Source of the DNA: Aeromicrobium sp.
GTDB lineage: Bacteria; Actinomycetota; Actinomycetes; Propionibacteriales; Nocardioidaceae
DNA: 64,000 nt
NCBI RefSeq assembly: GCF_036675695.1
Contig: NZ_JAKFEL010000110.1
Location: 839 to 64,838 of the forward strand
Direction: 5' to 3'
The notes beneath the pieces are model-generated. The model did no database searches. It was not told the origin of the DNA and was given only the letters and a program-made list of their open reading frames with translations. The translations under genes were made by a program, and so were the position numbers. Below are positions 1 to 64,000 of the stretch, piece by piece (positions within the stretch are counted from its first letter, which is position 1; each line of letters begins with the position of its first letter).

Positions 1-4
1 TGGC

Positions 5-556
5 GTGGGCGCTCTTGCGACCTCGAAGAGGCCCGCTGACCTGCAGATACGTCCGTTGATGGAGTACTACGCGACCCTCCGTCGTGAGGAATGGGACCTC
101 AGCGGTGAGCTTCGTATGCCGACCAGCGCGCTGCTGCCGATGGGCGGCGCTGTGTCAGGAGTGGCCGGACCCAACTGGATCCTGATCGGTGATGCCGCCG
201 GGTGCGTCAACCCGCTCAACGGCGAGGGCATCGACTACGGCATGGAGACCGGACGTGTGGGCGCCGAGCTCATGGCCGCTCAGATCGATCTCCAGGACGC
301 CTGGCCCGCGCTGCTCACGCACCATTACGGCGAGGCGTTCTCGATCGCCCGCCGTCTCGCCGGCCTGATCACCGTGCCGCGCCTCCTGCCGACCGCTGGC
401 CCGCTCGGCATGCGTTCGCACACGCTGATGACGTTCGCCCTGCGGGTGATGGGCAACTTCGTCACCGACGAAGACCACGACTTCACCGCACGCTTGTGGC
501 GCTGGGCCGGTCGCCAATCCGTACGCCTCGACGACCGACCACCTTTCACCTCATGA
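5..556 (+). CDS. Geranylgeranyl reductase family FAD oxidoreductase (MenJ-like), 5'-truncated by window edge
   Basis: LIGDAAGCVNPLNGEGIDYGMETG motif typical of the GG-reductase/FixC family; stop overlaps next start (ATGA at 553-556). Confidence 0.8.
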   Translation: MGALATSKRPADLQIRPLMEYYATLRREEWDLSGELRMPTSALLPMGGAVSGVAGPNWILIGDAAGCVNPLNGEGIDYGMETGRVGAELMAAQIDLQDAWPALLTHHYGEAFSIARRLAGLITVPRLLPTAGPLGMRSHTLMTFALRVMGNFVTDEDHDFTARLWRWAGRQSVRLDDRPPFTS

Positions 557-1128
557 CACGACCCCGGTATGACCTCGAGCTGCTGCTCGACGTCGCCATC
601 GAGGAGTTCACCAAGCGCGGCTACGACGGCACCAGCATCGAGCACCTCTCGGCCGCCACGGGCCTGTCCAAGTCATCGCTCTATCACCACGTCGAAGGCA
701 AGGAGCACATCCTGCGCCTCGGTCTCGAGCGTGCGGTCACTCCCCTGCTCAGCCTCCTCGACGAGCCGCAGGCACGCGAGGGCAAGGCGATCGACCGGCT
801 GACGTACGTGCTGCGTCGCCAGATCGCGATCCTCGCCGAACAACTTGCCGCGGTGACCTTGCTGCTGCGCGTACGCGGCAACACCGAGACCGAGCGCTGG
901 GCGCTCGAGCAACGACGTACGTTCGATGCCTTCGTGGCCGATCTCGTACGCGCTGGCGTGGCCGAAGGAGATCTCCGCGGAGATCTCGACCCCGCCGTTG
1001 TCGCCCGACTGCTCTCGGGCACGGTCAACTCGCTCACTGAGTGGTACCGCCCCGGTCACGGCTCCCTCAGCGCCGACGCTCTCGCCGACACGATGCTTTC
1101 GTCGAGCCTCGCCGGCCTCCGCGCGTAA
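553..1128 (+). CDS. TetR/AcrR family regulator (PaaR-like)
   Basis: N-terminal HTH AIEEFTKRGYDGTSIEHLSAATGLSKSSLYHHVEGKEHIL; lies directly upstream of the paa operon; ATG at 553. Confidence 0.85.
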   Translation: MTRPRYDLELLLDVAIEEFTKRGYDGTSIEHLSAATGLSKSSLYHHVEGKEHILRLGLERAVTPLLSLLDEPQAREGKAIDRLTYVLRRQIAILAEQLAAVTLLLRVRGNTETERWALEQRRTFDAFVADLVRAGVAEGDLRGDLDPAVVARLLSGTVNSLTEWYRPGHGSLSADALADTMLSSSLAGLRA

Positions 1129-1147
1129 GACACGCGAGTACTTCACC

Positions 1148-1289
1148 TCACGAGGTTTCGATACGTCGGCCGCGGGCGGCCTCCTACTCAACCACCGAAG
1201 TGGCGACGTTTCTCGGTGGTTGAGTAGCCTTGGGGGTCCCCCCAGCGAGCGCGGCGAGCGAGGGGGCGGGACGAGAGCGTATCGAAACC
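1148..1289. repeat. REP-like inverted doublet R1 (A unit reverse + long B unit forward)
   Basis: GGTTTCGATACG 1154-1165, CTACTCAACCACC 1184-1196, spacer, GGTGGTTGAGTAG 1215-1227, CGTATCGAAACC 1278-1289. Confidence 0.9.
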
Positions 1290-1344
1290 TGGTGAGCCGA
1301 CGAGCTTGCTGTACTTGATCTGGCCCTCCATCGGGGCGATGATG

Positions 1345-1368
1345 GAAACCGAACGATCATTCGGTTTC
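1345..1368. promoter_or_regulatory. Palindromic operator upstream of paaA, probable TetR/PaaR site
   Basis: GAAACCGAA-CGATCA-TTCGGTTTC, perfect 9-bp arms, 13 nt before the paaA start. Confidence 0.7.
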
Positions 1369-1381
1369 TGGAGGCGGTTCC

Positions 1382-2323
1382 GTGCAGGACACAGCAGAGC
1401 TCGGCGATCCTGAGTTCCTCGCACTGCTCGACCACGAAGGCCGCATCGAGCCGCGTGACGCGATGCCCGACGCGTACCGCAAGACCCTGATCCGCCAGAT
1501 CGCCCAGCACGCGCACTCGGAGATCATCGGCATGCAGCCGGAGGGCAACTGGATCACCCGCGCCCCGAGCCTGCACCGCAAGGCGATCCTGCTCGCCAAG
1601 GTGCAGGACGAAGCCGGTCACGGCCTCTACCTCTACGCCGCAGCCGAGACCCTCGGCATCGACCGTTCCGAGCTCCTCGATGCTCTGCACGAGGGCCGCC
1701 AGAAGTATTCCTCGATCTTCAACTACCCCACCAAGAGCTGGGCTGACATCGGAGCGATCGGTTGGCTGGTCGATGGTGCCGCGATCGTCAACCAGGTGCC
1801 GCTGTGCCGCTGCTCGTACGGGCCGTATGCGCGCGCGATGATCCGGATCTGCAAGGAGGAGTCGTTCCACCAGCGCCAGGGCTTCGATCTGCTCCTCACG
1901 CTCAGCAACGGCACTCCCGCACAGCACGCGATGGCGCAGGACGCCGTCGATCGCTGGTGGTGGCCGAGCCTGATGATGTTCGGCCCGCCCGACGCCGAGT
2001 CGCCCAACTCCGCGCGCTCCACTCGCTGGGGCATCAAGCGGTTCAGCAACGACGAGCTGCGTCAGCGGTTCGTCGACATCGCTGTGCCGCAGGCCGAGGC
2101 GCTCGGACTCACACTTCCCGACCCTGACCTGCGCTGGAACGCCGTGACCGAGCACTGGGGCTTCGGCGAGATCGACTTCTCCGAGCTGTACGACGTCATC
2201 GCCGGCAAGGGCTACTGCAACGACGAGCGCATGGAGCGCCGCACCACAGCGCACAACGACGGCGAATGGGTACGCGAGGCCGCCATGGCGTACGCCGCCA
2301 AGAAGGCCGAGGCAGCAGCATGA
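1382..2323 (+). CDS. paaA: Phenylacetyl-CoA epoxidase catalytic subunit A
   Basis: [52 protein letters not shown] di-iron motifs. Confidence 0.95.
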
Positions 2324-2601
2324 CCGCCTTGCCCCTCTGGGAAGTCTTCGTACGCCCCAAGCGCGGCGTCTCGCACGTACACGCCGGCAGCCTGCACGCG
2401 TCTGACGCCGAGAGCGCTCTGCGCAATGCTCGCGACGTCTACACCCGCCGCGGCGAAGGCGTGTCGATCTGGGTCGTTCCTGCCTCCGAGGTCACCGCCA
2501 GCAGCCCGGACGAGAAGGAAGCTTGGTTCGACCCCGCTGCCGACAAGATCTATCGCCACCCCACGTTCTATGACGTGCCCGATGGGGTTGAGCACCTGTG
2601 A
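2320..2601 (+). CDS. paaB: Phenylacetyl-CoA epoxidase subunit B
   Basis: [38 protein letters not shown]; ATGA overlap with paaA. Confidence 0.95.
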
Positions 2602-3254
2602 ACCTCACCCTCGAGCTCGCCGATGATGCGTTGATCCTGTCGCACCGCTGCAGCGAGTGGCTGACTCGTTCGCCCGAGATCGAACTCGACATCGCCTTCG
2701 GCAACATCGGTCTGGACCTGCTTGGTCAGGCTCGCAGCCTGTACGCGCTGGTTGGCGACGAGGACCGGCTTGCCTATCACCGCGATGCTCCCGAGTGGCG
2801 CAACTGCACACTCGTCGAGCTCCCCAACGGCGACTTCGCGTTCTCGATGATGCGACTGCTGGCCTTCGCGTCGTACGAGTGCGCGTTGTTCCGTACCGAT
2901 CCTGACACCGACGAGCTGCGGGCGATCTTCGCCAAGGCGGCCAAGGAGGCGGCCTACCACCTCGAGCACGCCGAGGCCTGGGTCCTTCGACTCGGCGATG
3001 GCACCGACGTCTCGCACGGTCGTATGCAGGATGCCGCAGACGCCGTGTGGCCGTTGCTGACCGAGCTCTGCTCGTCGGCGCCCGAGGTCGAAGCCGCCGT
3101 ACGCACGCAGCTCGCTGCGATCCTGACCGCTGCAACACTCACCGTGCCAACCGCGGCTGCCCCCACGCAGCGTGGCGAACACACCCCGCACCTGGCGGAG
3201 CTGCTCGGCGAGATGCAGTCGCTGGCCCGCGAGCATGAGGGCGCCACATGGTGA
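2598..3254 (+). CDS. paaC: Phenylacetyl-CoA epoxidase subunit C
   Basis: LADDALILSHRCSEW..PEIELDIAFGNIGLDLLGQAR; KEAAYH. Confidence 0.92.
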   Translation: MNLTLELADDALILSHRCSEWLTRSPEIELDIAFGNIGLDLLGQARSLYALVGDEDRLAYHRDAPEWRNCTLVELPNGDFAFSMMRLLAFASYECALFRTDPDTDELRAIFAKAAKEAAYHLEHAEAWVLRLGDGTDVSHGRMQDAADAVWPLLTELCSSAPEVEAAVRTQLAAILTAATLTVPTAAAPTQRGEHTPHLAELLGEMQSLAREHEGATW

Positions 3255-3712
3255 CCCTCGCCGACGCACGCACGCGGATCGAAGCCGTCGTCGATCCCGA
3301 GCTGCCGTTCGTGACCATCGCCGAGCTCGGAATCCTGCGCGACATCGCAGTCGACGGCGATCACGTCAACGTCACGATCACGCCGACCTACTCCGGCTGC
3401 CCGGCGATGTCGGCGATCGAAGAAGACATCCGCGCTGCGATGGACGGCATCGACGTCAGCGTCGAGACAGTCCTGTCCCCCGCCTGGACCACCGATTGGA
3501 TGACAACGGCGGGCAAGACCAAGCTCCACGCCGCCGGCATCGCCCCGCCCACGCATCACGCTGGCGCGATCCCGCTGACCCTGTCCGTGCGTTGCCCGCA
3601 GTGCGGATCGACGCGTACGAGCGAGATCTCGCGCTTTGGGTCCACCAGCTGCAAGGCGCTGTGGCGCTGCGACGACTGCCTCGAACCGTTCGACTCGTTC
3701 AAGGTGCTCTGA
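3251..3712 (+). CDS. paaD: Phenylacetyl-CoA epoxidase subunit D (older name PaaJ)
   Basis: DPELPFVTIAELGILR, TPTYSGCPAM, C-terminal CPQC...CKALWRCDDCLEPFDSFK. Confidence 0.92.
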   Translation: MTLADARTRIEAVVDPELPFVTIAELGILRDIAVDGDHVNVTITPTYSGCPAMSAIEEDIRAAMDGIDVSVETVLSPAWTTDWMTTAGKTKLHAAGIAPPTHHAGAIPLTLSVRCPQCGSTRTSEISRFGSTSCKALWRCDDCLEPFDSFKVL

Positions 3713-4752
3713 TGTTCCACGCCCTGCGCGTCGCCGCGATCGACGACCTCACCTCGGACTCTGTCGCCATCACCCTCGACGTTCCGGACGACCTCCAGGA
3801 CGAGTTCGCCTTCGAGCCCGGGCAGCACGTGATCATCGGGCTCGATGCCAAAGAGAATGTGGCTAGCGAGCGACGTACGTACTCGCTCTGCACCGCTCCC
3901 GGCTCCGGCCGCTGGCAGATCGGCGTCAAACGCCTACCCGGCGGCGCCTTCTCCGAGACCCGCCTGGCCACCCTGCAACCGGGCGACACGATCGACGTCA
4001 TGGCGCCGATCGGCTCGTTCGGCCCTCGCGCGCACGCCGAACATCTCGGACTCATCGCCGCCGGCAGCGGCGTCACCCCGATCCTGTCGATCGCGCGAGC
4101 GGCGCTTGCAGCCGACAGTGCTGTCACGCTTTTGTACGCGAGCCGCAACGAGCAGACGGTGATGTTCCTCGATGACCTCGCCGACCTCAAGGACAGCCAC
4201 CCCGACCGCTTCCACCTGATCCACGTGTTCAGTCGTCAGCAGACCGAGTCGGAACTGCTCTCAGGCCGGCTCGATGGCGACCGCCTCAAACGGATCCTCG
4301 GCCCGCTGGTCGACCCGGAAACCATCGATGACTGGTACCTCTGCGGTCCGTTCGACATGGTCACCGAGCTCTCATCGACGCTCGAGGCTGCCGGAGCGAG
4401 CAGCGTGCACCGCGAGCTGTTTCACGTCGACGACGCTCCCCCACCTCCGCGCCCGGCGGAAGCGTTCGTCGATGGCGGGCCCGCCGTCACGGCAACACTC
4501 GATGGCCGCACCAGCACCTACACGCTGACGCCGGAGGACGACTCGGTCCTGGCCGGGCTGTTGCGCGTACGGCCTGAGGCGCCCTTTGCCTGCCGCGGCG
4601 GCGTCTGCGGCACCTGCCGGGCCAAGGTTCTGGACGGAGCCGTCGAGATGCGACACAACTACGCGCTGGAGCCCGACGAGCTCGAAGCTGGCTATGTGCT
4701 CACTTGCCAGAGCTGGCCAACTACGCCAGACGTGACACTGTCGTACGAATAG
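3712..4752 (+). CDS. paaE: Phenylacetyl-CoA epoxidase reductase subunit E (FAD/NAD + 2Fe-2S)
   Basis: RTYSLC, AAGSGVTP, YLCGP, C-terminal ACRGGVCGTC...LTCQ ferredoxin motif; starts at ATG 3712. Confidence 0.92.
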   Translation: MFHALRVAAIDDLTSDSVAITLDVPDDLQDEFAFEPGQHVIIGLDAKENVASERRTYSLCTAPGSGRWQIGVKRLPGGAFSETRLATLQPGDTIDVMAPIGSFGPRAHAEHLGLIAAGSGVTPILSIARAALAADSAVTLLYASRNEQTVMFLDDLADLKDSHPDRFHLIHVFSRQQTESELLSGRLDGDRLKRILGPLVDPETIDDWYLCGPFDMVTELSSTLEAAGASSVHRELFHVDDAPPPPRPAEAFVDGGPAVTATLDGRTSTYTLTPEDDSVLAGLLRVRPEAPFACRGGVCGTCRAKVLDGAVEMRHNYALEPDELEAGYVLTCQSWPTTPDVTLSYE

Positions 4753-4761
4753 CCGCGCATG

Positions 4762-4791
4762 CGGAAGGCCCGGCCGAAGCCGGGCCTTCCG
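4762..4791. terminator. Hairpin between convergent paaE and membrane-protein gene
   Basis: CGGAAGGCCCGGC-CGAA-GCCGGGCCTTCCG, 13-bp perfect stem. Confidence 0.75.
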
Positions 4792-4805
4792 TCAATGCTG
4801 AGTGG

Positions 4806-5279
4806 TCACGCCGCAGGCGGAGTGTCCTTCTTGTTGAGGTCAGGCATCTTCTCGCCCGAAGCCTTGAACAGAGCGACGGATGCCACTGAAAGGACGACCG
4901 CCGAAATTACTGTGACAAATCCGGACCAACCGGGGTCAAGGTCGACACCAAACTTCGACGCCGTAAACAAACGAAGTACTAACAGCAGAGTTCCAAGGAC
5001 GGCCGCCGCCGCTCCTACGAGGTTCCATGGCACCCCATCGGGCAGAGTCGCCGGCGCCAGCAACCTTACGACTACGACAGCGATGGCCACCACGATCAAC
5101 AGCATTGCCAGAAAGCCGATCCCGCCCCACGCACTCTCGCCGTACACTGTGTCGCCCGAAAAACCAGGGACTCCTTCGACTGACAGAGATACAAACCGAC
5201 TGATGAACGAGAAGACCAGTGTGACTCCACCAGAAATCAGCGCCGCCTGTTCAAATTTGCCCAAAGACTTGAAGTCCAT
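4806..5279 (-). CDS. Hypothetical 4-TM membrane protein
   Basis: ORF from MDFKSLGKFEQ with four hydrophobic segments. Confidence 0.7.
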   Translation of the reverse strand: MDFKSLGKFEQAALISGGVTLVFSFISRFVSLSVEGVPGFSGDTVYGESAWGGIGFLAMLLIVVAIAVVVVRLLAPATLPDGVPWNLVGAAAAVLGTLLLVLRLFTASKFGVDLDPGWSGFVTVISAVVLSVASVALFKASGEKMPDLNKKDTPPAA

Positions 5280-5426
5280 GTGAATCCTTCTCCCAACGAT
5301 GAAGTTCTGACACTTCGAATCTAGTCCTCCAAAGCGGCTGCGGACAGTCATTTCATGCGGTATTTACGTGGCGCGTCGCTGATACCGCATGTTGATACGT
5401 GCACGGAGTAGGACAGAATCTCGGGC

Positions 5427-7079
5427 ATGGACGCAGATGTGATCGTTGTCGGGGCCGGCCTTGCCGGATTGGTTGCCACCGCGGAGCTCGTCGAAGCCGG
5501 TCGCAAGGTGATTCTGGTCGACCAGGAAGGCGAGCAGGGCATCGGCGGACAGGCATTTTGGTCGTTCGGTGGGCTGTTCTTCGTCGACTCCCCACAGCAG
5601 CGCCGTATGGGCATCAAGGACTCCGTCGAGCTCGCCATGCAGGACTGGATGGGCAGCGCCCAGTTCGACCGCGACGAGGACAAATGGCCCCGCCAGTGGG
5701 CCGAGGCGTACGTCAACTTCGCTGCCGGCGAAAAGCGTTCCTGGCTCAAGGAGCGCGGCCACAGCGTGTTTCCCGTTGTCGGCTGGGCCGAGCGCGGCGG
5801 CGGTCTCGCCGGTGGGCACGGCAACTCCGTCCCCCGCTTCCACATCACCTGGGGCACCGGCCCCGGCATCGTCGAGCCGTTCGAGAAGATCGTGCGTGAG
5901 GGCCACGCAAAGGGACTTGTCCAGTTCGCGTTCCGCCACCAGGTCGACGAGCTGATCGTCAGCGGCGGAGCCGTCACAGGAGTTCGGGGTCAGGTGCTCG
6001 AGCCGGACGATGCTGAGCGCGCAGCGCCGACATCCCGAACGTCAATCGGCGAGTTCACGATGACCGCCCAGGCCGTGATCGTCACGTCCGGCGGTATCGG
6101 CGGCAACCACGAGCTCGTACGCAAGAACTGGCCCGACCGACTCGGCACCCCGCCGATGCACATGATCTCCGGCGTACCCGCGCACGTCGACGGCCGCATG
6201 CTCGGCATCGCCGAGAAGGCCGGCGCGAGCCACATCAACCGCGACCGTATGTGGCACTACGTCGAAGGCATCAAGAACTGGGACCCGATCTGGCCCATGC
6301 ACGGCATTCGCATCCTGCCCGGGCCGTCGTCCATCTGGCTCGACGGCGCTGGCCAGCGCCTACCGATCCCCGGTCTGCCCGGCTTCGACACCCTTGGCAC
6401 CCTAAAGCTGCTGCGCCAGAGTGGTCACGACCACTCGTGGTTCGTGCTCAGCCAGGCGATCATCGAGAAGGAGTTCGCCCTGTCCGGTCAGGAGCAGAAC
6501 CCCGACCTGACTGGCAAGAGCGTCAAGACGCTGCTCAAGGAGCGGCTCTCCAAGGGCGCGACGAGCCCCGTCGAGGCGTTCAAGGAGAAGGGCGAGGACT
6601 TCATCGTCGCCGACACGATCGAAGAGCTCGTCGCTGGCATGAACACGTTGACGCCCGACTCCCCCGTCGACGTCGACGACGTACGCCGCCAGGTCACCGA
6701 ACGTGACCGCGAGCTCGACAACGACTTCACGAAGGACCTGCAGATCGCCGCAATGCGTCAGGCCCGGGCCTACCGCGGCGACAAGCTGATCCGGGTCGCG
6801 ACCCCGCACAAGATCCTCGATCCCAAGAAGGGGCCGCTGATCGCCGTACGCCTGCACGTACTCACTCGCAAGTCGCTCGGCGGACTCGAGACCAACCTCG
6901 ACTCTGCCGTGATCGGCACGGATGGCTCACCTGTCGACGGCCTGTACGCCGCAGGCGAAGTTGCCGGCTTCGGTGGGGGTGGTGTGCACGGCTACAACTC
7001 GCTGGAGGGCACGTTCCTCGGCGGTTGTATCTTCAGCGGCCGCGCAGCAGGTCGAGCCGCCGCCAAGCAAACCGCCTAG
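5427..7079 (+). CDS. FAD-binding dehydrogenase (KsdD/fumarate reductase flavoprotein-like)
   Basis: VIVVGAGLAGLVA Rossmann start, LTRKSLGGLETN, GLYAAGEVAGFGGGG..GYNSLEGTFLGGC. Confidence 0.85.
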   Translation: MDADVIVVGAGLAGLVATAELVEAGRKVILVDQEGEQGIGGQAFWSFGGLFFVDSPQQRRMGIKDSVELAMQDWMGSAQFDRDEDKWPRQWAEAYVNFAAGEKRSWLKERGHSVFPVVGWAERGGGLAGGHGNSVPRFHITWGTGPGIVEPFEKIVREGHAKGLVQFAFRHQVDELIVSGGAVTGVRGQVLEPDDAERAAPTSRTSIGEFTMTAQAVIVTSGGIGGNHELVRKNWPDRLGTPPMHMISGVPAHVDGRMLGIAEKAGASHINRDRMWHYVEGIKNWDPIWPMHGIRILPGPSSIWLDGAGQRLPIPGLPGFDTLGTLKLLRQSGHDHSWFVLSQAIIEKEFALSGQEQNPDLTGKSVKTLLKERLSKGATSPVEAFKEKGEDFIVADTIEELVAGMNTLTPDSPVDVDDVRRQVTERDRELDNDFTKDLQIAAMRQARAYRGDKLIRVATPHKILDPKKGPLIAVRLHVLTRKSLGGLETNLDSAVIGTDGSPVDGLYAAGEVAGFGGGGVHGYNSLEGTFLGGCIFSGRAAGRAAAKQTA

Positions 7080-9505
7080 GAAATCGCGGCGGTGAACTGC
7101 TCGGCGGGCACGGCACGGCTGTAGCGGAAGCCCTGCGCCTGGTCGCACCCTTTGGCGCGCAGGTAGATCTCCTGCTCCGCGGTCTCGACACCCTCAGCCA
7201 CCACGGTCATGCCGAGTGTGTGCGCCATGACGATGATCGTGTCGACAATCGCTGCGTCGGCCGAGTTGTCCACCAGATCAGCGATGAACGAGCGGTCGAT
7301 CTTGATCTTGTCGATCGGAAATCGGGTCAGATAGGCGAGGCTCGAGAAGCCCGTACCGAAGTCATCGATGGCGATCGCGACCCCAAGCGCGCGGACAGTG
7401 TTCAACACTTCGACCACCGTGCGCGGATCCTCCATGAAGATGCCCTCGGTGATCTCCAGCTCAAGCTGGTTGCCCGACAGGCCCGACTCCCACAGTGCCC
7501 GTTCGAGCACCGCGAGCCATTCCTTGTCCCTGAGCTGACGCGGCGACACATTGACGGCCAGCCGCATCGGACGGCCGAGTGACTTGGAGATCCGCATGGT
7601 GTCTGCGCACGCCGTACGCAGGATGTGCTCGCCCAGGCGAATGATCAGTCCGTTGTCCTCGGCGACGGGAATGAAGCGATCCGGCGGGATGTCCATACCG
7701 TCGGCGTCCTCCCATCGGGCCAACGCCTCCAGTCCCACGACCTCACCGGTCGCGAGGTGTATTTCGGGCTGATATGCCACGGTGATCTCACCGCGATCCA
7801 GAGCGTGGCGAAGAGAGGCCGCGAGCACGAGCTTGTCATTGGTCTCGTCGAGCATGGAGTCGTGGAACCACTGGAATGAGTTACGGGCCGCCGTCTTCGC
7901 GTGATACATCGCGGTGTCCGCGTGCTTGAGCAACGTTGTGGAGTCCGCACCATTCTGAGGGAACAGCGAGCCACCCAGGCTCCCGGTGACGATGAGCTCA
8001 TGGCCGTTGCAAATCAGCGGTTCGGGGATCAGCTCAAGCAAGGCTGTGATCCGTTCTGACAGCTCGTCTGCTGAATGCACATCGGTGAAGACGAGCACGA
8101 ACTCATCGCCTCCGAATCGGGACACGAGGTCGCTTGCTCTGACCTCGCTGCGCAAGCGAGCCGCCATTTGCAACAGGAGCTCGTCGCCGATGTGGTGTCC
8201 CAGGGAATCGTTGACCCGCTTGAAGTGGTCCAAATCGAGCATGATGACGGCAAGGCCGGTGTTCAGGCGTGCCGCACGTTCGAGCTCGGCGTCGAGCCGA
8301 GTGAACAGCATCGTGCGGTTGGGCAGATCGGTCAGGAAGTCGTAGTGCGCCATGTGCCGAATGAACGCCTCGGCTTCCCTGCGCTGCGTGATGTCATACG
8401 CGACTGCGAGGTATCCCGTGACTTGCTCGACTTCGTCGACAATCAGCGAGATCGCCTCATTGACGGGTACGTCGACCCCGTCCTTGCGGTGGTACTCGAC
8501 CTCGCGCTCGTCAACTCCGTCGGTATGAGCTGCACGCGAGAGCATCTGATCCAGCCGGCCATCGCGAATGTTGTCGATGCGCGAGCCAACAAGCTCGTTG
8601 CGTTCTGCGCGAAGCAGGCGTTCGGCTGCCGGGTTGGCCGTGACGATGACGCCGTCAGGGTCGGTCGCAATGATGCTGAACGGCAGGCTGTCGAGAATCG
8701 ACCGCCGCAGGCGATCAGCACGTTCGGCACTCTCGGTGGCTTGTACGACGAGCCGCTCGGTGATGTCGATGACCGAGGCCAGGACGTGTTGTTCATCCAG
8801 CACCTGGATGGGGTTGAGGCCGATCTCGACAGGGATCTCGCTGCCGTCCTTGCGTCGGCCGAACAACTCACGACCGGCACCCATCTCTCGCCGGTCCGGT
8901 TGCCGGAAGTAACCCATGCGATAGCCATCGTGCTTGGCCTTGAAGCGAGTGGGGATGAGGTCTTCGATGTTCATGCTGAGCAACTCGTCGCGTGAGTAGC
9001 CGAACGATCTCTCGGTCTGCGTGTTGACCAGCACGATGTGTCCGAGAGAGTTGACCATGATCATGGCGTTGGGGGCTGCCTCGACGACGTGCAACAGGCG
9101 CTCTTCTGCGCGCTTGCGCTCGGTGATGTCGATGATCGACGCCAGCACCTGCGGCCGGCCGTCAATGATCACCGGATTGAGCCCGATCTCGATCGGGAAC
9201 TCTCGCCCATGCCTGTGCAGGCCGAAGAGGTCACGCCCCGCGCCCATCGCGCGCGTGTCGGGGTGCTCAAAGAACCCTTCACGAAATCCCTTGTGCCGCG
9301 GACGGAACCGCTCAGGGATCAGCCGATCGACGGTCATGGAGAGCAGTTCTTCGCGGCTGTAGCCAAACTGTTGCTCGGTCTGCGTGTTGACGAGCGTGAT
9401 CCGGCCCAACTCGTTGACCATGACCATCGCATTGGGCGTTGCCTCAATGATCTGTCGCAGCACACGACTTTCGTCGTCGCCGCCCGGCAAATGCGTTTCT
9501 CCCAT
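7076..9505 (-). CDS. PAS-PAS-PAS-GGDEF-EAL diguanylate cyclase/phosphodiesterase
   Basis: Repeated PAS units (RKDG..P), HYDFLTDLPNR, RFGGDEF, GLEALARW, IDDFGTGFSSL. Confidence 0.93.
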   Translation of the reverse strand: MGETHLPGGDDESRVLRQIIEATPNAMVMVNELGRITLVNTQTEQQFGYSREELLSMTVDRLIPERFRPRHKGFREGFFEHPDTRAMGAGRDLFGLHRHGREFPIEIGLNPVIIDGRPQVLASIIDITERKRAEERLLHVVEAAPNAMIMVNSLGHIVLVNTQTERSFGYSRDELLSMNIEDLIPTRFKAKHDGYRMGYFRQPDRREMGAGRELFGRRKDGSEIPVEIGLNPIQVLDEQHVLASVIDITERLVVQATESAERADRLRRSILDSLPFSIIATDPDGVIVTANPAAERLLRAERNELVGSRIDNIRDGRLDQMLSRAAHTDGVDEREVEYHRKDGVDVPVNEAISLIVDEVEQVTGYLAVAYDITQRREAEAFIRHMAHYDFLTDLPNRTMLFTRLDAELERAARLNTGLAVIMLDLDHFKRVNDSLGHHIGDELLLQMAARLRSEVRASDLVSRFGGDEFVLVFTDVHSADELSERITALLELIPEPLICNGHELIVTGSLGGSLFPQNGADSTTLLKHADTAMYHAKTAARNSFQWFHDSMLDETNDKLVLAASLRHALDRGEITVAYQPEIHLATGEVVGLEALARWEDADGMDIPPDRFIPVAEDNGLIIRLGEHILRTACADTMRISKSLGRPMRLAVNVSPRQLRDKEWLAVLERALWESGLSGNQLELEITEGIFMEDPRTVVEVLNTVRALGVAIAIDDFGTGFSSLAYLTRFPIDKIKIDRSFIADLVDNSADAAIVDTIIVMAHTLGMTVVAEGVETAEQEIYLRAKGCDQAQGFRYSRAVPAEQFTAAIS

Positions 9506-9578
9506 GCAAACCCTCCCTCGGGCCGAACATAACGTCTTGCAGGGCCATTCGCGGCCGATCAGCCGCTAGATTCAGGCC

Positions 9579-9971
9579 ATGACCGCTCTAGCATTAGTCG
9601 CCGCCAGCATCGCTGCTCTGCTGCATCTCCTGTTCTTCAAGCTGGAGTCGATCGACTGGAAGAAACCAAAGACGTGGAAGACATTCGGCCTCGAGTCTCA
9701 GGCTGACGCCGACACCACGGCTTCGCTCGCGTACAACCAGGGCTTTTACAACCTGTTCCTGGCAATCGGTGCGGCGACGGGCGTCAAGCTCATCGCGTTC
9801 TCCGACAGCTATGACACCGTCGCCTGGACGCTCATCGTGTTCGCGTGCGGCAGCATGTTCGCCGCCTCCCTGGTGCTGCTGTCGACCGGCAAGTCGTATG
9901 CCCGCGCCGCCGCAATCCAGGGCGTACCAGCACTCGTTGCGGTCGTCGCAGCCCTCGTTGCTGCGAACTAG
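9579..9971 (+). CDS. DUF1304-like membrane protein
   Basis: LHLLFFKLES...AYNQGFYNLFLA...AAAIQG pattern, hydrophobic helices. Confidence 0.75.
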   Translation: MTALALVAASIAALLHLLFFKLESIDWKKPKTWKTFGLESQADADTTASLAYNQGFYNLFLAIGAATGVKLIAFSDSYDTVAWTLIVFACGSMFAASLVLLSTGKSYARAAAIQGVPALVAVVAALVAAN

Positions 9972-10012
9972 GCGCTGCTACGGCTGTCAGAGACCCTGCA
10001 TAGGGTTGACCC

Positions 10013-10828
10013 GTGCTCCGAATCGCCACCGTCAACGTCAACGGCATCCGTGCCGCCTACAACAAGAACCGCGGACAGACGAGCGGGATGGCCGAATGGT
10101 TGGTCGAACGCGACGCCGACATCGTGACGTTGCAGGAAGTACGCGCACCGGACGAGATCGTTCGCGAGCTCACTGCTGGGGCCGGCTACCACGTGGTGCA
10201 CACCGAAGCGGCTGCCAAGGGGCGTGCCGGTGTCGCGGTGCTGAGCCGCGCCGAGCCGACCGCCGTGCGCACCGGCAACGGTGATGACTTCTTCGACGAC
10301 TCGGGCCGCTGGATCGAGTCCGACATCCCACTTTCGGACGGATCCACGCTCACCGCGATCTCGGCCTACGCGCACTCGGGCGAGGCCGGAACCCCCCGCC
10401 AGCTGGAGAAATACCGCTTCTTCGACCAGATGCACACCCGTCTGGAAGCCATCAATGACTCCGGCAACCACGGTCTGCTGACGGGTGATCTCAACGTGGC
10501 CCACACCGAACGCGACATCCGCAACTGGAAGGGCAACCTCAAGAAGGCTGGCTTCCTGCCCGAAGAGCGCGCCTACTTCGACCGGTTCGCAGACGAGCTC
10601 GGCTGGGTCGATGTGCACCGCCACCTCGCCGGCGACGTTGACGGGCCCTACACCTGGTGGTCCATGCGAGGCCAAGCATTCGACACTGACACCGGTTGGC
10701 GCATCGACTACCAAATCGCGACGCCCAAGCTCGCCGCCACCGCGCGTACGGCGACTGTCGACCGGGCTGTCAGCTGGGCCGAGCGCTGGTCTGACCACGC
10801 TCCCCTCGTCATCGACTACGACATCTAG
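10013..10828 (+). CDS. xth: Exodeoxyribonuclease III / AP endonuclease
   Basis: IATVNVNGIRAA, LQEVR, GDLNVAH, YTWWS.R, GWRIDY, SDHAP. Confidence 0.92.
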   Translation: MLRIATVNVNGIRAAYNKNRGQTSGMAEWLVERDADIVTLQEVRAPDEIVRELTAGAGYHVVHTEAAAKGRAGVAVLSRAEPTAVRTGNGDDFFDDSGRWIESDIPLSDGSTLTAISAYAHSGEAGTPRQLEKYRFFDQMHTRLEAINDSGNHGLLTGDLNVAHTERDIRNWKGNLKKAGFLPEERAYFDRFADELGWVDVHRHLAGDVDGPYTWWSMRGQAFDTDTGWRIDYQIATPKLAATARTATVDRAVSWAERWSDHAPLVIDYDI

Positions 10829-10830
10829 GC

Positions 10831-12048
10831 ATGTCCGACTCCCTCGATCGTCGCCTCGGCCTGGTTGGTTCGGTCGCGATCGGTATGAGCGCCATGATCG
10901 GCGCTGGGTTGTTCGTCGTATTCCCTCCCGCAGTCGACGCAGCTGGAGACGGTCTCCTTCTCGCGCTCGGCCTCGCCGCGATCATCGCCGTCTGCAACGC
11001 CTTCTCTTCCGCGCAGCTCGCAAGCCTCTACCCCGTCGCCGGCGGCACGTATGTCTACGGGCGGGAACGGCTGGGCCCGTTCTGGGGCTACCTAGCCGGC
11101 TGGGCGTTTGTCGCGGGCAAGCTCGCGTCCTGCGCTGCGATGGCCTTCGCCGTCGGCACCTACGTCTGGCCCGAGCATGCCCGCACGCTCGCAGTCGCCA
11201 CGGTCGTCACCGTCATCGCGATCAATCTTCTCGGCGTCGAGAAGTCAGCGTCCGCGGCGGTGGTGATCGTGAGCGTTGTGGTCGCTGTCGTGACACTGGC
11301 AGTCGTGCTGCTGTTTGCCGGACCACGCGCGCCGGACACATCGGCTGGCCAAGCCAGCGCCAGCGGAGTGCTGCACGCGGCTGCGCTCCTGTTCTTCGCG
11401 TTCGCGGGCTATGCCCGTCTCGCGACACTCGGCGAGGAGGTACGCGACCCCGCTCGTACGATCCCTCGCGCAATCGCCACGTCGCTCGTCCTGGTCGTGT
11501 CGCTCTACGCAGTTGTCGCGCTCGCTCTCAACCACGCGCTGGGTGCCAAGGATCTCGCTGACTCTGCGCGGCCATTCGTTGACGCCCTCGATGCCGTCGG
11601 GCGAAGCAACGTCGCACCCGTCATCCAGGTAGTGGCTGCTGTGGCAGCCGGCGGTGCACTGTTGTCTCTCGCGCTGGGGGTCTCCCGGACGATGTTCGCG
11701 ATGGCTCGAGACGGTCACCTGCCACGGGCAGTGACGCTGCTCAGCGGCTCCTCGCGCGTACCCCGCGCCGCAGAGCTCTGCGCCGGCGCCTTGATCATCG
11801 CTCTGGTGTTGCTCGGCGATCTCGGTATGAGCATCGCGTTCTCGTCGTTCTGTGTGCTGCTCTACTACGCCATTGCCAACGCCGCGGCCTGGACATTGCC
11901 CACCGCCTGGCCGCAACGCGCCATCGCCGCGATCGGCTTCGTCGGATGCATCGTTCTGGCGTTCAGCCTCACAATGCCGACCATCGGTGCGGGCTGCACC
12001 GTGGTCGGCATCGGAGCGGTCATCTACTTCGCGCGTGTCGCCCGCTGA
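10831..12048 (+). CDS. APC family amino-acid permease
   Basis: GMSAMIGAGLF, GGTYVYGR, FFAFAGY...GEE; about 12 TM helices. Confidence 0.85.
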   Translation: MSDSLDRRLGLVGSVAIGMSAMIGAGLFVVFPPAVDAAGDGLLLALGLAAIIAVCNAFSSAQLASLYPVAGGTYVYGRERLGPFWGYLAGWAFVAGKLASCAAMAFAVGTYVWPEHARTLAVATVVTVIAINLLGVEKSASAAVVIVSVVVAVVTLAVVLLFAGPRAPDTSAGQASASGVLHAAALLFFAFAGYARLATLGEEVRDPARTIPRAIATSLVLVVSLYAVVALALNHALGAKDLADSARPFVDALDAVGRSNVAPVIQVVAAVAAGGALLSLALGVSRTMFAMARDGHLPRAVTLLSGSSRVPRAAELCAGALIIALVLLGDLGMSIAFSSFCVLLYYAIANAAAWTLPTAWPQRAIAAIGFVGCIVLAFSLTMPTIGAGCTVVGIGAVIYFARVAR

Positions 12049-12131
12049 GGAACCCCCCGATCCCCTCAACGGGCCACCCACCCAAGGGAGCCGCGCACCC
12101 CCTGATGCGCGGCCCCCGACCGTGGTGAAGG

Positions 12132-14519
12132 TCAGTTGAACCTGACCTTCATGCTGGTGCCATCCTCCGAGAGGACCCGAACCTTGACGCCAGCTGCGGG
12201 CAGCTTGACGCCGTGGTTGGGGAGCTGCGCAAACCAGTACTTCTTGGTGTCGTCGAACAGCGGCTTGGCAGCCTGACCCCGGATGTAGCTCGGAACGCCG
12301 TTGGTGTGCAGCGTCATCGAGTCAGCCTTGTGCAGCGAGAACGGCGCGTCGTACATCTGGATTCGCGCCCGCCACGGTGCGCCCGTTGCCTTGTTGATGA
12401 TTGGCGTCGGGTTGGCATCGATGGGCAGGTTGCGGCCCGTTCCTGCGTGCTGGTTGGTGTTGTTGTCGCCGACTGAGGTGTCCCAGTAGGAGATCAACAG
12501 ACCGTGACCGTACTTGTAGTGCTCGACCCAGTCCGGCTTCGTGTTGTTGAAGCCGAAGTTGTAGGGACCAGTCTTCAAGTAGCGGTCATATGAGACGTAC
12601 GAACGGTGACCCATGACGTAGTAGTTGTCGAACAGCGACGTCGTTGTGGCTCCAACGATCGAGAACCCATCGAGCTCCCACGCCGTTCCGCCGTCCTCAG
12701 CACCGTCCTCCAACAGGGTTTCGGCACCAGCCGACACTTTGATGTCATCGGCATACAGGCCGGGAAGCGCCAGACCACCGTCGGTCTTGTAGTAGAGGCG
12801 TAGCTTGATGGCCTGGCCGTCATACGCGCCAAGCGGCACGTTGAGGTCAGCCCACGTCTCCTGCTCACCGTCGATCGCCGGACGCCCTGAGGTGTCGACA
12901 CCAATGGGCGCGCCGTTGATCGTGCCGTCCAGCGAGGTCCAGTTGTCTCCGCCATCGGTGGAGGCCTGAACGTACGCGTAGTCATAGTCTTCTTCGATCG
13001 AGTAGCGGACCTTGGCGGTCAGCAATCCACCGGTCTTGCCGGTGAGGTCGACGTCAGTCGTCTGCGAGTTGGCGAGATCGTCGCCGCTGCCGGAGAAGAA
13101 CTGCTTCGTTCCGGAGGCCGGCGCACCGTTGTCGGTGGTGACCTCCTTCTTGGGCAGTACGACGACCGCACCCTGAGCCTTGGCAGTGTTGTACTCCTGC
13201 GGGCCCATCACGATCGTCTTCTCCTGGTGCGTGCTCAGCGTCTCGTAGTCGAGCCAGCCGAGCTGCAGCTTCTCCCACGCGCCGAGGTCGCCGGCTCGCG
13301 TACCGAGAGGTTCACCCGCCGCATTGAGTCGACTCTGCGCCATCAACGTCCAATACTCATTGGAGTTGTCGCCGCCACCTGATGTGTCGTACGCGTCCGG
13401 GAGGCCGAGGTCGTGTCCGTACTCGTGGACGAAGACCGACAGGCCGCCGTTTTCGGGCTGGACCGTGTAGTCGCCGACCCAGAGGCCGGTTTCGCCAACC
13501 TCGGTGCCGCCGAGCGGGTTCTGAGCCGGGCCGGTGAATCCGGCGTCGGTCAGGAATGCGTACCAGCGGTGCGACCAGATGGCGTCCTCGCCCTGCTGCG
13601 GGTCACCATCAGCCTCGTCGCCACCTGCGTGGACGATCTGGAAGTGGTCGAGGTAGCCGTCCGGCTCGTTGAAGTCGCCGTCACCGTCGAAGTCGTAGCG
13701 GTCGTACTTGTCGTACTCCGCCATCGCCGTCTTGATCTCGGCGTCGGTCTTTCCGGCAGCGTGCTGCTGCTCGACCCATGAAGCGAGCGCATCTCGGATG
13801 AGGTCCCAGGTCGTGGCGTCCTCGCGGCCGTAGCGGGCCTCGTTGTAGGGCACCTTGACCCAGTCAGAGACCTGGCCGTCGACGGAGTAGCGACCCGACG
13901 ACTGCGTCTTGTAGTAGGTCGAGAGCGACTCGGCGCCAGCGGACTTCTTGAAGTAGAGGTCCTGGAAGTGCTGCTGGTTGAAGTCGGACTGCCAGACCGT
14001 CGTGTTGTCCTTGCTGCGGTCAGGCTCGGGGATCTTGTTGTGAAGCGGACCTTCGAAGGTCGTCGGACCGGGGGTGTCGGGGTCTGTGTCGACATCCGGG
14101 AAGTCAGGATGACGTTCGTTGCCGAACTCGACGAGGATCACGAAGACCTTGTCGGCGCGTTCCTGCGACAGCTCGACGTACTGATCGCGCGTCTTGCCCG
14201 CCTTCCGGCTCTCGTAGGTCGAAGCCTTCTGGTTGGCCCGGCGAGCGGCTTCGGCGGGACTGACACCCTTGCCGACCTTGACGACGGTGCTTCCGTCCTT
14301 CTCGACGGCCTTCAGGTCGCCATTGAGAACACCTGTGAGAGCGGTCTCTCGCAGCGCTCGGCGCTTGTCCTCCAGAGGGTTGGGCAACTCGTCTTTCTTG
14401 TCAGCGCGATCGCTGCCGGAGACGGGTGGTGAGGACTGGGCTGTACTCGGAGCCGCATAAGCGAGACCAAGCGAGGCCGCGAGTCCTAGGCCGACAAGGC
14501 CTGAGGTCACACGCTTCAC
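12132..14519 (-). CDS. Secreted M6 family metalloprotease (immune inhibitor A-like)
   Basis: Signal peptide from GTG 14519, DHFQIVHAG, HEYGHDLGLPDAYD zinc motif. Confidence 0.88.
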   Translation of the reverse strand: MKRVTSGLVGLGLAASLGLAYAAPSTAQSSPPVSGSDRADKKDELPNPLEDKRRALRETALTGVLNGDLKAVEKDGSTVVKVGKGVSPAEAARRANQKASTYESRKAGKTRDQYVELSQERADKVFVILVEFGNERHPDFPDVDTDPDTPGPTTFEGPLHNKIPEPDRSKDNTTVWQSDFNQQHFQDLYFKKSAGAESLSTYYKTQSSGRYSVDGQVSDWVKVPYNEARYGREDATTWDLIRDALASWVEQQHAAGKTDAEIKTAMAEYDKYDRYDFDGDGDFNEPDGYLDHFQIVHAGGDEADGDPQQGEDAIWSHRWYAFLTDAGFTGPAQNPLGGTEVGETGLWVGDYTVQPENGGLSVFVHEYGHDLGLPDAYDTSGGGDNSNEYWTLMAQSRLNAAGEPLGTRAGDLGAWEKLQLGWLDYETLSTHQEKTIVMGPQEYNTAKAQGAVVVLPKKEVTTDNGAPASGTKQFFSGSGDDLANSQTTDVDLTGKTGGLLTAKVRYSIEEDYDYAYVQASTDGGDNWTSLDGTINGAPIGVDTSGRPAIDGEQETWADLNVPLGAYDGQAIKLRLYYKTDGGLALPGLYADDIKVSAGAETLLEDGAEDGGTAWELDGFSIVGATTTSLFDNYYVMGHRSYVSYDRYLKTGPYNFGFNNTKPDWVEHYKYGHGLLISYWDTSVGDNNTNQHAGTGRNLPIDANPTPIINKATGAPWRARIQMYDAPFSLHKADSMTLHTNGVPSYIRGQAAKPLFDDTKKYWFAQLPNHGVKLPAAGVKVRVLSEDGTSMKVRFN

Positions 14520-14775
14520 TATTTTCCCCCTACTTACTGATAAAGGTCGGACGGTCGTCCGGCCGGTTAGTGAGCACACCCTTGTGGGGAGTGCGTCGGC
14601 ACAACGTGCTCAACTTAGGCAACTTTCAGGAAGATCGGCAGTCTTGACTTAGGTATGAACTAGTTATAAAGAACTAGTTCGACACCCCTCCCCTTCCCTC
14701 AAATGACTAGTTCTTACGAGTCAGGAATTCCCGACCACTGCGTGCGTATTTTGGCCCGCAAGGGAGGGAGACCCT

Positions 14776-15228
14776 ATGAAGATTCGCAATGTTTTGTCCT
14801 GCTTGGCCTTGTCTGTTGGCCTCCTCGTAGCGCTGCCGGGAACTGCAAATGCAGCTGCCTCGGACGACTACGAGGCGCAGGTGATCACCTCAACCAACAA
14901 TTACCGGGTCAAGTACGACCGGGTGCCGCTCAAGACCGCATCATGTGTCGACTATTACGCCGAGCGCCATGCAAAGTGGATGGCGGTCAACCAGACCATG
15001 AAGCACCAGAGCATGAGCAGGATCCTGTCTGCCTGCAAGCTCAGCCGCGTGGGCGAGAACATCGCCTACGGCTATTCGAGCGGTCAGAGTGTGGTGTACG
15101 CCTGGATGAGGTCAACGGGTCACCGAGCCAACATCCTCAAGTCCAGCTATCGACAGATAGGTGTGGGTGCGTACCAGGACTCCAGGGGTCGTTGGTGGGT
15201 CTCACAGGTATTCGGTAGGCGGGCCTAG
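14776..15228 (+). CDS. Secreted CAP/SCP domain protein
   Basis: Signal peptide; GENIAYG, WMRSTGHRANIL, IGVG; RBS GGAGGGAG. Confidence 0.88.
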   Translation: MKIRNVLSCLALSVGLLVALPGTANAAASDDYEAQVITSTNNYRVKYDRVPLKTASCVDYYAERHAKWMAVNQTMKHQSMSRILSACKLSRVGENIAYGYSSGQSVVYAWMRSTGHRANILKSSYRQIGVGAYQDSRGRWWVSQVFGRRA

Positions 15229-15438
15229 CACTGTTACGGGCTCATGAAACCTTGGCTCAGATAACGGAAAACACTTGCTTTTGGCCCGGGGCGGTGCCCT
15301 AGGGTTGATCGCAGTTGCACGACGTTGGCCGTACGAGATGAGTTCCTTTCGGGGTGTTTGTTCTTCTCAAGGTTGGATGTACGTCGCGACAGCCACTCGC
15401 GAAAGTCGGGGGTGGCAACTCGCCAAGAGGAGTACGAC

Positions 15439-15642
15439 ATGGCAACAGGAACCGTCAAGTGGTTCAACGCTGACAAGGGCTTCGGATTCATTGCGCCCGA
15501 CGACGGCAGCGAAGACGTATTCGCGCACTTCAGCGCGATTCAGTCGAGTGGCTACCGCTCGCTGAACGAGAACCAGAAGGTCGAATTCGACGTCGAGCAG
15601 GGCCAGAAGGGTCTGCAGGCAGCGAACATCCGGCCCCTCTAA
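15439..15642 (+). CDS. cspA: Cold-shock protein
   Basis: [18 protein letters not shown]...[12 protein letters not shown]1/RNP2; RBS GAGGAG. Confidence 0.95.
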
Positions 15643-15709
15643 GCAAGCCGACAGGCTCGCGTGAGGTCGGGGCCGGCTTGCCGTCCCCTCTGAATCTCAG
15701 AGAACGTAG

Positions 15710-15739
15710 AAAACCCCCGGAGCGTGCTCCGGGGGTTTT
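15710..15739. terminator. Intrinsic terminator after csp gene
   Basis: AAAACCCCCGGAGC-GT-GCTCCGGGGGTTTT hairpin with T tails on both strands. Confidence 0.8.
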
Positions 15740-15758
15740 CGCATTCGGGGAAGCCGGT

Positions 15759-15929
15759 TCAGATGTGCCCGCCCTCGTCCCAGGCGTGCCGACCAAACTC
15801 CGCTGCCGTGGCGATGTAGCTCACGTCGCTGTCGGGGTGACCGCCAAGCGTCGTCAAGCGGTGCGCGGGGAATCGCTTTGCTGCCTCGCGGACCTGTGCG
15901 GGGTCGATGTCGAACGAAGAGTCATCCAT
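15759..15929 (-). CDS. Putative small protein, 56 aa (below ORF-track cut-off)
   Basis: Read by hand: MDDSSFDIDPAQVREAAKRFPAHRLTTLGGHPDSDVSYIATAAEFGRHAWDEGGHI*; mostly G/C third positions; ends at the bidirectional terminator. Confidence 0.45.
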   Translation of the reverse strand: MDDSSFDIDPAQVREAAKRFPAHRLTTLGGHPDSDVSYIATAAEFGRHAWDEGGHI

Positions 15930-16036
15930 AAAGCCGAGGTTATCCTCATGTTCGAGACGGCAAAACCCTTACTGATCGGTAGTTTTGGTTGATTTGCCGG
16001 TAATGACCGTCAGTCGCCCGAGCCGTTCGACTTACC

Positions 16037-16124
16037 GGGTTTCGATACGCTCGTTCCTCGCTACTCAACCACCTGGTGGTTGAGTAGCGAGGCCGCCCGC
16101 GGCCGACGTATCGAAACCTCGTGA
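16037..16124. repeat. REP-like inverted doublet R2 (B reverse + A forward)
   Basis: GGGTTTCGATACG-CTCGTTCCTCG-CTACTCAACCACC-T-GGTGGTTGAGTAG-CGAGGCCGCCCGCGGCCGA-CGTATCGAAACC-TCGTGA. Confidence 0.92.
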
Positions 16125-16137
16125 GCCGAAAGGCTTG

Positions 16138-17235
16138 CTAGAGCGTCACACGGAGGATGCGGTCATCATCTGAGGCAGGCCGACCTCGGCTGTCGGTGTT
16201 GCTGGTCGTGACCCACAGCGACTTGTCGGGCGCGACGACGACATCGCGGATGCGTCCGTACTTCCCCGTGAACAGCGCCTTGGGCTTGCCGGCCGACTCG
16301 CCGTCGAGCGGGATCATCCAGAGGCGTTCACCCCTCAGCGCTGCCATGAATGCAGTGGAGCGGGTGATCGCGAGTCCGGCGGGAGATGCCTCATCAGTGC
16401 TCCAGGTGACCTTGGGAGACACAAAGCCCGGGTCGTCTGACTCCCCCTCGAACCGCGGCCACCCGTAGTTCTTGCCCTTCTCGATCAGGTTGAGCTCGTC
16501 TCGCGAGTCCTGGCCGAACTCCGACGCCCACAGGCGTCCGTCGGCGTCGAATGCCAGACCTTCGATGTTGCGGTGCCCGTACGACCACACCTCGTTGTCG
16601 AACGGGTTGCCGTTTGCCGCACGTCCATCCTTGTCGAGCCGGAGGATCGAACCGTTCGGGCCGTTGCGGTCCTGTGCGTCCTCGGGAACTGCGCCGTCGC
16701 CGATGGCCAGGAAGAGGTGCCCACTGCCGTCGAACACCAGTCGCCCGCCGTGGTGATTGGCCGCCGAGCGCACGCCGGTGAGGAGCGGCTCGGGGCGGCT
16801 GATCCGGTTGCCGTTCACGCTGAGCCGCACGAGGCGGTCGTCAGAGCTGGTGCTCATGTACGCGTACAGCACCGACTCGTCGTCTGGATCGAGCGCGATG
16901 CCCATCAGGCCGCCCTCGCTGGTGGCGGAATCGGCGCCTTGGACGGGTCCGAGGTCGGTGACCTCGCCGTCAGGATCGATGCGCACAATGGATCCAGCGT
17001 CGCGCTGCGACACGTACGCCGCACCACTGGCGAGGAACGCAATGCCCCACGGAACGTTGAGCCCGGTCGCGATCGTGGACGCCACCTTGGGGTTCACCGC
17101 TCCGTCCGGGGTGGTCGCTGATGGCGTTGGTGTGGTCTGTGTTGGCGTCGTTGGCTTGTCGTCGCTGCTGCAGCCGATCAGGGACGCGGCGCCAACCGCT
17201 GCAATGCCGGTGAGGAACGTGCGCCGTTCGATCAT
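16138..17235 (-). CDS. PQQ-dependent sugar dehydrogenase (glucose/sorbosone family), Tat lipoprotein
   Basis: ERRTFL Tat motif, LIGC lipobox, EGGLMGIA, HHGGRL.F, SYGHRN.EG. Confidence 0.85.
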   Translation of the reverse strand: MIERRTFLTGIAAVGAASLIGCSSDDKPTTPTQTTPTPSATTPDGAVNPKVASTIATGLNVPWGIAFLASGAAYVSQRDAGSIVRIDPDGEVTDLGPVQGADSATSEGGLMGIALDPDDESVLYAYMSTSSDDRLVRLSVNGNRISRPEPLLTGVRSAANHHGGRLVFDGSGHLFLAIGDGAVPEDAQDRNGPNGSILRLDKDGRAANGNPFDNEVWSYGHRNIEGLAFDADGRLWASEFGQDSRDELNLIEKGKNYGWPRFEGESDDPGFVSPKVTWSTDEASPAGLAITRSTAFMAALRGERLWMIPLDGESAGKPKALFTGKYGRIRDVVVAPDKSLWVTTSNTDSRGRPASDDDRILRVTL

Positions 17236-17289
17236 GGGCTCGATCATGCCCGGTCGGGACAACTAGTCACAACGAACTAGAATGAGTCA

Positions 17290-18777
17290 ATGCCTGCAAC
17301 ACTCTCGGATCGCTATCGCCTGGACGCTCTCATCGGCGACGGCGGCATGGGCGAAGTGTGGAAGGCACACGATCCGGTGCTCGATCGCGTCGTCGCCGTG
17401 AAGGTCATCCGGCCGCATCTTGCCGGCGACACCAGGATCCGCGAGCGACTCCGTACGGAAGCGCAGCTTGCTGGGTCTCTGCGCCATCCCGGCATCGTGG
17501 ATGTCTTCGACTACGGCGAGCACATCGACGGCGACGGCCGTACGACGCCGTACCTCGTGATGCCGCTCGTTGATGGCGTCACGCTGTCGGAAGTCCTCGC
17601 GTCACGGGGTTCCTTGCCGCTCGGCGAGACCATGTCGATCGTCGCTGAGATGGCGAGCGCACTCCAGACCGCCCACGGGGCTGGCATCGTGCACCGTGAC
17701 CTCAAGCCCGCCAACGTGATGCTCACCGCGTCCGGCCGGGTGATGATCCTCGACTTCGGCATCGCCCGATCGACGGGTGGCGAGTCGCTGACCCAGACCG
17801 GCGCCATGGTCGGCACCGCCGACTACCTCAGCCCGGAGCAGGCTGCGGGCCACCCGGCGACGTACGCCTCCGACCTGTACGCGCTCGGCATCGTCGCGTA
17901 CACCTGCCTCACCGGCGCTCCCCCGTTCCGTCGTGAGACTGATGTCGGTACGGCGCTCGCGCACCTGCATGAGCCAGTTCCGCCCCTGCCTTCCGAACTG
18001 GCGATGGCTGATCCGCTGATCCGGTCGCTGCTGTCGAAGGAGCCGACGCATCGACCCTCCGCCGGTGACGTGGCCGCGATTGCGGCGACGATGGCGACAC
18101 GTCTGCCCACCACCAGCAAGAACAGCACCGAGCACACTCGTACCGACCTGACCCCGCTGCCTCGAGACGACCGTGACACGACGGCGACCATTGACATCGT
18201 TGATGCCAAGCGCCGTCGCCCGCGCAGGGCGCTGTGGATCGCTGCAGCCATGCTCGCGCTGGTCGGCGTGCTCGCTGGCGGATTCGCGTATGCAAACCGC
18301 CCCGTCAAGATCGCGGTGCCGAATGTCGTCGGCATGTCCAGTGTCGAGGCCGCTTCCACCCTCGGCCGTGCCGACCTCACGCTCGAGACCCGCGAGGCCA
18401 ACGTCGCAGGTCACAAGGCAGGCGAGGTCATCAAGCAGTCGGTCAAACCCGGCACCGAAGTTGGCGAGGACGCTCTCGTCGAGCTCACGGTTGCCACCGG
18501 CCTGTTTGCCCTGCCCAAGGATCTCGTCGGCAAGCCGTACGACGAGGCCGCAGCTGCTCTGGAGGATCTCGGACTCAAGGTCAACAAGGCGCAGAAGCTC
18601 TCGCAAGAAGAGTCCGACACCGTCCTGTCGGTCGACCCCTCGGCTCTGGCGAAGGCTGGCGACACGATCACGCTGACGGTGTCCTACTCGTTCTTCGACT
18701 TCGACTTCAACGGCGATGACGACGACCGAGACCGCGACCGCGACCGGGACAAGAAGAACGACGACGACGACGACTAG
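17290..18777 (+). CDS. Ser/Thr protein kinase with TM and two PASTA domains (kinase 1)
   Basis: IGDGGMGEVW, VAVK, HRDLKPANV, DFGIAR, GTADYLSPEQ; TM; VPNVVG/LPKDLVG PASTA repeats. Confidence 0.92.
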   Translation: MPATLSDRYRLDALIGDGGMGEVWKAHDPVLDRVVAVKVIRPHLAGDTRIRERLRTEAQLAGSLRHPGIVDVFDYGEHIDGDGRTTPYLVMPLVDGVTLSEVLASRGSLPLGETMSIVAEMASALQTAHGAGIVHRDLKPANVMLTASGRVMILDFGIARSTGGESLTQTGAMVGTADYLSPEQAAGHPATYASDLYALGIVAYTCLTGAPPFRRETDVGTALAHLHEPVPPLPSELAMADPLIRSLLSKEPTHRPSAGDVAAIAATMATRLPTTSKNSTEHTRTDLTPLPRDDRDTTATIDIVDAKRRRPRRALWIAAAMLALVGVLAGGFAYANRPVKIAVPNVVGMSSVEAASTLGRADLTLETREANVAGHKAGEVIKQSVKPGTEVGEDALVELTVATGLFALPKDLVGKPYDEAAAALEDLGLKVNKAQKLSQEESDTVLSVDPSALAKAGDTITLTVSYSFFDFDFNGDDDDRDRDRDRDKKNDDDDD

Positions 18778-18862
18778 TCACCCAGGTTGGTGGTTGAGTG
18801 ACATGCGGGAATGTTCGTTTGGCCGGGTTTGTTGAATTGGTTGTAGTCAACGAAAGGCAGTC

Positions 18863-19249
18863 ATGAGCACCATCAACCTGACCAAGGACAGCATCGACGA
18901 GGCCGTCTCCGCCGACGGGATCACGTTGGTCGACTGGTGGGCTTCCTGGTGTGGCCCGTGCATGAAGTTCGGCCCCGTCTACGAAGCCGCGAGCGAGCAG
19001 CACCCCGATGTCGTGTTCGCCAAGATCGACACCGAGGCCGAAGGTGAGCTCTCAGGCGCAGCTGGCATCTCCTCGATCCCGACGCTGATGGCATTCCGCG
19101 ACGGCATTCTGGTGTTCTCACAGCCCGGCGCACTCCCGGCTGCGGGCCTCGAGCAGGTCATTCAGGCGGTCAAGGGGCTCGACATGGACGACGTACGTCG
19201 CCAGGTCGCCGAAGCCGAAGCGGCTGAGGCAGCCCAGGCGGAGGTCTGA
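18863..19249 (+). CDS. Thioredoxin
   Basis: WASWCGPC active site, SIPTL. Confidence 0.92.
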   Translation: MSTINLTKDSIDEAVSADGITLVDWWASWCGPCMKFGPVYEAASEQHPDVVFAKIDTEAEGELSGAAGISSIPTLMAFRDGILVFSQPGALPAAGLEQVIQAVKGLDMDDVRRQVAEAEAAEAAQAEV

Positions 19250-20371
19250 CTACTTCAGGGCGTCGAGCACTGCGCCGGTGAAGCTGTTGGGTGAGATCAC
19301 GGTCTGATCCGTCGGCATGGTTCCCATGCGTACGGCCACGACGCCCTTGGACGGCACGACCGAGATGATCTGCTTGCCGAAGCCGAGCGCCCAATAGGCG
19401 TCATCGGGCGCCCGCGGGGCAAGCTGGCCGACGTACGCGTTCTCATCGTTGGTCGAGCCCGTCGCGGTCAACGCGCCGAGTACCGTCCCGGACCGGTTGA
19501 CCCACCACAGCAACCCATACGCGGCGTTGAGCTCGGTGGACGACTTGCCGGTCGCCTCGCCGAGGTAGGTCTCAGAGACGATCCGCTTGCCGTTCCACTC
19601 GCCCCCGCGCATCGTCATGAGGCCGAATCGCGCAAGGTCGAGGCAGGTCGACGAGATGCCCGCGTACGTCGACGTGTGCAGCGATCGATCAGGGATCCAC
19701 GTGGTGTTGGACATGCCGAGCGGACCGAACAGGTGTGTTGCCGCATACGCAGCCGGCTCCTGCCCGGTCGCCGCCCTCAGCACCGCAGCGAGGGTTTGGA
19801 TCGCTGAGTTGTTGTAGTGCCAGACGTTGCCGGGTTCGGCGTCTTGCTTGAGCCCGACGGCGAAGGCAGTCTTGTCGACGGCGCGGGCTGCCATACCGAT
19901 GTAGTCGGTCTCGAAGTCCCAGTGACGACCTGAGTCGTTGGACAGCAGGTTGCGGATCGTGACGTCTTCGGACGGCGTGCCGATCCATTCGGGGATGTAC
20001 TTCGATGCCTTGTCGTCGAGCGACAACTTGCCCTGGTCTTGGGCGATGCCGACGAGAACTGACGTGAACGACTTGGTCACCGAGAACACCGGCTTCTTGG
20101 TGTCGGCCTTGGATCCGCGCCAGTACTTCTCATGCACGAGCTTGCCGTCGCGGGTCACGACCTCACAGTTCGAGCGGTTGCCGGCGAGCAGCCGGTCGAG
20201 CTTCCTCAGCCCCGAGCGCTCGAATCCAGCCCCATCAGGATCGATGGTGTCCCACTGCTCTCCCGGATCCACGGTCGCCGTCGGAACCGGCTTGGGTGCC
20301 GGCGCGTCACCCGAGCAGCCACTGAACAGTGCCATCGCGGCGATGACCGCCACAGCGGCGCGGAACGTCAT
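19250..20371 (-). CDS. Lipoprotein serine hydrolase, beta-lactamase/PBP-like family (copy 1)
   Basis: FSGC lipobox, SVTK (SxxK), YNN (YxN), LDDKASKYIPEW. Confidence 0.85.
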   Translation of the reverse strand: MTFRAAVAVIAAMALFSGCSGDAPAPKPVPTATVDPGEQWDTIDPDGAGFERSGLRKLDRLLAGNRSNCEVVTRDGKLVHEKYWRGSKADTKKPVFSVTKSFTSVLVGIAQDQGKLSLDDKASKYIPEWIGTPSEDVTIRNLLSNDSGRHWDFETDYIGMAARAVDKTAFAVGLKQDAEPGNVWHYNNSAIQTLAAVLRAATGQEPAAYAATHLFGPLGMSNTTWIPDRSLHTSTYAGISSTCLDLARFGLMTMRGGEWNGKRIVSETYLGEATGKSSTELNAAYGLLWWVNRSGTVLGALTATGSTNDENAYVGQLAPRAPDDAYWALGFGKQIISVVPSKGVVAVRMGTMPTDQTVISPNSFTGAVLDALK

Positions 20372-20449
20372 AGTTCATTGTCGCTTGAGGGGCGGTCACG
20401 GCGGCCCGCTCAACAGGAGAAGTCTGCCAATCCGGCATACCGTTGGTCG

Positions 20450-22075
20450 GTGCCCACTATCCTCAGCGATCGCTACCGCCTTGACGCCGTCATCGGCACC
20501 GGCGGCATGGGCGCGGTGTGGCGAGCTCACGACCAGCTGCTCAATCGCGAGGTCGCCGTCAAGGTCATTCGAGACCATCTCGCCGACGATGAGTCGATCC
20601 GCGAACGCCTCCGCACCGAGGCTCACCTGGCTGGCTCGTTGCACCACCAGAACATCGTCGACGTCTACGACTATGGCGAGCATCCCGACGGGCACGGCCG
20701 AACGACGCCCTACCTGGTGATGCCGCTGGTCGACGGCGTCTCGCTGTCCGCGATGCTCAAGTCACGGGTGGCACTGCCGGTCGGCGAGACAATGTCGATC
20801 ATCGGCGAGATGGCGAGTGCGCTTGCCGCGGCCCACGAGGCCGGCATCGTCCACCGCGACCTCAAGCCAGGCAACGTCCTGCTCACGCCGTCGGGCCGGG
20901 TGATGATCCTCGACTTCGGCATCGCCCGATCGACGGGTGGCGAGTCGCTGACCGCAACGGGCGCGCTCATCGGAACTGCCGACTACCTCAGCCCAGAACA
21001 GGCGTCCGGACGTCAGGCCACATACGAATCGGACCTGTACGCGCTCGGGGTCGTTGCCTACACCTGTCTCACCGGCGCTCCCCCGTTCCATCGCGAGACC
21101 GACGTCGCCACGGCCCTCGCGCACATCCAGGCTCCGATTCCCGAGCTGCCGCAGGAGATCTTGGCCTCGGGCATCGGTCCGCTCATCGAGAGCTTGCTCG
21201 CCAAAGAACCCGGTCATCGACCGTCCGCGAGCGAGGTTGCGGCGATTGCAGGCGAAATGGCGACCACGGTGCCGACCGAAGTGGACAGGGCCACTGATCC
21301 CGATGCGACACAACCGGACGGGGTCGCAGCGACTGCAGGCATGGCCGCGGCCGTTGCCTCGACCCAGACGGACCCGATACCGGTGGCCGCGGCGGGAGGG
21401 GCGGGAGTGGCCGCCGCGACCGTTGCAACCGAAGAGGTGCTCCCAGAGCGCCATCGCTCGAGGCGCACCGTCCTGATCAGCTCCGCCTTGCTCGCGATCG
21501 CCGCAGTCGTGTTCGCACTGATGAATCCGTTTGGAGCGAACACGGTCGAGGTACCGGACGTACGCAAGATGACGAGCGTTGAAGCGGCGTCAACACTGGC
21601 GGGCAAGGGACTGAAGGTGACGACGCATGACGTTGACGCTGCGGGCTACAAGACCGGCGTGGTCGTGACTCAGTCACCCGATCCTGGGTCTGACGTGGAC
21701 GAGAACAGCGTGGTGGACCTCGGCATCGCCACCGGACTCGTCAAGATCCCCAAGAACCTGGTCGGCAAGTCATATGAGGATGCCGCGAAGATCTTGGACA
21801 AGCTCGGACTCGAGCCGCAGCGCAACGACCAGCCATCCGGTGAACCCGTGGGCACGGTCACCGCTGTGGATCCCTCCACGCGTGCGGAGCCGGGCACCAA
21901 TGTCGTTCTCACCGTCTCAACTGGGTCTGGCAGCACAGGTTCGGGCAAGGACGAGGACAAGGACAAGAAGAAGGACGACGACAACAACAACGACCCAGCC
22001 CCTGAACCGACGGCACCAGCAACCACCGAACCGACCGAGCCGCCCGTCGAGGAAGAACCGGTGTCGGAGGGGTGA
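20450..22075 (+). CDS. Ser/Thr protein kinase with TM and two PASTA domains (kinase 2)
   Basis: GTG start 20450 (PTILSDRYRL); same kinase motifs as kinase 1; Pro/Glu/Thr-rich tail. Confidence 0.92.
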   Translation: MPTILSDRYRLDAVIGTGGMGAVWRAHDQLLNREVAVKVIRDHLADDESIRERLRTEAHLAGSLHHQNIVDVYDYGEHPDGHGRTTPYLVMPLVDGVSLSAMLKSRVALPVGETMSIIGEMASALAAAHEAGIVHRDLKPGNVLLTPSGRVMILDFGIARSTGGESLTATGALIGTADYLSPEQASGRQATYESDLYALGVVAYTCLTGAPPFHRETDVATALAHIQAPIPELPQEILASGIGPLIESLLAKEPGHRPSASEVAAIAGEMATTVPTEVDRATDPDATQPDGVAATAGMAAAVASTQTDPIPVAAAGGAGVAAATVATEEVLPERHRSRRTVLISSALLAIAAVVFALMNPFGANTVEVPDVRKMTSVEAASTLAGKGLKVTTHDVDAAGYKTGVVVTQSPDPGSDVDENSVVDLGIATGLVKIPKNLVGKSYEDAAKILDKLGLEPQRNDQPSGEPVGTVTAVDPSTRAEPGTNVVLTVSTGSGSTGSGKDEDKDKKKDDDNNNDPAPEPTAPATTEPTEPPVEEEPVSEG

Positions 22076-22076
22076 C

Positions 22077-22859
22077 CTACGCGTTCACTGTGGTGGTCTC
22101 GCCGGGATCAAGCCAGGTGATCGCGGTCTCCGCGGTGGCGAGCACGTCTTCGGCGTCGCCTCGGCCCTGCTGGAAATGTGACCATCCCTCGTAGTGCACG
22201 GGGATAACCGTGGCTGGCTTGATGAGGTCGATCAGTTCGACGCCTTCCGTGGCGTCCATCGTGTAGCGGAACCAGCCAGACAGATAGCGGAACCGCACCG
22301 AGCCCAGATGCAACAGCATCGTGCCGACCTTGAGGCGCTTCGCGACGTCGCGAAGCCCGCCGTACAGCACTGTGTCGCCAGTGACCCAGAGCTCGCCATG
22401 CTCCTGGCCTTCCCACCTGAGTGAGAAGCCGACGACCGGGCCGGTGATCGGGTCGCTGCCAACCGGGCCGTGACGGCATGGGGTCGCGGTGATCGTGATG
22501 CTCAGCTTGCCGGGCGCCTCAAGGGTTGTCGTCTCCCACGCGGCGAGTCCCACGGTGTTGCCGCCGAGCTTCTTGGCGCCCTTCTTGGTCGTGTAGGTCG
22601 TGCCCCACGTCGGCAGCAGCGCCTCGGCGCTCGGGTCGAGGTTGTCGCCGTGATGGTGGTGGCTGACGAGGACGGCGTCGATCGGGCCAAGATCCTTGGC
22701 CAGGACCGACGGTCCGACCAGCTTGCGCGACATCGTGCCCCAACCGAAGAAGTAGCGCTTGCCGGGCGGGTCGAAGGTCGGGTCGGTCAGGATGCGCCAT
22801 CCGCCGACCTCGATGAGCGCAGTCGGGCCGCCGATGTGCGTGATCGTGACGTCAGTCAT
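22077..22859 (-). CDS. MBL-fold metallo-hydrolase
   Basis: ILTDPTFD, VSHHHHGDNLD, TGDT, IPVHYEGWSHF. Confidence 0.82.
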   Translation of the reverse strand: MTDVTITHIGGPTALIEVGGWRILTDPTFDPPGKRYFFGWGTMSRKLVGPSVLAKDLGPIDAVLVSHHHHGDNLDPSAEALLPTWGTTYTTKKGAKKLGGNTVGLAAWETTTLEAPGKLSITITATPCRHGPVGSDPITGPVVGFSLRWEGQEHGELWVTGDTVLYGGLRDVAKRLKVGTMLLHLGSVRFRYLSGWFRYTMDATEGVELIDLIKPATVIPVHYEGWSHFQQGRGDAEDVLATAETAITWLDPGETTTVNA

Positions 22860-22880
22860 TCCGGAGAACCTACGCGAGAA

Positions 22881-23837
22881 TCATGGCGTTTGCAGTGATT
22901 TCGCGACCTGTTCAACCACCGGTGGTTCGGCCGGAGCAGCCGGCGCCGGATTCCTGCGTTCGGACGATATGACGAGGGCGACAGCCGCGACGACGATCGC
23001 ACCACCGGCCACGATCGGCCAGGTGATCTTCTCGTCGAGGATCAGCCAACCGAGGAACACCGCGATGACCGGATTGACGTATGCGTAGGTCGCGACAAGC
23101 GAGATCGGTGCGTTGGCGACGAGCCACACGTATGCGGTGAAGGCGACGACCGAGCCGAAGATGACCAGGTAGGACAAGGCCCACCACGTCTTGGCCGGGT
23201 AGTCGAAGGTCATCGTCTCCCCCACCGACAGACCGAGCGCGACCATCATCGCGCCGCCGAAGATCATCTCCCAGACTGCGACAACGAAGGGGTTGGCCGG
23301 CAGCCAGAGCCGTGGCTGGACGTACGAGCCGAGCGCCCAGCAGGACGCGGCGAACAGCACGATCAGGGCTGGGCCCAGAGCGAAGTCGCCCGCTCCGCGT
23401 CCGAACAACACGAGCAGAGCAAGTCCGGCGAAACCGAGCAGCACGCCCGCGATGGTCTGGGTGTTGGGCAGATCGCGTTCGATCGCACGGAAGATCACGA
23501 TGATCAGGGGCGCCACGGCGATTAGTAGTGCCGTGAATCCGGAGGTTGCACCCTTGTCCTCGGCGACCGACACGAGTCCGTTGCCGAGCAACGGTAGGCA
23601 CAATCCAAGGAAGGCCGTACCGGCGATCTGCCGCCGGGTCAGCGCGAGAAACTTGAATCCTCGGCGTATGGCGAAGAAGGCACCGAGCAGTAGGCCGGCC
23701 GTCGCGAACCGCAGGCCCATCGAGGTCATCGGTGGTGCGTCTTCGACGACAACGCGAATGCCGAGGTAGGTCGAGCCCCATACGACGTAGACGATTGCGA
23801 GAGCGACAGCGACCAACCCGGTACGTGGAGCGGCCAC
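22881..23837 (-). CDS. EamA/DMT family transporter
   Basis: VYVVWGSTYLGIR, YAYVNPVIAVFLG; two EamA repeats. Confidence 0.88.
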   Translation of the reverse strand: MAAPRTGLVAVALAIVYVVWGSTYLGIRVVVEDAPPMTSMGLRFATAGLLLGAFFAIRRGFKFLALTRRQIAGTAFLGLCLPLLGNGLVSVAEDKGATSGFTALLIAVAPLIIVIFRAIERDLPNTQTIAGVLLGFAGLALLVLFGRGAGDFALGPALIVLFAASCWALGSYVQPRLWLPANPFVVAVWEMIFGGAMMVALGLSVGETMTFDYPAKTWWALSYLVIFGSVVAFTAYVWLVANAPISLVATYAYVNPVIAVFLGWLILDEKITWPIVAGGAIVVAAVALVISSERRNPAPAAPAEPPVVEQVAKSLQTP

Positions 23838-23939
23838 GGCGTCACAGTCCTCTCGTTGACTGACGCAAGCCTAGGGTCCGGGTCGGACAGGTGTCGTGCG
23901 GGATTTCGGCCACCTCAGCACGAGATTCGGCCACGTGCG

Positions 23940-25046
23940 TCAGGAGATGCGCAAGGCCTTCAGGACCAGGTCGGCGAACGCCGAGAACGACAGCTGTTCC
24001 GGGGTGTTGGGGCGCGATCCCATACGTACGGCGACGAGACCCTCGGACGGGATCACCATGACGTACTCGCTGCCGTATCCGAGCGCCCAGAACGTGTCCT
24101 CCGGTGCCTTGGGTGCGAGCTGCCCCTTGTAGGGCGGCTTGTCGCTCGGGAACCCGGCGGCGCGGTCGATCGTGACGATGCGGCCGGGCTTGTTGACCCA
24201 CCAGAGCAGTCCGTATGCGGCGTTGAGCTGCGACGATGACTCGTTGGTGGCTTCGGCGACGAACGAGTCTGAGACGAGCTGCTCGCCCTTCCAGGCACCG
24301 CTTCGCATCATCAGGTAGCCGATGCGGGCGAGATCGCGACAGGACGAGTCGATGCCTGAGTACGTCGTGGTGTTGCCGGCGTTGTCGTGCGCCCAGGTGG
24401 TGTCGCGCATGCCGATCGGATCGAGAAGCCGCTTCTTGGCGTACGCGGCGACATCCTGTCCGGTGGCCTTCTCCAGCACTGCCTCTAGGGTCTGCACGGC
24501 CGAGTTGTTGTAGTCCCACTTGGTGCCGGGTCGGCTGTCCTGGCCGAGTCCGATCGAGAAGGCCGTCTTGTCCGGTGCTCGGCGGATCATCTGGCTGTAG
24601 TCGGTGTTGTAGTCCCAGTGCCGGCCCGAGGTGTTGGAGAGCAGGTCTCGGATCGTGACGTTCCGCGCGGCGGTGCGTCGCCATTCGGGAATGTACTTCG
24701 ATGCCTTGTCATCGAGCGCCAGCTTGCCCTCGTCGGCGGCGATGCCCACAAGGATCGCAGTGACGGACTTGGTGATCGAGTACGCAGGCCGCGTCGAGCC
24801 TTCGCCCGTGCTGTGCAAAAGACGCCCGTCCTTGACGACCGCAAAGCATGTGGTGCGAGCAGCGGCGAGCTCACGATCGACCCTCGCGAAGTCACCCTGT
24901 TCGGCAACAGCCCAGTCCTTGCCCGGGTAGATGAACGTCGGCGTGGGAGTCTGCGTCTGCGTAGTCGGCTCAGCAACCGGCTTCTCAGGCTCACTCGAGC
25001 AAGCCGCCAGCAAGACAAGAGCAACCACAGCAGCGACAGCACGCAT
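23940..25046 (-). CDS. Lipoprotein serine hydrolase, beta-lactamase/PBP-like family (copy 2)
   Basis: LAAC lipobox, SITK, YNN, LDDKASKYIPEW shared with copy 1; ATG 25046. Confidence 0.85.
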   Translation of the reverse strand: MRAVAAVVALVLLAACSSEPEKPVAEPTTQTQTPTPTFIYPGKDWAVAEQGDFARVDRELAAARTTCFAVVKDGRLLHSTGEGSTRPAYSITKSVTAILVGIAADEGKLALDDKASKYIPEWRRTAARNVTIRDLLSNTSGRHWDYNTDYSQMIRRAPDKTAFSIGLGQDSRPGTKWDYNNSAVQTLEAVLEKATGQDVAAYAKKRLLDPIGMRDTTWAHDNAGNTTTYSGIDSSCRDLARIGYLMMRSGAWKGEQLVSDSFVAEATNESSSQLNAAYGLLWWVNKPGRIVTIDRAAGFPSDKPPYKGQLAPKAPEDTFWALGYGSEYVMVIPSEGLVAVRMGSRPNTPEQLSFSAFADLVLKALRIS

Positions 25047-25058
25047 GGGCCGACCGTA

Positions 25059-25330
25059 TCTCGCTGGTTGAGTAGGAGGCCGCCCGCGGCCGACGTATCG
25101 AAACCACGCAACACAACAGGCTCGCTCAAGCATCTCGACTCACCAGGTTTCGATACGCCCTCGTCCCCAGGGCTACTCAACCACCGAGATGCCACCGTCT
25201 CGCTGGTTGAGTAGGAGGCCGCCCGCGGCCGACGTATCGAAACCAAGCAACACAACCGGCTCGCTCAAGCATCTCGACTCACCAGGTTTCGATACGCCCT
25301 CGTCCCCCAGGGCTACTCAACCTCCGAGAT
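25059..25330. repeat. REP-like array R3: four alternating units, a 139-bp tandem duplication
   Basis: A-fwd, 40-nt linker, B-rev, linker, A-fwd, linker, B-rev; TCTCGCTGGTTGAGTAG starts at 25059 and at 25198. Confidence 0.92.
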
Positions 25331-25417
25331 GTCCGCCGCCTGCCCAGCGGTTGCGGGCCTCTGACCTTCGGGCAACACTGGCGACAACCCAGTGCCCCCC
25401 ACATACAGGAGTCGACC

Positions 25418-26812
25418 GTGGATCCCATCGATCCGGCATACGGAACATCGACGTTGATGATCATCGCGGCACTTGCGGTGGCTCTCTTGCTGTTCCTCAT
25501 CATCAAGGTCCGCCTGCACGCATTCATCTCGCTCGTCCTCGTCAGTGTCGTGACGGCCGTCGCCGCGGGAATCCCACTCGTAGACGTCCCGGCCGCATTG
25601 ACATCCGGGTTCGGCAGCACGCTCGCGTCTGTGGCTCTGTTGGTTGGTTTCGGAGTCATGATCGGACGCTTGTTGGAGGTGACCGGCGGCGCCCAAGTCC
25701 TCGCCGACACCCTGGTCGGACGGTTCGGAGAGAAACGTGCACCGTTCGCGCTCGGCGTGGCCGCACTGATCTTCGGTTTCCCGATCTTCTTCGACGCCGG
25801 ACTGGTGGTGTTCCTGCCGATCATCCTGACGGTGGCTCGGCGATTCGGCGGCTCGGTGCTCTATTACGCACTCCCTGCGGCCGGCGCGTTTGCTGCCATG
25901 CACGCCCTCGTCCCGCCCCATCCCGGACCGGTCGCAGCCGGCACGGTCCTCGGTGGTGACATCGGCATCATTCTGCTTGTCAACCTGCCCATTGCACTTC
26001 TGGCCTGGTACGTCGGTGTCTTCCTTGTGTCGCGTTTTCTCGGCTCGAAGTTCGATGTCCCCGTGCCCGACATGCTGTTCGGCGAGGTCAACGGAGGCTC
26101 GAACGGTTCGGACACCGCGACCAAGACGATTGCCCCCAGCTTTGCCACCGTGATCAGCCTGTTGGCGATTCCGCTCGTTCTGATCTCGTTCAACACGGTC
26201 CTCACCACGCTGATCGCGGGCGGATCGATCGACGAGGGCAACTCAGTCGTCGATTTCCTCATCCTGCTCGGCAACACACCGATCGCGCTGCTCATCACGC
26301 TGCTGGCGGCAATCGCGGTGCTTGGCACGCGCGACCGTACTCTCAACGAGACGACGGAACTGCTCGACAAGTCGCTCGGACCGATCTGCTCGATCATCCT
26401 CATCACTGGTGCAGGCGGCATGTTCGGCGGTGTCCTGCGCGCCAGCGGCATCGGCGAGGCGCTGACCTCATCGCTGTCCGATCTGGGCATACCGCTGCTG
26501 CTCCAGGCGTTCCTGATCGCCACCGCGCTACGCGTCGCACAGGGCTCGGCCACGGTGGCGCTGACCACGGCGGCCGGTCTGATCGCATCTCAGGCTGACG
26601 GACTCGGCGACCTGCGTATCGCCCTGCTGGTCACCGCGATCGCTGCCGGCGCGACGGCGCTCTCCCATGTCAACGACTCGGGTTTTTGGCTCGTCAGCCG
26701 TTTCTTCGGCATGGATGAGAAGACGACGCTGAAGACGTGGACCGTGATGGAGACGACCCTCGGGCTCTCGGCATTCGCAATCGCCGCGGTGCTCTGGCCG
26801 ATCGCCGGTTGA
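25418..26812 (+). CDS. GntP family gluconate:H+ symporter
   Basis: KVRLHAFISL, PPHPGP, RVAQGSATVA, SHVNDSGFW. Confidence 0.92.
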   Translation: MDPIDPAYGTSTLMIIAALAVALLLFLIIKVRLHAFISLVLVSVVTAVAAGIPLVDVPAALTSGFGSTLASVALLVGFGVMIGRLLEVTGGAQVLADTLVGRFGEKRAPFALGVAALIFGFPIFFDAGLVVFLPIILTVARRFGGSVLYYALPAAGAFAAMHALVPPHPGPVAAGTVLGGDIGIILLVNLPIALLAWYVGVFLVSRFLGSKFDVPVPDMLFGEVNGGSNGSDTATKTIAPSFATVISLLAIPLVLISFNTVLTTLIAGGSIDEGNSVVDFLILLGNTPIALLITLLAAIAVLGTRDRTLNETTELLDKSLGPICSIILITGAGGMFGGVLRASGIGEALTSSLSDLGIPLLLQAFLIATALRVAQGSATVALTTAAGLIASQADGLGDLRIALLVTAIAAGATALSHVNDSGFWLVSRFFGMDEKTTLKTWTVMETTLGLSAFAIAAVLWPIAG

Positions 26813-27348
26813 CGGTGGGCTCTACAGCGAATGAGTCTGGCGCAGCGGCCGCCCGACAGATCGTCGTGATGGGTGTCTCGGGCACCGGCAAGAGCGTGAT
26901 CGGCACGGCACTCGCCGAACGACTTGGCTTCGTGTTCATTGAGGGAGACTCCTTCCACCCGGAGTCGAACATCCAGAAGATGTCGGCGGGTACGCCGCTG
27001 AACGACGAGGATCGGCAACCGTGGCTCGAGCTGTTGGCAGCCAAGCTCGCCGCCAACCGCTCCGCAGGAAACGGGTCCGTACTTGCGTGCTCGGCCCTCA
27101 AGCGCGCCTACCGCGACACCCTGCGTCGAGGTGCGAGCGATGCGTACTTCCTGCACCTCGACCTGCCGTTCGACGTCCTGCGCGAACGGATGGAGAAGCG
27201 AGAGCACTTCATGCCGTCCTCGTTGCTTCAGTCGCAGTTCGACACCCTCGAACCGCTCGAGAGCGATGAGCGTGGGCACGTCCTCGACTTTGACGCTCCG
27301 ATCCCCGAGGTCATCGAAGCGGCAGCCACCGCAGTGCTCGAAAGCTGA
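26809..27348 (+). CDS. gntK: Gluconokinase
   Basis: VMGVSGTGKS Walker A, EGDSFHP..NI.KM..G.PL.DEDR.PWL, HFMPSSLLQSQF; start uncertain (TTG 26809). Confidence 0.9.
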   Translation: MTVGSTANESGAAAARQIVVMGVSGTGKSVIGTALAERLGFVFIEGDSFHPESNIQKMSAGTPLNDEDRQPWLELLAAKLAANRSAGNGSVLACSALKRAYRDTLRRGASDAYFLHLDLPFDVLRERMEKREHFMPSSLLQSQFDTLEPLESDERGHVLDFDAPIPEVIEAAATAVLES

Positions 27349-27372
27349 TCTGGCCAGCTCGCCACCATCTCC

Positions 27373-27421
27373 GCTGGTTGAGTAGGAGGCCGCCCGCGGC
27401 CGACGTATCGAAACCCCGTGA
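27373..27421. repeat. REP-like single A unit R4
   Basis: GCTGGTTGAGTAG-GAGGCCGCCCGCGGCCGA-CGTATCGAAACC-CCGTGA. Confidence 0.9.
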
Positions 27422-27474
27422 GATGAAGACCTGCCCGTTTTGGATGGTTTGGGCGCGTGTTGGACAATGGAGGG

Positions 27475-30051
27475 ATGCCCACATCGACTGATCTGCGCCT
27501 AATGCTGCGCTATCCGGTCGATTTCGAGGTCGCCGAAGATCCGGCAGAGTCGCGCTTCGTCTTTCATGGTCCAGACGGCGAACATCGCGCCACTGCGAGC
27601 GAGTCGATCGGACCGCTGAGCCAGGGCATTCGTGCCATGTCGGCGCACGCTTCGGTACGCGCGTGGGCGACGCCCGCGATCCTCGCGCTACGCATCATGG
27701 CCAAGGGCAATCTCGGCTCCCCCGAGGCCTCCGAGCTCACCCAGCTCCAGCAAGCCGCCACCGCGATCCCGAGCGGCGGCGCGAAGGTCAAGGCATTCCT
27801 CCAGGCTCTCGCCGTCGATGCTCCAGCGGCTGCGTCGACCCCGCAGCGGCAGGCGTACGTCTCCCCGCGCGCAGCGCAGCCTCGAGAGCGCGAGCGCCTG
27901 TTCTCGTACATCTTCGAAGTCACGTTCTTGTACGAGCCCGAAGAGCAGCTGATCGCCGAGATCGAGCTTCGCATCAAGCCTCGGGACAGCTCATTCGGCG
28001 CTGCGCGTGCCAGGGACGTATGGGCACAGGACAACCACCACCTCGGCCCCGGCGTACGCCAGTCGACCCGCACGATGCTCACCCGCACCGGCGACACCTG
28101 GCCGCCCGCGGCACGTCTGCTCGCGGACATCTCGAAGGGCACGGTCCGCGTCACCGCCGACGAGCTCGCGCTGCTCGGCGACGGTCGTACGGTTTCGCAT
28201 CTGATGGCGGCGCACATCGACGTACGGTGGCCGCCCGATCTCGTACGCACCTTTGAGACCAAGGCTGTCGTCGGACGCCAGGAGGCTCCCGGTTCGGAGC
28301 GAGCCAAGGCGTTCGCCGCCGATCAGCTGTTCGACTTCAAGTGGCAGGTCGCGCTCGGCGACAAGACGCTGACCCAGACCGAGCTCGACCAGCTCGCGAC
28401 GTCGCAGACCGGACTGCTCAAGCTGCGCGATCAGTGGGTGTTCGTCGACCCACGCCGCCTGCAGCGCGTCCTCGAGCGCGGCACCCGCACCATCACCCCC
28501 GGCGAAGCACTGCGCGCTGCCGTCTCGGGCACACTCGTGGTCGACGGGCTCAGCACCGAGGTCGACACGGTCGGGTGGCTCGAAGACCTGCGTCGCAAGC
28601 TCGCCACTCAGGACCGCGACATCATGCCCGCCGTGCAGCCGCACGAACTGGACGGCACGCTGCGCGAGTACCAGCTCCAAGGCCTGCAGTGGATGACGCA
28701 GCTGGTCGACCTCGGACTCGGCGGGATCCTCGCCGACGACATGGGTCTCGGCAAGACCGTCATGCTGATCGCCCTGCATCTGCAGCGCGCGCGTACGACG
28801 ACAGCTCCGACGCTGGTCGTCGCCCCCGCCTCCGTGCTCGGCAACTGGGAACGCGAGATCAAGCGCTTCGCACCAGGCGTCAACGTACGGCGCTATCACG
28901 GTGCCAGCCGCCGCCTCGACGGCGTGAAGGACGGCTTCGTGGTGACGACGTACGCGACGATGCGTGCGGACGCCGACTTCCTGCGCTTCCATCAGCCCGG
29001 CTGGGGTCTGGTCGTCGCCGATGAGGCGCAGAACGTCAAGAATCCGCGCGCCCGTACGGCACAGGCGCTGCGTACGATCCCCGCCGAGGCGCGGCTCGCG
29101 CTGACCGGTACGCCGGTCGAGAACAATCTCTCCGAGCTCTGGGCGATCCTCGACTGGACTACGCCGGGACTGCTGGGCACATACGAGCAGTTCCGCGTGC
29201 AGTGGTCGCGGCCGATCGAGGCTCGACGCGACAAAGCCAAGGCCGCGGGTCTGTCGCAGCTGATCCGCCCGTTCGTGCTGCGTCGCCGCAAGTCAGACCC
29301 CGGCATCGCGCCCGAGCTGCCGCCCAAGATCGAGACGGATCACACGGTCAACCTCACGCGTGAGCAGGTCGGCCTGTACGAAGCGGTCGTCCGCAACACA
29401 CTCGCCGAGATCGAGGCGGCGGTCGGCATTCAGCGCCGTGGTCTCGTGGTCAAGCTGCTCACCCAGCTCAAGCAGATCTGCAACCACCCGGCGCACTTCC
29501 TTCGCCAGTCGGACGGTCGCCTGCCCGCTCGTTCAGGCAAGCTCACCGTCTTCGATGAGCTGGTCGAGGAGATCGTCGCCGAGGATGGCGCGGTGCTGGT
29601 GTTCACCCAGTACGCCCAGATGGGCCGGCTCCTGTCGCGGCACCTGGACGAGAAGAAGATCAAGAGCCAGTTCCTGCACGGCGGCACCACGATCAAGGCG
29701 CGCGAGAAGATGGTGCACAAGTTCCAGGGTGGCGAGGTGCCGGTCTTCGTGCTGTCGCTCAAGGCCGCCGGTGTCGGTCTCAACCTCACGAAGGCCGATC
29801 ACGTGATCCACTTCGACCGCTGGTGGAACCCGGCCGTCGAGGACCAGGCCACGGATCGCGCTCACCGCATCGGCCAGACCAAGAACGTGCAGGTCCACCG
29901 CCTGATCAGCGAAGGCACGATCGAGGAGTCGATCGACGAGCTCATCCGGTCCAAGCGGTCGCTGGCTGACGCCGTGGTCAACGGCGGCGAGGGCGCGTTG
30001 ACGGAGCTGTCAGATGCCGAGCTCGCCAAGCTCGTGAAGCTGCGCCACTAG
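27475..30051 (+). CDS. SNF2/SWI2 family helicase/ATPase
   Basis: LADDMGLGKT, VADEAQNVKN, LTGTPVENN, LKQICNHP, LSLKAAGVGLNLT, QATDRAHRIGQ. Confidence 0.93.
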   Translation: MPTSTDLRLMLRYPVDFEVAEDPAESRFVFHGPDGEHRATASESIGPLSQGIRAMSAHASVRAWATPAILALRIMAKGNLGSPEASELTQLQQAATAIPSGGAKVKAFLQALAVDAPAAASTPQRQAYVSPRAAQPRERERLFSYIFEVTFLYEPEEQLIAEIELRIKPRDSSFGAARARDVWAQDNHHLGPGVRQSTRTMLTRTGDTWPPAARLLADISKGTVRVTADELALLGDGRTVSHLMAAHIDVRWPPDLVRTFETKAVVGRQEAPGSERAKAFAADQLFDFKWQVALGDKTLTQTELDQLATSQTGLLKLRDQWVFVDPRRLQRVLERGTRTITPGEALRAAVSGTLVVDGLSTEVDTVGWLEDLRRKLATQDRDIMPAVQPHELDGTLREYQLQGLQWMTQLVDLGLGGILADDMGLGKTVMLIALHLQRARTTTAPTLVVAPASVLGNWEREIKRFAPGVNVRRYHGASRRLDGVKDGFVVTTYATMRADADFLRFHQPGWGLVVADEAQNVKNPRARTAQALRTIPAEARLALTGTPVENNLSELWAILDWTTPGLLGTYEQFRVQWSRPIEARRDKAKAAGLSQLIRPFVLRRRKSDPGIAPELPPKIETDHTVNLTREQVGLYEAVVRNTLAEIEAAVGIQRRGLVVKLLTQLKQICNHPAHFLRQSDGRLPARSGKLTVFDELVEEIVAEDGAVLVFTQYAQMGRLLSRHLDEKKIKSQFLHGGTTIKAREKMVHKFQGGEVPVFVLSLKAAGVGLNLTKADHVIHFDRWWNPAVEDQATDRAHRIGQTKNVQVHRLISEGTIEESIDELIRSKRSLADAVVNGGEGALTELSDAELAKLVKLRH

Positions 30052-31310
30052 AGCAGGCAGCTCTTGAGCTGCGTGACCGTGTAGAAGTAGCCGTTGGGTT
30101 CGGACGGCGTGCACGATGCGCGGAACTTCACCGGCACCTCGTTGTGGCGAATCGTCACCAGCGTGGGGCTGCCCGACTTCTTGTAGGCCACCCACTCGAT
30201 GCTTCCGGCCGGCAGGCCAGCGATGCGGCCACGCCACGGATTGTTGGCCCGGGTGTAGTAGCTGCTCGCTGACGCGTGAAGGTCGCTGCCGGGAATCCTG
30301 ATCAGCGCCGCGAACGGGACGGTCGTCTCGCCATGTCCGAGTCTGAACACGGCAGCCGTCGATCCGCCCTTGATCCGCGCATCCAGGCGCGAGAAGAAGT
30401 TGCTCAGCAGCGGCTTGGCCGCTCTGTACGAGTTGGTCTGCCCGGCGACGCCGGGACCATACTCATAGAACTTCTCAGCGTCCTTCACGTATCCGAGAAT
30501 CCGCGCGTCCTCCACCGGTACGTAGTCCTCGAAGTTCACGGAGGTGTGACCGGCCATGGCAGGGCCTGTGGAGTAGAGCACGTAGATGTCGAGTGCCGCG
30601 GACACCGGCGCAGAGAGGCTGTCGACGTACGACTGGGTGTACAACGTGCGGAGCACGTTCCTGGCCCCCACGCCCACGCCTGCGGACTTCTTGATCTTGG
30701 AGATGGCTGTGCGTCCGGCGGAGGTTGAGCCATTGGGGAGCTCAAGGAGTGACTCGCTGGTGGTCGTCGTCGCGTAGGTCAGACCGTCGACCACCGAGTC
30801 GATGCCGTACCGCATCGATGTGGCGCTCTGCTTGGTACGTGTGTACGTAGACGTCACCCGCGCAATCCGGTCACTCGGCGCAAGGGTCGTGAAGAAGTCC
30901 TCGTAGTTTTCGGCGGTGCGCTTGCCAATGCCCTGCCATTCGGCTTTGCCGAGATCGGTGAGCCTGCCGTAGCCGACACTGCGTTCGGCCGCTTGGAACG
31001 CTGCAAGGTCGTTGTCGAATGATTCGCCGACAGCTGTGACCTTGCCCTTCGACTTGGCGGCCTTCCAGATGTTCAGTGCGCGAGTCTCGGCGGAGGTGCT
31101 GGTCATGGAGCGGGAACCGTGACGGGCAACCGTTTCGATGAAGAGCATCTTGTATCCGGCTGGCGGGGTCAGCACCGGTGGCGTGGCGGCGGGATCGACG
31201 TACGGCGTCTGGTTGGCGTACGGCGACTCAAGCTCGACGGCTTGCGCGGGACCGACCAGGGCAGCAGCCAGCACGGCAAATGCTGCGCCGAGCTTGACGG
31301 CCTTCGACAT
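30048..31310 (-). CDS. Secreted histidine acid phosphatase (phytase/MINPP-like), copy 1
   Basis: Signal peptide MSKAVKLG...AQA; ARHGSRS and GHGETT motifs. Confidence 0.8.
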   Translation of the reverse strand: MSKAVKLGAAFAVLAAALVGPAQAVELESPYANQTPYVDPAATPPVLTPPAGYKMLFIETVARHGSRSMTSTSAETRALNIWKAAKSKGKVTAVGESFDNDLAAFQAAERSVGYGRLTDLGKAEWQGIGKRTAENYEDFFTTLAPSDRIARVTSTYTRTKQSATSMRYGIDSVVDGLTYATTTTSESLLELPNGSTSAGRTAISKIKKSAGVGVGARNVLRTLYTQSYVDSLSAPVSAALDIYVLYSTGPAMAGHTSVNFEDYVPVEDARILGYVKDAEKFYEYGPGVAGQTNSYRAAKPLLSNFFSRLDARIKGGSTAAVFRLGHGETTVPFAALIRIPGSDLHASASSYYTRANNPWRGRIAGLPAGSIEWVAYKKSGSPTLVTIRHNEVPVKFRASCTPSEPNGYFYTVTQLKSCLL

Positions 31311-31360
31311 GTGTCTCCCAGACGGTAGGTGCGCTCTGGGCAGTCTACGGCGGGGGCGGA

Positions 31361-31924
31361 TCAGGCTGGCTGGAATTGCTCGCTCAGGTAGGCGTGGAGC
31401 TCCGTGCGTTGCTGAGCAGTCAGCGGTCCACGCCGTTTGAGCAGCTTGGCCGCACCGCGAAGAGTCGTCGCGGGCACACCACCGACGACCAGCGGCCCCA
31501 CCGGGAGGTCTGCGCCGATGAAGCAGAACGCACCCGACACAGGCACGGTTGGCATCGGCCCGACAGCCATCGCCACGCGTACGGCGTCGATGTGCCGGCG
31601 CATCGAGTCGGCGAGCGCCGGGCGTACACGGCCATTGACGACGAACGCGTCGCGTCCGCGATTGGCGCGCACCTTGCGACCCCAATAGTCCTTGGGATCG
31701 AGCACGAACACGCCCGAAGGGGCAACCACGATGATGTCGACCTGTCCGTGAACCTTGCCAGAGCCAACGCGGCGGTTGAACAGGAACTGCACGGAGTCGC
31801 CCAGCGTGCTGGTGAGCACCTTCGTGGCTTCACGTTCGCCGGTGTCGCTGTACACAAACGGTGCCGTCGACACGAACTCGTGTTCCAACGAAATTTCGGG
31901 CGTGCGTGAGTCGCTCGCGTCCAT
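31361..31924 (-). CDS. NERD-like nuclease-domain protein, copy 1
   Basis: QVDIIVVAPSGVFVLDPKDY, PD-(D/E)xK-like; ATG 31924 with GGGAGGGAG RBS. Confidence 0.65.
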   Translation of the reverse strand: MDASDSRTPEISLEHEFVSTAPFVYSDTGEREATKVLTSTLGDSVQFLFNRRVGSGKVHGQVDIIVVAPSGVFVLDPKDYWGRKVRANRGRDAFVVNGRVRPALADSMRRHIDAVRVAMAVGPMPTVPVSGAFCFIGADLPVGPLVVGGVPATTLRGAAKLLKRRGPLTAQQRTELHAYLSEQFQPA

Positions 31925-32021
31925 TCGGGGCTCCCTCCCGGCGTGCTCTGTCGAGAATTCTCGGGGAGGTTGAGCCCTGTGTCCAATCGAAACGTCGGCG
32001 CAGGCAGCGCTTGAGCTCAGC

Positions 32022-32693
32022 TCAGGCCGGTGGGAACTCCGCACCCAGGTACTGATGGAGCGTCGAACGATCCTCTGCGGTGAGCGGACCAGCACGTTTG
32101 AGCATCTTCACCACGCCACGTGGTGTCGTTGCCAGCACGTTGTCGACGAGCATTCGCCCCCACGGCAGATCGGCCTCGATGAAGCAATAGGCCGCTGAAA
32201 CCTCAGCTGCAGGGATCGGACCCTCCGACACCGCTATGGCCACGGCGTCGATGTGACGTCTCATTCCGAGTGAGAGAGCGGGCCGCAACCGGCCGTCCAC
32301 GACGAATTCATCCCCGGCACGGTTCGCTCGAATCTGTTTTCCTGCGTACGCCTTGGGATCGATGACGAAAACGCCGCCGGGCGCGATCGCGATGATGTCG
32401 ATGCCCCTACGCTCAGGACCGATGCCGAGGCGCCGGTTGTAGAGGAACCGCACAGAGTCTCCGAGATCCCGATCGAATCTCTCGGCCACGGCTCGCTCCG
32501 CTGCGGCACGCTTCGCGAACGCCGTCGTCGTGTGCGGGACCTCGGTTCGTCCGATCAGCCATCGCCCGATCCACGGGTGTGCCGCGGTGATCCGTGCCCG
32601 GCGCTCGACAACACGCTGCTCGTGCGCAGCCAAACGCCGTTCGTACTCACGCTGGAACGATCCTCCAGGCGTGCCTGAATCCAAGGCATCCAT
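32022..32693 (-). CDS. NERD-like nuclease-domain protein, copy 2
   Basis: GIDIIAIAPGGVFVIDPKAY; collinear similarity with copy 1 (KRxGPLTA...LH.YL...F.PA end). Confidence 0.65.
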   Translation of the reverse strand: MDALDSGTPGGSFQREYERRLAAHEQRVVERRARITAAHPWIGRWLIGRTEVPHTTTAFAKRAAAERAVAERFDRDLGDSVRFLYNRRLGIGPERRGIDIIAIAPGGVFVIDPKAYAGKQIRANRAGDEFVVDGRLRPALSLGMRRHIDAVAIAVSEGPIPAAEVSAAYCFIEADLPWGRMLVDNVLATTPRGVVKMLKRAGPLTAEDRSTLHQYLGAEFPPA

Positions 32694-32765
32694 TCGGGTC
32701 TCCCTCCCGCAAAGCCTGATCCGAGTCTGCGGGAGATTGGTCGTCAGCGTCGCGGAATGAGAAAA

Positions 32766-34010
32766 TCAGCGCAGGCAGCGCTTGAGTTCGGCGACTTCGT
32801 AGAAGTAGGGCTCAGTCGACTTGCAGCCTTTGCGGAACTTCACCGGCTGCTCGTTGTAGCGCATCGTCACGAGTACGTCTTTGGCCCTGTTGCGGTAGGC
32901 GACCCATTCGATGTTGCTGCCGAGCCCGCCAGTGACGCGGCCGCGCCAGGGGTTGTTGTTGTACGTATAGACGTCACGCTTCGTGGCTTGCTTCTCGCTG
33001 CCGGGCAGTCCGATCAGAGCAGCGAACGGCATCGTCGTCTCACCGTGCGCAGGCCTGAAAACGGCGGCCGTGGATCCGCCCGCGACGCGCTTGTCGAGCT
33101 CGGCGAAGAAGTCATCGAGCACCGGCGCGGACGCGCGGTAGGAGTTGTCCTCTCCCACGACGCCTGGCCCAAACGAGTAGAAGTTCTGCGCGTCTGTCGC
33201 ATACGCGAGCACCTTGGCAAGTCTCAGCGGCACGTACTTCTCGAACGTCACGCTGGTGTCGCCTTGCATGCCCGGCGCGGTCGAATACAGCTTGTAGATG
33301 TCGAGCGCCTTGCGGGTGGGGTCGTCGAGGGAGTCGACGAATGCCGGGGTGTAGAGCTCGCGGAGCAGCGCCTTCGAGGCGTCGACGACGGTCTTGCCGG
33401 TGATGATCTCATTGATCGCGCTGTAGCCGGCGGGCGTTGCGCCGCGGGTGATCAGCAGACTCTTGTCGTCGATGCGCTCAGCGAGCTTGAGGTCCGGAAC
33501 GACCCGCTTGAGGCTGACGATCATTGCGTCGGCACTCTGACTGGTGCGCTGGAATGCGGTGACCTTGTATGCGATCTGGTCGCCCGCGGCAGCGGCCTGC
33601 TTGAGGTAGTCGCCGTAGTTGTCTGCCGTACGCCGCCCGATGCCGGCCCATTCGAGCTTGCCGATCGCGCCCATCCGCCCGTAGCCGATTGCGCGCTCGG
33701 CCTCCTGAAACGTCTCGAGGTCCTTGGCGAATGTCTCCCCGGTCGGTGTCAGCGCGTTCTGCTTTTCGGCGTCATCCCAGACCTTTCGGGCTCGCTGCTC
33801 CGCCAGCGAGCTGGTCAGGGAGCGGGAGCCGTGCCGTGCCACGTTCTGGATGAAGATCGGCTCGTAGCCCTTCGGCGGCGCCTTGATCGGCGACGCAGCC
33901 GCGTTGCCGTACGGCGTCTCCTTGTTGTAGCGCTCATCGACCGGCCCCGCGGCTTGCGACGAGAGGAAGGTGCTCAGAATCGCCGTGAGCGCCGCAATGA
34001 AGTTCATCAT
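32766..34010 (-). CDS. Secreted histidine acid phosphatase (phytase/MINPP-like), copy 2
   Basis: ARHGSRS, AHGETT, NNPWRG; paralogous to copy 1; ATG 34010. Confidence 0.8.
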   Translation of the reverse strand: MMNFIAALTAILSTFLSSQAAGPVDERYNKETPYGNAAASPIKAPPKGYEPIFIQNVARHGSRSLTSSLAEQRARKVWDDAEKQNALTPTGETFAKDLETFQEAERAIGYGRMGAIGKLEWAGIGRRTADNYGDYLKQAAAAGDQIAYKVTAFQRTSQSADAMIVSLKRVVPDLKLAERIDDKSLLITRGATPAGYSAINEIITGKTVVDASKALLRELYTPAFVDSLDDPTRKALDIYKLYSTAPGMQGDTSVTFEKYVPLRLAKVLAYATDAQNFYSFGPGVVGEDNSYRASAPVLDDFFAELDKRVAGGSTAAVFRPAHGETTMPFAALIGLPGSEKQATKRDVYTYNNNPWRGRVTGGLGSNIEWVAYRNRAKDVLVTMRYNEQPVKFRKGCKSTEPYFYEVAELKRCLR

Positions 34011-34103
34011 GTCGACCTTCACTGTATGTATGCCCGCCGACTCCAAGCGGTACGCCCGCGCCTCCACACGGTGAACGGCGCGCAAACACTCAGGTCTGCG
34101 GCA

Positions 34104-34682
34104 CTAGCCCTCGCGGTAGACCTTGGCCTTCGTCGCCACGACGAGTCCGACGGCGTCCGACATCGAGGAGTTGTGCTCCAGCAGGCCCCGGAAGATCGTG
34201 TCGACTCGCTTGGCTGCCGCCAGACGAGGCAGCAGGAGCAAGTCGAACGCGGCGCTCTCGAGCCAGCTGACCTCGGCCGTGTAGCCGACCACAGCTCTGG
34301 CGCCTGTCGCGTCGGCCAGCTGCATGAGCGTGTGGTCCCTGGCCGTACCAACCATGCGCCCGAGATAGAGGATGCGGCCCGCGAGCTTGCCGTCCAGCAG
34401 CGGAGCCAGCTCATTGAGCGAAAGAGCAGATCCGCCGAGGTCGATCTTGAGCTCGCCGTCCGTCTCGGAGCCGTGACACGCGAGATAGACGACCGGGAAC
34501 CTGGCTCGCGAAAAGCGACGCAGCTTCGCCAGATGGTGCTCGAGCTCGTATTGCGTCGTCACATCGCGGTGATAGAACTGCGCCTCATTCAGTCGCTCCA
34601 GCAGCTCGAGCACCGGCAGCACCGATTCTCTGCTGCGAACGGAGTCGTCCCAATCACCCTCGAGACAGAAGATCGATGTCAT
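34104..34682 (-). CDS. Hypothetical protein, DUF6642-like (caspase/CHAT-like fold suspected)
   Basis: IFCLEGDW, VYLACHG, VGYTAEVSWLESAAFDLLL; family assignment from memory. Confidence 0.6.
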   Translation of the reverse strand: MTSIFCLEGDWDDSVRSRESVLPVLELLERLNEAQFYHRDVTTQYELEHHLAKLRRFSRARFPVVYLACHGSETDGELKIDLGGSALSLNELAPLLDGKLAGRILYLGRMVGTARDHTLMQLADATGARAVVGYTAEVSWLESAAFDLLLLPRLAAAKRVDTIFRGLLEHNSSMSDAVGLVVATKAKVYREG

Positions 34683-34780
34683 CCGGTCGTCCCCTCGCGC
34701 CTGGGTCGCGGACTGCGACACCGCTGAGCCTATCGAGATATCGCGTTCTAGCTCGCGCTCGTCGTGGGAGGGTGTCTGCC

Positions 34781-35359
34781 ATGCAGACTCCCAAGGGTGC
34801 CGGATTCATCGCCGCTGTCGCGATCCTCACGCTCACAGTCATCCAGCTCGCGGTCGGAGCATTCGCCGGCCTGGACCAGTTCGAGGGCAAAGGTTTCGGC
34901 TACCGGCTCATCGCCTACCCGTTCCTGATGCTGATAGTGCCGTTCATCTGGTGGCGCGTGAGTCGTCGCAAAGATCCGGACGCCGAGCTGCCGTGGGGCG
35001 CGTTCGCGCTGATCATGTCGCCGTTCCTGGTCGACGTCAGCGGCAACACCGTCAATCTGTACGACTCGGTCGATTGGTGGGACAACGCCAACCACTTCTT
35101 CAACTGGATGTTGCTCCTGTGGGGCTGCGGGCTCCTCCTGCGCCTCCTCTGGACTGGGCCGGCGTGGAGCCTCGTCCTCACCATCACCGGACTCGGCGCG
35201 ATCTTGGCTGTCGGTTGGGAGCTCGGCGAGTGGTACACCTTCATCCGCCGCGGCACCGAGCTCGACGGAGCATACGAGGACACCCTCAGCGACGAGCTGC
35301 TCGGCACGCTGGGCGCGCTGTTGGCAGGCCTGATCGTAGGTCGGAAGGCCAGGACCTAG
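34781..35359 (+). CDS. Hypothetical multi-pass membrane protein (DUF2238-like)
   Basis: WWDNANHFFNW, GWELGEW, DTLSDELLGTLG motifs; 5-6 TMs. Confidence 0.7.
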   Translation: MQTPKGAGFIAAVAILTLTVIQLAVGAFAGLDQFEGKGFGYRLIAYPFLMLIVPFIWWRVSRRKDPDAELPWGAFALIMSPFLVDVSGNTVNLYDSVDWWDNANHFFNWMLLLWGCGLLLRLLWTGPAWSLVLTITGLGAILAVGWELGEWYTFIRRGTELDGAYEDTLSDELLGTLGALLAGLIVGRKART

Positions 35360-38040
35360 CGAGAGTCCGAACCCGTACCCGCCGACCGGCCAGCCTCAAG
35401 GCGAGCAACCGGCACCCGGTAGGGCGAGCACGACACGTAGTCGAGCCCGACCGAGTCGAAGAAGTGGATCGAGTCCGGGTCTCCCCCGTGCTCACCGCAC
35501 ACGCCGAGGTGCAGGTCAGGGCGCACTTTACGTCCCTTGCTGACCGCCATCGCCACCAATGCGCCGACGCCGTCGACGTCCAGCGACTCGAACGGCGACA
35601 CCGGGAAGATGCCCTTGTCGAGGTAGGTCGAGAAGAACGAAGCCTCCACGTCATCGCGCGAAAAGCCCCACGTCATCTGCGTCAGGTCATTAGTGCCGAA
35701 GGAGAAGAACTCCGCCGACTCGGCGATCTTGTCGGCGACCATCACCGCGCGTGGCAGCTCGATCATGGTGCCGATCTTGAACGCCAGCTTGGCATTGGTC
35801 TCCTTCTGGACCTCACCCGCAACGGAGATGACCTCGGCCTTCATCAGCTCGAACTCCTGTGAGGCGGCGACCAGCGGGATCATGATCTCCGGTTGTGGGT
35901 CGCCCCCTTCGTGAATGCGCGCTGCGGTGGCTTCGAGGATCGCCCGCGCCTGCATCTTGAACAGACCGGGGATGACGATGCCGAGCCGTACGCCGCGCAG
36001 CCCGAGCATCGGGTTCTCCTCGTGGAGGCGCTTCACGGCGTCGAGCAGCTTGTGAGTGCGCGGCTCATCCGTGCCGTGCTCCTCCTCGTGCGCGACTCGT
36101 ACGGCCAGCTCGGTGTAGTCGGGGAGGAACTCGTGCAGCGGCGGGTCGATCAGCCGGATCGTGACTGGCAACCCGTCCATCGCCTCGAGAATGCCGACGA
36201 AGTCTTCGCGCTGCAGCGGCAACAGCGCGTCGAGCGCCTCGTGCTGCTGCTCGGGCGTCTCGGCCAAGATCAGGTGCTCGACGAGCTCGCGACGGTCGCC
36301 GAGGAACATGTGCTCGGTGCGGCACAGCCCGATGCCCTGGGCGCCGAACCTGCGGGCCCGCGCAGCGTCCTCGGGAGTGTCGGCGTTGGCTCGTACGGCC
36401 AGCCGGCGCTCGCCGTCGGCGTGCTCCATGAGCGCGGTCACGGCTCGTACGAGCTCGTCACCTGCCGCTGTCTCGTCGCCCTCGAAGTAGCGCACCACGA
36501 CTGAGTCCATCACCTCGACGGCACCTTCGAAGATCTCGCCGGTCGTGCCGTCGATCGAGATCAGGTCGCCCTCACCGATGACGGTGCCGTCGGCGGCGGT
36601 GAACTTGCGGGCCTCGAAGTCGATCTCGAGCTCGTCGGCGCCGCACACGCACGTACGTCCCATGCCGCGTGCGACCACCGCAGCGTGCGAGGTCTTGCCG
36701 CCTCGGCTCGTCAGGATGCCGGTGGCGGCGACCATGCCAGAGAGATCGTCAGGGGTCGTCGTGCGGCGTACGAGGATGACGTCTTCACCCTTGGCCGCCC
36801 ACTCGACAGCGGTCGGTGAGTCGAATACGGCCTTGCCGACGGCTGCGCCCGGCGAGGCGTTCATACCCTCGCCGATGAGGTGCCGCTCGGCCTTGTCGTC
36901 GAAGCGCGGGAACATCAGCTGAGCCAGCTGCGCTCCTGTGACCCGGTTGACGGCTTCGTCGAGGTCGATCAGGCCCTCCTCGGCAAACGAGTGGGCGATG
37001 CGGAACGCGGCCTCGGCCGTACGCTTGCCGACGCGGGTCTGCAGCATCCAGAGCTTGCCGTGCTCGACGGTGAACTCGATGTCACACAGGTCCTTGTAGT
37101 GCTTCTCGAGGCGATCCATGATGTCGATGAGCTCGTCGTACGCGGCCTTGTCGATCTGCTCGAGGTCGGCGAGCGGGACGGTGTTGCGGATGCCGGCGAC
37201 GACGTCCTCACCCTGGGCGTTGACGAGGTAGTCGCCATAGACGCCCTGCGCGCCGGTCGCCGGGTCGCGGGTGAACGCGACGCCTGTACCGGAGTCGTCT
37301 CCCCCGTTGCCGTAGACCATGGTGCAGATGTTGACGGCGGTACCGAGGTCGTCGGGGATCTGCTCCTGGCGGCGATAGAGCCTGGCGCGGTCGGTGTTCC
37401 ACGAGTCGAAGACCGCCAGCACTGCCATGTCCAGCTGTTCGCGGGGGTCCTGCGGGAAGTCGCCGCCGGCGTGCTCACGGATCACGTCCTTGTAGGACTC
37501 GACGAGCCCCCGCAGGTCGTCAGCGGTCAGGTCAAGGTCGGCCTTGGTGCCGCGCTGGGTCTTGAGCGCGTCGAGAACCTCGGCGAACTCGCTCGACTCG
37601 ATGCCGAGCACGGTACTTCCGAACATCTGCAGCAGCCGCCTGTAGGAGTCGTACGCAAACCGCTCGTCGCCGCCGGCCACCTTGGCCAAGCCCTTGACCG
37701 ACTCGTCGTTGAGGCCGACGTTGAGGACGGTCTCCATCATCCCGGGCATGGAGAACTTCGCGCCAGACCGTACCGACACCAGCAGCGGGTCGTCTGGATC
37801 GCCGAGAGTCTTGCCTCTTTCCTTCTCCAGCCTGGCGAGGTGTTCGCCGACCTCGTCGGCCAGACCAGCGGGCTCCTTGCCCTCGGCGAGGAACGCTCGG
37901 CACGCGTCGGTGCTGATGATGAACCCGGGCGGCACCGGCATACCCAGCCCGGTCATCTCCGCAAGGTTCGCTCCCTTGCCGCCCAAGAGATCCTTCTGGT
38001 CCATCCCGCCTTCGCTGAAGTCATACACATACTTGGCCAT
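35356..38040 (-). CDS. ppdK: Pyruvate, phosphate dikinase
   Basis: LLGGKGANLAEM, GGKTSHAAVVARG phospho-His, GLCRTEHMF, SFGTNDLTQ, GVCGEHGGDP. Confidence 0.96.
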   Translation of the reverse strand: MAKYVYDFSEGGMDQKDLLGGKGANLAEMTGLGMPVPPGFIISTDACRAFLAEGKEPAGLADEVGEHLARLEKERGKTLGDPDDPLLVSVRSGAKFSMPGMMETVLNVGLNDESVKGLAKVAGGDERFAYDSYRRLLQMFGSTVLGIESSEFAEVLDALKTQRGTKADLDLTADDLRGLVESYKDVIREHAGGDFPQDPREQLDMAVLAVFDSWNTDRARLYRRQEQIPDDLGTAVNICTMVYGNGGDDSGTGVAFTRDPATGAQGVYGDYLVNAQGEDVVAGIRNTVPLADLEQIDKAAYDELIDIMDRLEKHYKDLCDIEFTVEHGKLWMLQTRVGKRTAEAAFRIAHSFAEEGLIDLDEAVNRVTGAQLAQLMFPRFDDKAERHLIGEGMNASPGAAVGKAVFDSPTAVEWAAKGEDVILVRRTTTPDDLSGMVAATGILTSRGGKTSHAAVVARGMGRTCVCGADELEIDFEARKFTAADGTVIGEGDLISIDGTTGEIFEGAVEVMDSVVVRYFEGDETAAGDELVRAVTALMEHADGERRLAVRANADTPEDAARARRFGAQGIGLCRTEHMFLGDRRELVEHLILAETPEQQHEALDALLPLQREDFVGILEAMDGLPVTIRLIDPPLHEFLPDYTELAVRVAHEEEHGTDEPRTHKLLDAVKRLHEENPMLGLRGVRLGIVIPGLFKMQARAILEATAARIHEGGDPQPEIMIPLVAASQEFELMKAEVISVAGEVQKETNAKLAFKIGTMIELPRAVMVADKIAESAEFFSFGTNDLTQMTWGFSRDDVEASFFSTYLDKGIFPVSPFESLDVDGVGALVAMAVSKGRKVRPDLHLGVCGEHGGDPDSIHFFDSVGLDYVSCSPYRVPVARLEAGRSAGTGSDSR

Positions 38041-38113
38041 GCCGCGAGCATGACTCAATGACGGGCTATCGCAACAGGGGCGAAGGGCCCGCAGTCTTGC
38101 TGCTCAACCGCTG

Positions 38114-39487
38114 TCAGAGTGACCACGCGGCGAGCTTTGCCATGCCGGCGTCCACATGCGTCTGCAGTCGGCCGACCGCATCGTCCAGGTCAGCCGAACC
38201 CGGGTGGTCCGGCGCTATACGTGCAGGGTTGAGCGGCACACCATCCGCCCAAGCCTTGATGTCCGGCTCAGAACCGAACGACTTCGCGGCTCGGGCCCCA
38301 AGGACAGTCATCCTCGCCCAACTCTCCATGGTGTCGGGCAGCGGCGTCGGTGGGCACAGCCTGTTCTTCTCCACGTCGTCGTCGCGGGTTGCCTCGACAT
38401 ATCCGGCTAGCGCTGCGCCGAAGCACGGGAACCCGGCGCGGATCGGCTGAACTGTGATCGCAGATGGCCCCCAGATCGGAACGTTCGGCGGGTACTTGAG
38501 GCCTGCCGCCGCACAATGCACGACGACGGCATCCTTCGCGATCGGTACTGATCCGTGTTCGAGGGTGATCTGCCCGGGCTCAACCCCGCGTATGTGCCCC
38601 AACCGGACAACCTGCTCGACCGTGCGCAGATGGTCGAGCTCCCACGCGGCGAGTGTGGGTGCCTTGGCCATCGTTGGCATGACCGAACGGTCGATGCGGA
38701 GCATGATCCCGGCATCCTCGAGACGCACGAAGAGGTCCTCCAACGATGCCGATCCCTCTGCCGCCTGCACGGTGTCGGCAACCATGCCGAGGAACACCGC
38801 GGGATTGGGCTGCACGACGGCGCGATTGAGCATCCACGGGTCGCGCGGTCTGACCCAGCAGATCTTGTCGGGCGGCTCGCCGTTGGTGATGAGCCACACG
38901 ATGGCGTCGGTCGCCGACTTGCCGGAGCCCACCACGACGTACTGACTCGGGGTGTCGGTCATCGCAGCCAGATCGTTGATCGGAATCACCTGGACACCGT
39001 CGGCGACTTCGAACGGTGGCGGCGTGTTCGCCGGTATGTCGGGGGCCAGGTAGCGCGCGTCGACGATGCGGCAGCGCTGTGGGACCTCGAACCGCTCCCC
39101 CGAGCTCTGCGAGACGAATGTGCGGTCCCCGACGTAGTCGCACCCGGCGAAGAACTCGACCTTGCCCGAGCCGATCATCCGATCCGCCAGGACGTGGTCG
39201 TAGTAGGCGCAGATCTCCGACACAGACGCCCGCTCGTGCAGGCCCGCCTCAGGACCGCTCTCCTGCAGCCGTCCACCGCCCAGCAAGGTCGACGCAACAC
39301 CGTAGAACGCGGAGGCCTGGTGCAGCCGGACGAACGGATAGGCGTCGCGCCAGTGCCCACCGACGGCCTCCCGGCGGTCGACCATGGCCACGCGTACGTC
39401 GGCGTGATCGATCAGCGCATCGGTGAATGCCATGCCGGCGGCCCCGGCTCCCACGACCAAGTAGTCGGCTTCCACAGTCCGCGCCAT
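38114..39487 (-). CDS. FAD/NAD(P)-dependent oxidoreductase
   Basis: YLVVGAGAAG, GGHWRDAYPFVRLHQ, VVGSGKSATD. Confidence 0.78.
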   Translation of the reverse strand: MARTVEADYLVVGAGAAGMAFTDALIDHADVRVAMVDRREAVGGHWRDAYPFVRLHQASAFYGVASTLLGGGRLQESGPEAGLHERASVSEICAYYDHVLADRMIGSGKVEFFAGCDYVGDRTFVSQSSGERFEVPQRCRIVDARYLAPDIPANTPPPFEVADGVQVIPINDLAAMTDTPSQYVVVGSGKSATDAIVWLITNGEPPDKICWVRPRDPWMLNRAVVQPNPAVFLGMVADTVQAAEGSASLEDLFVRLEDAGIMLRIDRSVMPTMAKAPTLAAWELDHLRTVEQVVRLGHIRGVEPGQITLEHGSVPIAKDAVVVHCAAAGLKYPPNVPIWGPSAITVQPIRAGFPCFGAALAGYVEATRDDDVEKNRLCPPTPLPDTMESWARMTVLGARAAKSFGSEPDIKAWADGVPLNPARIAPDHPGSADLDDAVGRLQTHVDAGMAKLAAWSL

Positions 39488-39532
39488 GTCTCACCAAAGC
39501 ACGGTGTCCCGCGGACGTCCATGGAAACGCAA

Positions 39533-39565
39533 TCCGGCCGCACACCGTGATGGTGTGCGGCCGGA
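39533..39565. terminator. Hairpin downstream of the RTX-repeat gene
   Basis: TCCGGCCGCACACC-GTGAT-GGTGTGCGGCCGGA, 14-bp perfect stem. Confidence 0.7.
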
Positions 39566-39581
39566 GATGCGTACTGGTGGA

Positions 39582-40283
39582 TCAGTGGAACGTGTCGTTC
39601 GCGTTCTTGTTGGTGACCGCGAAGTCAAAGTTGTCCTTGTCCACGTCGTCACGGTTCGCCTGGCTGTGCTCGATGACGTCCTTCACGGCGAACTTGTCCT
39701 TGCCCTGACCGCCGGTCAGGTGGTCGTAGACCGGGTTGGTCTCGTGCGACTCGAGGGTGTCATCGCCGGCCTCGCCGTTGAGGTTGTCCTTGCCCTCACC
39801 TCCGTTGAGGTAGTCGTTGCCGTCGCCGCCGCGCAGCTCGTCGGAGCCGTCGTTCGCTCCGCCGAAGCTGACGAGAGTGTCGTTGCCCTCTTCGCCGCGG
39901 ATGGTGTCGCCGCCGGAGCCACCGTCGATGTAGTCGTTCTCGGTGCCGCCCATGATGAAGTCGTCGCCGGCTTCGCCATAGACAACGTCCTTGCCGCTGC
40001 CGGAGTAGATGTCGTCGTTGCCGTTGCCGCCGAAGACGGTGTCCGCGCCTTCACCGGGGTAGACCACGTCGTCGCCGCTGGAGGCGAAGATCGTGTCGTT
40101 GCCGGAGGTGCCGTAAATCTTGTCGTCACAGGCAGTGCCGTACGTGGTCTTGCCGGCCTTGGCGATGATGATGTTGCCGTCGGTGCAGGCAGCCTGGGCT
40201 GCGGTGCCAGTGACGGTCACGCCGACAACGGAGATGGCGCCGGCGAGAGCCAGTTTGGCGATGATGCGAGTGGTGTTCTTCAT
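39582..40283 (-). CDS. Secreted calcium-binding protein with RTX/hemolysin-type nonapeptide repeats
   Basis: Signal peptide ending AQA; repeated GGxGxDx(I/L)x units. Confidence 0.85.
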   Translation of the reverse strand: MKNTTRIIAKLALAGAISVVGVTVTGTAAQAACTDGNIIIAKAGKTTYGTACDDKIYGTSGNDTIFASSGDDVVYPGEGADTVFGGNGNDDIYSGSGKDVVYGEAGDDFIMGGTENDYIDGGSGGDTIRGEEGNDTLVSFGGANDGSDELRGGDGNDYLNGGEGKDNLNGEAGDDTLESHETNPVYDHLTGGQGKDKFAVKDVIEHSQANRDDVDKDNFDFAVTNKNANDTFH

Positions 40284-40571
40284 GATGATGTCCTTAGCTG
40301 AGTTGGTAGCTCCGGACATTTGCCGGGCTCACGTGTAAGAGCACCGGCCAACCAAAACCTTTCAACAATTTCCACGTTAGTTTCGAATCAGTGGCACCAG
40401 GGGTACGGCGAGCGGTCCGGCTACACCACGGTCGCACTCTATGACTCGGTCAATTCGGGCGTGGTCGAGAGCCAATCAATGCCGGCGACGCTGCGTGATC
40501 GCGACAAGTCCACATCTTCGGCAACCATGAGCAGTAGCATCAGTGACTGCCACCCAATCGAGAGCCTGTCT

Positions 40572-42491
40572 ATGACTGACGTTCAAGCCGACACTGACGC
40601 AGCAGCCGAAGAACGAGCCGAACTCGAGTGGTCGATTGCCGAGTTACTCTCGACGCTTTCCGAGGCAGCCGAGGTCCCGTCAGAGTTCGAAGCGCCGCCG
40701 AGCGCGTTCGGACCTGACGAGGTCGACTTCCAATCCAATGCATGGATGGCAATGGTCGAATCGGTTCAGGGTTGGCTTCGACTACCCGAAACCCTATCGA
40801 TGTCGTCGCCTCAAGAATTTGCTGAACTGCTAGTCGGCGGACTTGGGATGGGCAACGTCGATGACGGACTTGATGTAGTCGACGGCAACGTCCGCCTTAG
40901 CGACGACGGACTGGACAAGCTTCGCGAACGAGCCGAACGAGCTCGACAACTTCAGCAATCATTCTTGGAAGACCTCGAAACTGACGGCAGCAGCGTGGCC
41001 GCCGCCACGACGCAATGGGCCGAGTCCTGGGAAGAGACTCCGGAAGAAGAGGAGGAGGGAAGCGGGTCAGTCACGGCGAAGGCACACATTTGGGCAATTC
41101 AAGAGTTCAGTGGACGCGCCGAGCGCGGACGACTGGATCTCAGCCCGTCCTACCAGCGCGATGACGTATGGCCGACAAGCGATTCACAAATCTTGATCGA
41201 ATCGATACTTCGCGGAATCCCGCTCCCGTCAGTCATCATCCTCAAGCCGAAAGACCAGTTCACTGCCCCGTTTGAGGTCGTCGACGGCAAACAGCGGCTG
41301 ACAGCGATCTTGCGATTTATCGGGCGGCACCCACGCGCCCTCGAAGTTGTAAAGGATGCCGATGCCTTGCACCCAGACCATTCGCTATTGCAGACATTCC
41401 ACGCCGACTACCCAGCGTTCAAGCGGCTGTGGAAGAACCTGGTCGGCGAACCCCTGAACGCATCCAAGGAGAAAGAGTACTACTTTCCCTTCCGGCTCCG
41501 CAGTCACTCAAAGCCGCTTCAAGGCGCACTCGCCGGACTGCAGGGGAAGTACTACACGCAGATTCGGCTGATCCCGATCGAGATCGCTGAGGATCGAATT
41601 GAAGTGCAAGAGATCTTTGAATCTGGAGCAGCTGAGTACAAGATCCCGGTGCTCGAGTACTCGAGAGCGACGCGGCGACAAATTCATGAGGTCTTCAACC
41701 TCTACAACCGACAGGGTAAGCACCTCAACGCGGAGGAGATCCGCAACGCCCTATTCCACAACGTGGATCTAATGCGCGGTCTCATGGTTACCGGAGGGGA
41801 TAGCGGCCCGGTAGAAGTAGTCGCTCCATTCCTACTTCCAAAATGGGACGAACTAAGCAGCGTCCAATCGATGCTTGACTACTACTCCTTCGGTCGCAGC
41901 CGCTACCGACGCACCAAGGTCCTCTCCTGGATCGCATCGATTCTCTTTGTGGATTCAACCGGGCGGTTGCTCTCGACCGCGAAGCAGATCGACTCACTGC
42001 TTGAACGAATCGAGACCGCAGGCAAGTCACCTGCCGACCCTCTCGCGGATCCGAACACTCTTCTAGATGCACTTTGTTTGATGCAGCGAGGCATGACCGC
42101 GCACTCCGCGATAGACGAAGCATGGGCACCTGTTTTCAAGGACACCAAGCAAGGAGCCAAATGGCAGGAACTGCAGTTGGTCGCGAGCCTAATTGGAGTA
42201 ACAATCGCTGCGTCGATTCTTGGCGACAAGACGATAGACGCCCTCGAGGATGCCGCCCCCGAACTGCGCATGAAGACGGCACTCAAGAACGGTCGGGACG
42301 ATGTTGGTTGGAGACGTCCAAAGAAGACACAGACAGCAACGCAATGGGAGTACATCGCGACCGTCGCTATGCGAATTGTCGAAGAACTCGGCGTCGACCC
42401 CCTTGAGGCCGATACTGCGATGAAGTCACGGTTCGGCTTCTCCGGAGTCGCGTCTCTGAGGGCGGTGTATGACAGTGTCTCAAGCGAGTGA
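40572..42491 (+). CDS. DUF262 (GmrS-like, ParB/Srx-fold) domain protein
   Basis: PSYQRDDVW, LIESILRGIPLP, VVDGKQRLT, EVFNLYN; start uncertain (40478 or 40572). Confidence 0.8.
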   Translation: MTDVQADTDAAAEERAELEWSIAELLSTLSEAAEVPSEFEAPPSAFGPDEVDFQSNAWMAMVESVQGWLRLPETLSMSSPQEFAELLVGGLGMGNVDDGLDVVDGNVRLSDDGLDKLRERAERARQLQQSFLEDLETDGSSVAAATTQWAESWEETPEEEEEGSGSVTAKAHIWAIQEFSGRAERGRLDLSPSYQRDDVWPTSDSQILIESILRGIPLPSVIILKPKDQFTAPFEVVDGKQRLTAILRFIGRHPRALEVVKDADALHPDHSLLQTFHADYPAFKRLWKNLVGEPLNASKEKEYYFPFRLRSHSKPLQGALAGLQGKYYTQIRLIPIEIAEDRIEVQEIFESGAAEYKIPVLEYSRATRRQIHEVFNLYNRQGKHLNAEEIRNALFHNVDLMRGLMVTGGDSGPVEVVAPFLLPKWDELSSVQSMLDYYSFGRSRYRRTKVLSWIASILFVDSTGRLLSTAKQIDSLLERIETAGKSPADPLADPNTLLDALCLMQRGMTAHSAIDEAWAPVFKDTKQGAKWQELQLVASLIGVTIAASILGDKTIDALEDAAPELRMKTALKNGRDDVGWRRPKKTQTATQWEYIATVAMRIVEELGVDPLEADTAMKSRFGFSGVASLRAVYDSVSSE

Positions 42492-45321
42492 GACTCCTCC
42501 GGCAATCACGGAGGAAGTCTCACTGCGTCCAATCACCCAGCCGGCCGCTCCATCGCATTCATGGTGGGCGGACTATGAGGACAAACTCGCCGATTCCTTG
42601 ATATCAGAGACGTCACAGAGGATTCTCCGCGCCGATTGCGGCTACATCGTGGAGCACGGGGTCTTTGGTTCTGGGGATCCCGGCTCGGAAACTTGGCCAG
42701 CTGACGGGCTACGCCGGGGTCTTGTGATGGGTTCCGTCCAATCGGGAAAAACTGCATCAATGCTCGGAGTCGCGGCTCTCGGCCTCGATGCTGGCGTGGA
42801 TGCAATAGTTCTGCTCGCTGGCACCCAGACAGCACTCTGGGATCAAACGTACGACCGATTTCGCGCCCAGTTGGACTACCAAGGCTCGGAGTTCGAGCGA
42901 GAACGACGCCGCGTACTCCTCCCTAACCCTCAACACCGGACGAACGGCGAATACACCGACACACCGCTGTCGCGGATGTACGCATTCAGTGAGCAGAAGG
43001 CTCGAAGGTCGATAAGTCGCCGGGTTCCGATCGTCGCAATCGTGATGAAGAACGTCCATCACCTACGAGCCTTCTCTGAGACAGTGCAGGCACAGCTCAT
43101 GCCGGCCATCGTCGATCTAGATCGCCCCTATCATCTGTTGGTTCTGGACGATGAGGCCGATGACGGTTCGATACTTGATGCAAGGGTCGAAAGTGGGCTC
43201 GACCCAAGAACGTCAGACCTTAAACAGATCCCCCGGGCAATAGTCGATATGTGGGAGCGCCGACCACACAAGGGGGCCACCGCCGCCCCCAACCTCGCCG
43301 TGACATACATCGGCTACACGGCCACGCCCCAAGCAAACTTTCTTCAGTCAGATCACAATCCGCTTGCACCGAGAGAGTTCGTCGTTTCACTTCGAACTCC
43401 CTACGACAGCGGCAACGAAGCCCCACGAACAACAACGTTCCACGAACCGACGGGAATCAAGGCCTACTACACCGGAGGCGAAATCTACTATCGCCGCTTG
43501 GCCGCCCCTTCGCTTTGCGTCAGCACTTCTGGCGCAATTGAAGAAGATATCGCCTCGGCGGTAAGGGCGTTCTTGATGGCGGGCGCGATTCGCCTCTGGC
43601 GCGAGGGGACCCGACTACTCCCGTCACAGGCGCGGGCCACAAGTTTCGATTCGCCCAACGCGGCTCGCTCTCACTCCCCTCGGCCACATTCGATGCTCTT
43701 CCACCCATCTGCTTCGGTCCAGGATCATTTCGAAGCAGCCGCCGCAATTCTCATGTGGGCCGCTGACCTGGATTTGGCATCCGCGACCTCGCGACTGGCT
43801 GCCGGCCAGCGTGACCTGCCGGTCCAAGAACTCACAGAAATGATCGAGTCGGATGAGGCACCGTGGCGGGCATGGATTCTCAACTACCAAGAGTCCGCAG
43901 AAGCCGTTCAGTTCTCGTTTGATCTGTCCTCCAGTCCAGTCGTGCCGACTGATGCAGATTGGGCGGAGATCAAACAACTCCTGCTCGCTGAGGTCCTTCC
44001 TGCCACGAGGATCGCAATTGTCAACAGTGACCCCGCCGCTGACGATCGTCCGGAGTTCGACCCATACGAAGACCGGGACGGATGGCAGGCACCGACGGAC
44101 CTCTCAACAATATTCGTGTCCGGAAACGTAATGTCACGAGGATTAACGCTAGAAGGTCTCACCACCACCCTGTTTCTTCGGCACTCGCATACGCCCTTCG
44201 CCGACACCCAGGCGCAAATGCAACGCTGGTTCGGCTACCGCGGCGAACACCTCGAACTCAATCGTGTATTCCTTCCGGCTGAGCAACTGAATCTCTTCCG
44301 TGCCTATCACGAGAATGATGAAGCACTACGTCGCCAAGTGATCGCAGCCATGAACACAACGCCCGGATCGGCACCGAACTCAACAGTTCTTTCAGGACTG
44401 AGTTTCCATTCAACGGGCAAGCTAGCGGATGTTCAGAACATTCCTCTTTGCCCCTCTGCAGCTCCATTCATTCGAATTCTGAATGACGGAGCGGACGAGG
44501 ACCCAAACACACAACTCGTCTCGGAAACACTTCGGCAGTTCGGCTCCGACGCAGTTACAGTCAACGGGCGGACTCGGGGCCGGATTCTGAAGGAACCCTT
44601 CACATTGCTCGAGGCGGCTTCTCTACTCGATCAGTTGCGGTACGACCGGTACCACCCGGGACCTGACACCTGGCAGGCAGATCGTTGGCGCGCACTGGAG
44701 AGCCATCTTGGTCTTGATGAGTCGTCAGACACTGAGCATCTTCTCCCCCTCTATCGACCACCCCACATCGACGATCGTGGTTCGACCGAAGCGCGTACTG
44801 ACTGTCCATATGCAATCAGCGCCTACCTGAGGGTGTGGCACGCCTGTCTCACGCGAAGAGCACGAGGCCTATTTGGTACTGACGACGCGGATATCCCATG
44901 GTCGATGGTCGATCTGGCCGAGAAGAGTCGTACCCAGCCTGCGTTCTACATCGGCGTCCGGTACGGGTCAGGTCCGACCATCTCTCGAGGTGCCCTCGCG
45001 AAACTTCCCTTTGAGATGCAGTCAATGAGGCGTGATATTCAAGGCGGAGAACTAACGGGAGCCTGGGGTTCTCGAAACCCGGGGCAAGGGGACGGGGGCT
45101 ACTTTGGCGACCAGTTCTTCGACTATCACGCACGCGGCGCTCAACCACCGCCATCGGCAGCTGGCGACAACGAGTGGCGTCCTGCAGGAGCGCCAGGTCT
45201 AATTCTCTTCCACTTGATCGACCGTGGAACCGATCATGCGCCTGCAACTGCCGTTGGCGTGGTTTTGCCGATCGGCGGGCCAGATCAGTTTGCTGCCTGG
45301 TCGCGAAAGGCTCGCTCGTGA
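42469..45321 (+). CDS. Z1-domain protein with N-terminal SF2 helicase-like module
   Basis: GSVQSGKT (Walker A), LDDEAD, YTATPQAN, HSMLFH, GNVMSRGLTLEGL, QMQRWFGYR. Confidence 0.85.
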   Translation: MTVSQASETPPAITEEVSLRPITQPAAPSHSWWADYEDKLADSLISETSQRILRADCGYIVEHGVFGSGDPGSETWPADGLRRGLVMGSVQSGKTASMLGVAALGLDAGVDAIVLLAGTQTALWDQTYDRFRAQLDYQGSEFERERRRVLLPNPQHRTNGEYTDTPLSRMYAFSEQKARRSISRRVPIVAIVMKNVHHLRAFSETVQAQLMPAIVDLDRPYHLLVLDDEADDGSILDARVESGLDPRTSDLKQIPRAIVDMWERRPHKGATAAPNLAVTYIGYTATPQANFLQSDHNPLAPREFVVSLRTPYDSGNEAPRTTTFHEPTGIKAYYTGGEIYYRRLAAPSLCVSTSGAIEEDIASAVRAFLMAGAIRLWREGTRLLPSQARATSFDSPNAARSHSPRPHSMLFHPSASVQDHFEAAAAILMWAADLDLASATSRLAAGQRDLPVQELTEMIESDEAPWRAWILNYQESAEAVQFSFDLSSSPVVPTDADWAEIKQLLLAEVLPATRIAIVNSDPAADDRPEFDPYEDRDGWQAPTDLSTIFVSGNVMSRGLTLEGLTTTLFLRHSHTPFADTQAQMQRWFGYRGEHLELNRVFLPAEQLNLFRAYHENDEALRRQVIAAMNTTPGSAPNSTVLSGLSFHSTGKLADVQNIPLCPSAAPFIRILNDGADEDPNTQLVSETLRQFGSDAVTVNGRTRGRILKEPFTLLEAASLLDQLRYDRYHPGPDTWQADRWRALESHLGLDESSDTEHLLPLYRPPHIDDRGSTEARTDCPYAISAYLRVWHACLTRRARGLFGTDDADIPWSMVDLAEKSRTQPAFYIGVRYGSGPTISRGALAKLPFEMQSMRRDIQGGELTGAWGSRNPGQGDGGYFGDQFFDYHARGAQPPPSAAGDNEWRPAGAPGLILFHLIDRGTDHAPATAVGVVLPIGGPDQFAAWSRKARS

Positions 45322-46415
45322 CATCTACCTACGAGCACCAACTGAGGTTGATTGGCGACCTCGTCTGGCCAGAATCCCCAGACGGTCGAGTAGTGACATG
45401 GTGCGACGGTAGCGGGCCCGTTGGTGTTGCCCGGAGCCCAGCGGGGCGCATTGAGATATTCCTCCAGGGTCCTCCGTTGGAGGCCAAGTCCAGGTCGCTA
45501 CGAGGCAAACTCGAATACCAGACCTGGTACCGCGGCGACGGCGACGAAGGGTTCCCCGCAACAAGAATCCTCCTGCCCCCCGCAGGGCATTTTGACCAGG
45601 TCGCGGCATTCATTTGCATTGAGCTGATTCGAAACGGTGCCTCAAACGATCTGAAGAAAGCGTTCGCTCGAACTGAAGCGCTCATCGACCTAGCGATCGA
45701 AAGACTTCGAATGGCGGACGAGGCCATAGTTGGCCTGTGCGGCGAGATGTTGTTGTTGCGCGCTTTGGTGACGGCCGCTGACCCAGCCCAGACCACGAAT
45801 GTCGTCGAATCATGGAAGGGGTTTCGAGAGACCGCGCGTGACTTCCAGCTTGGACAAGTCGGGCTAGAGGTCAAAACAACGACTGGTCTCGCGTCATCAC
45901 ATCCGATCCAGGGCGTGCACCAGGTCGAAGTCGGACATGGCGTTGACGGCGTCGCCGAATCTGACTTCTTCTTAGTTAGTATCGGCATTCACAGGCTGAA
46001 CCCTCATGAGGATGGCGACTCGACGTCTCTTGCCGCCCTGGTCGATGACATCCTGAATTCTCTGCGCACGTCGACGGCCCCGAATTCACGAGCCGTTGAA
46101 GACAGTTTCTTGCGAGCGCTAACTCAGTATGGTTCGCCGGTTGATCTCGGATACGACCACGCGGTGACAGCAGGCGACAGTGTTCTTGCGCGTCCATTCC
46201 GGCAAACCTTTGTACGCTGCTATGACATGAGCGATGTAAACATTCAGGTTATCGATAGCGACCAGGTTCGCTCGAAGCCTAATGTCGAACTCCCCTCGCT
46301 GAGTTACCGAATCAACCTTCCCGAACAGGTGAGCGGAGATGTCAATCCCGTGGCAGGACTGAACGTCGCCGCCGATCACGTGCTGCGACGCGCCAACTGG
46401 AGCCACACGCACTGA
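45318..46415 (+). CDS. PD-(D/E)XK motif protein (DUF4420-like)
   Basis: GLCGEMLLL...W.G...ARDF...GLEVKTT; GTGA overlap with the Z1 stop. Confidence 0.78.
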   Translation: MTSTYEHQLRLIGDLVWPESPDGRVVTWCDGSGPVGVARSPAGRIEIFLQGPPLEAKSRSLRGKLEYQTWYRGDGDEGFPATRILLPPAGHFDQVAAFICIELIRNGASNDLKKAFARTEALIDLAIERLRMADEAIVGLCGEMLLLRALVTAADPAQTTNVVESWKGFRETARDFQLGQVGLEVKTTTGLASSHPIQGVHQVEVGHGVDGVAESDFFLVSIGIHRLNPHEDGDSTSLAALVDDILNSLRTSTAPNSRAVEDSFLRALTQYGSPVDLGYDHAVTAGDSVLARPFRQTFVRCYDMSDVNIQVIDSDQVRSKPNVELPSLSYRINLPEQVSGDVNPVAGLNVAADHVLRRANWSHTH

Positions 46416-46489
46416 GTCATGCAGTTTGGCCAGTACCCGAGCTCTCCCAACTCAACGCAGCAAGCGCGGACAATTCCCGTGGTTGAACA

Positions 46490-47797
46490 TCAATCTGGTT
46501 GTGGGATCCGAGGACAGGGCGGCGATGCTTCTACGGCACGCACGAGCTCCGCTCCACCAGTCGCTTCGCGGATCTCGTCAGCATCGCGAAGTACGTGTTT
46601 GCGGAATGCGTAGTACGCGGCTCCCACGTTGATGGCATTGCCGAGCTGTCGGTACGAACGTGTGTCCGATTGATGATCGAATGTGAACCAGTCAGGAAAC
46701 CCCTGTAGTTGTGCCGTCTCTTTGGGGGTCATTCGGCGACCTAGAGGGCCTAGTAGAGGGGTCTGCGCCATCGCGACAAGGGCAGGCGTGTACGTCATAC
46801 GCTTGACACGGATGCCCGACGGGCGAAGATGCAGCAGGCACTTAGTCAGATCCCTAGGCGAATCCTGAGCTTGCCATTCAAACTTCTGCCTGCTCTTGGG
46901 AAAAGTTCGAAGACGCGGGTTTGCTTCAATCCAGCCTCGAATAGACGCACGATTGCTCGCGTAGAAGTCAATGTTCTTTTGCTCATAGGCCTGCTTCCAA
47001 GCCGGGGACTGAGCAGTAACTGTGGCATCGTCTTCCCAGTAACTAGACCACATCGGAAAACTCGGTAGTTTTACATTTCCGATCCGGCGCAGGAAGTCAT
47101 TCCACACCTCAATCCACTCAATTTCCTCTGCGGTGAATGCATATTGCGTAGAAGTTCCACTCGGTTCGGTTCCGACCAGATCCTCGAGGTTCCACCGATC
47201 GGGAGACCAATCCTGCTCTGGGATTCGCTCGACGACAGGGTCAACGTCGGTTTCATGCAAAGCGCGTTCCCTACCGACGTAGGTCCCAAGGATGTAGACG
47301 CGCTCCCGCGACTGCGGTGCTCCTCCAAGATGCGGCGGAAGCCTGTGGGGACTAACTATGCATGGCTCCGACGGGACTCTGTAGCCCGCTTCGCGGAGCC
47401 CTTCGACGATCGCTTGCCACGTCGCCTTCTGCCGAGGTCCAGTTATGTTTCGGACATTCTCCAAGGCAACCACCGCCGGGCGATATTCAGCCAGGATCTT
47501 GACAATTTCGTGGAACAACTGTCCGCGCTCTTCGCCCATCCCCCTCTGACGACCTGACTTACTAAACGGCTGACAAGGAAATCCACCAGCCAAGACCGTG
47601 TGATCACCAATCTCCGCAAGCCGTTCGCTGGCCATCGTCACGACATCGTGCTCGGGATCCGAACCCCAGTTTCGCTTATAGGTCTCACGAGCATGGGGAT
47701 CGATCTCGACCGCCATGCGCAACTCACCACCGAGTGCTGACATGGTCGCGTGAAATCCACCAATACCCGCGAATAGATCGACGAATGCAAAGCTCAC
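46490..47797 (-). CDS. dcm: DNA (cytosine-5)-methyltransferase
   Basis: FVDLFAGIGG, GFPCQPFS, LENVRNI, QSRERVYI, YRQLGNAINV. Confidence 0.93.
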   Translation of the reverse strand: MSFAFVDLFAGIGGFHATMSALGGELRMAVEIDPHARETYKRNWGSDPEHDVVTMASERLAEIGDHTVLAGGFPCQPFSKSGRQRGMGEERGQLFHEIVKILAEYRPAVVALENVRNITGPRQKATWQAIVEGLREAGYRVPSEPCIVSPHRLPPHLGGAPQSRERVYILGTYVGRERALHETDVDPVVERIPEQDWSPDRWNLEDLVGTEPSGTSTQYAFTAEEIEWIEVWNDFLRRIGNVKLPSFPMWSSYWEDDATVTAQSPAWKQAYEQKNIDFYASNRASIRGWIEANPRLRTFPKSRQKFEWQAQDSPRDLTKCLLHLRPSGIRVKRMTYTPALVAMAQTPLLGPLGRRMTPKETAQLQGFPDWFTFDHQSDTRSYRQLGNAINVGAAYYAFRKHVLRDADEIREATGGAELVRAVEASPPCPRIPQPD

Positions 47798-47878
47798 TTT
47801 GCGAGCTTACTGGTCGGAAGCGACAAAATCTCGCTTATCCCGTTGGACTGGACGGACCGTTGGTCAACGGCTGCCGCA

Positions 47879-48964
47879 TTAGTCGCCGAGAACGAGCGCC
47901 GCATCTTCAAATCTCTGCGGGTCAATCCTGTGAAGCAAACGCCGAGTAAGGGCGTCACGGGTCTGGCGTCGTGTCACGATCGACGAACCCAACATGACGA
48001 TCCCCTGCCATTCGGGGTTGGTCTTCGCCCAGTCTACTGATTTCAGCGAATCCAGTAGCGACAGGTCGTGCCGCTTTGACCACTCCGCACTCGAAGATAT
48101 GCCGAACAGTTGGCGACCAACCGCTCCGAGTGCATAGAACGCAACCGAGTGAGTCGCTACGTATTCAACGCGCGCTTCCGAAGGTTTGATCATCTCGTCA
48201 CGGACGAGCCGCCAGGGCTCAACCACGTCAGTAACCTTTGACCAGTACGCCGTCGAGAATTCTTCCGCGGCCTCTAACTCGTCACTATCTGTCGTCAATC
48301 GCGACACGACGGGTTTCCCACCAAGGAGTTGCCCACAAGCATCGTAGAGAGATGAAAGCGTCACGAACTTTGCAGATCGCAACGCGAGCGAGGTCGAACT
48401 CTTTTCGACACGACTCTTGAAGACTGGAACGCGGTTACCCACGGTCAGCACCACAGAGTTCAGTGGGTCTGTGTGATCGTAAAGAATATCCAGCGAACGA
48501 CTCGTCTTTTGCACCGTCCGGTTGAGATCGCTGAAGACTTGCTGATTGCGCTCGAGGTCTTCGAATGGAATCAGCATCACGCCAATGCTCTGATCTCTCA
48601 AAGTTGGGTTACTGACAATCGCTCGGCGGATAGCGGCCAGACGGTGTTGCCCGTCGACGATTACGAATTGAGCGTCTTCGTCGAGTAGAAGCTTCCCCGA
48701 AGCGCCATTCTGCGGAACAAACTCGTACTCGCTATCGAACGAAGCAGTCAGACTCCCGAAGACCCAGTCGCTGTCCCGGTCCAGCACGTAGTCGGCGATC
48801 TCCGGAACGCGCTTCTCGTTCAAAATCCGCTGGGAGCGCAACTCAGGCGGTAGGTCCGGGGGGGTTGCATCAAAGTAGCGAACGACCCGCTTCAACGGCA
48901 GAACTGTCATGAAGAAGTCGCGGTCACCCATTCGACCAGCAACAGCTGAAAAGCTCAGACTCAT
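47879..48964 (-). CDS. DndB-like / DGQHR-domain protein
   Basis: QRILNEKRV.EI..Y, WVFGSLTAS, IVDGQHRLAAI, QQVFSDLNR. Confidence 0.82.
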   Translation of the reverse strand: MSLSFSAVAGRMGDRDFFMTVLPLKRVVRYFDATPPDLPPELRSQRILNEKRVPEIADYVLDRDSDWVFGSLTASFDSEYEFVPQNGASGKLLLDEDAQFVIVDGQHRLAAIRRAIVSNPTLRDQSIGVMLIPFEDLERNQQVFSDLNRTVQKTSRSLDILYDHTDPLNSVVLTVGNRVPVFKSRVEKSSTSLALRSAKFVTLSSLYDACGQLLGGKPVVSRLTTDSDELEAAEEFSTAYWSKVTDVVEPWRLVRDEMIKPSEARVEYVATHSVAFYALGAVGRQLFGISSSAEWSKRHDLSLLDSLKSVDWAKTNPEWQGIVMLGSSIVTRRQTRDALTRRLLHRIDPQRFEDAALVLGD

Positions 48965-49139
48965 CTCTAACCCTGTCTGCTACGAATTGCGTCCGTATGC
49001 GCGAGGACCCCTCCCCCGGCGCCGCGACTTACGAATGCCTCGGCTCTCCGGGGGGAGAGGTTAAACCTCGTGCACAACTGAATACTATCCAGACGAAGCG
49101 TACAAGCGCAAGCCCCGAGACGTACACAAAACGTACATC

Positions 49140-52094
49140 TCAGCTGCAGCCGCTGGTGCTGCCGCAGCCTTCGCAGACGTGGCAGGACCCGGCGGGGCGC
49201 ATCTTGGTTCCGCAGGTCATGCACAGCGGCGAGTCGACTGCGGAGCCGGTGATGGCTTCGAACAGCTCAGCGCTCGTGTGAGCTGCCGACGGAGCGGGCT
49301 TGGCCGTGATCTGGATGTGCTCCACCGGATCAGTGTCGGCCATGTCCTCGGCTTCGAGGTGACCCTTGGGCCCTTCGCTCGCAGAGCTCGCTCCCGCGGC
49401 TCCGCCGCTAGGGGACGAGGTGCTCGCTCCCTTGGCTTCGTCGCTAGGCGGGGTGTCGATTAGTTCGGCGGCTGTGGTGCCCGCTGAGATGGGCTGGTGG
49501 GAGCCCGTGTCGAGGTAGCGCTGGCGCTCGTCGGCCGAGTGGATGCCGAGAGCCGAACGGGTGTCGAAGTCCAGGTAGTCCAAGGCCAGACGGCGGAACG
49601 TGTAGTCCATGATCGACTGGCTCATACGGACATCCGGGTCGTCGGTCAGACCGGCCGGCTCGAACTTCATGTTGGTGAACTTCTGAACGAAGGTCTCCAG
49701 CGGCACACCGTACTGCAGCGAGATGCTGATCGCGATCGAGAAGGCGTCCATCATTCCGGCGAGGGTCGAGCCCTGCTTGCCGAGCTTCATGAAGATCTCG
49801 CCCAGCTGACCGTCCTCGTGAGCACCCGAGGTCATGTAGCCCTCGGCGCCACCGACGGAGAACGACGTCGTGATCGACTTGCGCGACTTCGGCATCTTGC
49901 GACGGATCGGCTTCTCGACGATGACCGTCTTGACCTCAGCCTCAGTGCCACCGGACGACTTCGCTTCCTTGCCGTCGCTGAGCGGCTGACCGACCTTGCA
50001 GTTGTCGCGGTAGACCGCGAGCGCCTTGAGGCCGAGCTTCCAACCCTGGAAGTAGACATCCTTGATCTCTTCGACCGTGGCGTTCTCCGGCAGGTTGACC
50101 GTCTTGGAGATGGCACCCGACAGGAACGGCTGGCACGCAGCCATCATGTGCACGTGGCCCATCGGAGCGATGGAGCGCTGGCCCATGGCGGTGTCGAAGA
50201 TCGAGTAGTGCTCGGTCTTGAGACCCGGTGCGTCGACGACGTGACCGTTCTCGCCGATGAACTCGACGATCGCCTCGATCGTCTCGCCGGCGTAGCCGAG
50301 CTTCTTGAGCGCGGCCGGGATGGTCTGGTTGACGATCTGCATCGAACCGCCACCGACGAGCTTCTTGAACTTGACCAGCGAGAAGTCCGGCTCGATGCCG
50401 GTCGTGTCGCAGTCCATCATGAAGCCGATCGTGCCGGTCGGTGCGAGCACCGACGCCTGGCTGTTGCGCCAGCCGTTCTTCTGACCGATCTCGAGGTTGA
50501 GCTTCCACTGCTTGGCAGCCTCACGGTGCACCGCGATGTCCATCGCGTGCAGCGTGCGGATCTCGTCGTTGGCGGCCTGGTGCTTGCGCATGACCCGCTC
50601 GTGCGCCGAAGCGTTGAGCTGGAAGCCGTCGTACGGGCCGACGACACCGGCAACCTCAGCGGAGCGACGGTAGGAGGTGCCGGTCATCAGCGAGGTGATC
50701 GATGCGGCGAGCGCGCGGCCACCGTCGGAGTCGTATGCGAGACCGGACGCCATGAGCAGCGCGCCGAGGTTGGCGAAGCCGATGCCGAGCTGGCGGTAGG
50801 CACGCGTGGTGTCACCGATCGCCTCGGTCGGGAAGTCCGCGAAGCAGATCGAGATGTCCATCGCGGTGATGATGAACTCGGTCGCCTTGACGAACGTCTC
50901 GGTGTCGAACGAGCCGTCGTCCTTGAGGAACTTCAGCAGGTTGAGCGAGGCAAGGTTGCAGCTCGAGTTGTCGAGGTGCATGTATTCGGAGCACGGGTTG
51001 GACGCCGTGATGCGGCCAGCCTCGGGCGAGGTGTGCCAGTCGTTGATCACACCGTCGTACTGGATGCCGGGATCGGCACACGCCCAGGCGGCCTTGGCGA
51101 TGTCGTCCCACAGCGTGCGAGCGTCAACGGTCTCGATGATCGAGCCATCCGTACGGGCGCGGAGACCGAACTCGGTGCCCTTCTCGACAGCCTGCATGAA
51201 CTCGTCGTTGACGCGGATCGAGTTGTTGGCGTTCTGGTACTGGACCGACGTGATGTCGGCGCCACCGAGGTCCATGTCGTAGCCGGCATCGCGGAGGACG
51301 CGGATCTTGTCTTCTTCGCGCTCCTTGGTGTGGATGAACTCCTCAATGTCCGGGTGATCGACGTCGAGGACGACCATCTTGGCCGCGCGACGCGTGGCGC
51401 CACCGGACTTGATGGTGCCTGCCGACGCGTCAGCACCACGCATGAAGGAGACGGGACCGGAAGCAGTGCCGCCCGAGGAGCGGAGCAGCTCCTTGGAGGA
51501 ACGGATGCGCGACAGGTTGAGGCCGGCGCCTGAGCCGCCCTTGAAGATCATTCCCTCTTCGCGGTACCAGTTGAGGATCGAGTCCATCGAGTCATCCACC
51601 GCAAGGATGAAGCAGGCGGAGACCTGCTGGGGGCTCGACGTACCGACGTTGAACCACACCGGGCTGTTGAAGCTGAAGACCTGGTGCAGGAGCATGTGCG
51701 TCAGCTCGTGCTCGAAGATCGTGGCCTGCTCCTCGTCGGCGAAGTAGCCGTTGTCGCGGCCAGCCTGCGTGTACGTCAGTACGACGCGGTCGAGCAGCTG
51801 GCGGAGGCTCTGCTCACGCTCGGGCGTACCGACCGCACCGCGGAAGTATTTAGTCGTGACGATCGTGGAGGCGTTGACGCTCCAGAAGTCGGGGAACTCG
51901 ACGCCGCGCTGCTCGAAGACGTTCTCGCCGGTCTTCCAGTTTGTCTGGACGACGTCGCGACGCTCCCAGGTGACGGCGTCGTACGGGTGCGTGCCGGGGG
52001 TCGTGTAGACGCGCTCGATCGACAGCTGCTTGCCCTTGTTGCGGCCTGCTGTCTTGCGCGAGGACCCGGTGGGCCCGTTGACCGTCTCCGTCAT
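49140..52094 (-). CDS. nrdJ: Vitamin B12-dependent (class II) ribonucleotide reductase
   Basis: FNSPVWFN, SACFI, ASNPCSEY, APTGTI, C-terminal TSCPD-type region and Cys4 tail; no intein seen. Confidence 0.96.
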   Translation of the reverse strand: MTETVNGPTGSSRKTAGRNKGKQLSIERVYTTPGTHPYDAVTWERRDVVQTNWKTGENVFEQRGVEFPDFWSVNASTIVTTKYFRGAVGTPEREQSLRQLLDRVVLTYTQAGRDNGYFADEEQATIFEHELTHMLLHQVFSFNSPVWFNVGTSSPQQVSACFILAVDDSMDSILNWYREEGMIFKGGSGAGLNLSRIRSSKELLRSSGGTASGPVSFMRGADASAGTIKSGGATRRAAKMVVLDVDHPDIEEFIHTKEREEDKIRVLRDAGYDMDLGGADITSVQYQNANNSIRVNDEFMQAVEKGTEFGLRARTDGSIIETVDARTLWDDIAKAAWACADPGIQYDGVINDWHTSPEAGRITASNPCSEYMHLDNSSCNLASLNLLKFLKDDGSFDTETFVKATEFIITAMDISICFADFPTEAIGDTTRAYRQLGIGFANLGALLMASGLAYDSDGGRALAASITSLMTGTSYRRSAEVAGVVGPYDGFQLNASAHERVMRKHQAANDEIRTLHAMDIAVHREAAKQWKLNLEIGQKNGWRNSQASVLAPTGTIGFMMDCDTTGIEPDFSLVKFKKLVGGGSMQIVNQTIPAALKKLGYAGETIEAIVEFIGENGHVVDAPGLKTEHYSIFDTAMGQRSIAPMGHVHMMAACQPFLSGAISKTVNLPENATVEEIKDVYFQGWKLGLKALAVYRDNCKVGQPLSDGKEAKSSGGTEAEVKTVIVEKPIRRKMPKSRKSITTSFSVGGAEGYMTSGAHEDGQLGEIFMKLGKQGSTLAGMMDAFSIAISISLQYGVPLETFVQKFTNMKFEPAGLTDDPDVRMSQSIMDYTFRRLALDYLDFDTRSALGIHSADERQRYLDTGSHQPISAGTTAAELIDTPPSDEAKGASTSSPSGGAAGASSASEGPKGHLEAEDMADTDPVEHIQITAKPAPSAAHTSAELFEAITGSAVDSPLCMTCGTKMRPAGSCHVCEGCGSTSGCS

Positions 52095-52175
52095 GGGGAT
52101 GCTCCTAAATGTCTGTGTTGCGGTGGGGGGGGAGGTTGTCTTGCTGGTCTTGCGTGCCGGCTTAAGGGGTCCGGC

Positions 52176-52667
52176 TCAAGTCTTGTGTTGCTGTGCTGTC
52201 TCTTCGGCAAGCTCACCGTCGGCCGTGGCCGACATGATGCTGGCGATCTCGGCGGCAAAGTCATCTGCTGACTCGAACGCCTTGTAGACGCTCGCGAATC
52301 GCAGGTAGGCGACCTCGTCGAGGCTCTTGAGCGGTTCGAGGATGGCGAGGCCGACTTCGTGGGCCGGCACCTCAGCACATCCCGAATCGCGGAGGGTGTC
52401 CTCGACCTGCTGGCCGAGTCGTGCCAAGTCGTCATCGGAAACCGGTCGGCCCTTGCAGGCCTTGCGGACACCGGCGATCGCCTTGTCGCGGAGGAAGGGC
52501 TCAGTCGCACCTGAACGCTTGACCACGGTGAGCTGCATTTGCTCGATCGTGGTGAAGCGCTTGTTGCAGTCGGAGCACATACGACGGCGGCGGATGGCTC
52601 CACCTTCGTCGGCGACACGGCTGTCCAGGACTTTGGTGTCGGTGTTCTTGCAGAACGGACAATGCAT
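52176..52667 (-). CDS. nrdR: Transcriptional repressor NrdR
   Basis: MHCPFC...VLDSR...IRRRRMC..C..RFTT zinc ribbon, ATP cone, AYLRFASVY. Confidence 0.96.
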
Positions 52668-52800
52668 CGCGTGCTCCTTCCCTCATACCAAAGGGCTGTC
52701 AATGGACTTCTGAGTCTTGAAGTGCTCCCGATGTGGGGAGAACCTGTGGAAACCGTGTGGATTCCGAGCTGTTTCGGTGTGTAACCCGTCCGAACCTGTG

Positions 52801-52848
52801 GAACTAGATGTGGACGAACAACAACGGTGTAACTACTAGATGTAGTGC
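52801..52848. promoter_or_regulatory. Tandem NrdR boxes
   Basis: Cores CTAGATGTGG (52804-13) and CTAGATGTAG (52836-45), 32 bp apart, resembling the NrdR-box consensus and spacing. Confidence 0.75.
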
Positions 52849-52990
52849 CACTGTACGCCGCAGGTGTGGCCCACGCAACACAATTGCAGTAGGCGCCCAC
52901 AGTTTTTCTGGGGTTCCCTGAAACCGCAGGTCAAAGCCAATTTGAGCGGCGAAATTGCGGCGTGTCGGATGCTCAATCGAGCCCTCCGAC

Positions 52991-53174
52991 TCACGGGGTT
53001 TCGATACGTCAGCCGCGGGCGGCCTCCTACTCAACCACCGGTGGTTGAGTAGCGAGGAACCAGCCCGTATCGAAACCTCATGAGGTCACTCCGCGACGCG
53101 CTTTCGAGATGGTGGCATGGACTCGGTGGTTGAGTAGCCGCGAGGAACGAGTGGCGTATCGAAACCTCGTGAGG
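52991..53174. repeat. REP-like doublet (A rev + B fwd) plus single B unit, upstream of GIY-YIG gene
   Basis: Doublet 52991-53085 with zero-spacer centre ACCACCGGTGGT; single unit 53125-53174. Confidence 0.92.
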
Positions 53175-53240
53175 TCGAAGGCTCGCTCGACTGTGGATGG
53201 CCGAGTCGCTTCGATCACCGAGCTCATCCATGCTCGCCCG

Positions 53241-53543
53241 ATGATGGGCGGGTACATGTACATCCTGAGGTGCTCTGACGACAGTTACTACGTCGGCAGC
53301 ACCATCAACATCCTCTTTCGCATGCAACAGCACCAAGACGGCGAGGGCGCTGCGTACACGAAACGACGCTTGCCCGTTGAACTCGTCTACTGCCTGCCTT
53401 GTGAGTGGATCGTCCAGGCGTTCTGGTTCGAGAAGCGCGTCCAAGGATGGTCCAGGGCAAAGCGCAAAGCGCTCATCAGCGGCGACCTGCATCTTCTGCC
53501 CGAGCTGGCGAAGAAGAAGTTCCCCAAGCGAGTTGCAGAGTGA
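53241..53543 (+). CDS. Small GIY-YIG nuclease (UPF0213/YhbQ-like)
   Basis: GYMYILRCSDDSYYVGST, conserved Arg/His (RMQQH), FEK..QGWSRAKRKALI; -10-like CATGCT 6 nt before ATG 53241. Confidence 0.88.
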   Translation: MMGGYMYILRCSDDSYYVGSTINILFRMQQHQDGEGAAYTKRRLPVELVYCLPCEWIVQAFWFEKRVQGWSRAKRKALISGDLHLLPELAKKKFPKRVAE

Positions 53544-53544
53544 C

Positions 53545-53640
53545 CTCACGAGGTTTCGATACGTCGGCCGCGGGCGGCCTCCTACTCAACCACCGGTGGT
53601 TGAGTAGCCGCGAGGAACGAGCGGCGTATCGAAACCTCGC
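53545..53640. repeat. REP-like doublet (A rev + B fwd) immediately after the GIY-YIG stop
   Basis: CTCACGAGGTTTCGATACG...CTACTCAACCACCGGTGGTTGAGTAG...CGTATCGAAACC, starting 2 nt after TGA. Confidence 0.92.
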
Positions 53641-53651
53641 GGTGCGGATGG

Positions 53652-54203
53652 TTAGCCGGGTGGGCGGGAGTCGGCTGTGGCGTTGGGGCAGAGCACCTCG
53701 CGCGGAGATCCTGAGTGGATCTGCTCAGGCAGGGCGATGACGACCGTGCGCTTCACGAAGGCGCTGCTGGTGCGCAGGTGCACATCCTTGACGAAGCTGC
53801 CTGCGCGAGACGACAGTCGCTCGCACGCCGTCATGAACAGCGACAGCGTGACCAGCCGGCGGTCCCCCGCACCGACCGTGAACTCTGACTTGTCGCCGGA
53901 CTTGAGCGACTTGTAGTCGAACAGCGTCGGCTTCACCTTGGGCTGCGCAATGCCCTCGACCTTGATCGGCAGCAAACCGTCGTTGACCAGCTCGAACGTG
54001 TAGGTGAGCGTCTTGCGGTCGGCATACCGGATCTGGCGGATCGTGTCCTCGCCGATGTCGAACACCGCCGAGGCTTCAGTCCCCTTGACGCTTGTCGGAC
54101 CGGCAGCAGTGAGCGAGGGAGAGAACCCCGCGTACGCCGGGGCAGCTCCCAGAACCAGCGCCCCGGCGACGAGACCCCCTGCGATGACCTTGCGAGAAGG
54201 CAA
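53652..54203 (-). CDS. Hypothetical secreted protein
   Basis: Signal peptide ending AYA; 2 nt from the upstream beta-helix gene, so probably co-transcribed. Confidence 0.7.
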   Translation of the reverse strand: MPSRKVIAGGLVAGALVLGAAPAYAGFSPSLTAAGPTSVKGTEASAVFDIGEDTIRQIRYADRKTLTYTFELVNDGLLPIKVEGIAQPKVKPTLFDYKSLKSGDKSEFTVGAGDRRLVTLSLFMTACERLSSRAGSFVKDVHLRTSSAFVKRTVVIALPEQIHSGSPREVLCPNATADSRPPG

Positions 54204-54205
54204 CG

Positions 54206-56050
54206 TCAGCTCCGCGCACGACGACGCTGAGCGATGCGCTGCATGCCTACTGCCGCAAGGCCAAGACCGACCAGGATCGCGGCTCCCGGAGACGAGCCAC
54301 CGGTCGACGACAGGACACCGACGAGCGGGCCTTCCGTACGAGCGTCAGTCGGCTGCGCGGGATCCTTGAACCAGCTGCACAGCGGCGGGTTCCGCCACTG
54401 CGGGTCAGCACGGTTGTACTGGCTGCAGGTCAGGAATCCAGCGTCCTTGACGATCAGACCGGGCAGCAGCTTGGAGCCGCCTCCAGCACAGGATCCGGGA
54501 TTGATCACGAAGTTGTGGGTCGCCTTGCCGCGGGAAGACTTGTTGTTCTCCCAGCAGTTGCCGGTGCCCTGGTCATCCCACCAGTGATCCATGCCGTTGT
54601 GGGCGATCGTGCCGTCAGCCTTGATGCCCATGGTGTTGTTCTTGACCTGGTTGCCGTGGGACGTGTCGAACAGCTTGCTCGGGTCGAACTCGTCACGCAG
54701 CGGAGCCGGGACCCAGAACTGCATGGTGCCGTAGCGCCAGTTGTTGTAGATCCGGTTGTTGTCGGTGAGGTTGAAGTTGCCGCCAGCGATCAGTACGCCG
54801 GTGCCAACGGGTGTCGGGATGACCGGGCAGACGGTGCCGTTGATGTAGCCGCGTTCCTTCATCGGCTTGGCGCAGATACCCGTATGGACGTACTTCTTGA
54901 AGTAGTTCTGGTTGTTGCTGAAGATGTCGTTGTATGCCCACCGTGCGTGGTCCTGCGGGAGGCCGGGGTGGCCCGGGAACAACGAGTCCGTCGCGATACC
55001 AGTGGCGTTCTCGTAGAACTTGTTGTGGTGTGCGTAGACCGAGTTGCCGGCGGTGCCGGAGTAGCCCAGCGCGTTGTGGTGGCTCTTGTTGTTGCGGATC
55101 TCGATCGCGTAGCGCTTGACCGCGATCGTCTTGCTGTCAGCGTTGAGGTCGGACGCCGAGCCGGGGTAGATGCCCGAGTCGCCGTTGTAATAGGCGTCGA
55201 CGTTCTGGATCAGTCCGTGATCGCTGGCGAACGCGAGGATGCCGTACTCGTCATTGCCTCGAGCGACGACCTTGTCGACCAGGAAGCCATCGGTCTCCAG
55301 GACGTAGACGGCGTTGAACTCAGCCTGCTGCACCGTGAAGTTGCGGAACACGATGCCGTTGACACGGTCGGTGCGGATCGCGTTGAGCTTGCTGAACTTG
55401 TTGTCGATCACGACGTCCTTCATGCTGCGACCGGTTCCGACGAGCTGCGTGCCGCAGAACTGGTTGTTGCACTTGATCGACGTGTCGTCGGGGGTCTTGT
55501 CGCCCATGATCGCGATGAGGTTCAGGTTGTGCGGGCACTTGACCTGGTCGGCGTATGAGAGAGCAATCGGGCCGTCGCCGTATTCTGCGGCGGGCTGCTC
55601 ACCGACGAGGCTGCCGATGTATTGGGTGAGCTGGTCACCGAGCGGGTTGGTGCTGATCTTCTTGATCGACGCGCAGTAGCCCTCGGGCTTGCTGTTCGCG
55701 TACTTCGACTCAAGGTAGGTGCCGGGGAGGATGTAGATCGACGTCTTGGGCACCTTGATGCTGTTGATCGCGTCCTGGATCGAGCTGTAGTTGCACTTGT
55801 TGAGCAGCTGCTTGTTGCGGGTCTTGAGAGCACCGCTCGGCATGTTGGCGATGAGGGCACTGCTCTTGCTCGTACAGACGACTCGATAGTGGTCGTTGTA
55901 CAGCCCCTTGTACGTAGGCACCGTGCCGGTGCCGTCAGGGAACGATGCCGCCCGCTCCTCGTGTGCGCTCGCGGGAGCGGCGATGAGAAGACTGCCGAAC
56001 ATCGTGGTGACGATGAGAGCGAGCAGGGCAAAGTACGAGCGAGTGCGCAT
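54206..56050 (-). CDS. Secreted right-handed parallel beta-helix protein with C-terminal anchor
   Basis: Signal peptide, PbH1-like repeats (YNGDSGIYPG, HNKFYENATGI), C-terminal hydrophobic + RRR tail; ATG 56050. Confidence 0.78.
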   Translation of the reverse strand: MRTRSYFALLALIVTTMFGSLLIAAPASAHEERAASFPDGTGTVPTYKGLYNDHYRVVCTSKSSALIANMPSGALKTRNKQLLNKCNYSSIQDAINSIKVPKTSIYILPGTYLESKYANSKPEGYCASIKKISTNPLGDQLTQYIGSLVGEQPAAEYGDGPIALSYADQVKCPHNLNLIAIMGDKTPDDTSIKCNNQFCGTQLVGTGRSMKDVVIDNKFSKLNAIRTDRVNGIVFRNFTVQQAEFNAVYVLETDGFLVDKVVARGNDEYGILAFASDHGLIQNVDAYYNGDSGIYPGSASDLNADSKTIAVKRYAIEIRNNKSHHNALGYSGTAGNSVYAHHNKFYENATGIATDSLFPGHPGLPQDHARWAYNDIFSNNQNYFKKYVHTGICAKPMKERGYINGTVCPVIPTPVGTGVLIAGGNFNLTDNNRIYNNWRYGTMQFWVPAPLRDEFDPSKLFDTSHGNQVKNNTMGIKADGTIAHNGMDHWWDDQGTGNCWENNKSSRGKATHNFVINPGSCAGGGSKLLPGLIVKDAGFLTCSQYNRADPQWRNPPLCSWFKDPAQPTDARTEGPLVGVLSSTGGSSPGAAILVGLGLAAVGMQRIAQRRRARS

Positions 56051-56120
56051 GAAGCCTCCGTGACGTTGCACCAACAACGACGGGGTGTGACTGAGAGTTA
56101 CGAAGAACGGCCGCGGGAAG

Positions 56121-56327
56121 CTAGCGCTTGCGGGTGCGCTCGTCCGGCGACTTGTAGGTGCCCGTCGTATGACGCGCCATCAGCAGCTGCTCGTTGCCTT
56201 TGCCGGCTTCCTGGACGAACTTGATCGCCTGGGCGCCGCGCAGCACCGTCGCCTCGTGGCCGTGATGCGAGATCACGACCTCCTTGCCGCGGACCTCCCA
56301 CGAGTAGCCGCTCGGCCGGCCCTTCAT
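56121..56327 (-). CDS. Small hypothetical protein
   Basis: 68 aa, ATGA-coupled to the upstream amidotransferase gene. Confidence 0.6.
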   Translation of the reverse strand: MKGRPSGYSWEVRGKEVVISHHGHEATVLRGAQAIKFVQEAGKGNEQLLMARHTTGTYKSPDERTRKR

Positions 56328-57004
56328 ACGCTCACGCCCAGGTAGTGGAGCGCTGAGTCGGTGAGCTTGTGGGCAGCGATGCGACTGCGTGCCTCGTTCT
56401 CGTGTGCCTGGCGGATCAGGTCCTTCTCGTCGACACCGCCGTCACCGTAGTAGCCCTCGTTGACCCAGCGCTCGTACGTCGCGGCGGTCACCTCGGGATG
56501 GAACTGCCACGCAATCGCACGTGCGCCGAGCGAGTCGTCGATGAAGCACTGCGTGCCGCGCCAGGACGTACCGAGTACGCGCGCGTTGGGCGGCGGGGCG
56601 AAGACGTCGCTGTGCAGCTGGGCCCACGGTCCCTCGGGGCACAGCACATGATCGACGGTGTCGACCCGCTGCCAGCCGACCTCGGCCATGTCGGCGCGCC
56701 ACGAGGTGCCGCCGAGTGCGCGAGCCATCAGCTGGGCGCCGTAGCAAATGCCCATGACCGGGGTGTCGTCGCGAAGCGCCGCGCGTACTAATGCCGACTC
56801 GGCTTCGACGACGTCTTTCCATTTGGGTTCATGAGCCGAACGGTCGGAACCAAGCAGCAGGATCAGGTCGGTGTCGCCGATCGAGTCATATGGCGCGAGC
56901 TCGTCGCGATCGAGCTGGACGATCTCGCCGCCGAGCTGCTCCAGGCGTTCGACGACGAATCCGCCGTCAGAGTCGACGACGTCAGCAATGACATGAATCC
57001 GCAT
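56324..57004 (-). CDS. Type 1 glutamine amidotransferase-like protein
   Basis: LLGS, GICYGAQL nucleophile elbow, QFHPE; ATG 57004. Confidence 0.85.
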   Translation of the reverse strand: MRIHVIADVVDSDGGFVVERLEQLGGEIVQLDRDELAPYDSIGDTDLILLLGSDRSAHEPKWKDVVEAESALVRAALRDDTPVMGICYGAQLMARALGGTSWRADMAEVGWQRVDTVDHVLCPEGPWAQLHSDVFAPPPNARVLGTSWRGTQCFIDDSLGARAIAWQFHPEVTAATYERWVNEGYYGDGGVDEKDLIRQAHENEARSRIAAHKLTDSALHYLGVSV

Positions 57005-57034
57005 GCACCCATCCTCCCACTCGGTGCCTACCTC

Positions 57035-57083
57035 GGTGGTTGAGTAGGAGGCCGCCCGCGGCCGACGTATCGAAACCTCGTGA
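57035..57083. repeat. REP-like single A unit R6
   Basis: GGTGGTTGAGTAG-GAGGCCGCCCGCGGCCGA-CGTATCGAAACC-TCGTGA. Confidence 0.9.
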
Positions 57084-57164
57084 CCCAAGAGGCTCGAGCG
57101 AGTGGTGGCCAAGCGTTCATGTTGCGTTTCCTAACGTGGGACTACGCCGCGCAGTTGAGCCGGT

Positions 57165-58859
57165 GTGACTGAGACATCAACGGCGCTAGATCGCCGCAAG
57201 TTCATTTCCACCGGCAGTGTGGTTGCAGCCGGAGTTGTTGCCGCTTCCCTGCCCGGCATGGTCGGAGCTCCTGCCGAAGCTGCCAGTGCCTACTTCAAGC
57301 ACGGGCTCGCGTCAGGTGATCCAACCCCCACCGCCGTCGTGCTCTGGACCCGTCTGACACCGACGTCGACATCAACCCCGGGATCGGGCAAGGGGCCGTC
57401 CGCCACCGTTACATGGCATGTTGCGACGGACCAGAAGTTCACGAAGATCGTCAAGAAGGGCACCTTCGCCACCAGCGCCAGCCGCGACCACACGGTGAAG
57501 CTCGACGTCACGGGGCTGAAGCCCGCCACGACGTACTGGTATCGCTTCTCTCACAAAGGCAGCTACTCCCCCGTTGCCCGTACGCGCACTGCGCCTGCGT
57601 ACACCGCGAACCTCGCGCGTATGCGGTTCGGCATCGTCTCGTGCGCCAACCTGCAGGCCGGCTGGTTCAACAGCTACCGCCACCTCGCGGCCCGCAGCGA
57701 CCTCGACGCCATCCTGCACCTCGGCGACTACCTCTATGAGTACGGTAACGGCGAGTTTGGCAACGGCATCAGCAACACCGACATCCGCAAGCATGTACCG
57801 GCCCACGAGACTCTCAGCCTGAAGGACTACCGCCAGCGGCACGGGCAGTACAAGCAGGATCCCGACCTGGCTTCGCTCCACCGCCGATTCCCGTTCATCA
57901 TCACGTGGGACGACCACGAGACGGCGAATGACACGTGGACCGAGGGCGCCGAGAATCACGACGCGTCGGAGGGCTCCTGGAAGGCACGCCGCGCAGCGTC
58001 CCTCAAGGCCTATGACGAGTGGATGCCCGTACGTCTGAGTGGCACGTCCAAGCTCGGCGACGGCACCCAGATCTATCGCCGCTTCCAGTTCGGCAACCTC
58101 ATCGACCTGTCGATGCTCGATCTGCGCAGCTACCGCAATGCTCCCGGCGCGGAGTTCAGCCCAGCCGTCGGCGTCTCGAGCGACCCGAAGCGTACGATCG
58201 CCGGCGCTACCCAGCTCGGATGGCTCCAGGAGAACCTGGCGACAACCAAGGCTCGCTGGAAGTTCGTGGGCAACCCGGTGATGATCTCACCGGTGCTCAT
58301 CCCGCCGCTGCCGGAGATCGTCACCAACGCCATCGAAGCCACGTCTGGACTCGTTCCCCCTGGCATCTTGCCGACCGAAGGCGTGCCGTACAACACCGAC
58401 CAGTGGGACGGCTACCTCGTTGAGCGCAAGAAGCTCACCGACTTCATCAAGTCCAAGAAGATCCAGAACATCGTGTTCCTGACCGGAGACATCCACTCGG
58501 CGTGGGCGTGTGACATACCTGCGGACAAGGGTCTCTATCCGCTCGGTGGATCGATTGCGACCGAGCTCGTGACCACCTCGGTGACCAGCAACAACCTCGA
58601 TGACCTGGTCGGCGTTCCTCCCCGTACGACGTCGATCGCTGTCGAGGCAGCCATCCAGACCGTCAATCGTCACGTGCGCTATCTCAACTTCGACGATCAC
58701 GGCTACTCGGTGCTCGACGTGACACCCGCACGGGTGCAGATGGACTACTTCATCATCAGCGACCGGATCGACCCGAAGGCAACATCGGCTCGTACGGCGT
58801 CCTGGGTCATTGCGAGCGGCACCCAGAAGGTCAAGCCTTCGGCAACCGGCATCGCCTAG
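57165..58859 (+). CDS. phoD: Alkaline phosphatase D family protein (Tat-exported)
   Basis: DRRKF Tat motif, HGLASGDP, HLGDYLYE, WDDHE, DQWDGY, TGDIH. Confidence 0.92.
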   Translation: MTETSTALDRRKFISTGSVVAAGVVAASLPGMVGAPAEAASAYFKHGLASGDPTPTAVVLWTRLTPTSTSTPGSGKGPSATVTWHVATDQKFTKIVKKGTFATSASRDHTVKLDVTGLKPATTYWYRFSHKGSYSPVARTRTAPAYTANLARMRFGIVSCANLQAGWFNSYRHLAARSDLDAILHLGDYLYEYGNGEFGNGISNTDIRKHVPAHETLSLKDYRQRHGQYKQDPDLASLHRRFPFIITWDDHETANDTWTEGAENHDASEGSWKARRAASLKAYDEWMPVRLSGTSKLGDGTQIYRRFQFGNLIDLSMLDLRSYRNAPGAEFSPAVGVSSDPKRTIAGATQLGWLQENLATTKARWKFVGNPVMISPVLIPPLPEIVTNAIEATSGLVPPGILPTEGVPYNTDQWDGYLVERKKLTDFIKSKKIQNIVFLTGDIHSAWACDIPADKGLYPLGGSIATELVTTSVTSNNLDDLVGVPPRTTSIAVEAAIQTVNRHVRYLNFDDHGYSVLDVTPARVQMDYFIISDRIDPKATSARTASWVIASGTQKVKPSATGIA

Positions 58860-58868
58860 AACGCAGAT

Positions 58869-58906
58869 GTCCGCGGTCAGCCGTCTTCCCAGCGGCTGCC
58901 GCGGAC
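58869..58906. terminator. Hairpin between convergent phoD and LysM genes
   Basis: GTCCGCGG(T)CAGCCG...CGGCTGCCGCGGAC. Confidence 0.6.
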
Positions 58907-58920
58907 TTCTGTGTGGTGGG

Positions 58921-59310
58921 TCAGTTGTAGACCGGCACCGCGATCTCCGAACCCATCTGCAGGGCGGAGGCGTTGGGGAGGGAGTTGAGCTGCAGGATGT
59001 CGTCAACCGTCGAACGGATGTCTCCGTTGGGGTTGGCGTCTGCGGCAATCTCCCAGAGGGTGTGGCCCGGCAGGACCGTGACCGTGGTGGTGTTGGGCAG
59101 CGCGCCGGCCTTGTCGCCAGCGAGCGTCGACGAGCCGAACAGGACCACCATCACCGCGATGATCGCGAGCGAGATGGTGAAGATGAATGCCTTGCCACGA
59201 CGCGTCAGGCGAAGTGCCGGCGCGACCGGCAGGTCGGGAACGGCGACCAGATGACGGACCGGAAGAACGGTCGTATGGGTCGGGCTGTGATCGAATGCGA
59301 TGCTGCTCAT
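58921..59310 (-). CDS. Membrane-anchored LysM protein (ChiZ/DivS/YneA-like)
   Basis: LRLTRRG + TM + VTVLPGHTLWEIA...I.QLN.L....LQMG LysM; ATG 59310. Confidence 0.82.
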   Translation of the reverse strand: MSSIAFDHSPTHTTVLPVRHLVAVPDLPVAPALRLTRRGKAFIFTISLAIIAVMVVLFGSSTLAGDKAGALPNTTTVTVLPGHTLWEIAADANPNGDIRSTVDDILQLNSLPNASALQMGSEIAVPVYN

Positions 59311-59395
59311 GAGGTGCCTCCGTGGGGGAAGTGAGACGGTTTGTGTGAAGTTGGTGCGTTCGAGCGAACCCTGCTCTTCGATGTCATTCGATGGT

Positions 59396-59478
59396 GCGAA
59401 CAGGCGTTCGATCGAACACATGTACGACATTAGAGGACGACTCCGACAAAAGCACGCATTTGTCGAACAGAATTTCGA
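59396..59478. promoter_or_regulatory. Three SOS (LexA) boxes upstream of the LysM gene
   Basis: GCGAAC-AGGC-GTTCGA (59396), TCGAAC-ACAT-GTACGA (59412), TCGAAC-AGAA-TTTCGA (59463); actinobacterial consensus TCGAAC-N4-GTTCGA. Confidence 0.8.
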
Positions 59479-59557
59479 ACGGGCGTGTCGCGCCCTGCAA
59501 TTGCAGGCGGAATTTGTTCGACAGGCGGGCACGCCGTACCGGCACTAACGTCGAGGA

Positions 59558-60358
59558 ATGCTCCGTCAACACGTTGTGGCCGCCTGGAAACAGGCCTCCT
59601 CGCACCAGGCTCCCCTGCTCGCCGCAGGGGTCGCCTTCTATGCATTCCTGTCGCTGTTTCCCGCGATGATCGCTGCGGTGATGCTCTACGGGCTCGTCGC
59701 CAGCCCGGAGACTGTGCAGCGTCAGTCCGAGAACATCGCCGATGCGCTGCCAGCTGATGCGGCCTCAGTCGTCAACGGCCAGCTCGAGTCACTGACTTCG
59801 ACGTCCTCTGGCTCCCTCGGCATCGGCCTGGTCATCGCGCTGGCGCTGGCGATCTATGGAGCGTCCGGAGGTGTCGGCAACCTCGTCACCGCGATCAACC
59901 AGATGTTCGGGCAGCGCGATCGGCGCAACTTCCTGAAGCAGAAGGCGCAGGCTCTGCTTCTGACTCTTGGCTCCATCGTCTTCTTCGCTGTCGTCATCGC
60001 CCTGGTCGCCGTCGCCCCTGCCGTGCTCGACTCAGCGCTGCTCGGCGGTCTGCGTTGGGTGCTGGTTGCTGCGGCAATCGTCCTGGCGATCAGCGTGCTG
60101 TTCCGTATCGCCCCCGACCGTCGCGGGCCTGGCGGCCGATTCATGAGCAAGGGCGTGCTGGTGGCCAGTGGTCTCTGGATCGTGGCGTCTGTCGGCTTCT
60201 CCGTGTACGTCGACAACTTCGGCAGCTACGCCAAGACGTACGGCGCCCTCGCCGGCGTGGTCGTCCTGTTGCTGTGGCTCTGGGTCGGCGTCTACGCCCT
60301 GCTGCTCGGTGCAACCGTCGAAGCACTCGACGAGGAGTCCAGCTCACTGGTTGAGTAG
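59558..60358 (+). CDS. YihY/BrkB family membrane protein
   Basis: LAAGVAFYAFLSLFP, YGALAGVVVLLLWLW. Confidence 0.88.
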   Translation: MLRQHVVAAWKQASSHQAPLLAAGVAFYAFLSLFPAMIAAVMLYGLVASPETVQRQSENIADALPADAASVVNGQLESLTSTSSGSLGIGLVIALALAIYGASGGVGNLVTAINQMFGQRDRRNFLKQKAQALLLTLGSIVFFAVVIALVAVAPAVLDSALLGGLRWVLVAAAIVLAISVLFRIAPDRRGPGGRFMSKGVLVASGLWIVASVGFSVYVDNFGSYAKTYGALAGVVVLLLWLWVGVYALLLGATVEALDEESSSLVE

Positions 60359-60381
60359 TGCGACCGACTCCAGGAGGACAA

Positions 60382-60672
60382 GTGGCCGGCTTCATCCCGA
60401 AGAACCCCGCGCAGATTCTCAACCGAGCCGACACCGCGCTCACCAATGTCGACGGCGTGCTCGGAAGGGTCGAGGGCACCTTGGCATCGGTGAGCGAGAC
60501 GTTGTCGTCAGCCACGTCAACGCTGGATCAGACCAACACGGTGCTGACCGAGGTGCAGGGTCTGCTCACGGAGCTGCAGGACGAGATCGCGCTGATCCGC
60601 CAGGTACCCGAGATCGCCGCTCAGGTCTCCGAGATACACGCCATCGTCACGACGCTGGCGGCGAAGGGCTAG
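60382..60672 (+). CDS. Hypothetical heptad/coiled-coil protein
   Basis: AGGAGG RBS then GTG 60382; repetitive amphipathic helix. Confidence 0.65.
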   Translation: MAGFIPKNPAQILNRADTALTNVDGVLGRVEGTLASVSETLSSATSTLDQTNTVLTEVQGLLTELQDEIALIRQVPEIAAQVSEIHAIVTTLAAKG

Positions 60673-60974
60673 AGAACCCGTCCCAGTACGAACGCTGCCG
60701 CGCCGACCACGACGGCGAGCAGGATTAGCCCACTGATCAGCTCGATGTTGGGTCGGTTGCCGTGCGGGATGTGCGTCTCGTTGAGGTCGGCCTCGAAGTC
60801 CGGCAGGAGCAGCTGGAGATCCACCGTCGCGGCGTCGGCCTTGCCTTCAGACGAGAGCAGCGCCCGGGCTGCGGCCTCGACACCGTTGAGGTCTGGCGAC
60901 GTCGTCGTACCGACTCCGCGTACCTCGACATCCCATGCGGTGCCCGACTTCTTGCCCACGACGAGATAGCTCAT
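60669..60974 (-). CDS. Hypothetical protein with C-terminal TM helix
   Basis: 101 aa, divergent from lexA. Confidence 0.6.
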   Translation of the reverse strand: MSYLVVGKKSGTAWDVEVRGVGTTTSPDLNGVEAAARALLSSEGKADAATVDLQLLLPDFEADLNETHIPHGNRPNIELISGLILLAVVVGAAAFVLGRVL

Positions 60975-61012
60975 GAGCCCAGCCTACGGTCCCAACACCC
61001 GCGACACGCTAA

Positions 61013-61045
61013 TCGAACAGGTGTTTGAATTGAACACCTGTTCGG
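61013..61045. promoter_or_regulatory. Two tandem SOS boxes at the lexA promoter
   Basis: TCGAAC-AGGT-GTTTGA (61013) and TTGAAC-ACCT-GTTCGG (61030), followed by -10 TACGCT (61049-54). Confidence 0.82.
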
Positions 61046-61060
61046 GGTTACGCTGCCCGC

Positions 61061-61783
61061 ATGACCGACGATCGCACAGCCGAAGTCAGCGAGCTCCCCG
61101 ACGGGCCGGCCGACTCCTCCGGGCTCACCGCCCGCCAGCGCAAGGTGCTGGAATTCCTGCATGAGGAGATCGCCAAGCGTGGCTACCCGCCAAGCATGCG
61201 CGAGATCGGTGCCGCGGTTGGTCTGACCAGCACTTCATCGGTGGCGCACCAGCTTCGTACGCTCGAGAGCCTGGGCTACGTCAAGCGCGACCCCAACCGT
61301 CCCCGTGCGCTCGAGATCTTCCTGCCGGATGTGATGGCAGCCCGCCGCTCGATGGGCGCGGCCAGCGACTCGACGTTCGACGAGACCGGTATCGGCGACG
61401 CCATGCCTGCCGCGATCAACGTCCCCATGGTCGGCCGCATCGCCGCCGGTGGACCCATCCTCGCGACCGAGCAGGTCGAGGAGATCTTCCCGCTGCCCAA
61501 GTCACTCGTCGGCGAAGGCACGCTGTTCATGCTCCAGGTCGTCGGCGACTCGATGATCGATGCCGCCATCTGCAACGGCGACTACGTCGTCGTACGCCAG
61601 GAGCAGACCGCCAACAACGGCGACATCGTGGCAGCCATGCTCGACGGTGAGGCCACGGTCAAGACATTCCAGCGCAAGGACGGCCACGTATGGCTGCTCC
61701 CGCACAACGAGGCCTACTCCCCCATCGACGGTGACCACGCGCAGATCCTCGGCATCGTCACCACAGTCCTCCGCAAGGTCTAA
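61061..61783 (+). CDS. lexA: SOS repressor LexA
   Basis: LTARQ..VL...GYPPS.REI...SV.HQL wHTH; GRIAAG cleavage site; GDSM and ATVK catalytic Ser/Lys. Confidence 0.96.
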
Positions 61784-61800
61784 GCCCTCGTCAATCCTCT

Positions 61801-61863
61801 CGCGATTTGTGACGGTGGCGGCGCTACGCGACGACTGAAGCGCCTCTCGCGTCACAAATCGCG
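61801..61863. repeat. 14-bp inverted repeat between convergent lexA and galE, overlapping the galE stop
   Basis: CGCGATTTGTGACG ... CGTCACAAATCGCG. Confidence 0.6.
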
Positions 61864-62826
61864 GCGTTGGGTTGCGTTGCGGGCTTGCCAGGCGCTGGTG
61901 ACCATGTCGGCGACCGTATGACGCATCGCCCAGTTCAGGTCGCGCGCCGCAAGCTCACCTGACGCGACGATGCGGGCGGGATCGCCTTCGCGTCGTGCTG
62001 CGATCTCGGGCTCGAACGCGATGCCCGTGGCATCTGCGACAGCCGTCATGATCTCGCGCACCGACACACCATCACCGCTACCAAGGTTGTAGACCGGCTC
62101 GAGCTCAGTGCCGGCGAGCAACTTCTGCGCTGCCACGACGTGCGCATCGGCCAGGTCCGCGACGTGGATGTAGTCGCGTACGCAGGTGCCATCGGCCGTC
62201 GGGTAGTCATCGCCGTAGATGCGCGGCGTACGGCCCTCCAGCAAAGCCTCGATGACCAGCGGGAACAGGTTGTGCGGGCTCGAGTCGTAAAGCTCGGGCG
62301 TCGCCGAGCCAACGACGTTGAAGTAGCGCAGCGAGGTGTGGTGCAGCGGATGCGCACGCGCCGCGTCGCGCATCAGCCACTCCCCGATCAGCTTGGTCTC
62401 GCCATAGGGCGACTCCGGTGCCGTCGCCGTCGCCTCGGTGACGATGTCGACGTCGGGGGTGCCATAGACGGCGGCACTCGAGGAGAACACGATCTTGTCC
62501 ACGTCCGCCTCATGCATGGCCTGCAGCAGGCTCACGGTGCCCTGCACGTTCTGCTCGTACGTATGCAGGGGTCGCTGCACGGACACACCGGCGTACTTGA
62601 AGCCCGCCAGGTGGACGACCGCCTCGACCTCGTGCTCGACCATGGCCTTGGCCAGGATCTTGGTGTCAAGAATCGAGCTGTCGATCACGACGACGTCGTC
62701 GGGGACGAACTCGCGATGGCCGCTGGAGAAGTCGTCGACGATGATGCAATCGAGTCCGGCCAGCCGGAATGCTCGCACAATGTGCGAACCGATGTAGCCG
62801 GCACCGCCGGTGATCAGAACAGTCAA
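61852..62826 (-). CDS. galE: UDP-glucose 4-epimerase
   Basis: ITGGAGYIGSH, FSSSAAVYG, YGETK, LRYFNV, GTCVRDYIHV. Confidence 0.93.
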   Translation of the reverse strand: MTVLITGGAGYIGSHIVRAFRLAGLDCIIVDDFSSGHREFVPDDVVVIDSSILDTKILAKAMVEHEVEAVVHLAGFKYAGVSVQRPLHTYEQNVQGTVSLLQAMHEADVDKIVFSSSAAVYGTPDVDIVTEATATAPESPYGETKLIGEWLMRDAARAHPLHHTSLRYFNVVGSATPELYDSSPHNLFPLVIEALLEGRTPRIYGDDYPTADGTCVRDYIHVADLADAHVVAAQKLLAGTELEPVYNLGSGDGVSVREIMTAVADATGIAFEPEIAARREGDPARIVASGELAARDLNWAMRHTVADMVTSAWQARNATQRRDL

Positions 62827-62871
62827 CGGTGGTCCCTACGAACGTTGGTTGGTCAGAGCCTCAACAGGCTA

Positions 62872-64000
62872 TCAAGGCGTGGTCGCCGCTTCGTCGAGCC
62901 GGCGCAACGCACCCAACGCGGTCTCGCGATCAGTTGTCCGCCACATGTCGGGCAGTGACGCCGCAAGGAACGAGCCGTAGCGAGCGGTGACGATGCGCGG
63001 ATCGAGGATCGCGACGACTCCCTTGTCAGTCGCCCGACGGATGAGCCGACCAGTCCCCTGCGCGAGCAACAGAGCCGCGTGATGGGCGGCGACGTTCATG
63101 AACCCGTTGCCGCCACGCTTCTCGACAAGCCGCTGACGCGCGCTCATCAACGGATCGTCGGGGCGCGGGAACGGAATGCGGTCGATGATCACGAGCTGAC
63201 AGGTGTCGCCCGGGAGGTCGACGCCCTGCCACAGGCTGAGAGTGCCGAACAGGCAGGTGCTCGGCGTCTCGGCGAACCTGCGTGCCAGCTCGGGCAGCTG
63301 CGCGTCGCCCTGGCACCAGATGTCGATGTCAGGGAGCCGTTCGCGTACGACCTCAGCTGCACGTTCGGCAGCGCGGCGTGAGGAGAAGAGCCCGAGCGTA
63401 CGACCGCCGGCCGCCTCGACGAGCGCGGTGATCTCGGCGAGCTGCGCCTCCTCCAGACCATCGCGACCAGGCAGCGGAAGGTCCTTGGCGACGTAGAGCA
63501 TTCCCTGCTGCTGGTAGTCGAACGGCGATCCGACATCGAGCGACGACCAGTCGTCGTCGCCGGGCTTGAGGCCCAGCGATTGGGCGACCGGATCGAATCC
63601 GCCACCGAGCTTGAGGGTGGCGCTGGTCAGCACGACGGTCTTCTCGCCGAAGAGCTTCTCGCGGAGGCTCGCCGACACGTCAATCGGTGCGATGTGGAGA
63701 CGCTTGTCGCGCTGACCAGCACTCATCCAGAGCACCTCAGTCTCGCCCTTGGACGCCATCCGGTCGGCGATCTTGCGTACGTCGTCGACCATCCCTCGTG
63801 CCTGCTGTCGCGCAGCATCGGGCTCGGACTTGCCGTCCTCCTTGGGGAAGTCGGACATGGTCGCGCGAGCAGAGTCGCGAATGAGTGCGAGCGCTTCCTG
63901 CAGTGACTCGTCGACGTTGTCGATGCGCCCCTCGTCCATGCGGACGAGCACGTCGTTCAGCGCGTCGGAGGCGTCAGCGAGATCATCTGCTCCCTGGCCG
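62872..64000 (-). CDS. dinG: DinG/YoaA-family helicase, 5' part outside window
   Basis: VLTSATL, SPFDY..Q, LFSS, GTLSLWQGVD.PG, IDRIPF, QG.GRLIR..DKG. Confidence 0.85.
   Translation of the reverse strand, partial: GQGADDLADASDALNDVLVRMDEGRIDNVDESLQEALALIRDSARATMSDFPKEDGKSEPDAARQQARGMVDDVRKIADRMASKGETEVLWMSAGQRDKRLHIAPIDVSASLREKLFGEKTVVLTSATLKLGGGFDPVAQSLGLKPGDDDWSSLDVGSPFDYQQQGMLYVAKDLPLPGRDGLEEAQLAEITALVEAAGGRTLGLFSSRRAAERAAEVVRERLPDIDIWCQGDAQLPELARRFAETPSTCLFGTLSLWQGVDLPGDTCQLVIIDRIPFPRPDDPLMSARQRLVEKRGGNGFMNVAAHHAALLLAQGTGRLIRRATDKGVVAILDPRIVTARYGSFLAASLPDMWRTTDRETALGALRRLDEAATTP

Follow-up and report, generated by a model that had tools for sequence, protein, structure and literature searches.

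The closest described system to the one analysed here is Ssn/SRM, in which hairpin repeats lie on either side of the gene for a small GIY-YIG nuclease that acts by cutting single-stranded DNA (Chenal et al., Nat Commun 2025, PMC11893778). SsnA binds its hairpin solely as single-stranded DNA, the cut site being just upstream of the hairpin, and it does not bind RNA (PMC11893778). The SRM consensus is HGTCWYN(0-2)YYVSBRHN(0-5)WNVSBRGN(0-2)RNCYNB, and proteins are assigned to the Ssn clade by CDD cd10448 or by a tblastn E <1e-10 to N. meningitidis SsnA (PMC11893778). In a survey of GTAG/CGTC repeats Actinobacteria are not listed (Di Nocera 2013). The general concept is already published (Ssn/SRM, 2025) and the present family, judged by its sequence, does not match that motif: when the SRM consensus was used as a regular expression it matched 0 of the 15 units described below and an SRM flanked the gene in 0 of 79 related loci, and the sole match to it in the window (the whole stretch of 64,000 nucleotides that was analysed) is at 31092 and is unrelated. 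No printed match to the unit sequence was found in the papers searched, which agrees with the sequence-only reading of this DNA, where no described family with this sequence was known.

In the 64-kb window the left arm, GGTGGTTGAGTAG, was matched 18 times with at most 2 mismatches compared to 0.82 expected, and the right arm, CGTATCGAAACC, 21 times compared to 3.8 expected; the observed count of either arm was reached in 0 of 100 shuffles. A full unit was defined as a left arm paired with a right arm, GGTGGTTGAGTAG-[11-50 nt]-CGTATCGAAACC, and this pairing yielded exactly 15 units in six clusters where about 1 unit is expected by chance (Table 1), the same number and the same six clusters as in the sequence-only reading. 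These 15 repeats are genuine copies of a small hairpin-folding DNA element. They occur singly, head-to-head, tail-to-tail and in arrays with alternating orientation, and the clusters are all intergenic, lying between tandem, convergent or divergent genes, which upholds the earlier view that the units are not simple terminators. The data support a repeat family that is dispersed and extragenic and is organised like REP/BIME elements. The two copies of the duplicated doublet (25059-25168 and 25198-25307) are 98% identical, and their cluster (25059-25330) is flanked by divergent beta-lactamase-family and GntP genes. The 3' extension beside 11 units is conserved at 62-71% and its GAG can pair with CTC 5' of the left arm. 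In type A units the core is GTAG-GA-GGCCG-CCCG-CGGCC-GA-CGTA; GTAG had been described as directly preceding the GC hairpin, but a GA dinucleotide intervenes between GTAG and the GGCCG stem. Two partial remnants had also been reported, near 18789 and 60348. These sites (18789 and 60346) have the left arm only, with 2 mismatches and no right arm, and they cannot be told from chance, the expectation per window being about 0.8 matches of this kind and the number observed outside units three. The stop codon that the second of them was said to supply is there, the TAG at 60356-60358 being the stop of the BrkB/YihY-family ORF.

Table 1. Repeat units, an example of the 3' extension and the nuclease gene in the window
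Feature	Position	Strand	Context
Type A unit, variable part GAGGCCGCCCGCGGCCGA	1154..1196	(-)	between TetR-family gene and paaA
Unit with long variable part, 50 nt	1215..1289	(+)	head-to-head with 1154-1196 unit, 18 nt apart
Type B unit, CGAGGAACGAG	16038..16073	(-)	found by arm pairing
Type A unit	16075..16118	(+)	head-to-head with 16038-16073 unit, 1-nt spacer; convergent GSDH gene downstream
Type A unit	25063..25105	(+)	first in 139-bp doublet that is tandemly duplicated
Type B unit, CCCTGGGGACGAGGG	25146..25185	(-)	tail-to-tail with 25063-25105 unit, 40-nt spacer
Type A unit	25202..25244	(+)	second doublet copy
Type B unit	25285..25325	(-)	second doublet copy
Type A unit, solitary	27373..27415	(+)	between gluconokinase-like gene and SNF2 helicase gene
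Type A unit, one stem change	52997..53039	(-)	left edge of GIY-YIG cluster
Type B unit, degenerate	53040..53077	(+)	head-to-head with 52997-53039 unit, no spacer; missing in 96%-identical relative L320
Type B unit	53125..53166	(+)	74 nt upstream of GIY-YIG gene, on the gene's strand (usual upstream position)
Gene for single-domain GIY-YIG nuclease, 100 aa (MMGGYMYILRC...KRVAE)	53241..53543	(+)	PF01541, 1ZG2
Type A unit	53552..53594	(-)	8 nt downstream of GIY-YIG gene, opposite strand (usual downstream position)
Type B unit	53595..53636	(+)	head-to-head with 53552-53594 unit, no spacer
Type A unit, solitary	57035..57077	(+)	between divergent GATase and PhoD genes
Lineage-specific 3' extension (example), TCGTGAG..GGCTCG..	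57078..57107	(+)	beside 57035-57077 unit

The largest cluster, 52,991-53,640, contains a GIY-YIG gene that is bracketed by inverted units. Its product matches the GIY-YIG superfamily both in Pfam (PF01541, E 6.5e-13) and in the PDB (1ZG2, E 1.5e-10), and among 18 aligned sequences the catalytic-type residues Y17, R27, H31, and E64 are invariant and Y7 is conserved in at least 90%. The sole Pfam match covers residues 3-73, and the protein consists of a catalytic domain of about 80 aa and a short basic tail, with no separate DNA-binding domain. It is 38-40% identical to BH0048 over 79 aa, with a G-x-GA-x-YT segment in common, and 26-32% identical to the protein of the NTS-flanked Ssn-type gene of locus L252, and is nearer to UPF0213. 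When the L252 protein was used as a stand-in for N. meningitidis SsnA, it had 32% identity and an E of 4e-5 to the window protein and reached 6e-11 to some members of the clade.

The association of this gene with the repeats was examined in 79 loci retrieved with the GIY-YIG protein. Homologs that are 57-60% identical adjoin units in loci L051, L063, and L113. Long-form units lie directly beside the gene in about 35 of the 79 loci, and a long unit or a short form, N5-GAG-x-YCGA-N5', lies within 400 nt of it in 60 loci and on both sides of it in 35. The density of the generalised motif was 3.8 per kb near the gene compared to 0.20 per kb further off, which is a 19-fold local enrichment. The nearest upstream unit was on the strand of the gene in 23 of 25 loci and the nearest downstream unit was on the opposite strand in 21 of 26. 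The sequence-only reading had proposed looking for RAYT, DUF559 or GIY-YIG genes that co-occur with the units, and it is the last of these that is found bracketed by them. The long form, GGTTGAGTAG...CGTATCGAAACC, occurs in Actinomycetota, Chloroflexota, and Treponema, and the short form, for example CTGAGCCTGTCGAAG, in Bacteroidota, Pseudomonadota, Verrucomicrobiota, Nitrospirota, and others. Among the 80 matches listed, the exact arms were found in at least 39 Actinomycetota, at least 32 Chloroflexota, and at least 9 Treponema loci; the arms are conserved over three phyla and the hairpin varies even inside one genome. The NTS-flanked gene of L252 has an architecture like that of the GIY-YIG locus in the window. 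The explanation that we favour is that the units are probably the cognate sites of the 53241-53543 nuclease together with dispersed copies that have no gene, resembling the Ssn/SRM pairs.

A unit can form one extended hairpin. Its outer stem, GGTT/AACC, is lengthened by flanking bases, and inward of it the tandem pairs G·A/A·G (GA...GA) are followed by a G-C pair, after which a T is bulged out; T-A and A-T pairs come next, then a G is bulged out, and one more G-C pair leads into a stem whose sequence is free. At the first four positions of this variable stem, 73-87% of the 324 distinct units have Watson-Crick pairs, and a C-GNA-G triloop is frequent as its cap, predominating in the short units. 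In two alignments 89.3% and 88.5% of the cells were paired, and 10 and 8 pairs were changed on both sides. The observed percentage of paired cells, number of cells changed on both sides and covariation score were reached in 0 of 500 shuffles and the observed number of pairs changed on both sides in 0 and 1 of 500, and slid controls were merely 30-47% paired. GTAG lies within what appears to be a continuous helix, its T and A pairing with the A and T of CGTATC, and its T and the flanking G have compensatory support: the T-A pair is replaced by G-C in 5 sequences, the A-T pair is replaced by G-T once with no other change, and the GAGGAG variant has a CGTCTC partner in every case. These compensatory changes support a single extended hairpin. 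Covariation with a fold does not separate RNA from single-stranded DNA. The 27373 unit with its flanks folds as the full extended hairpin with a DNA MFE z of -2.1; it is the sole exception in single-sequence DNA folding energy, where most units were no better than shuffles (z -0.5 to +0.2). The GGTTGAG strand is predicted to be more stable than its complement by just 0.8-2.0 kcal/mol, and the pair types do not tell which strand is active, since both G·T and A·C are rare.

Such a fold could also be that of a structured RNA, an mRNA stabiliser, processing site or small RNA, with a regulatory association to the GIY-YIG gene, and the covariation would back this as readily as single-stranded DNA. 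RNA motifs often contain tandem G·A pairs and bulges. On the other hand, stable DNA mini-hairpins are classically characterised by C-GNA-G triloops and Y-GA-R tandem mismatches. G·U-type pairs are merely about 1-4% of the stem pairs, the window has no Rfam match at the gathering score and chance matches only at E up to 10, and the units lie in both orientations relative to the neighbouring genes and also between divergent ones. Together with the finding that SsnA does not bind RNA (PMC11893778), this makes an RNA role rather improbable.

The units had also been called REP/BIME-like, and a link to RAYT (TnpA-REP) had been drawn from the layout of GTAG followed by a hairpin. The dispersed extragenic organisation stood and the RAYT link did not. 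If the units were classical REP/BIME elements serviced by a RAYT, a Y1 transposase, whose gene lies in another part of the genome, this would account for the GTAG 5' of a GC-rich palindrome, the extragenic units and the alternating arrays. We regard this as very improbable, since pairing of the T in GTAG is backed by compensatory changes, it is the arms that stay conserved from phylum to phylum and the palindrome that varies freely, REPs behaving oppositely, and the bracketed gene encodes a GIY-YIG nuclease and not a Y1 transposase. A Y1 transposase was found in 0 of the 26 flanking or nearby ORFs scanned in the window. A GTAG/CGTC tag outside the palindrome, as a recognition or cleavage signal, was rejected because GTAG is inside the helix.

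Unit content differs among close relatives and the gene module is missing in some of them. L320, which is 96% identical to the window, has different units on both sides of the gene, and contigs of runs X5 and X6 skip the GIY-YIG gene, with 52995 joined to 53653 and 53023 to 53649, unit sequence being still present at the locus in these alleles. A gene-free empty site was looked for in the case of a solitary unit and none was found. Inverted doublets and the tandemly duplicated 139-bp composite would fit an origin as miniature inverted-repeat elements of an ordinary DDE insertion sequence, yet no transposase lies beside the units, no target-site duplication was noticed at those unit borders whose flanks were read, units often occur singly and the internal sequence varies in a compensatory manner, so that we give this origin hardly any credence. 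Another explanation is that the GIY-YIG gene is a homing-endonuclease-like passenger that cuts at or near the units and copies itself in, the units spreading by some other means; it would then exploit the repeats and not be their source. The gene is always found among units, the X5 and X6 alleles retain unit sequence without it, and in five loci (L145, L173, L188, L198, and L199) the module with short-form repeats lies in frame at the same point of hsdR, all of which a passenger could explain; free-standing GIY-YIG homing endonucleases are also established. This is nevertheless unlikely because the protein has no separate DNA-binding domain of the kind that homing GIY-YIG enzymes carry, no other candidate agent of spread was seen beside the units, and these arms are found together with this protein clade in different phyla.

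Returning to units as cognate sites of the nuclease, the mechanism that we infer is by analogy with SsnA. The nuclease would recognise the folded GGTTGAG... strand in single-stranded DNA, as may arise when DNA is replicated, taken up or repaired, and would nick near the recognised hairpin. Through repair or copying, such nicks may let the units spread and may affect recombination around them. Because the protein is only distantly related to that of L252 and is closer to UPF0213, the properties of Ssn may not carry over to its clade. As an observation that would overturn it, the sequence-only reading had named the units being ends of a known element with a cognate transposase; in effect they do appear as the ends of an element with a cognate enzyme, the GIY-YIG nuclease, but this enzyme is not a transposase and the SRM motif is unmatched. 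A more far-reaching idea, which we hold only tentatively, is that there is a second, UPF0213-like clade of small GIY-YIG nucleases, in at least 7 phyla, that has co-evolved with its own superfamily of tandem-G·A hairpins and that the nuclease itself copies the repeats. If true, single-stranded DNA would here be the substrate of a mobile element that is driven by a GIY-YIG enzyme, is analogous to RAYT/REPIN and can even settle in frame within genes.

When compared to other known systems, the units are like the Rickettsia palindromic elements in that the short-form repeats in the hsdR loci are also short palindromic repeats in frame within protein-coding genes, but the sequences are unrelated and the units in the present window are all intergenic. 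IS200/IS605, where TnpA acts on subterminal single-stranded DNA hairpins, is similar in being strand-specific and in having imperfect hairpins near the ends, which here too would be recognised single-stranded, whereas the units have no Y1 transposase and no identified left and right ends or cleavage tetranucleotides. With REP/BIME-REPIN and RAYT the units share high-copy extragenic palindromes, inverted doublets, alternating arrays and a nuclease gene, present once in the 64-kb window, flanked by inverted units; they differ in that the enzyme is of the GIY-YIG and not the HUH/Y1 class, GTAG is part of the helix and not a free tag, and conservation of the arms extends across phyla, REP sequences being specific to a lineage. 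Among solved or named proteins, those of UPF0213 (B. halodurans BH0048 / PDB 1ZG2, B. subtilis YazA and the E. coli YhbQ family) are closest to the nuclease, and the present clade differs from them by its conserved tail, GWSRAKREALI...LPxLSKK; we know of no described cognate repeat for UPF0213 proteins. The likeness to Ssn/SRM extends to the single-domain GIY-YIG protein of about 94-100 aa with no extra DNA-binding domain, the inverted hairpin repeats that bracket the gene with the upstream one on its strand, a repeat that is scattered outside genes in numerous copies and clusters and is oriented by conserved flanks that are not palindromic, and an exact repeat sequence common to several phyla, with which the NTS scan agrees. 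It is unlike Ssn/SRM in the repeat, NTS being CGTC-hairpin-CYRG and the units folding with tandem G·A pairs and two bulges between an outer and a variable stem; in the protein clade, whose members are 54-78% identical to one another across phyla compared to 26-32% to the L252 protein; and in the hosts, which include Actinomycetota, Chloroflexota, and Bacteroidota. Overall, the system looks like a new relative of the Ssn nuclease/repeat systems and not like a classical REP element.

In the window, which has a G+C content of 63.5% and in which no tRNA genes were found, the left arm of the unit, GGTGGTTGAGTAG, was matched 18 times when up to two mismatches were allowed, against 0.82 matches expected, and the right arm, CGTATCGAAACC, was matched 21 times against 3.8 expected, and for neither arm did any of 100 shuffles reach as high a count. 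When a left arm was joined to a right arm no more than 160 nt away, exactly 15 units in six clusters were obtained, as the sequence-only reading had counted, and the predicted ORFs, together with Pfam searches of the adjoining genes, confirmed that all six clusters are intergenic and that they lie between tandem, convergent and divergent genes alike. The partial remnants at 18789 and 60346 match the left arm alone, each with two mismatches, as expected by chance, and they were therefore dropped as evidence. Eight copies in the window are type A units, GA-GGCCG-CCCG-CGGCC-GA, while type B units have the core GAGGAACGAG, and a 139-bp doublet is tandemly duplicated with 98% identity. In the window's own lineage about 30 nt of a 3' extension are conserved beside the units and the outer stem extends imperfectly as CTC-GGT...TCGT-GAG. 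Literature searches with the exact strings of the arms, the short form and the translated peptides returned chance primer matches only, and a search on GIY-YIG combined with REP returned no match.

Features of the window, with positions where they apply
Feature	Position (nt)	Strand or arrangement	Details
Cluster between TetR-family gene and paaA		tandem	ORFs and Pfam
Cluster between 104-aa ORF without Pfam match (downstream of cold-shock-domain gene) and GSDH		convergent	ORFs and Pfam
Cluster between beta-lactamase-family gene and GntP		divergent	ORFs and Pfam
Cluster between gluconokinase-like gene and SNF2 helicase		tandem	ORFs and Pfam
Cluster between NrdR and unknown gene			ORFs and Pfam
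Cluster between GATase and PhoD		divergent	ORFs and Pfam
GIY-YIG ORF among units	ATG at 53241, within 52880-53720		100 aa
Unit upstream of GIY-YIG gene	53125-53166	gene's strand	74 nt from gene
Unit downstream of GIY-YIG gene	53552-53594	opposite strand	8 nt from gene
RTX nonapeptide-repeat ORF	39582-40319	-	245 aa; Pfam HemolysinCabind, E 1.7e-32
27-nt periodic repeat of the RTX ORF	39669-40086
Paralogous gene pair	17290-18777 / 20132-22075
Paralogous gene pair	19250-20371 / 23940-25133
Putative paralogous pair	30087-30597 / 32799-33309		72-76% identical

An ORF of RTX calcium-binding nonapeptide repeats is visible in the DNA as a periodic repeat. Two paralogous gene pairs lie about 3-5 kb apart, the PASTA-domain Ser/Thr kinase pair with 75% DNA identity over 300 nt and the beta-lactamase-family pair with 70-80% identity over several blocks, which suggests an old segmental duplication. 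The similarity of two further segments, one of them a histidine-phosphatase-superfamily ORF, points to another paralogous pair.

An ORF lies among the units of the largest cluster and its product, MMGGYMYILRCSDDSYYVGST..., has a match to the Pfam GIY-YIG domain (E 6.5e-13). Among relatives of solved structure, UPF0213 protein BH0048 is the closest (PDB 1ZG2, E 1.5e-10). No NCBIfam model matches this protein and an exact look-up of it returned no record; the closest named proteins are from Aeromicrobium, with 72-76% identity. The CGTATCGAAACC ends of both flanking units point toward the gene.

When one genome per species was scanned with the pattern TGGTTGAGTAG-N8-38-CGTATCGAAACC, at least 120 loci were found. 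Among the 80 loci listed, 39 were from Actinomycetota (Microbacteriaceae, Gordonia, Nocardioidaceae and Propionibacteriales), 32 from Chloroflexota, mostly Anaerolineae, and nine from Treponema, in genomes of 40-71% G+C, and among the listed matches identical type A units occurred in Aeromicrobium and in Propionibacteriales MAGs. Among the first 120 loci, three (L051, L063 and L113) have GIY-YIG homologs, with 57-60% identity to the window protein, next to their units. A genome search with the window protein gave 337 relatives, of which the best 79 loci were examined. Long-form units, that is two-arm units, lie immediately beside the gene in about 35 of these 79 loci. Upstream, the closest unit shares the strand of the gene in 23 of 25 loci; downstream, the closest one is on the other strand in 21 of 26. 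Arrays of alternating units are up to 15 long. Relatives with 54-62% identity to the window protein in Bacteroidota, Pseudomonadota, Verrucomicrobiota, Nitrospirota and Thermodesulfobacteriota have at their flanks a shortened form of the same core, for example TGGCTGAGCCTGTCGAAGCCA, ACCCTGAGGCTCTCGAAGGGT or ..GAG-CGAAG-TCGA... The sequence-only reading had named GIY-YIG genes among those that might co-occur with the units, and such a gene is indeed bracketed by units in the window, and a generalised pattern covering both the long and the short forms, N5-GAG-X(3-60)-YCGA-revcomp(N5), is found within 400 nt of it in 60 of the 79 loci, with a copy on each side in 35. In these loci the pattern occurs at 3.8 per kb near the gene versus 0.20 per kb farther off. 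The association of gene and repeat recurs across phyla. The protein family is broad, with 980 representatives of 50% identity clusters at E values up to 1e-10. No homolog with more than 60% identity was found in plasmid and phage collections, and thus there is no evidence for a vehicle.

The fold of the unit was specified as 5'-NN-T-GGTT-GA-G-TA-G-[stem/loop]-C-g-TA-t-C-GA-AACC-A-NN, and pairs were counted in two ungapped sets of units of equal length, each with 500 shuffles and slid controls. In the first set of 35 sequences, 89.3% of the cells were paired and 10 pairs had changed on both sides, with 33-46% paired in the slid controls; in the second set of 37 sequences these values were 88.5%, eight pairs and 30-47%. 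None of the 500 shuffles of either set matched the observed percentage paired, number of both-side-changed cells or covariation score, and the number of pairs changed on both sides was matched by none of the 500 shuffles in the first set and by one in the second. The arms are constant and the middle varies from copy to copy, with the stem always formed in the listed loci; the first four pairs of this variable stem are Watson-Crick in 73-87% of 324 distinct units. The bases directly outside the arms also covary (ggTGGTT...AACCacc, gcTGGTT...AACCagc, gtTGGTT...AACCaac). It was found that GAGTAG with CGTATC is exchanged for GAGGAG with CGTCTC, and GGTT/AACC for GGTC/GACC or GATT/AATC; these compensatory exchanges place the T and A of GTAG inside the helix, and the earlier proposal of a REP-like layout, with GTAG followed by a hairpin, is not supported. 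The GA/GA positions, a tandem G·A in Y-GA-R context, and single bulges G and T are unpaired and invariant, and the short units are chiefly capped by C-GNA-G loops (CGCAG 35 times, CGAAG 30 times). C-GNA-G triloops and Y-GA-R tandem mismatches are classic features of stable single-stranded DNA hairpins. The structure rests on covariation because the energies from single-sequence DNA folding were no better than those of shuffles for most units. Judged from these sequence comparisons, covariation shows that the unit can form one extended hairpin with G·A pairs, bulges and a free stem. The GGTTGAG strand is more stable than its complement by 0.8-2.0 kcal/mol and no more, and G·T pairs are as rare as A·C pairs among the 324 distinct units, so that the active strand is not singled out. 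The alternative that the units act as RNA is weakened by the rarity of wobble pairs, by the occurrence of the units in both orientations relative to genes and by the lack of a real Rfam match, at gathering score over the window and at relaxed thresholds over one cluster.

Sequence nearly identical to the window occurs in soil metagenomes. In L320, a JGI metagenome contig, the GIY-YIG protein is 97% identical to that of the window and the region of class II ribonucleotide reductase, NrdR and GIY-YIG genes is 96% identical, and the differences cluster in the repeats. The window possesses one more head-to-head unit upstream, a different 46-nt insert is present in L320, and downstream of the gene the window's pair of units is replaced in L320 by two units of another type. 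Contigs from two soil sequencing runs, of relatives about 95% identical, give gene-less alleles in which 52995 is joined to 53653 with 74 nt between (X5) and 53023 is joined to 53649 with 17 nt between (X6). The units and the gene module turn over rapidly. Among adjacent units, inverted pairs outnumber tandem pairs by 160 to 71 over all loci. No empty site was found for the solitary unit at 27373, where the contigs from related strains are interrupted at the repeat and do not have the gene to its left in common with the window.

Both gene-less alleles lie downstream of NrdR (52995-53653 in the window) and also lack most of the units; X6 retains a truncated unit consisting of the tail arm and half of the hairpin. 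Joints such as that of 53173 to 53552 were not counted as alleles; contigs of the doublet at 25.1 kb had aligned there on the repeat. The similarity between L320 and the window ends where the reductase gene ends (upstream of 49140 in the window), and beyond that gene L320:1-5907 carries HNH_2, N6_Mtase/Eco57I-type and GmrSD genes, a region that looks like a defence island.

Repeats were also found inside coding sequence. At five loci from four phyla (L173:1885-4968, L145, L188, L198 and L199) a GIY-YIG homolog without its own start or stop codon, matched around locus positions 3001-3280, forms part of the reading frame of a type I restriction R-subunit gene (HSDR_N, split ResIII, Helicase_C, EcoEI_R_C), immediately ahead of the DEAH box. 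The short-form repeats that flank this insert are translated as linker peptides (ASTGSAT..., PEPVEG...), in which they resemble the Rickettsia palindromic elements found inside genes. In two Flavobacterium loci (L152 and L155) the frame stays open for 1.5-1.8 kb past the GIY-YIG gene, through the repeats. Peptides translated from the short form (PELVEG, FDKLR) are common in predicted hypothetical proteins, and in-frame repeats contaminate protein predictions; no paper describing these peptides was found in the literature.

The earlier RAYT/REP reading is best replaced by that of a GIY-YIG nuclease/hairpin-repeat system, its activity being predicted by analogy with Ssn, the small GIY-YIG nucleases of Chenal et al. 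2025. Following the Ssn precedent, the nuclease would recognise the folded unit in single-stranded DNA, the recognised strand most likely being the GGTTGAG strand that bears the G·A pairs, and would nick nearby, and copies may spread by copying after nicking. The main rival explanation is that the gene may instead home into units that already exist. A nuclease/hairpin-repeat system of this kind would extend the nuclease/repeat principle to another clade of proteins, to a more elaborate DNA fold, and to Actinomycetota, Chloroflexota, Spirochaetota and Bacteroidota, would account for short intergenic repeats of a very common class, and would bear on the origin of REP-like repeat populations without RAYT transposases. 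It also offers a candidate enzyme and site for site-specific cutting of single-stranded DNA, the site having tandem G·A pairs, two conserved bulges and a free stem.

As described by Chenal et al. (Nat Commun 2025; PMC11893778), Ssn are single-domain GIY-YIG proteins of about 94 aa (CDD cd10448). Hairpin repeats, named NTS for Neisseria and SRM more generally, flank their genes and number in the hundreds. One strand, and this in single-stranded form only, is bound and cut by the enzymes, just upstream of the hairpin, and the repeat-gene-repeat layout is likened in the paper to IS200/RAYT-REP. Nuclease/hairpin-repeat pairs were first described in that 2025 paper, chiefly in Gram-negative bacteria and with a single type of motif; Actinobacteria are not named in its main text, and none appear in a published survey of GTAG/CGTC-tagged REPs. 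The exact Neisseria NTS, CGTCATTCCCGCGMAVGCGGGAATC, was found at L200-L319, loci from Alpha-, Beta-, Gamma- and Deltaproteobacteria, Dehalococcoidia, Bacteroidota, Planctomycetota, Terriglobia and others, and like the window unit it stays identical in every letter from one phylum to another. At one locus from this genome scan, L252 of Sphingorhabdus, NTS(+) and NTS(-) enclose the gene for a 94-aa GIY-YIG protein, which served as the Ssn-type comparison; this protein and that of the window share 26-32% identity (E 4e-5), whereas identity is 54-78% within the window clade and 38-40% between that clade and UPF0213 BH0048. Membership of the units in SRM was considered and rejected, the SRM consensus matching none of the 15 units and flanking the gene in none of the 79 homolog loci. 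What is new here, as far as sequence can tell, is that the fold is distinct and that the repeats make up a wide family that had not been connected before. The SRM mismatch and the identity values together indicate that the window system has the same architecture as Ssn, while its repeat is different and its protein probably belongs to another clade.

Follow-up and report, generated by a model that had tools for sequence, protein, structure and literature searches.

In the window, i.e., the whole 64-kb stretch of DNA analysed here, a single-copy gene for a small GIY-YIG nuclease lies between inverted copies of a repeat unit that is predicted to fold. The best explanation of the whole, to which we assign a probability of roughly 0.6, is that the encoded protein would be an endonuclease with the folded, single-stranded unit as its cognate substrate and that the gene together with its inverted ends would form a mobile cassette. 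This supports the initial annotation, which had proposed a nuclease/repeat system analogous to RAYT; the idea itself is not new, i.e., a system of this kind has already been published as Ssn (PMC11893778).

The nuclease gene (53241..53543, + strand, stop codon included) encodes a single-domain protein of 100 aa. Its sole domain match is the GIY-YIG family of Pfam (PF01541, E=6.7e-13), and no NCBIfam model matches the protein. Residues Y7, Y17, R27, H31, and E64 are all present and, in the alignment of the homologues, invariant within the family; the catalytic-type Tyr, Arg, and Glu positions that had been annotated as intact are thus found in place (Y7, Y17, R27, E64). When the protein profile is compared with solved structures, the UPF0213 members 1zg2 (E=1.6e-22) and 1ywl (E=8e-17) rank best. 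A second copy of the gene is absent from the window. Its read depth in run X1 (24.7) is about that of the flanks (~30) while the repeat bin reaches 524, i.e., the gene is single copy and the repeats are many. Among the 80 homologue loci listed, Protaetiibacter mangrovi is the only genome present twice. Our search of IMG/VR yielded no homologue of the gene, and units of the exact type occur in 37 IMG/VR contigs, which speaks against the cassette reading. An insertion sequence or autonomous transposon was rejected as a candidate, given the one gene copy in the window, a depth close to that of the flanks, and the hydrolase nature of GIY-YIG.

The upstream region of the gene (53167..53240, + strand) comprises the tcgtgaggtcgaaggctcgctcgac tail of the left unit, the conserved CTGTGGATGG, and the hexamer CATGCT, and is possibly a leaderless promoter region. 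The -10-like hexamer that had been pointed out before is indeed located 6 nt 5' of the ATG (53229-53234) and is conserved in relatives, but a sigma-70 consensus scan found no promoter upstream of the gene, such that the promoter role of CATGCT is something we infer. CTGTGGA(T/C) is likewise kept upstream of the gene in the homologue loci L001, L002, L003, L006, and L065. A terminator scan around the gene found none.

Each repeat unit is built from GGTGGTTGAGTAG, followed by a GC hairpin of variable sequence and CGTATCGAAACC. The window holds exactly 15 such units at 7 sites, all of them intergenic, with 18 matches of the 5' box (0.82 expected) and 21 of the 3' box (3.8 expected). Five of the 15 surround the gene (52997-53636), as the initial annotation had stated. 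They are arranged as (-)(+) doublets at 52997-53077 and 53552-53636 and a single (+) unit at 53125-53166. The annotated A-reverse/B-forward layout with a seamless centre was confirmed for both gene-side doublets, i.e., CTACTCAACCACC runs directly into GGTGGTTGAGTAG with 0 nt between the arms. Beside most units of the window genome, a further tail of about 30 nt is conserved (tcGTGAGyCGAnnGGCTCGnTnGAGC), and the repeated element is thus longer than described earlier. GC skew is uninformative on strand bias in the window.

We consider the units nearest to the gene as its cassette ends. The left terminal unit (53125..53166, + strand) carries the P2 hairpin CCGC-gaggaacga-GTGG (see below) and is, together with the gene, 97-99% conserved in locus L001; also in the actinobacterial homologue loci, the nearest upstream neighbour of the gene is typically a (+) unit. 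The right terminal unit (53544..53594, - strand) abuts the TGA stop with its conserved extension, i.e., cctcacga begins right after the stop codon, and many homologue loci show a (-) unit 7-30 nt past the stop. Head-to-head with it lies the (+) unit of the second doublet (53595..53636), which is replaced by other units in L001. The upstream doublet is composed of a (-) unit as its left half (52997..53039), a truncated form of which is the only remnant in a gene-less strain (run X4), and a (+) unit (53040..53103). The tail of the latter shows 89% complementarity to a stretch that spans the final 18 nt of the gene and the right-end extension, such that 53066-53103 pairs with 53526-53563 as an inverted repeat. 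This unit, which is absent from L001, is what remains of a right cassette end in inverted orientation.

The remaining ten units are dispersed over the window. A head-to-head doublet with an 18-nt spacer includes the units at 1154..1196 (- strand) and 1215..1289 (+ strand), the second of which has a long P2 insert of 50 nt that resembles inserts in L005 and L015. Another doublet is formed by 16038..16073 (- strand) and 16075..16118 (+ strand); the whole doublet (16038..16118) and its tails (150 nt) are missing from a related strain (run X5). Around 25 kb, two tandem 139-nt (+)/(-) tail-to-tail pairs are found, i.e., 25063..25105 (+ strand) with 25146..25185 (- strand) and 25202..25244 (+ strand) with 25285..25325 (- strand). 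Single intergenic units are located at 27373..27415 (+ strand), where the outer stem is formed by the unit's own flanks, and at 57035..57077 (+ strand). Two further positions (18789 and 60346) show partial box matches only and were not counted as units.

Judging from covariation, the unit is predicted to be a structured hairpin in which the stems P1 (GGTY/RACC) and P2 covary around an invariant core of GA/GA and a bulged G. The boxes GGTYGAG and TCGARACC would be joined through P1, followed between the boxes by tandem G.A/A.G, one G-C pair, and the bulged G. The P2 hairpin would be inserted mid-unit, free in sequence and length, and a conserved yCGnT just 5' of the fold would remain single-stranded. 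Both boxes are fixed while their spacing ranges from 4 to more than 50 nt. For the 220 distinct units, position 4 of P1 is C-G in 117 and T-A in 100 cases (3 exceptions), and the closing pair of P2 is T-A in 189 and G-C in 29 (2 exceptions). P2 pairing is observed for 88% compared to 48% after shuffling. P1 and the inner stem are also recovered independently by RNAalifold, where 5 of 9 pairs show compensatory changes. Visual comparison with the patterns of hammerhead, twister, pistol, and kink-turn showed that the unit fits none of them. Scanning the whole window with Rfam at gathering thresholds gave no match, and at E<=10 the region 52900-53700 produced chance matches only.

An invariant core of tandem G.A and a bulged G that is surrounded by covarying stems is typical of RNA motifs, and one could thus read the units as structured RNAs, i.e., regulatory elements or small RNAs, that the protein binds or cuts. 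We regard this as very improbable: relative to adjacent genes the units point either way, at the two ends of the nuclease gene they form inverted pairs, Rfam provides no match even at E<=10, and enzymes of the GIY-YIG superfamily are generally known as DNases. Furthermore, SsnA does not bind RNA (PMC11893778). Tandem G.A motifs as such are, however, compatible with an RNA fold, too, which speaks against the cassette reading.

We also assessed the association of gene and repeat for 80 homologue loci from about six phyla, using both strict units and a looser generic core ([stem]-GAG...TCGA-[stem]). Strict units show a density of 1.87/kb within 600 bp of the gene compared to 0.034/kb elsewhere, i.e., an about 55-fold enrichment, and are found on both sides of the gene in 35/80 loci. 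The generic core occurs within 400 bp of the gene in 78/80 loci (both sides: 68/80) while 30% of the control windows contain it. The expectation that homologues are flanked by units more often than other DNA is thus borne out, and the association is not due to chance. That an ordinary YhbQ-type gene merely sits in an intergenic gap where abundant repeats have collected draws on the frequency of the repeats in the window (7 intergenic sites), but is refuted by the enrichment over 80 loci and several phyla and has a negligible probability. Furthermore, units flank the gene even where there is no other unit within 20 kb, i.e., in many loci the two gene-flanking units are the only ones in that range, and E. 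coli yhbQ, a true housekeeping relative, leaves no room for flanking repeats.

The architecture of gene plus flanking units is common to Actinomycetota, Chloroflexota, Spirochaetota, Bacteroidota, Gammaproteobacteria, and Alphaproteobacteria. The comparison of nuclease and repeat variants, which had been suggested as a check, shows that the unit variants track the nuclease clade and not the host genus. For instance, Nocardioides shows GAG..CGTC in two loci (L012, L063) and TAG..CGTA in three others (L018, L020, L075).

The gene varies in both presence and context. Among related Aeromicrobium, it is found adjoining nrdR, between Band_7 and Mce, and between glycosyltransferase genes. A soil strain of about 97% identity lacks it at the matching site, where a contig of run X4 joins 53023 to 53649, which provides the empty site that the initial annotation had asked for. 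Relatives with a 97%-identical protein differ by replacements and insertions among the neighbouring units, with the gene and the left unit kept at 97-99% identity. The whole cassette can be as short as about 355 bp in low-GC hosts, where the ORF is enclosed by an inverted repeat at either terminus (L037). At the ends of minimal cassettes, no target-site duplications are evident, only an inverted-repeat extension of 6-10 nt. Conserved synteny without repeats had been named as an observation that would speak against the proposal; we find instead three contexts among close relatives with repeats flanking the gene, which, along with the unit enrichment, the empty site, and the co-variation, leaves the proposal intact.

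The same observations can be related to two other models. First, the gene could be a homing-type selfish gene that is copied in by repair via repeat homology, given repeats that pre-exist, spread otherwise, and serve as its target or landing site. We consider this unlikely. In its favour, units enclose the gene in each of its contexts, one identical site is found with and without the gene, and an inverted right-end fragment is located next to it. The unit differences among 97%-identical relatives also look like the outcome of gene conversion and not of point mutation. On the other hand, the many loci with flanking units alone in 20 kb imply that dispersed targets are no precondition, the gene is single copy, and the protein lacks a DNA-binding domain such as homing enzymes possess. 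The co-variation of units and protein clade fits cognate recognition under either model. A GIY-YIG homing endonuclease in the proper sense combines the nuclease domain with a separate DNA-binding domain and has a unique double-stranded target; we rejected this candidate for the 100-aa protein, which is without a second domain.

Second, the nuclease might be a domesticated host function that restricts or processes unit-bearing ssDNA, i.e., incoming DNA or repair intermediates, with the repeats kept as marks. A single-copy gene with an active site intact by sequence and the exclusively intergenic units of the window would agree with this, as does the finding that SsnA modulates transformation of NTS-carrying DNA (PMC11893778). 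However, the gene shifts its genomic position among related species and is missing from a close strain, and in many genomes units are found only beside the gene, which is hard to square with genome-wide marking. We therefore rate the host function as quite unlikely.

For the cassette reading, we thus propose the following mechanism. The protein would recognise the folded, single-stranded form of the unit, bind it on the sole strand presenting it and, by analogy with SsnA, cut nearby in the 5' flank. Such activity would be limited to single-stranded DNA, e.g., in the course of replication, repair, or DNA uptake. As one cassette, the gene would be gained, lost, and relocated together with the inverted terminal unit on either side, while dispersed singles, doublets, and arrays would represent non-autonomous derivatives of the cassette ends that turn over fast via recombination between copies. 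The ssDNA-specific cleavage is what we infer from the analogy, which may not transfer given that the protein is only 27-29% identical to NTS-flanked Ssn-type proteins. That the nuclease causes the spread of the repeats is speculative, here as well as for Ssn. GIY-YIG enzymes hydrolyse DNA and are not known for ligation or strand-transfer chemistry. Dissemination would thus need host recombination or another enzyme.

Finally, we compared the system with known ones. The Ssn family (Chenal et al., Nat Commun 2025, PMC11893778; CDD cd10448) couples small GIY-YIG nucleases with genome-dispersed hairpin repeats, and for SsnA-type proteins, binding and cleavage of the flanking hairpin repeat are restricted to ssDNA and to one strand (PMC11893778). 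By sequence comparison, our system appears to resemble Ssn while seeming to differ in protein clade as well as in repeat type. Shared are a single-domain GIY-YIG protein (about 95 aa there, 100 aa with intact catalytic residues here), the repeat(+)-gene-repeat(-) layout that is also seen in the NTS loci L092 and L112, a repeat dispersed through the genome (here 15 units in 64 kb) with an orientation set by a conserved unpaired 5' flank, and a wide spread across phyla. The repeats differ in that NTS is a plain 8-9 bp hairpin with a CGTC tag while the window unit is a predicted two-box fold (GGTYGAG...TCGARACC) that has a GA/GA core, a bulged G, and, optionally, a hairpin insert. Here, most hosts belong to Actinomycetota and Chloroflexota and not to Pseudomonadati.

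The difference also manifests in the protein and motif searches. Ssn members are defined by cd10448 as top CDD match or by BLASTP E<1e-10 at >=75% coverage to N. meningitidis SsnA (PMC11893778). As Ssn proxies we took metagenomic GIY-YIG ORFs with exact NTS repeats on their flanks (L092, L112, L131, L175), i.e., the comparison is with NTS-flanked proxies rather than with SsnA itself. Our protein shows 27-29% identity to them with E-values of 2e-6 to 5e-4, which fall short of the published cut-off and suggest that the protein lies outside Ssn as so defined, and no Neisseria entry is among the best 120 matches of the protein search. The published repeat motif SRM (HGTCWY N0-2 YYVSBRH N0-5 WNVSBRG N0-2 RNCYNB; PMC11893778) matches 109/120 NTS control loci; it matches no unit in the window or the 80 loci, where only isolated matches away from genes are found. 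The best reading is that we face a sister clade of putative hairpin-specific ssDNA nucleases with a repeat class of its own. Our literature searches found no follow-up to PMC11893778 and, for GIY-YIG with REP-type repeats, nothing relevant apart from this paper.

PMC11893778 itself draws the comparison with REP/RAYT, which also applies here: a single-copy gene is flanked by inverted palindromic repeat copies, the repeats occur genome-wide as singles, head-to-head doublets, and clusters, the repeat, when single-stranded, would fold into a hairpin that bears an unpaired tag, and it co-evolves with the enzyme. In contrast to RAYT, the flanked gene encodes a GIY-YIG hydrolase and not an HUH/Y1 transposase (PF01797), such that neither a covalent intermediate nor strand transfer is to be expected. 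Nor is the GTAG tag conserved, i.e., relatives carry GAGGAG, GAGTGC, or GAGGTG in place of the window's GAGTAG, and the T of GAGTAG pairs with an A across the unit fold. The CGTC- and GTAG-tagged REP superfamilies are short tagged palindromes, mostly head-to-head dimers (Di Nocera et al. 2013, PMC3733652). No enzyme was known for the CGTC-tagged class before the description of Ssn. The window unit fits neither class because of its boxes on both sides of the hairpin and its internal non-Watson-Crick elements; the main text of PMC3733652 contains neither 'Actinobacteria' nor 'TCGAA'. The nuclease would be an enzyme candidate for an unexplained repeat class that appears to include TGAG...TCGAA repeats common in Alphaproteobacteria and Bacteroidota.

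IS200/IS605 TnpA and miniature inverted-repeat elements are comparable in that ends are recognised as imperfect single-stranded hairpins and short non-autonomous end derivatives are scattered in the genome. Here, however, the hairpin of one end and that of the other lie on opposite strands, there is a single copy of the gene, a search for target-site duplications found none, and the enzyme chemistry is another one. The low-GC cassette of about 355 bp would, if the cassette reading is true, rank among the smallest known gene-carrying mobile units.

The closest solved structures and the closest named relatives belong to UPF0213 (E. coli YhbQ, B. subtilis YazA, BH0048 = 1zg2, EF2693 = 1ywl), with which the protein shares the motif pattern G.GA.YT..R.PV.LVY at an identity of 29% to YhbQ and about 35% to YazA. 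E. coli yhbQ overlaps yhbS, lies 50 bp from yhbP, and is without flanking repeats, while the window's clade is mobile, repeat-flanked, and found in neighbourhoods that vary among relatives. The family profile scores the Ssn proxies with 32-49 bits and E. coli YhbQ with 50 bits, i.e., the clade is about equally far from the Ssn-type proteins and YhbQ/YazA, and all three may share a hairpin-repeat-nuclease ancestry. We tentatively suggest, at somewhat less than even odds, a second family of hairpin-specific ssDNA nucleases outside the 2025 Ssn survey that joins a UPF0213-like clade with a universal TGAG...TCGAA fold (GA/GA core, bulged G, optional hairpin) in at least 6 phyla, possibly of shared ancestry with Ssn and UPF0213. 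The pairing of nuclease and hairpin repeat would then extend to Actinomycetota, Chloroflexota, and other phyla, involving another protein clade and a recognition element of richer structure. Any of the protein/unit pairs may represent a new ssDNA cutter with specificity for sequence and structure, and the Ssn work shows demand for such enzymes. For UPF0213, a large family including E. coli YhbQ and B. subtilis YazA, this provides a testable function; if the shared ancestry is true, YhbQ and YazA would have arisen from such cassettes by domestication.

The GIY-YIG gene (53241-53543, + strand) encodes a 100-aa protein that Pfam assigns to the GIY-YIG catalytic domain (E=6.7e-13) and to no other family. 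All family-invariant residues of the family alignment (Y7, Y17, R27, H31, E64) are present, i.e., the catalytic residues are intact, as the initial annotation had proposed. Aeromicrobium provides the nearest named homologues in a protein search, and among solved structures, the UPF0213 members 1zg2 and 1ywl match best. A single copy of the gene is present: it has one match in the window (G+C content 63.5%) and a depth of 24.7, compared to about 30 for its flanks and 524 for the repeat bin.

Each repeat unit consists of the 5' box GGTGGTTGAGTAG, a variable GC-rich hairpin and the 3' box CGTATCGAAACC. Exactly 15 units are found in the window, at seven intergenic sites; against expectations of 0.82 and 3.8 matches, the 5' and 3' boxes yield 18 and 21, respectively. 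As already annotated, five of the 15 surround the gene, i.e., an upstream doublet (52997-53077), a single (+) unit (53125-53166) and a downstream doublet (53552-53636). Both doublets show the same (-)(+) layout and the seamless centre CTACTCAACCACC followed by GGTGGTTGAGTAG, and the stop codon is directly abutted by the conserved extension of the downstream unit. That is, the repeat-flanked gene is real and was well described, apart from the extent of the units: boxes and hairpin stand, while most units in the window also carry a conserved tail of about 30 nt. Among the units, we observe a subclass (window 1215-1289, loci L005 ~7094 and L015 ~9555) in which the inner hairpin, P2, carries an insert of 50-70 nt. 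The insert sequence GGGGGT.CC.CCC...GGGGGCGGGACGAG is common to different species, which suggests a conserved extra module within the hairpin.

Spacing between the boxes varies between 4 nt and over 50 nt. Such variation makes a reading of both boxes by a protein on duplex DNA unlikely but would be tolerated by a stem joining the boxes (P1, GGTY/RACC), from which we infer a folded element. Pairing statistics were computed for 220 distinct units and compared with shuffled ones. Position 4 of P1 is C-G in 117 and T-A in 100 units with 3 exceptions (75% paired after shuffling), while at position 2, 206 units have G-C and 13 have A-T. The P2 closing pair is T-A in 189 and G-C in 29 units (2 exceptions), and the first P2 pair, with four pair types, is formed in 88% of the units vs 48% after shuffling. 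A G occupies the third-last position of the inter-box segment in 220/220 units and reads as a bulge in the proposed pairing scheme; the 5' flank has the consensus yCGnT. The tandem G.A/A.G beside P1 lies inside the GAG/TCGA search boxes, such that its invariance among these units carries no independent weight. Unguided RNAalifold folding of 38 units predicts P1 and the inner stem, with compensatory changes in 5/9 pairs. An RNA function is a rival reading of such a fold; the unit has no Rfam family match. A further variant, GGTYGAG-GTGCGA[stem]GAGCC-TCGARACC (L018 ~17490, L066 ~5404, L081 8842-9642), shows a second tandem G.A beside the inner stem and looks kink-turn-like.

To relate gene and units across genomes, we used the window protein as query, which returned 1168 relatives; a family-alignment scan of one genome per species then gave 80 loci with 10-kb flanks. 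Within 600 bp of the gene, strict units number 171 in 91.6 kb (1.87/kb), compared to 40 in 1169 kb (0.034/kb) elsewhere in these loci. They occur in 42/80 loci, on both sides in 35. For a generic core, i.e., any 4-bp complementary stem around GAG...TCGA, counted within 400 bp, the density is 5.6/kb near the gene vs 0.51/kb at more than 2 kb; it is present at 78/80 loci (both sides in 68) and in 30% of control windows. Homologues are thus flanked by units more often than other DNA, a check proposed initially, and the strict-unit and generic-core counts exclude a chance association. At many loci the flanking pair forms the sole units in 20 kb. Where the strict pattern is missing, the loci show modified forms of this architecture, e.g., GGTTGAGGAG...CGTCTCGAAACC or GGTCGAGGTG..., and low-GC hosts show a minimal unit such as GGTGGTTGAGCCTGTCGAAACC in which the inserted hairpin is absent. 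In Treponema (L037), 27-bp inverted repeats lie 15 nt 5' of the start codon and 8 nt 3' of the stop, such that the cassette spans about 355 bp. Among the hosts are Actinomycetota, Chloroflexota, Spirochaetota, Bacteroidota, the gammaproteobacterium Alkanindiges, and Sphingomonas and Methylobacterium, in the latter two on plasmids or secondary replicons.

Comparing nuclease phylogeny and repeat variants, we find that unit variants track the protein tree and not the host genus. Nocardioides loci L012 and L063 (GAG..CGTC) stand apart in the protein tree from L018, L020 and L075 (TAG..CGTA), and two Protaetiibacter mangrovi paralogues have slightly different variants. Exact-type units (GGTTGAGTAG...CGTATCGAAACC) also occur, one or two each, in 37 viral or proviral IMG/VR contigs, where a search found no nuclease homologue, i.e., units move, or are retained, independently of the gene. 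The repeats possibly fragment short-read assemblies: a run of N (9840-9939 of locus L003) lies inside the repeat array 5' of the gene, and many homologues are on contigs of about 1 kb, which is also the median of the collection.

The gene adjoins nrdR in the window and in the relative L001 (97% protein identity), lies between Band_7 and Mce genes in Aeromicrobium stalagmiti, and in a third lineage has acyltransferase and glycosyltransferase genes on its two sides; units flank it in all three contexts. An empty site is seen in run X4, where a 920-nt soil contig, matching at about 97% identity to the left and to the right, joins 53023 to 53649 and lacks the gene and nearly all units. Given context changes and empty site, the cassette (unit, gene, inverted unit) is shown to be gained and lost as a whole, in line with the initially suggested mobile cassette. 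Neighbouring units turn over fast. Between the window and L001, gene, left unit and tail are 97-99% identical, while L001 lacks the unit at 53040-53103, has a wholly different set of downstream units and, even in the right terminal unit, a different P2. In a related strain (run X5), the doublet at 16 kb and its tails are missing (150 nt). The tail of the 53040 unit shows 89% complementarity to the final 18 nt of the gene and, judged by sequence, is probably a remnant of an inverted cassette end.

Several observations concern the surroundings. Upstream of nrdR (52176-52667, - strand), GAACCTGTGGAA occurs twice in the region 52740-52850, at a spacing of 52 nt, alongside two ACTAGATGT-type motifs; these could serve the nrdR-nrdJ operon as NrdR boxes or as regulatory sites of another type. 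A GIY-YIG homologue also adjoins nrdR on a plasmid of the alphaproteobacterium Sphingomonas parapaucimobilis (L086 882-1821; cf. window 52176-53543), a placement that may be fortuitous or reflect a favoured insertion site. Beyond nrdJ, L001 (1-5907) carries a defence island (GmrSD, an N6-methyltransferase/Eco57I-type enzyme, an HNH protein) that the window lacks at that place. Soil contigs from X4 and X6 skip 1159 nt (19247-20407, filled by AGGCCCCT in X6), such that the 373-aa ORF at 19250-20371 (- strand) is absent from related strains.

A system of this kind has been described for Neisseria meningitidis. SsnA, a 94-aa single-domain GIY-YIG protein (CDD family cd10448), acts on the hairpin repeat that flanks its gene (NTS), which it binds and cleaves as ssDNA only, on one strand only and upstream of the hairpin (Chenal et al. 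2025, PMC11893778). By analogy, the most likely reading is that the window protein would recognise the folded (+)-strand unit in ssDNA and, like SsnA, cleave within or close to the conserved 5' flank; a domesticated role in ssDNA restriction is a rival. Dispersed units would be derivatives of cassette ends, as supported by the shared tails and the inverted-end remnant, and may turn over by recombination, as supported by the comparison with L001. The rival order of events is that the gene homes into pre-existing repeats. GIY-YIG enzymes are DNA hydrolases and are not known to rejoin strands, such that a role of the nuclease in spreading the units is speculative.

Of the homologues in that study, 71% have flanking NTS-like motifs (SRM), which are scattered in their hundreds, and the authors themselves liken the NTS-ssnA-NTS layout to insertion sequences and REP/RAYT (PMC11893778). 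The central idea of the initial annotation, a RAYT-analogous nuclease/repeat system, therefore holds as to kind but is not original. The window clade probably works like Ssn, but its repeats lie outside the published motif and its protein may lie outside the Ssn family. The published SRM expression recovers 109/120 control loci carrying the exact NTS core and matches none of the units of the window and the 80 loci, i.e., it does not capture their architecture. As SsnA proxies, we used four GIY-YIG ORFs adjoining NTS repeats in control loci, with SRM-matching repeats on either side in L092 and L112. These show 27-29% identity to the window protein (E 2e-6 to 5e-4) and are no closer than E. coli YhbQ (29%, E 2e-12); the family profile scores YhbQ with 50 bits and NTS-type proteins with 32-49 bits. 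In contrast to the repeat-flanked window gene, E. coli yhbQ overlaps its neighbours and lacks repeats. The main text of PMC11893778 does not discuss the host phyla of this clade, and 'Actinobacteria' and 'TCGAA' are absent from the main text of a 2013 survey of GTAG-/CGTC-tagged REPs. On these sequence comparisons, the window clade seems to form a third group, distinct from both Ssn and UPF0213 and with a class of repeats of its own. That is, the kind of system is known since 2025, while the divergent protein clade and a repeat architecture outside the published motif are new.
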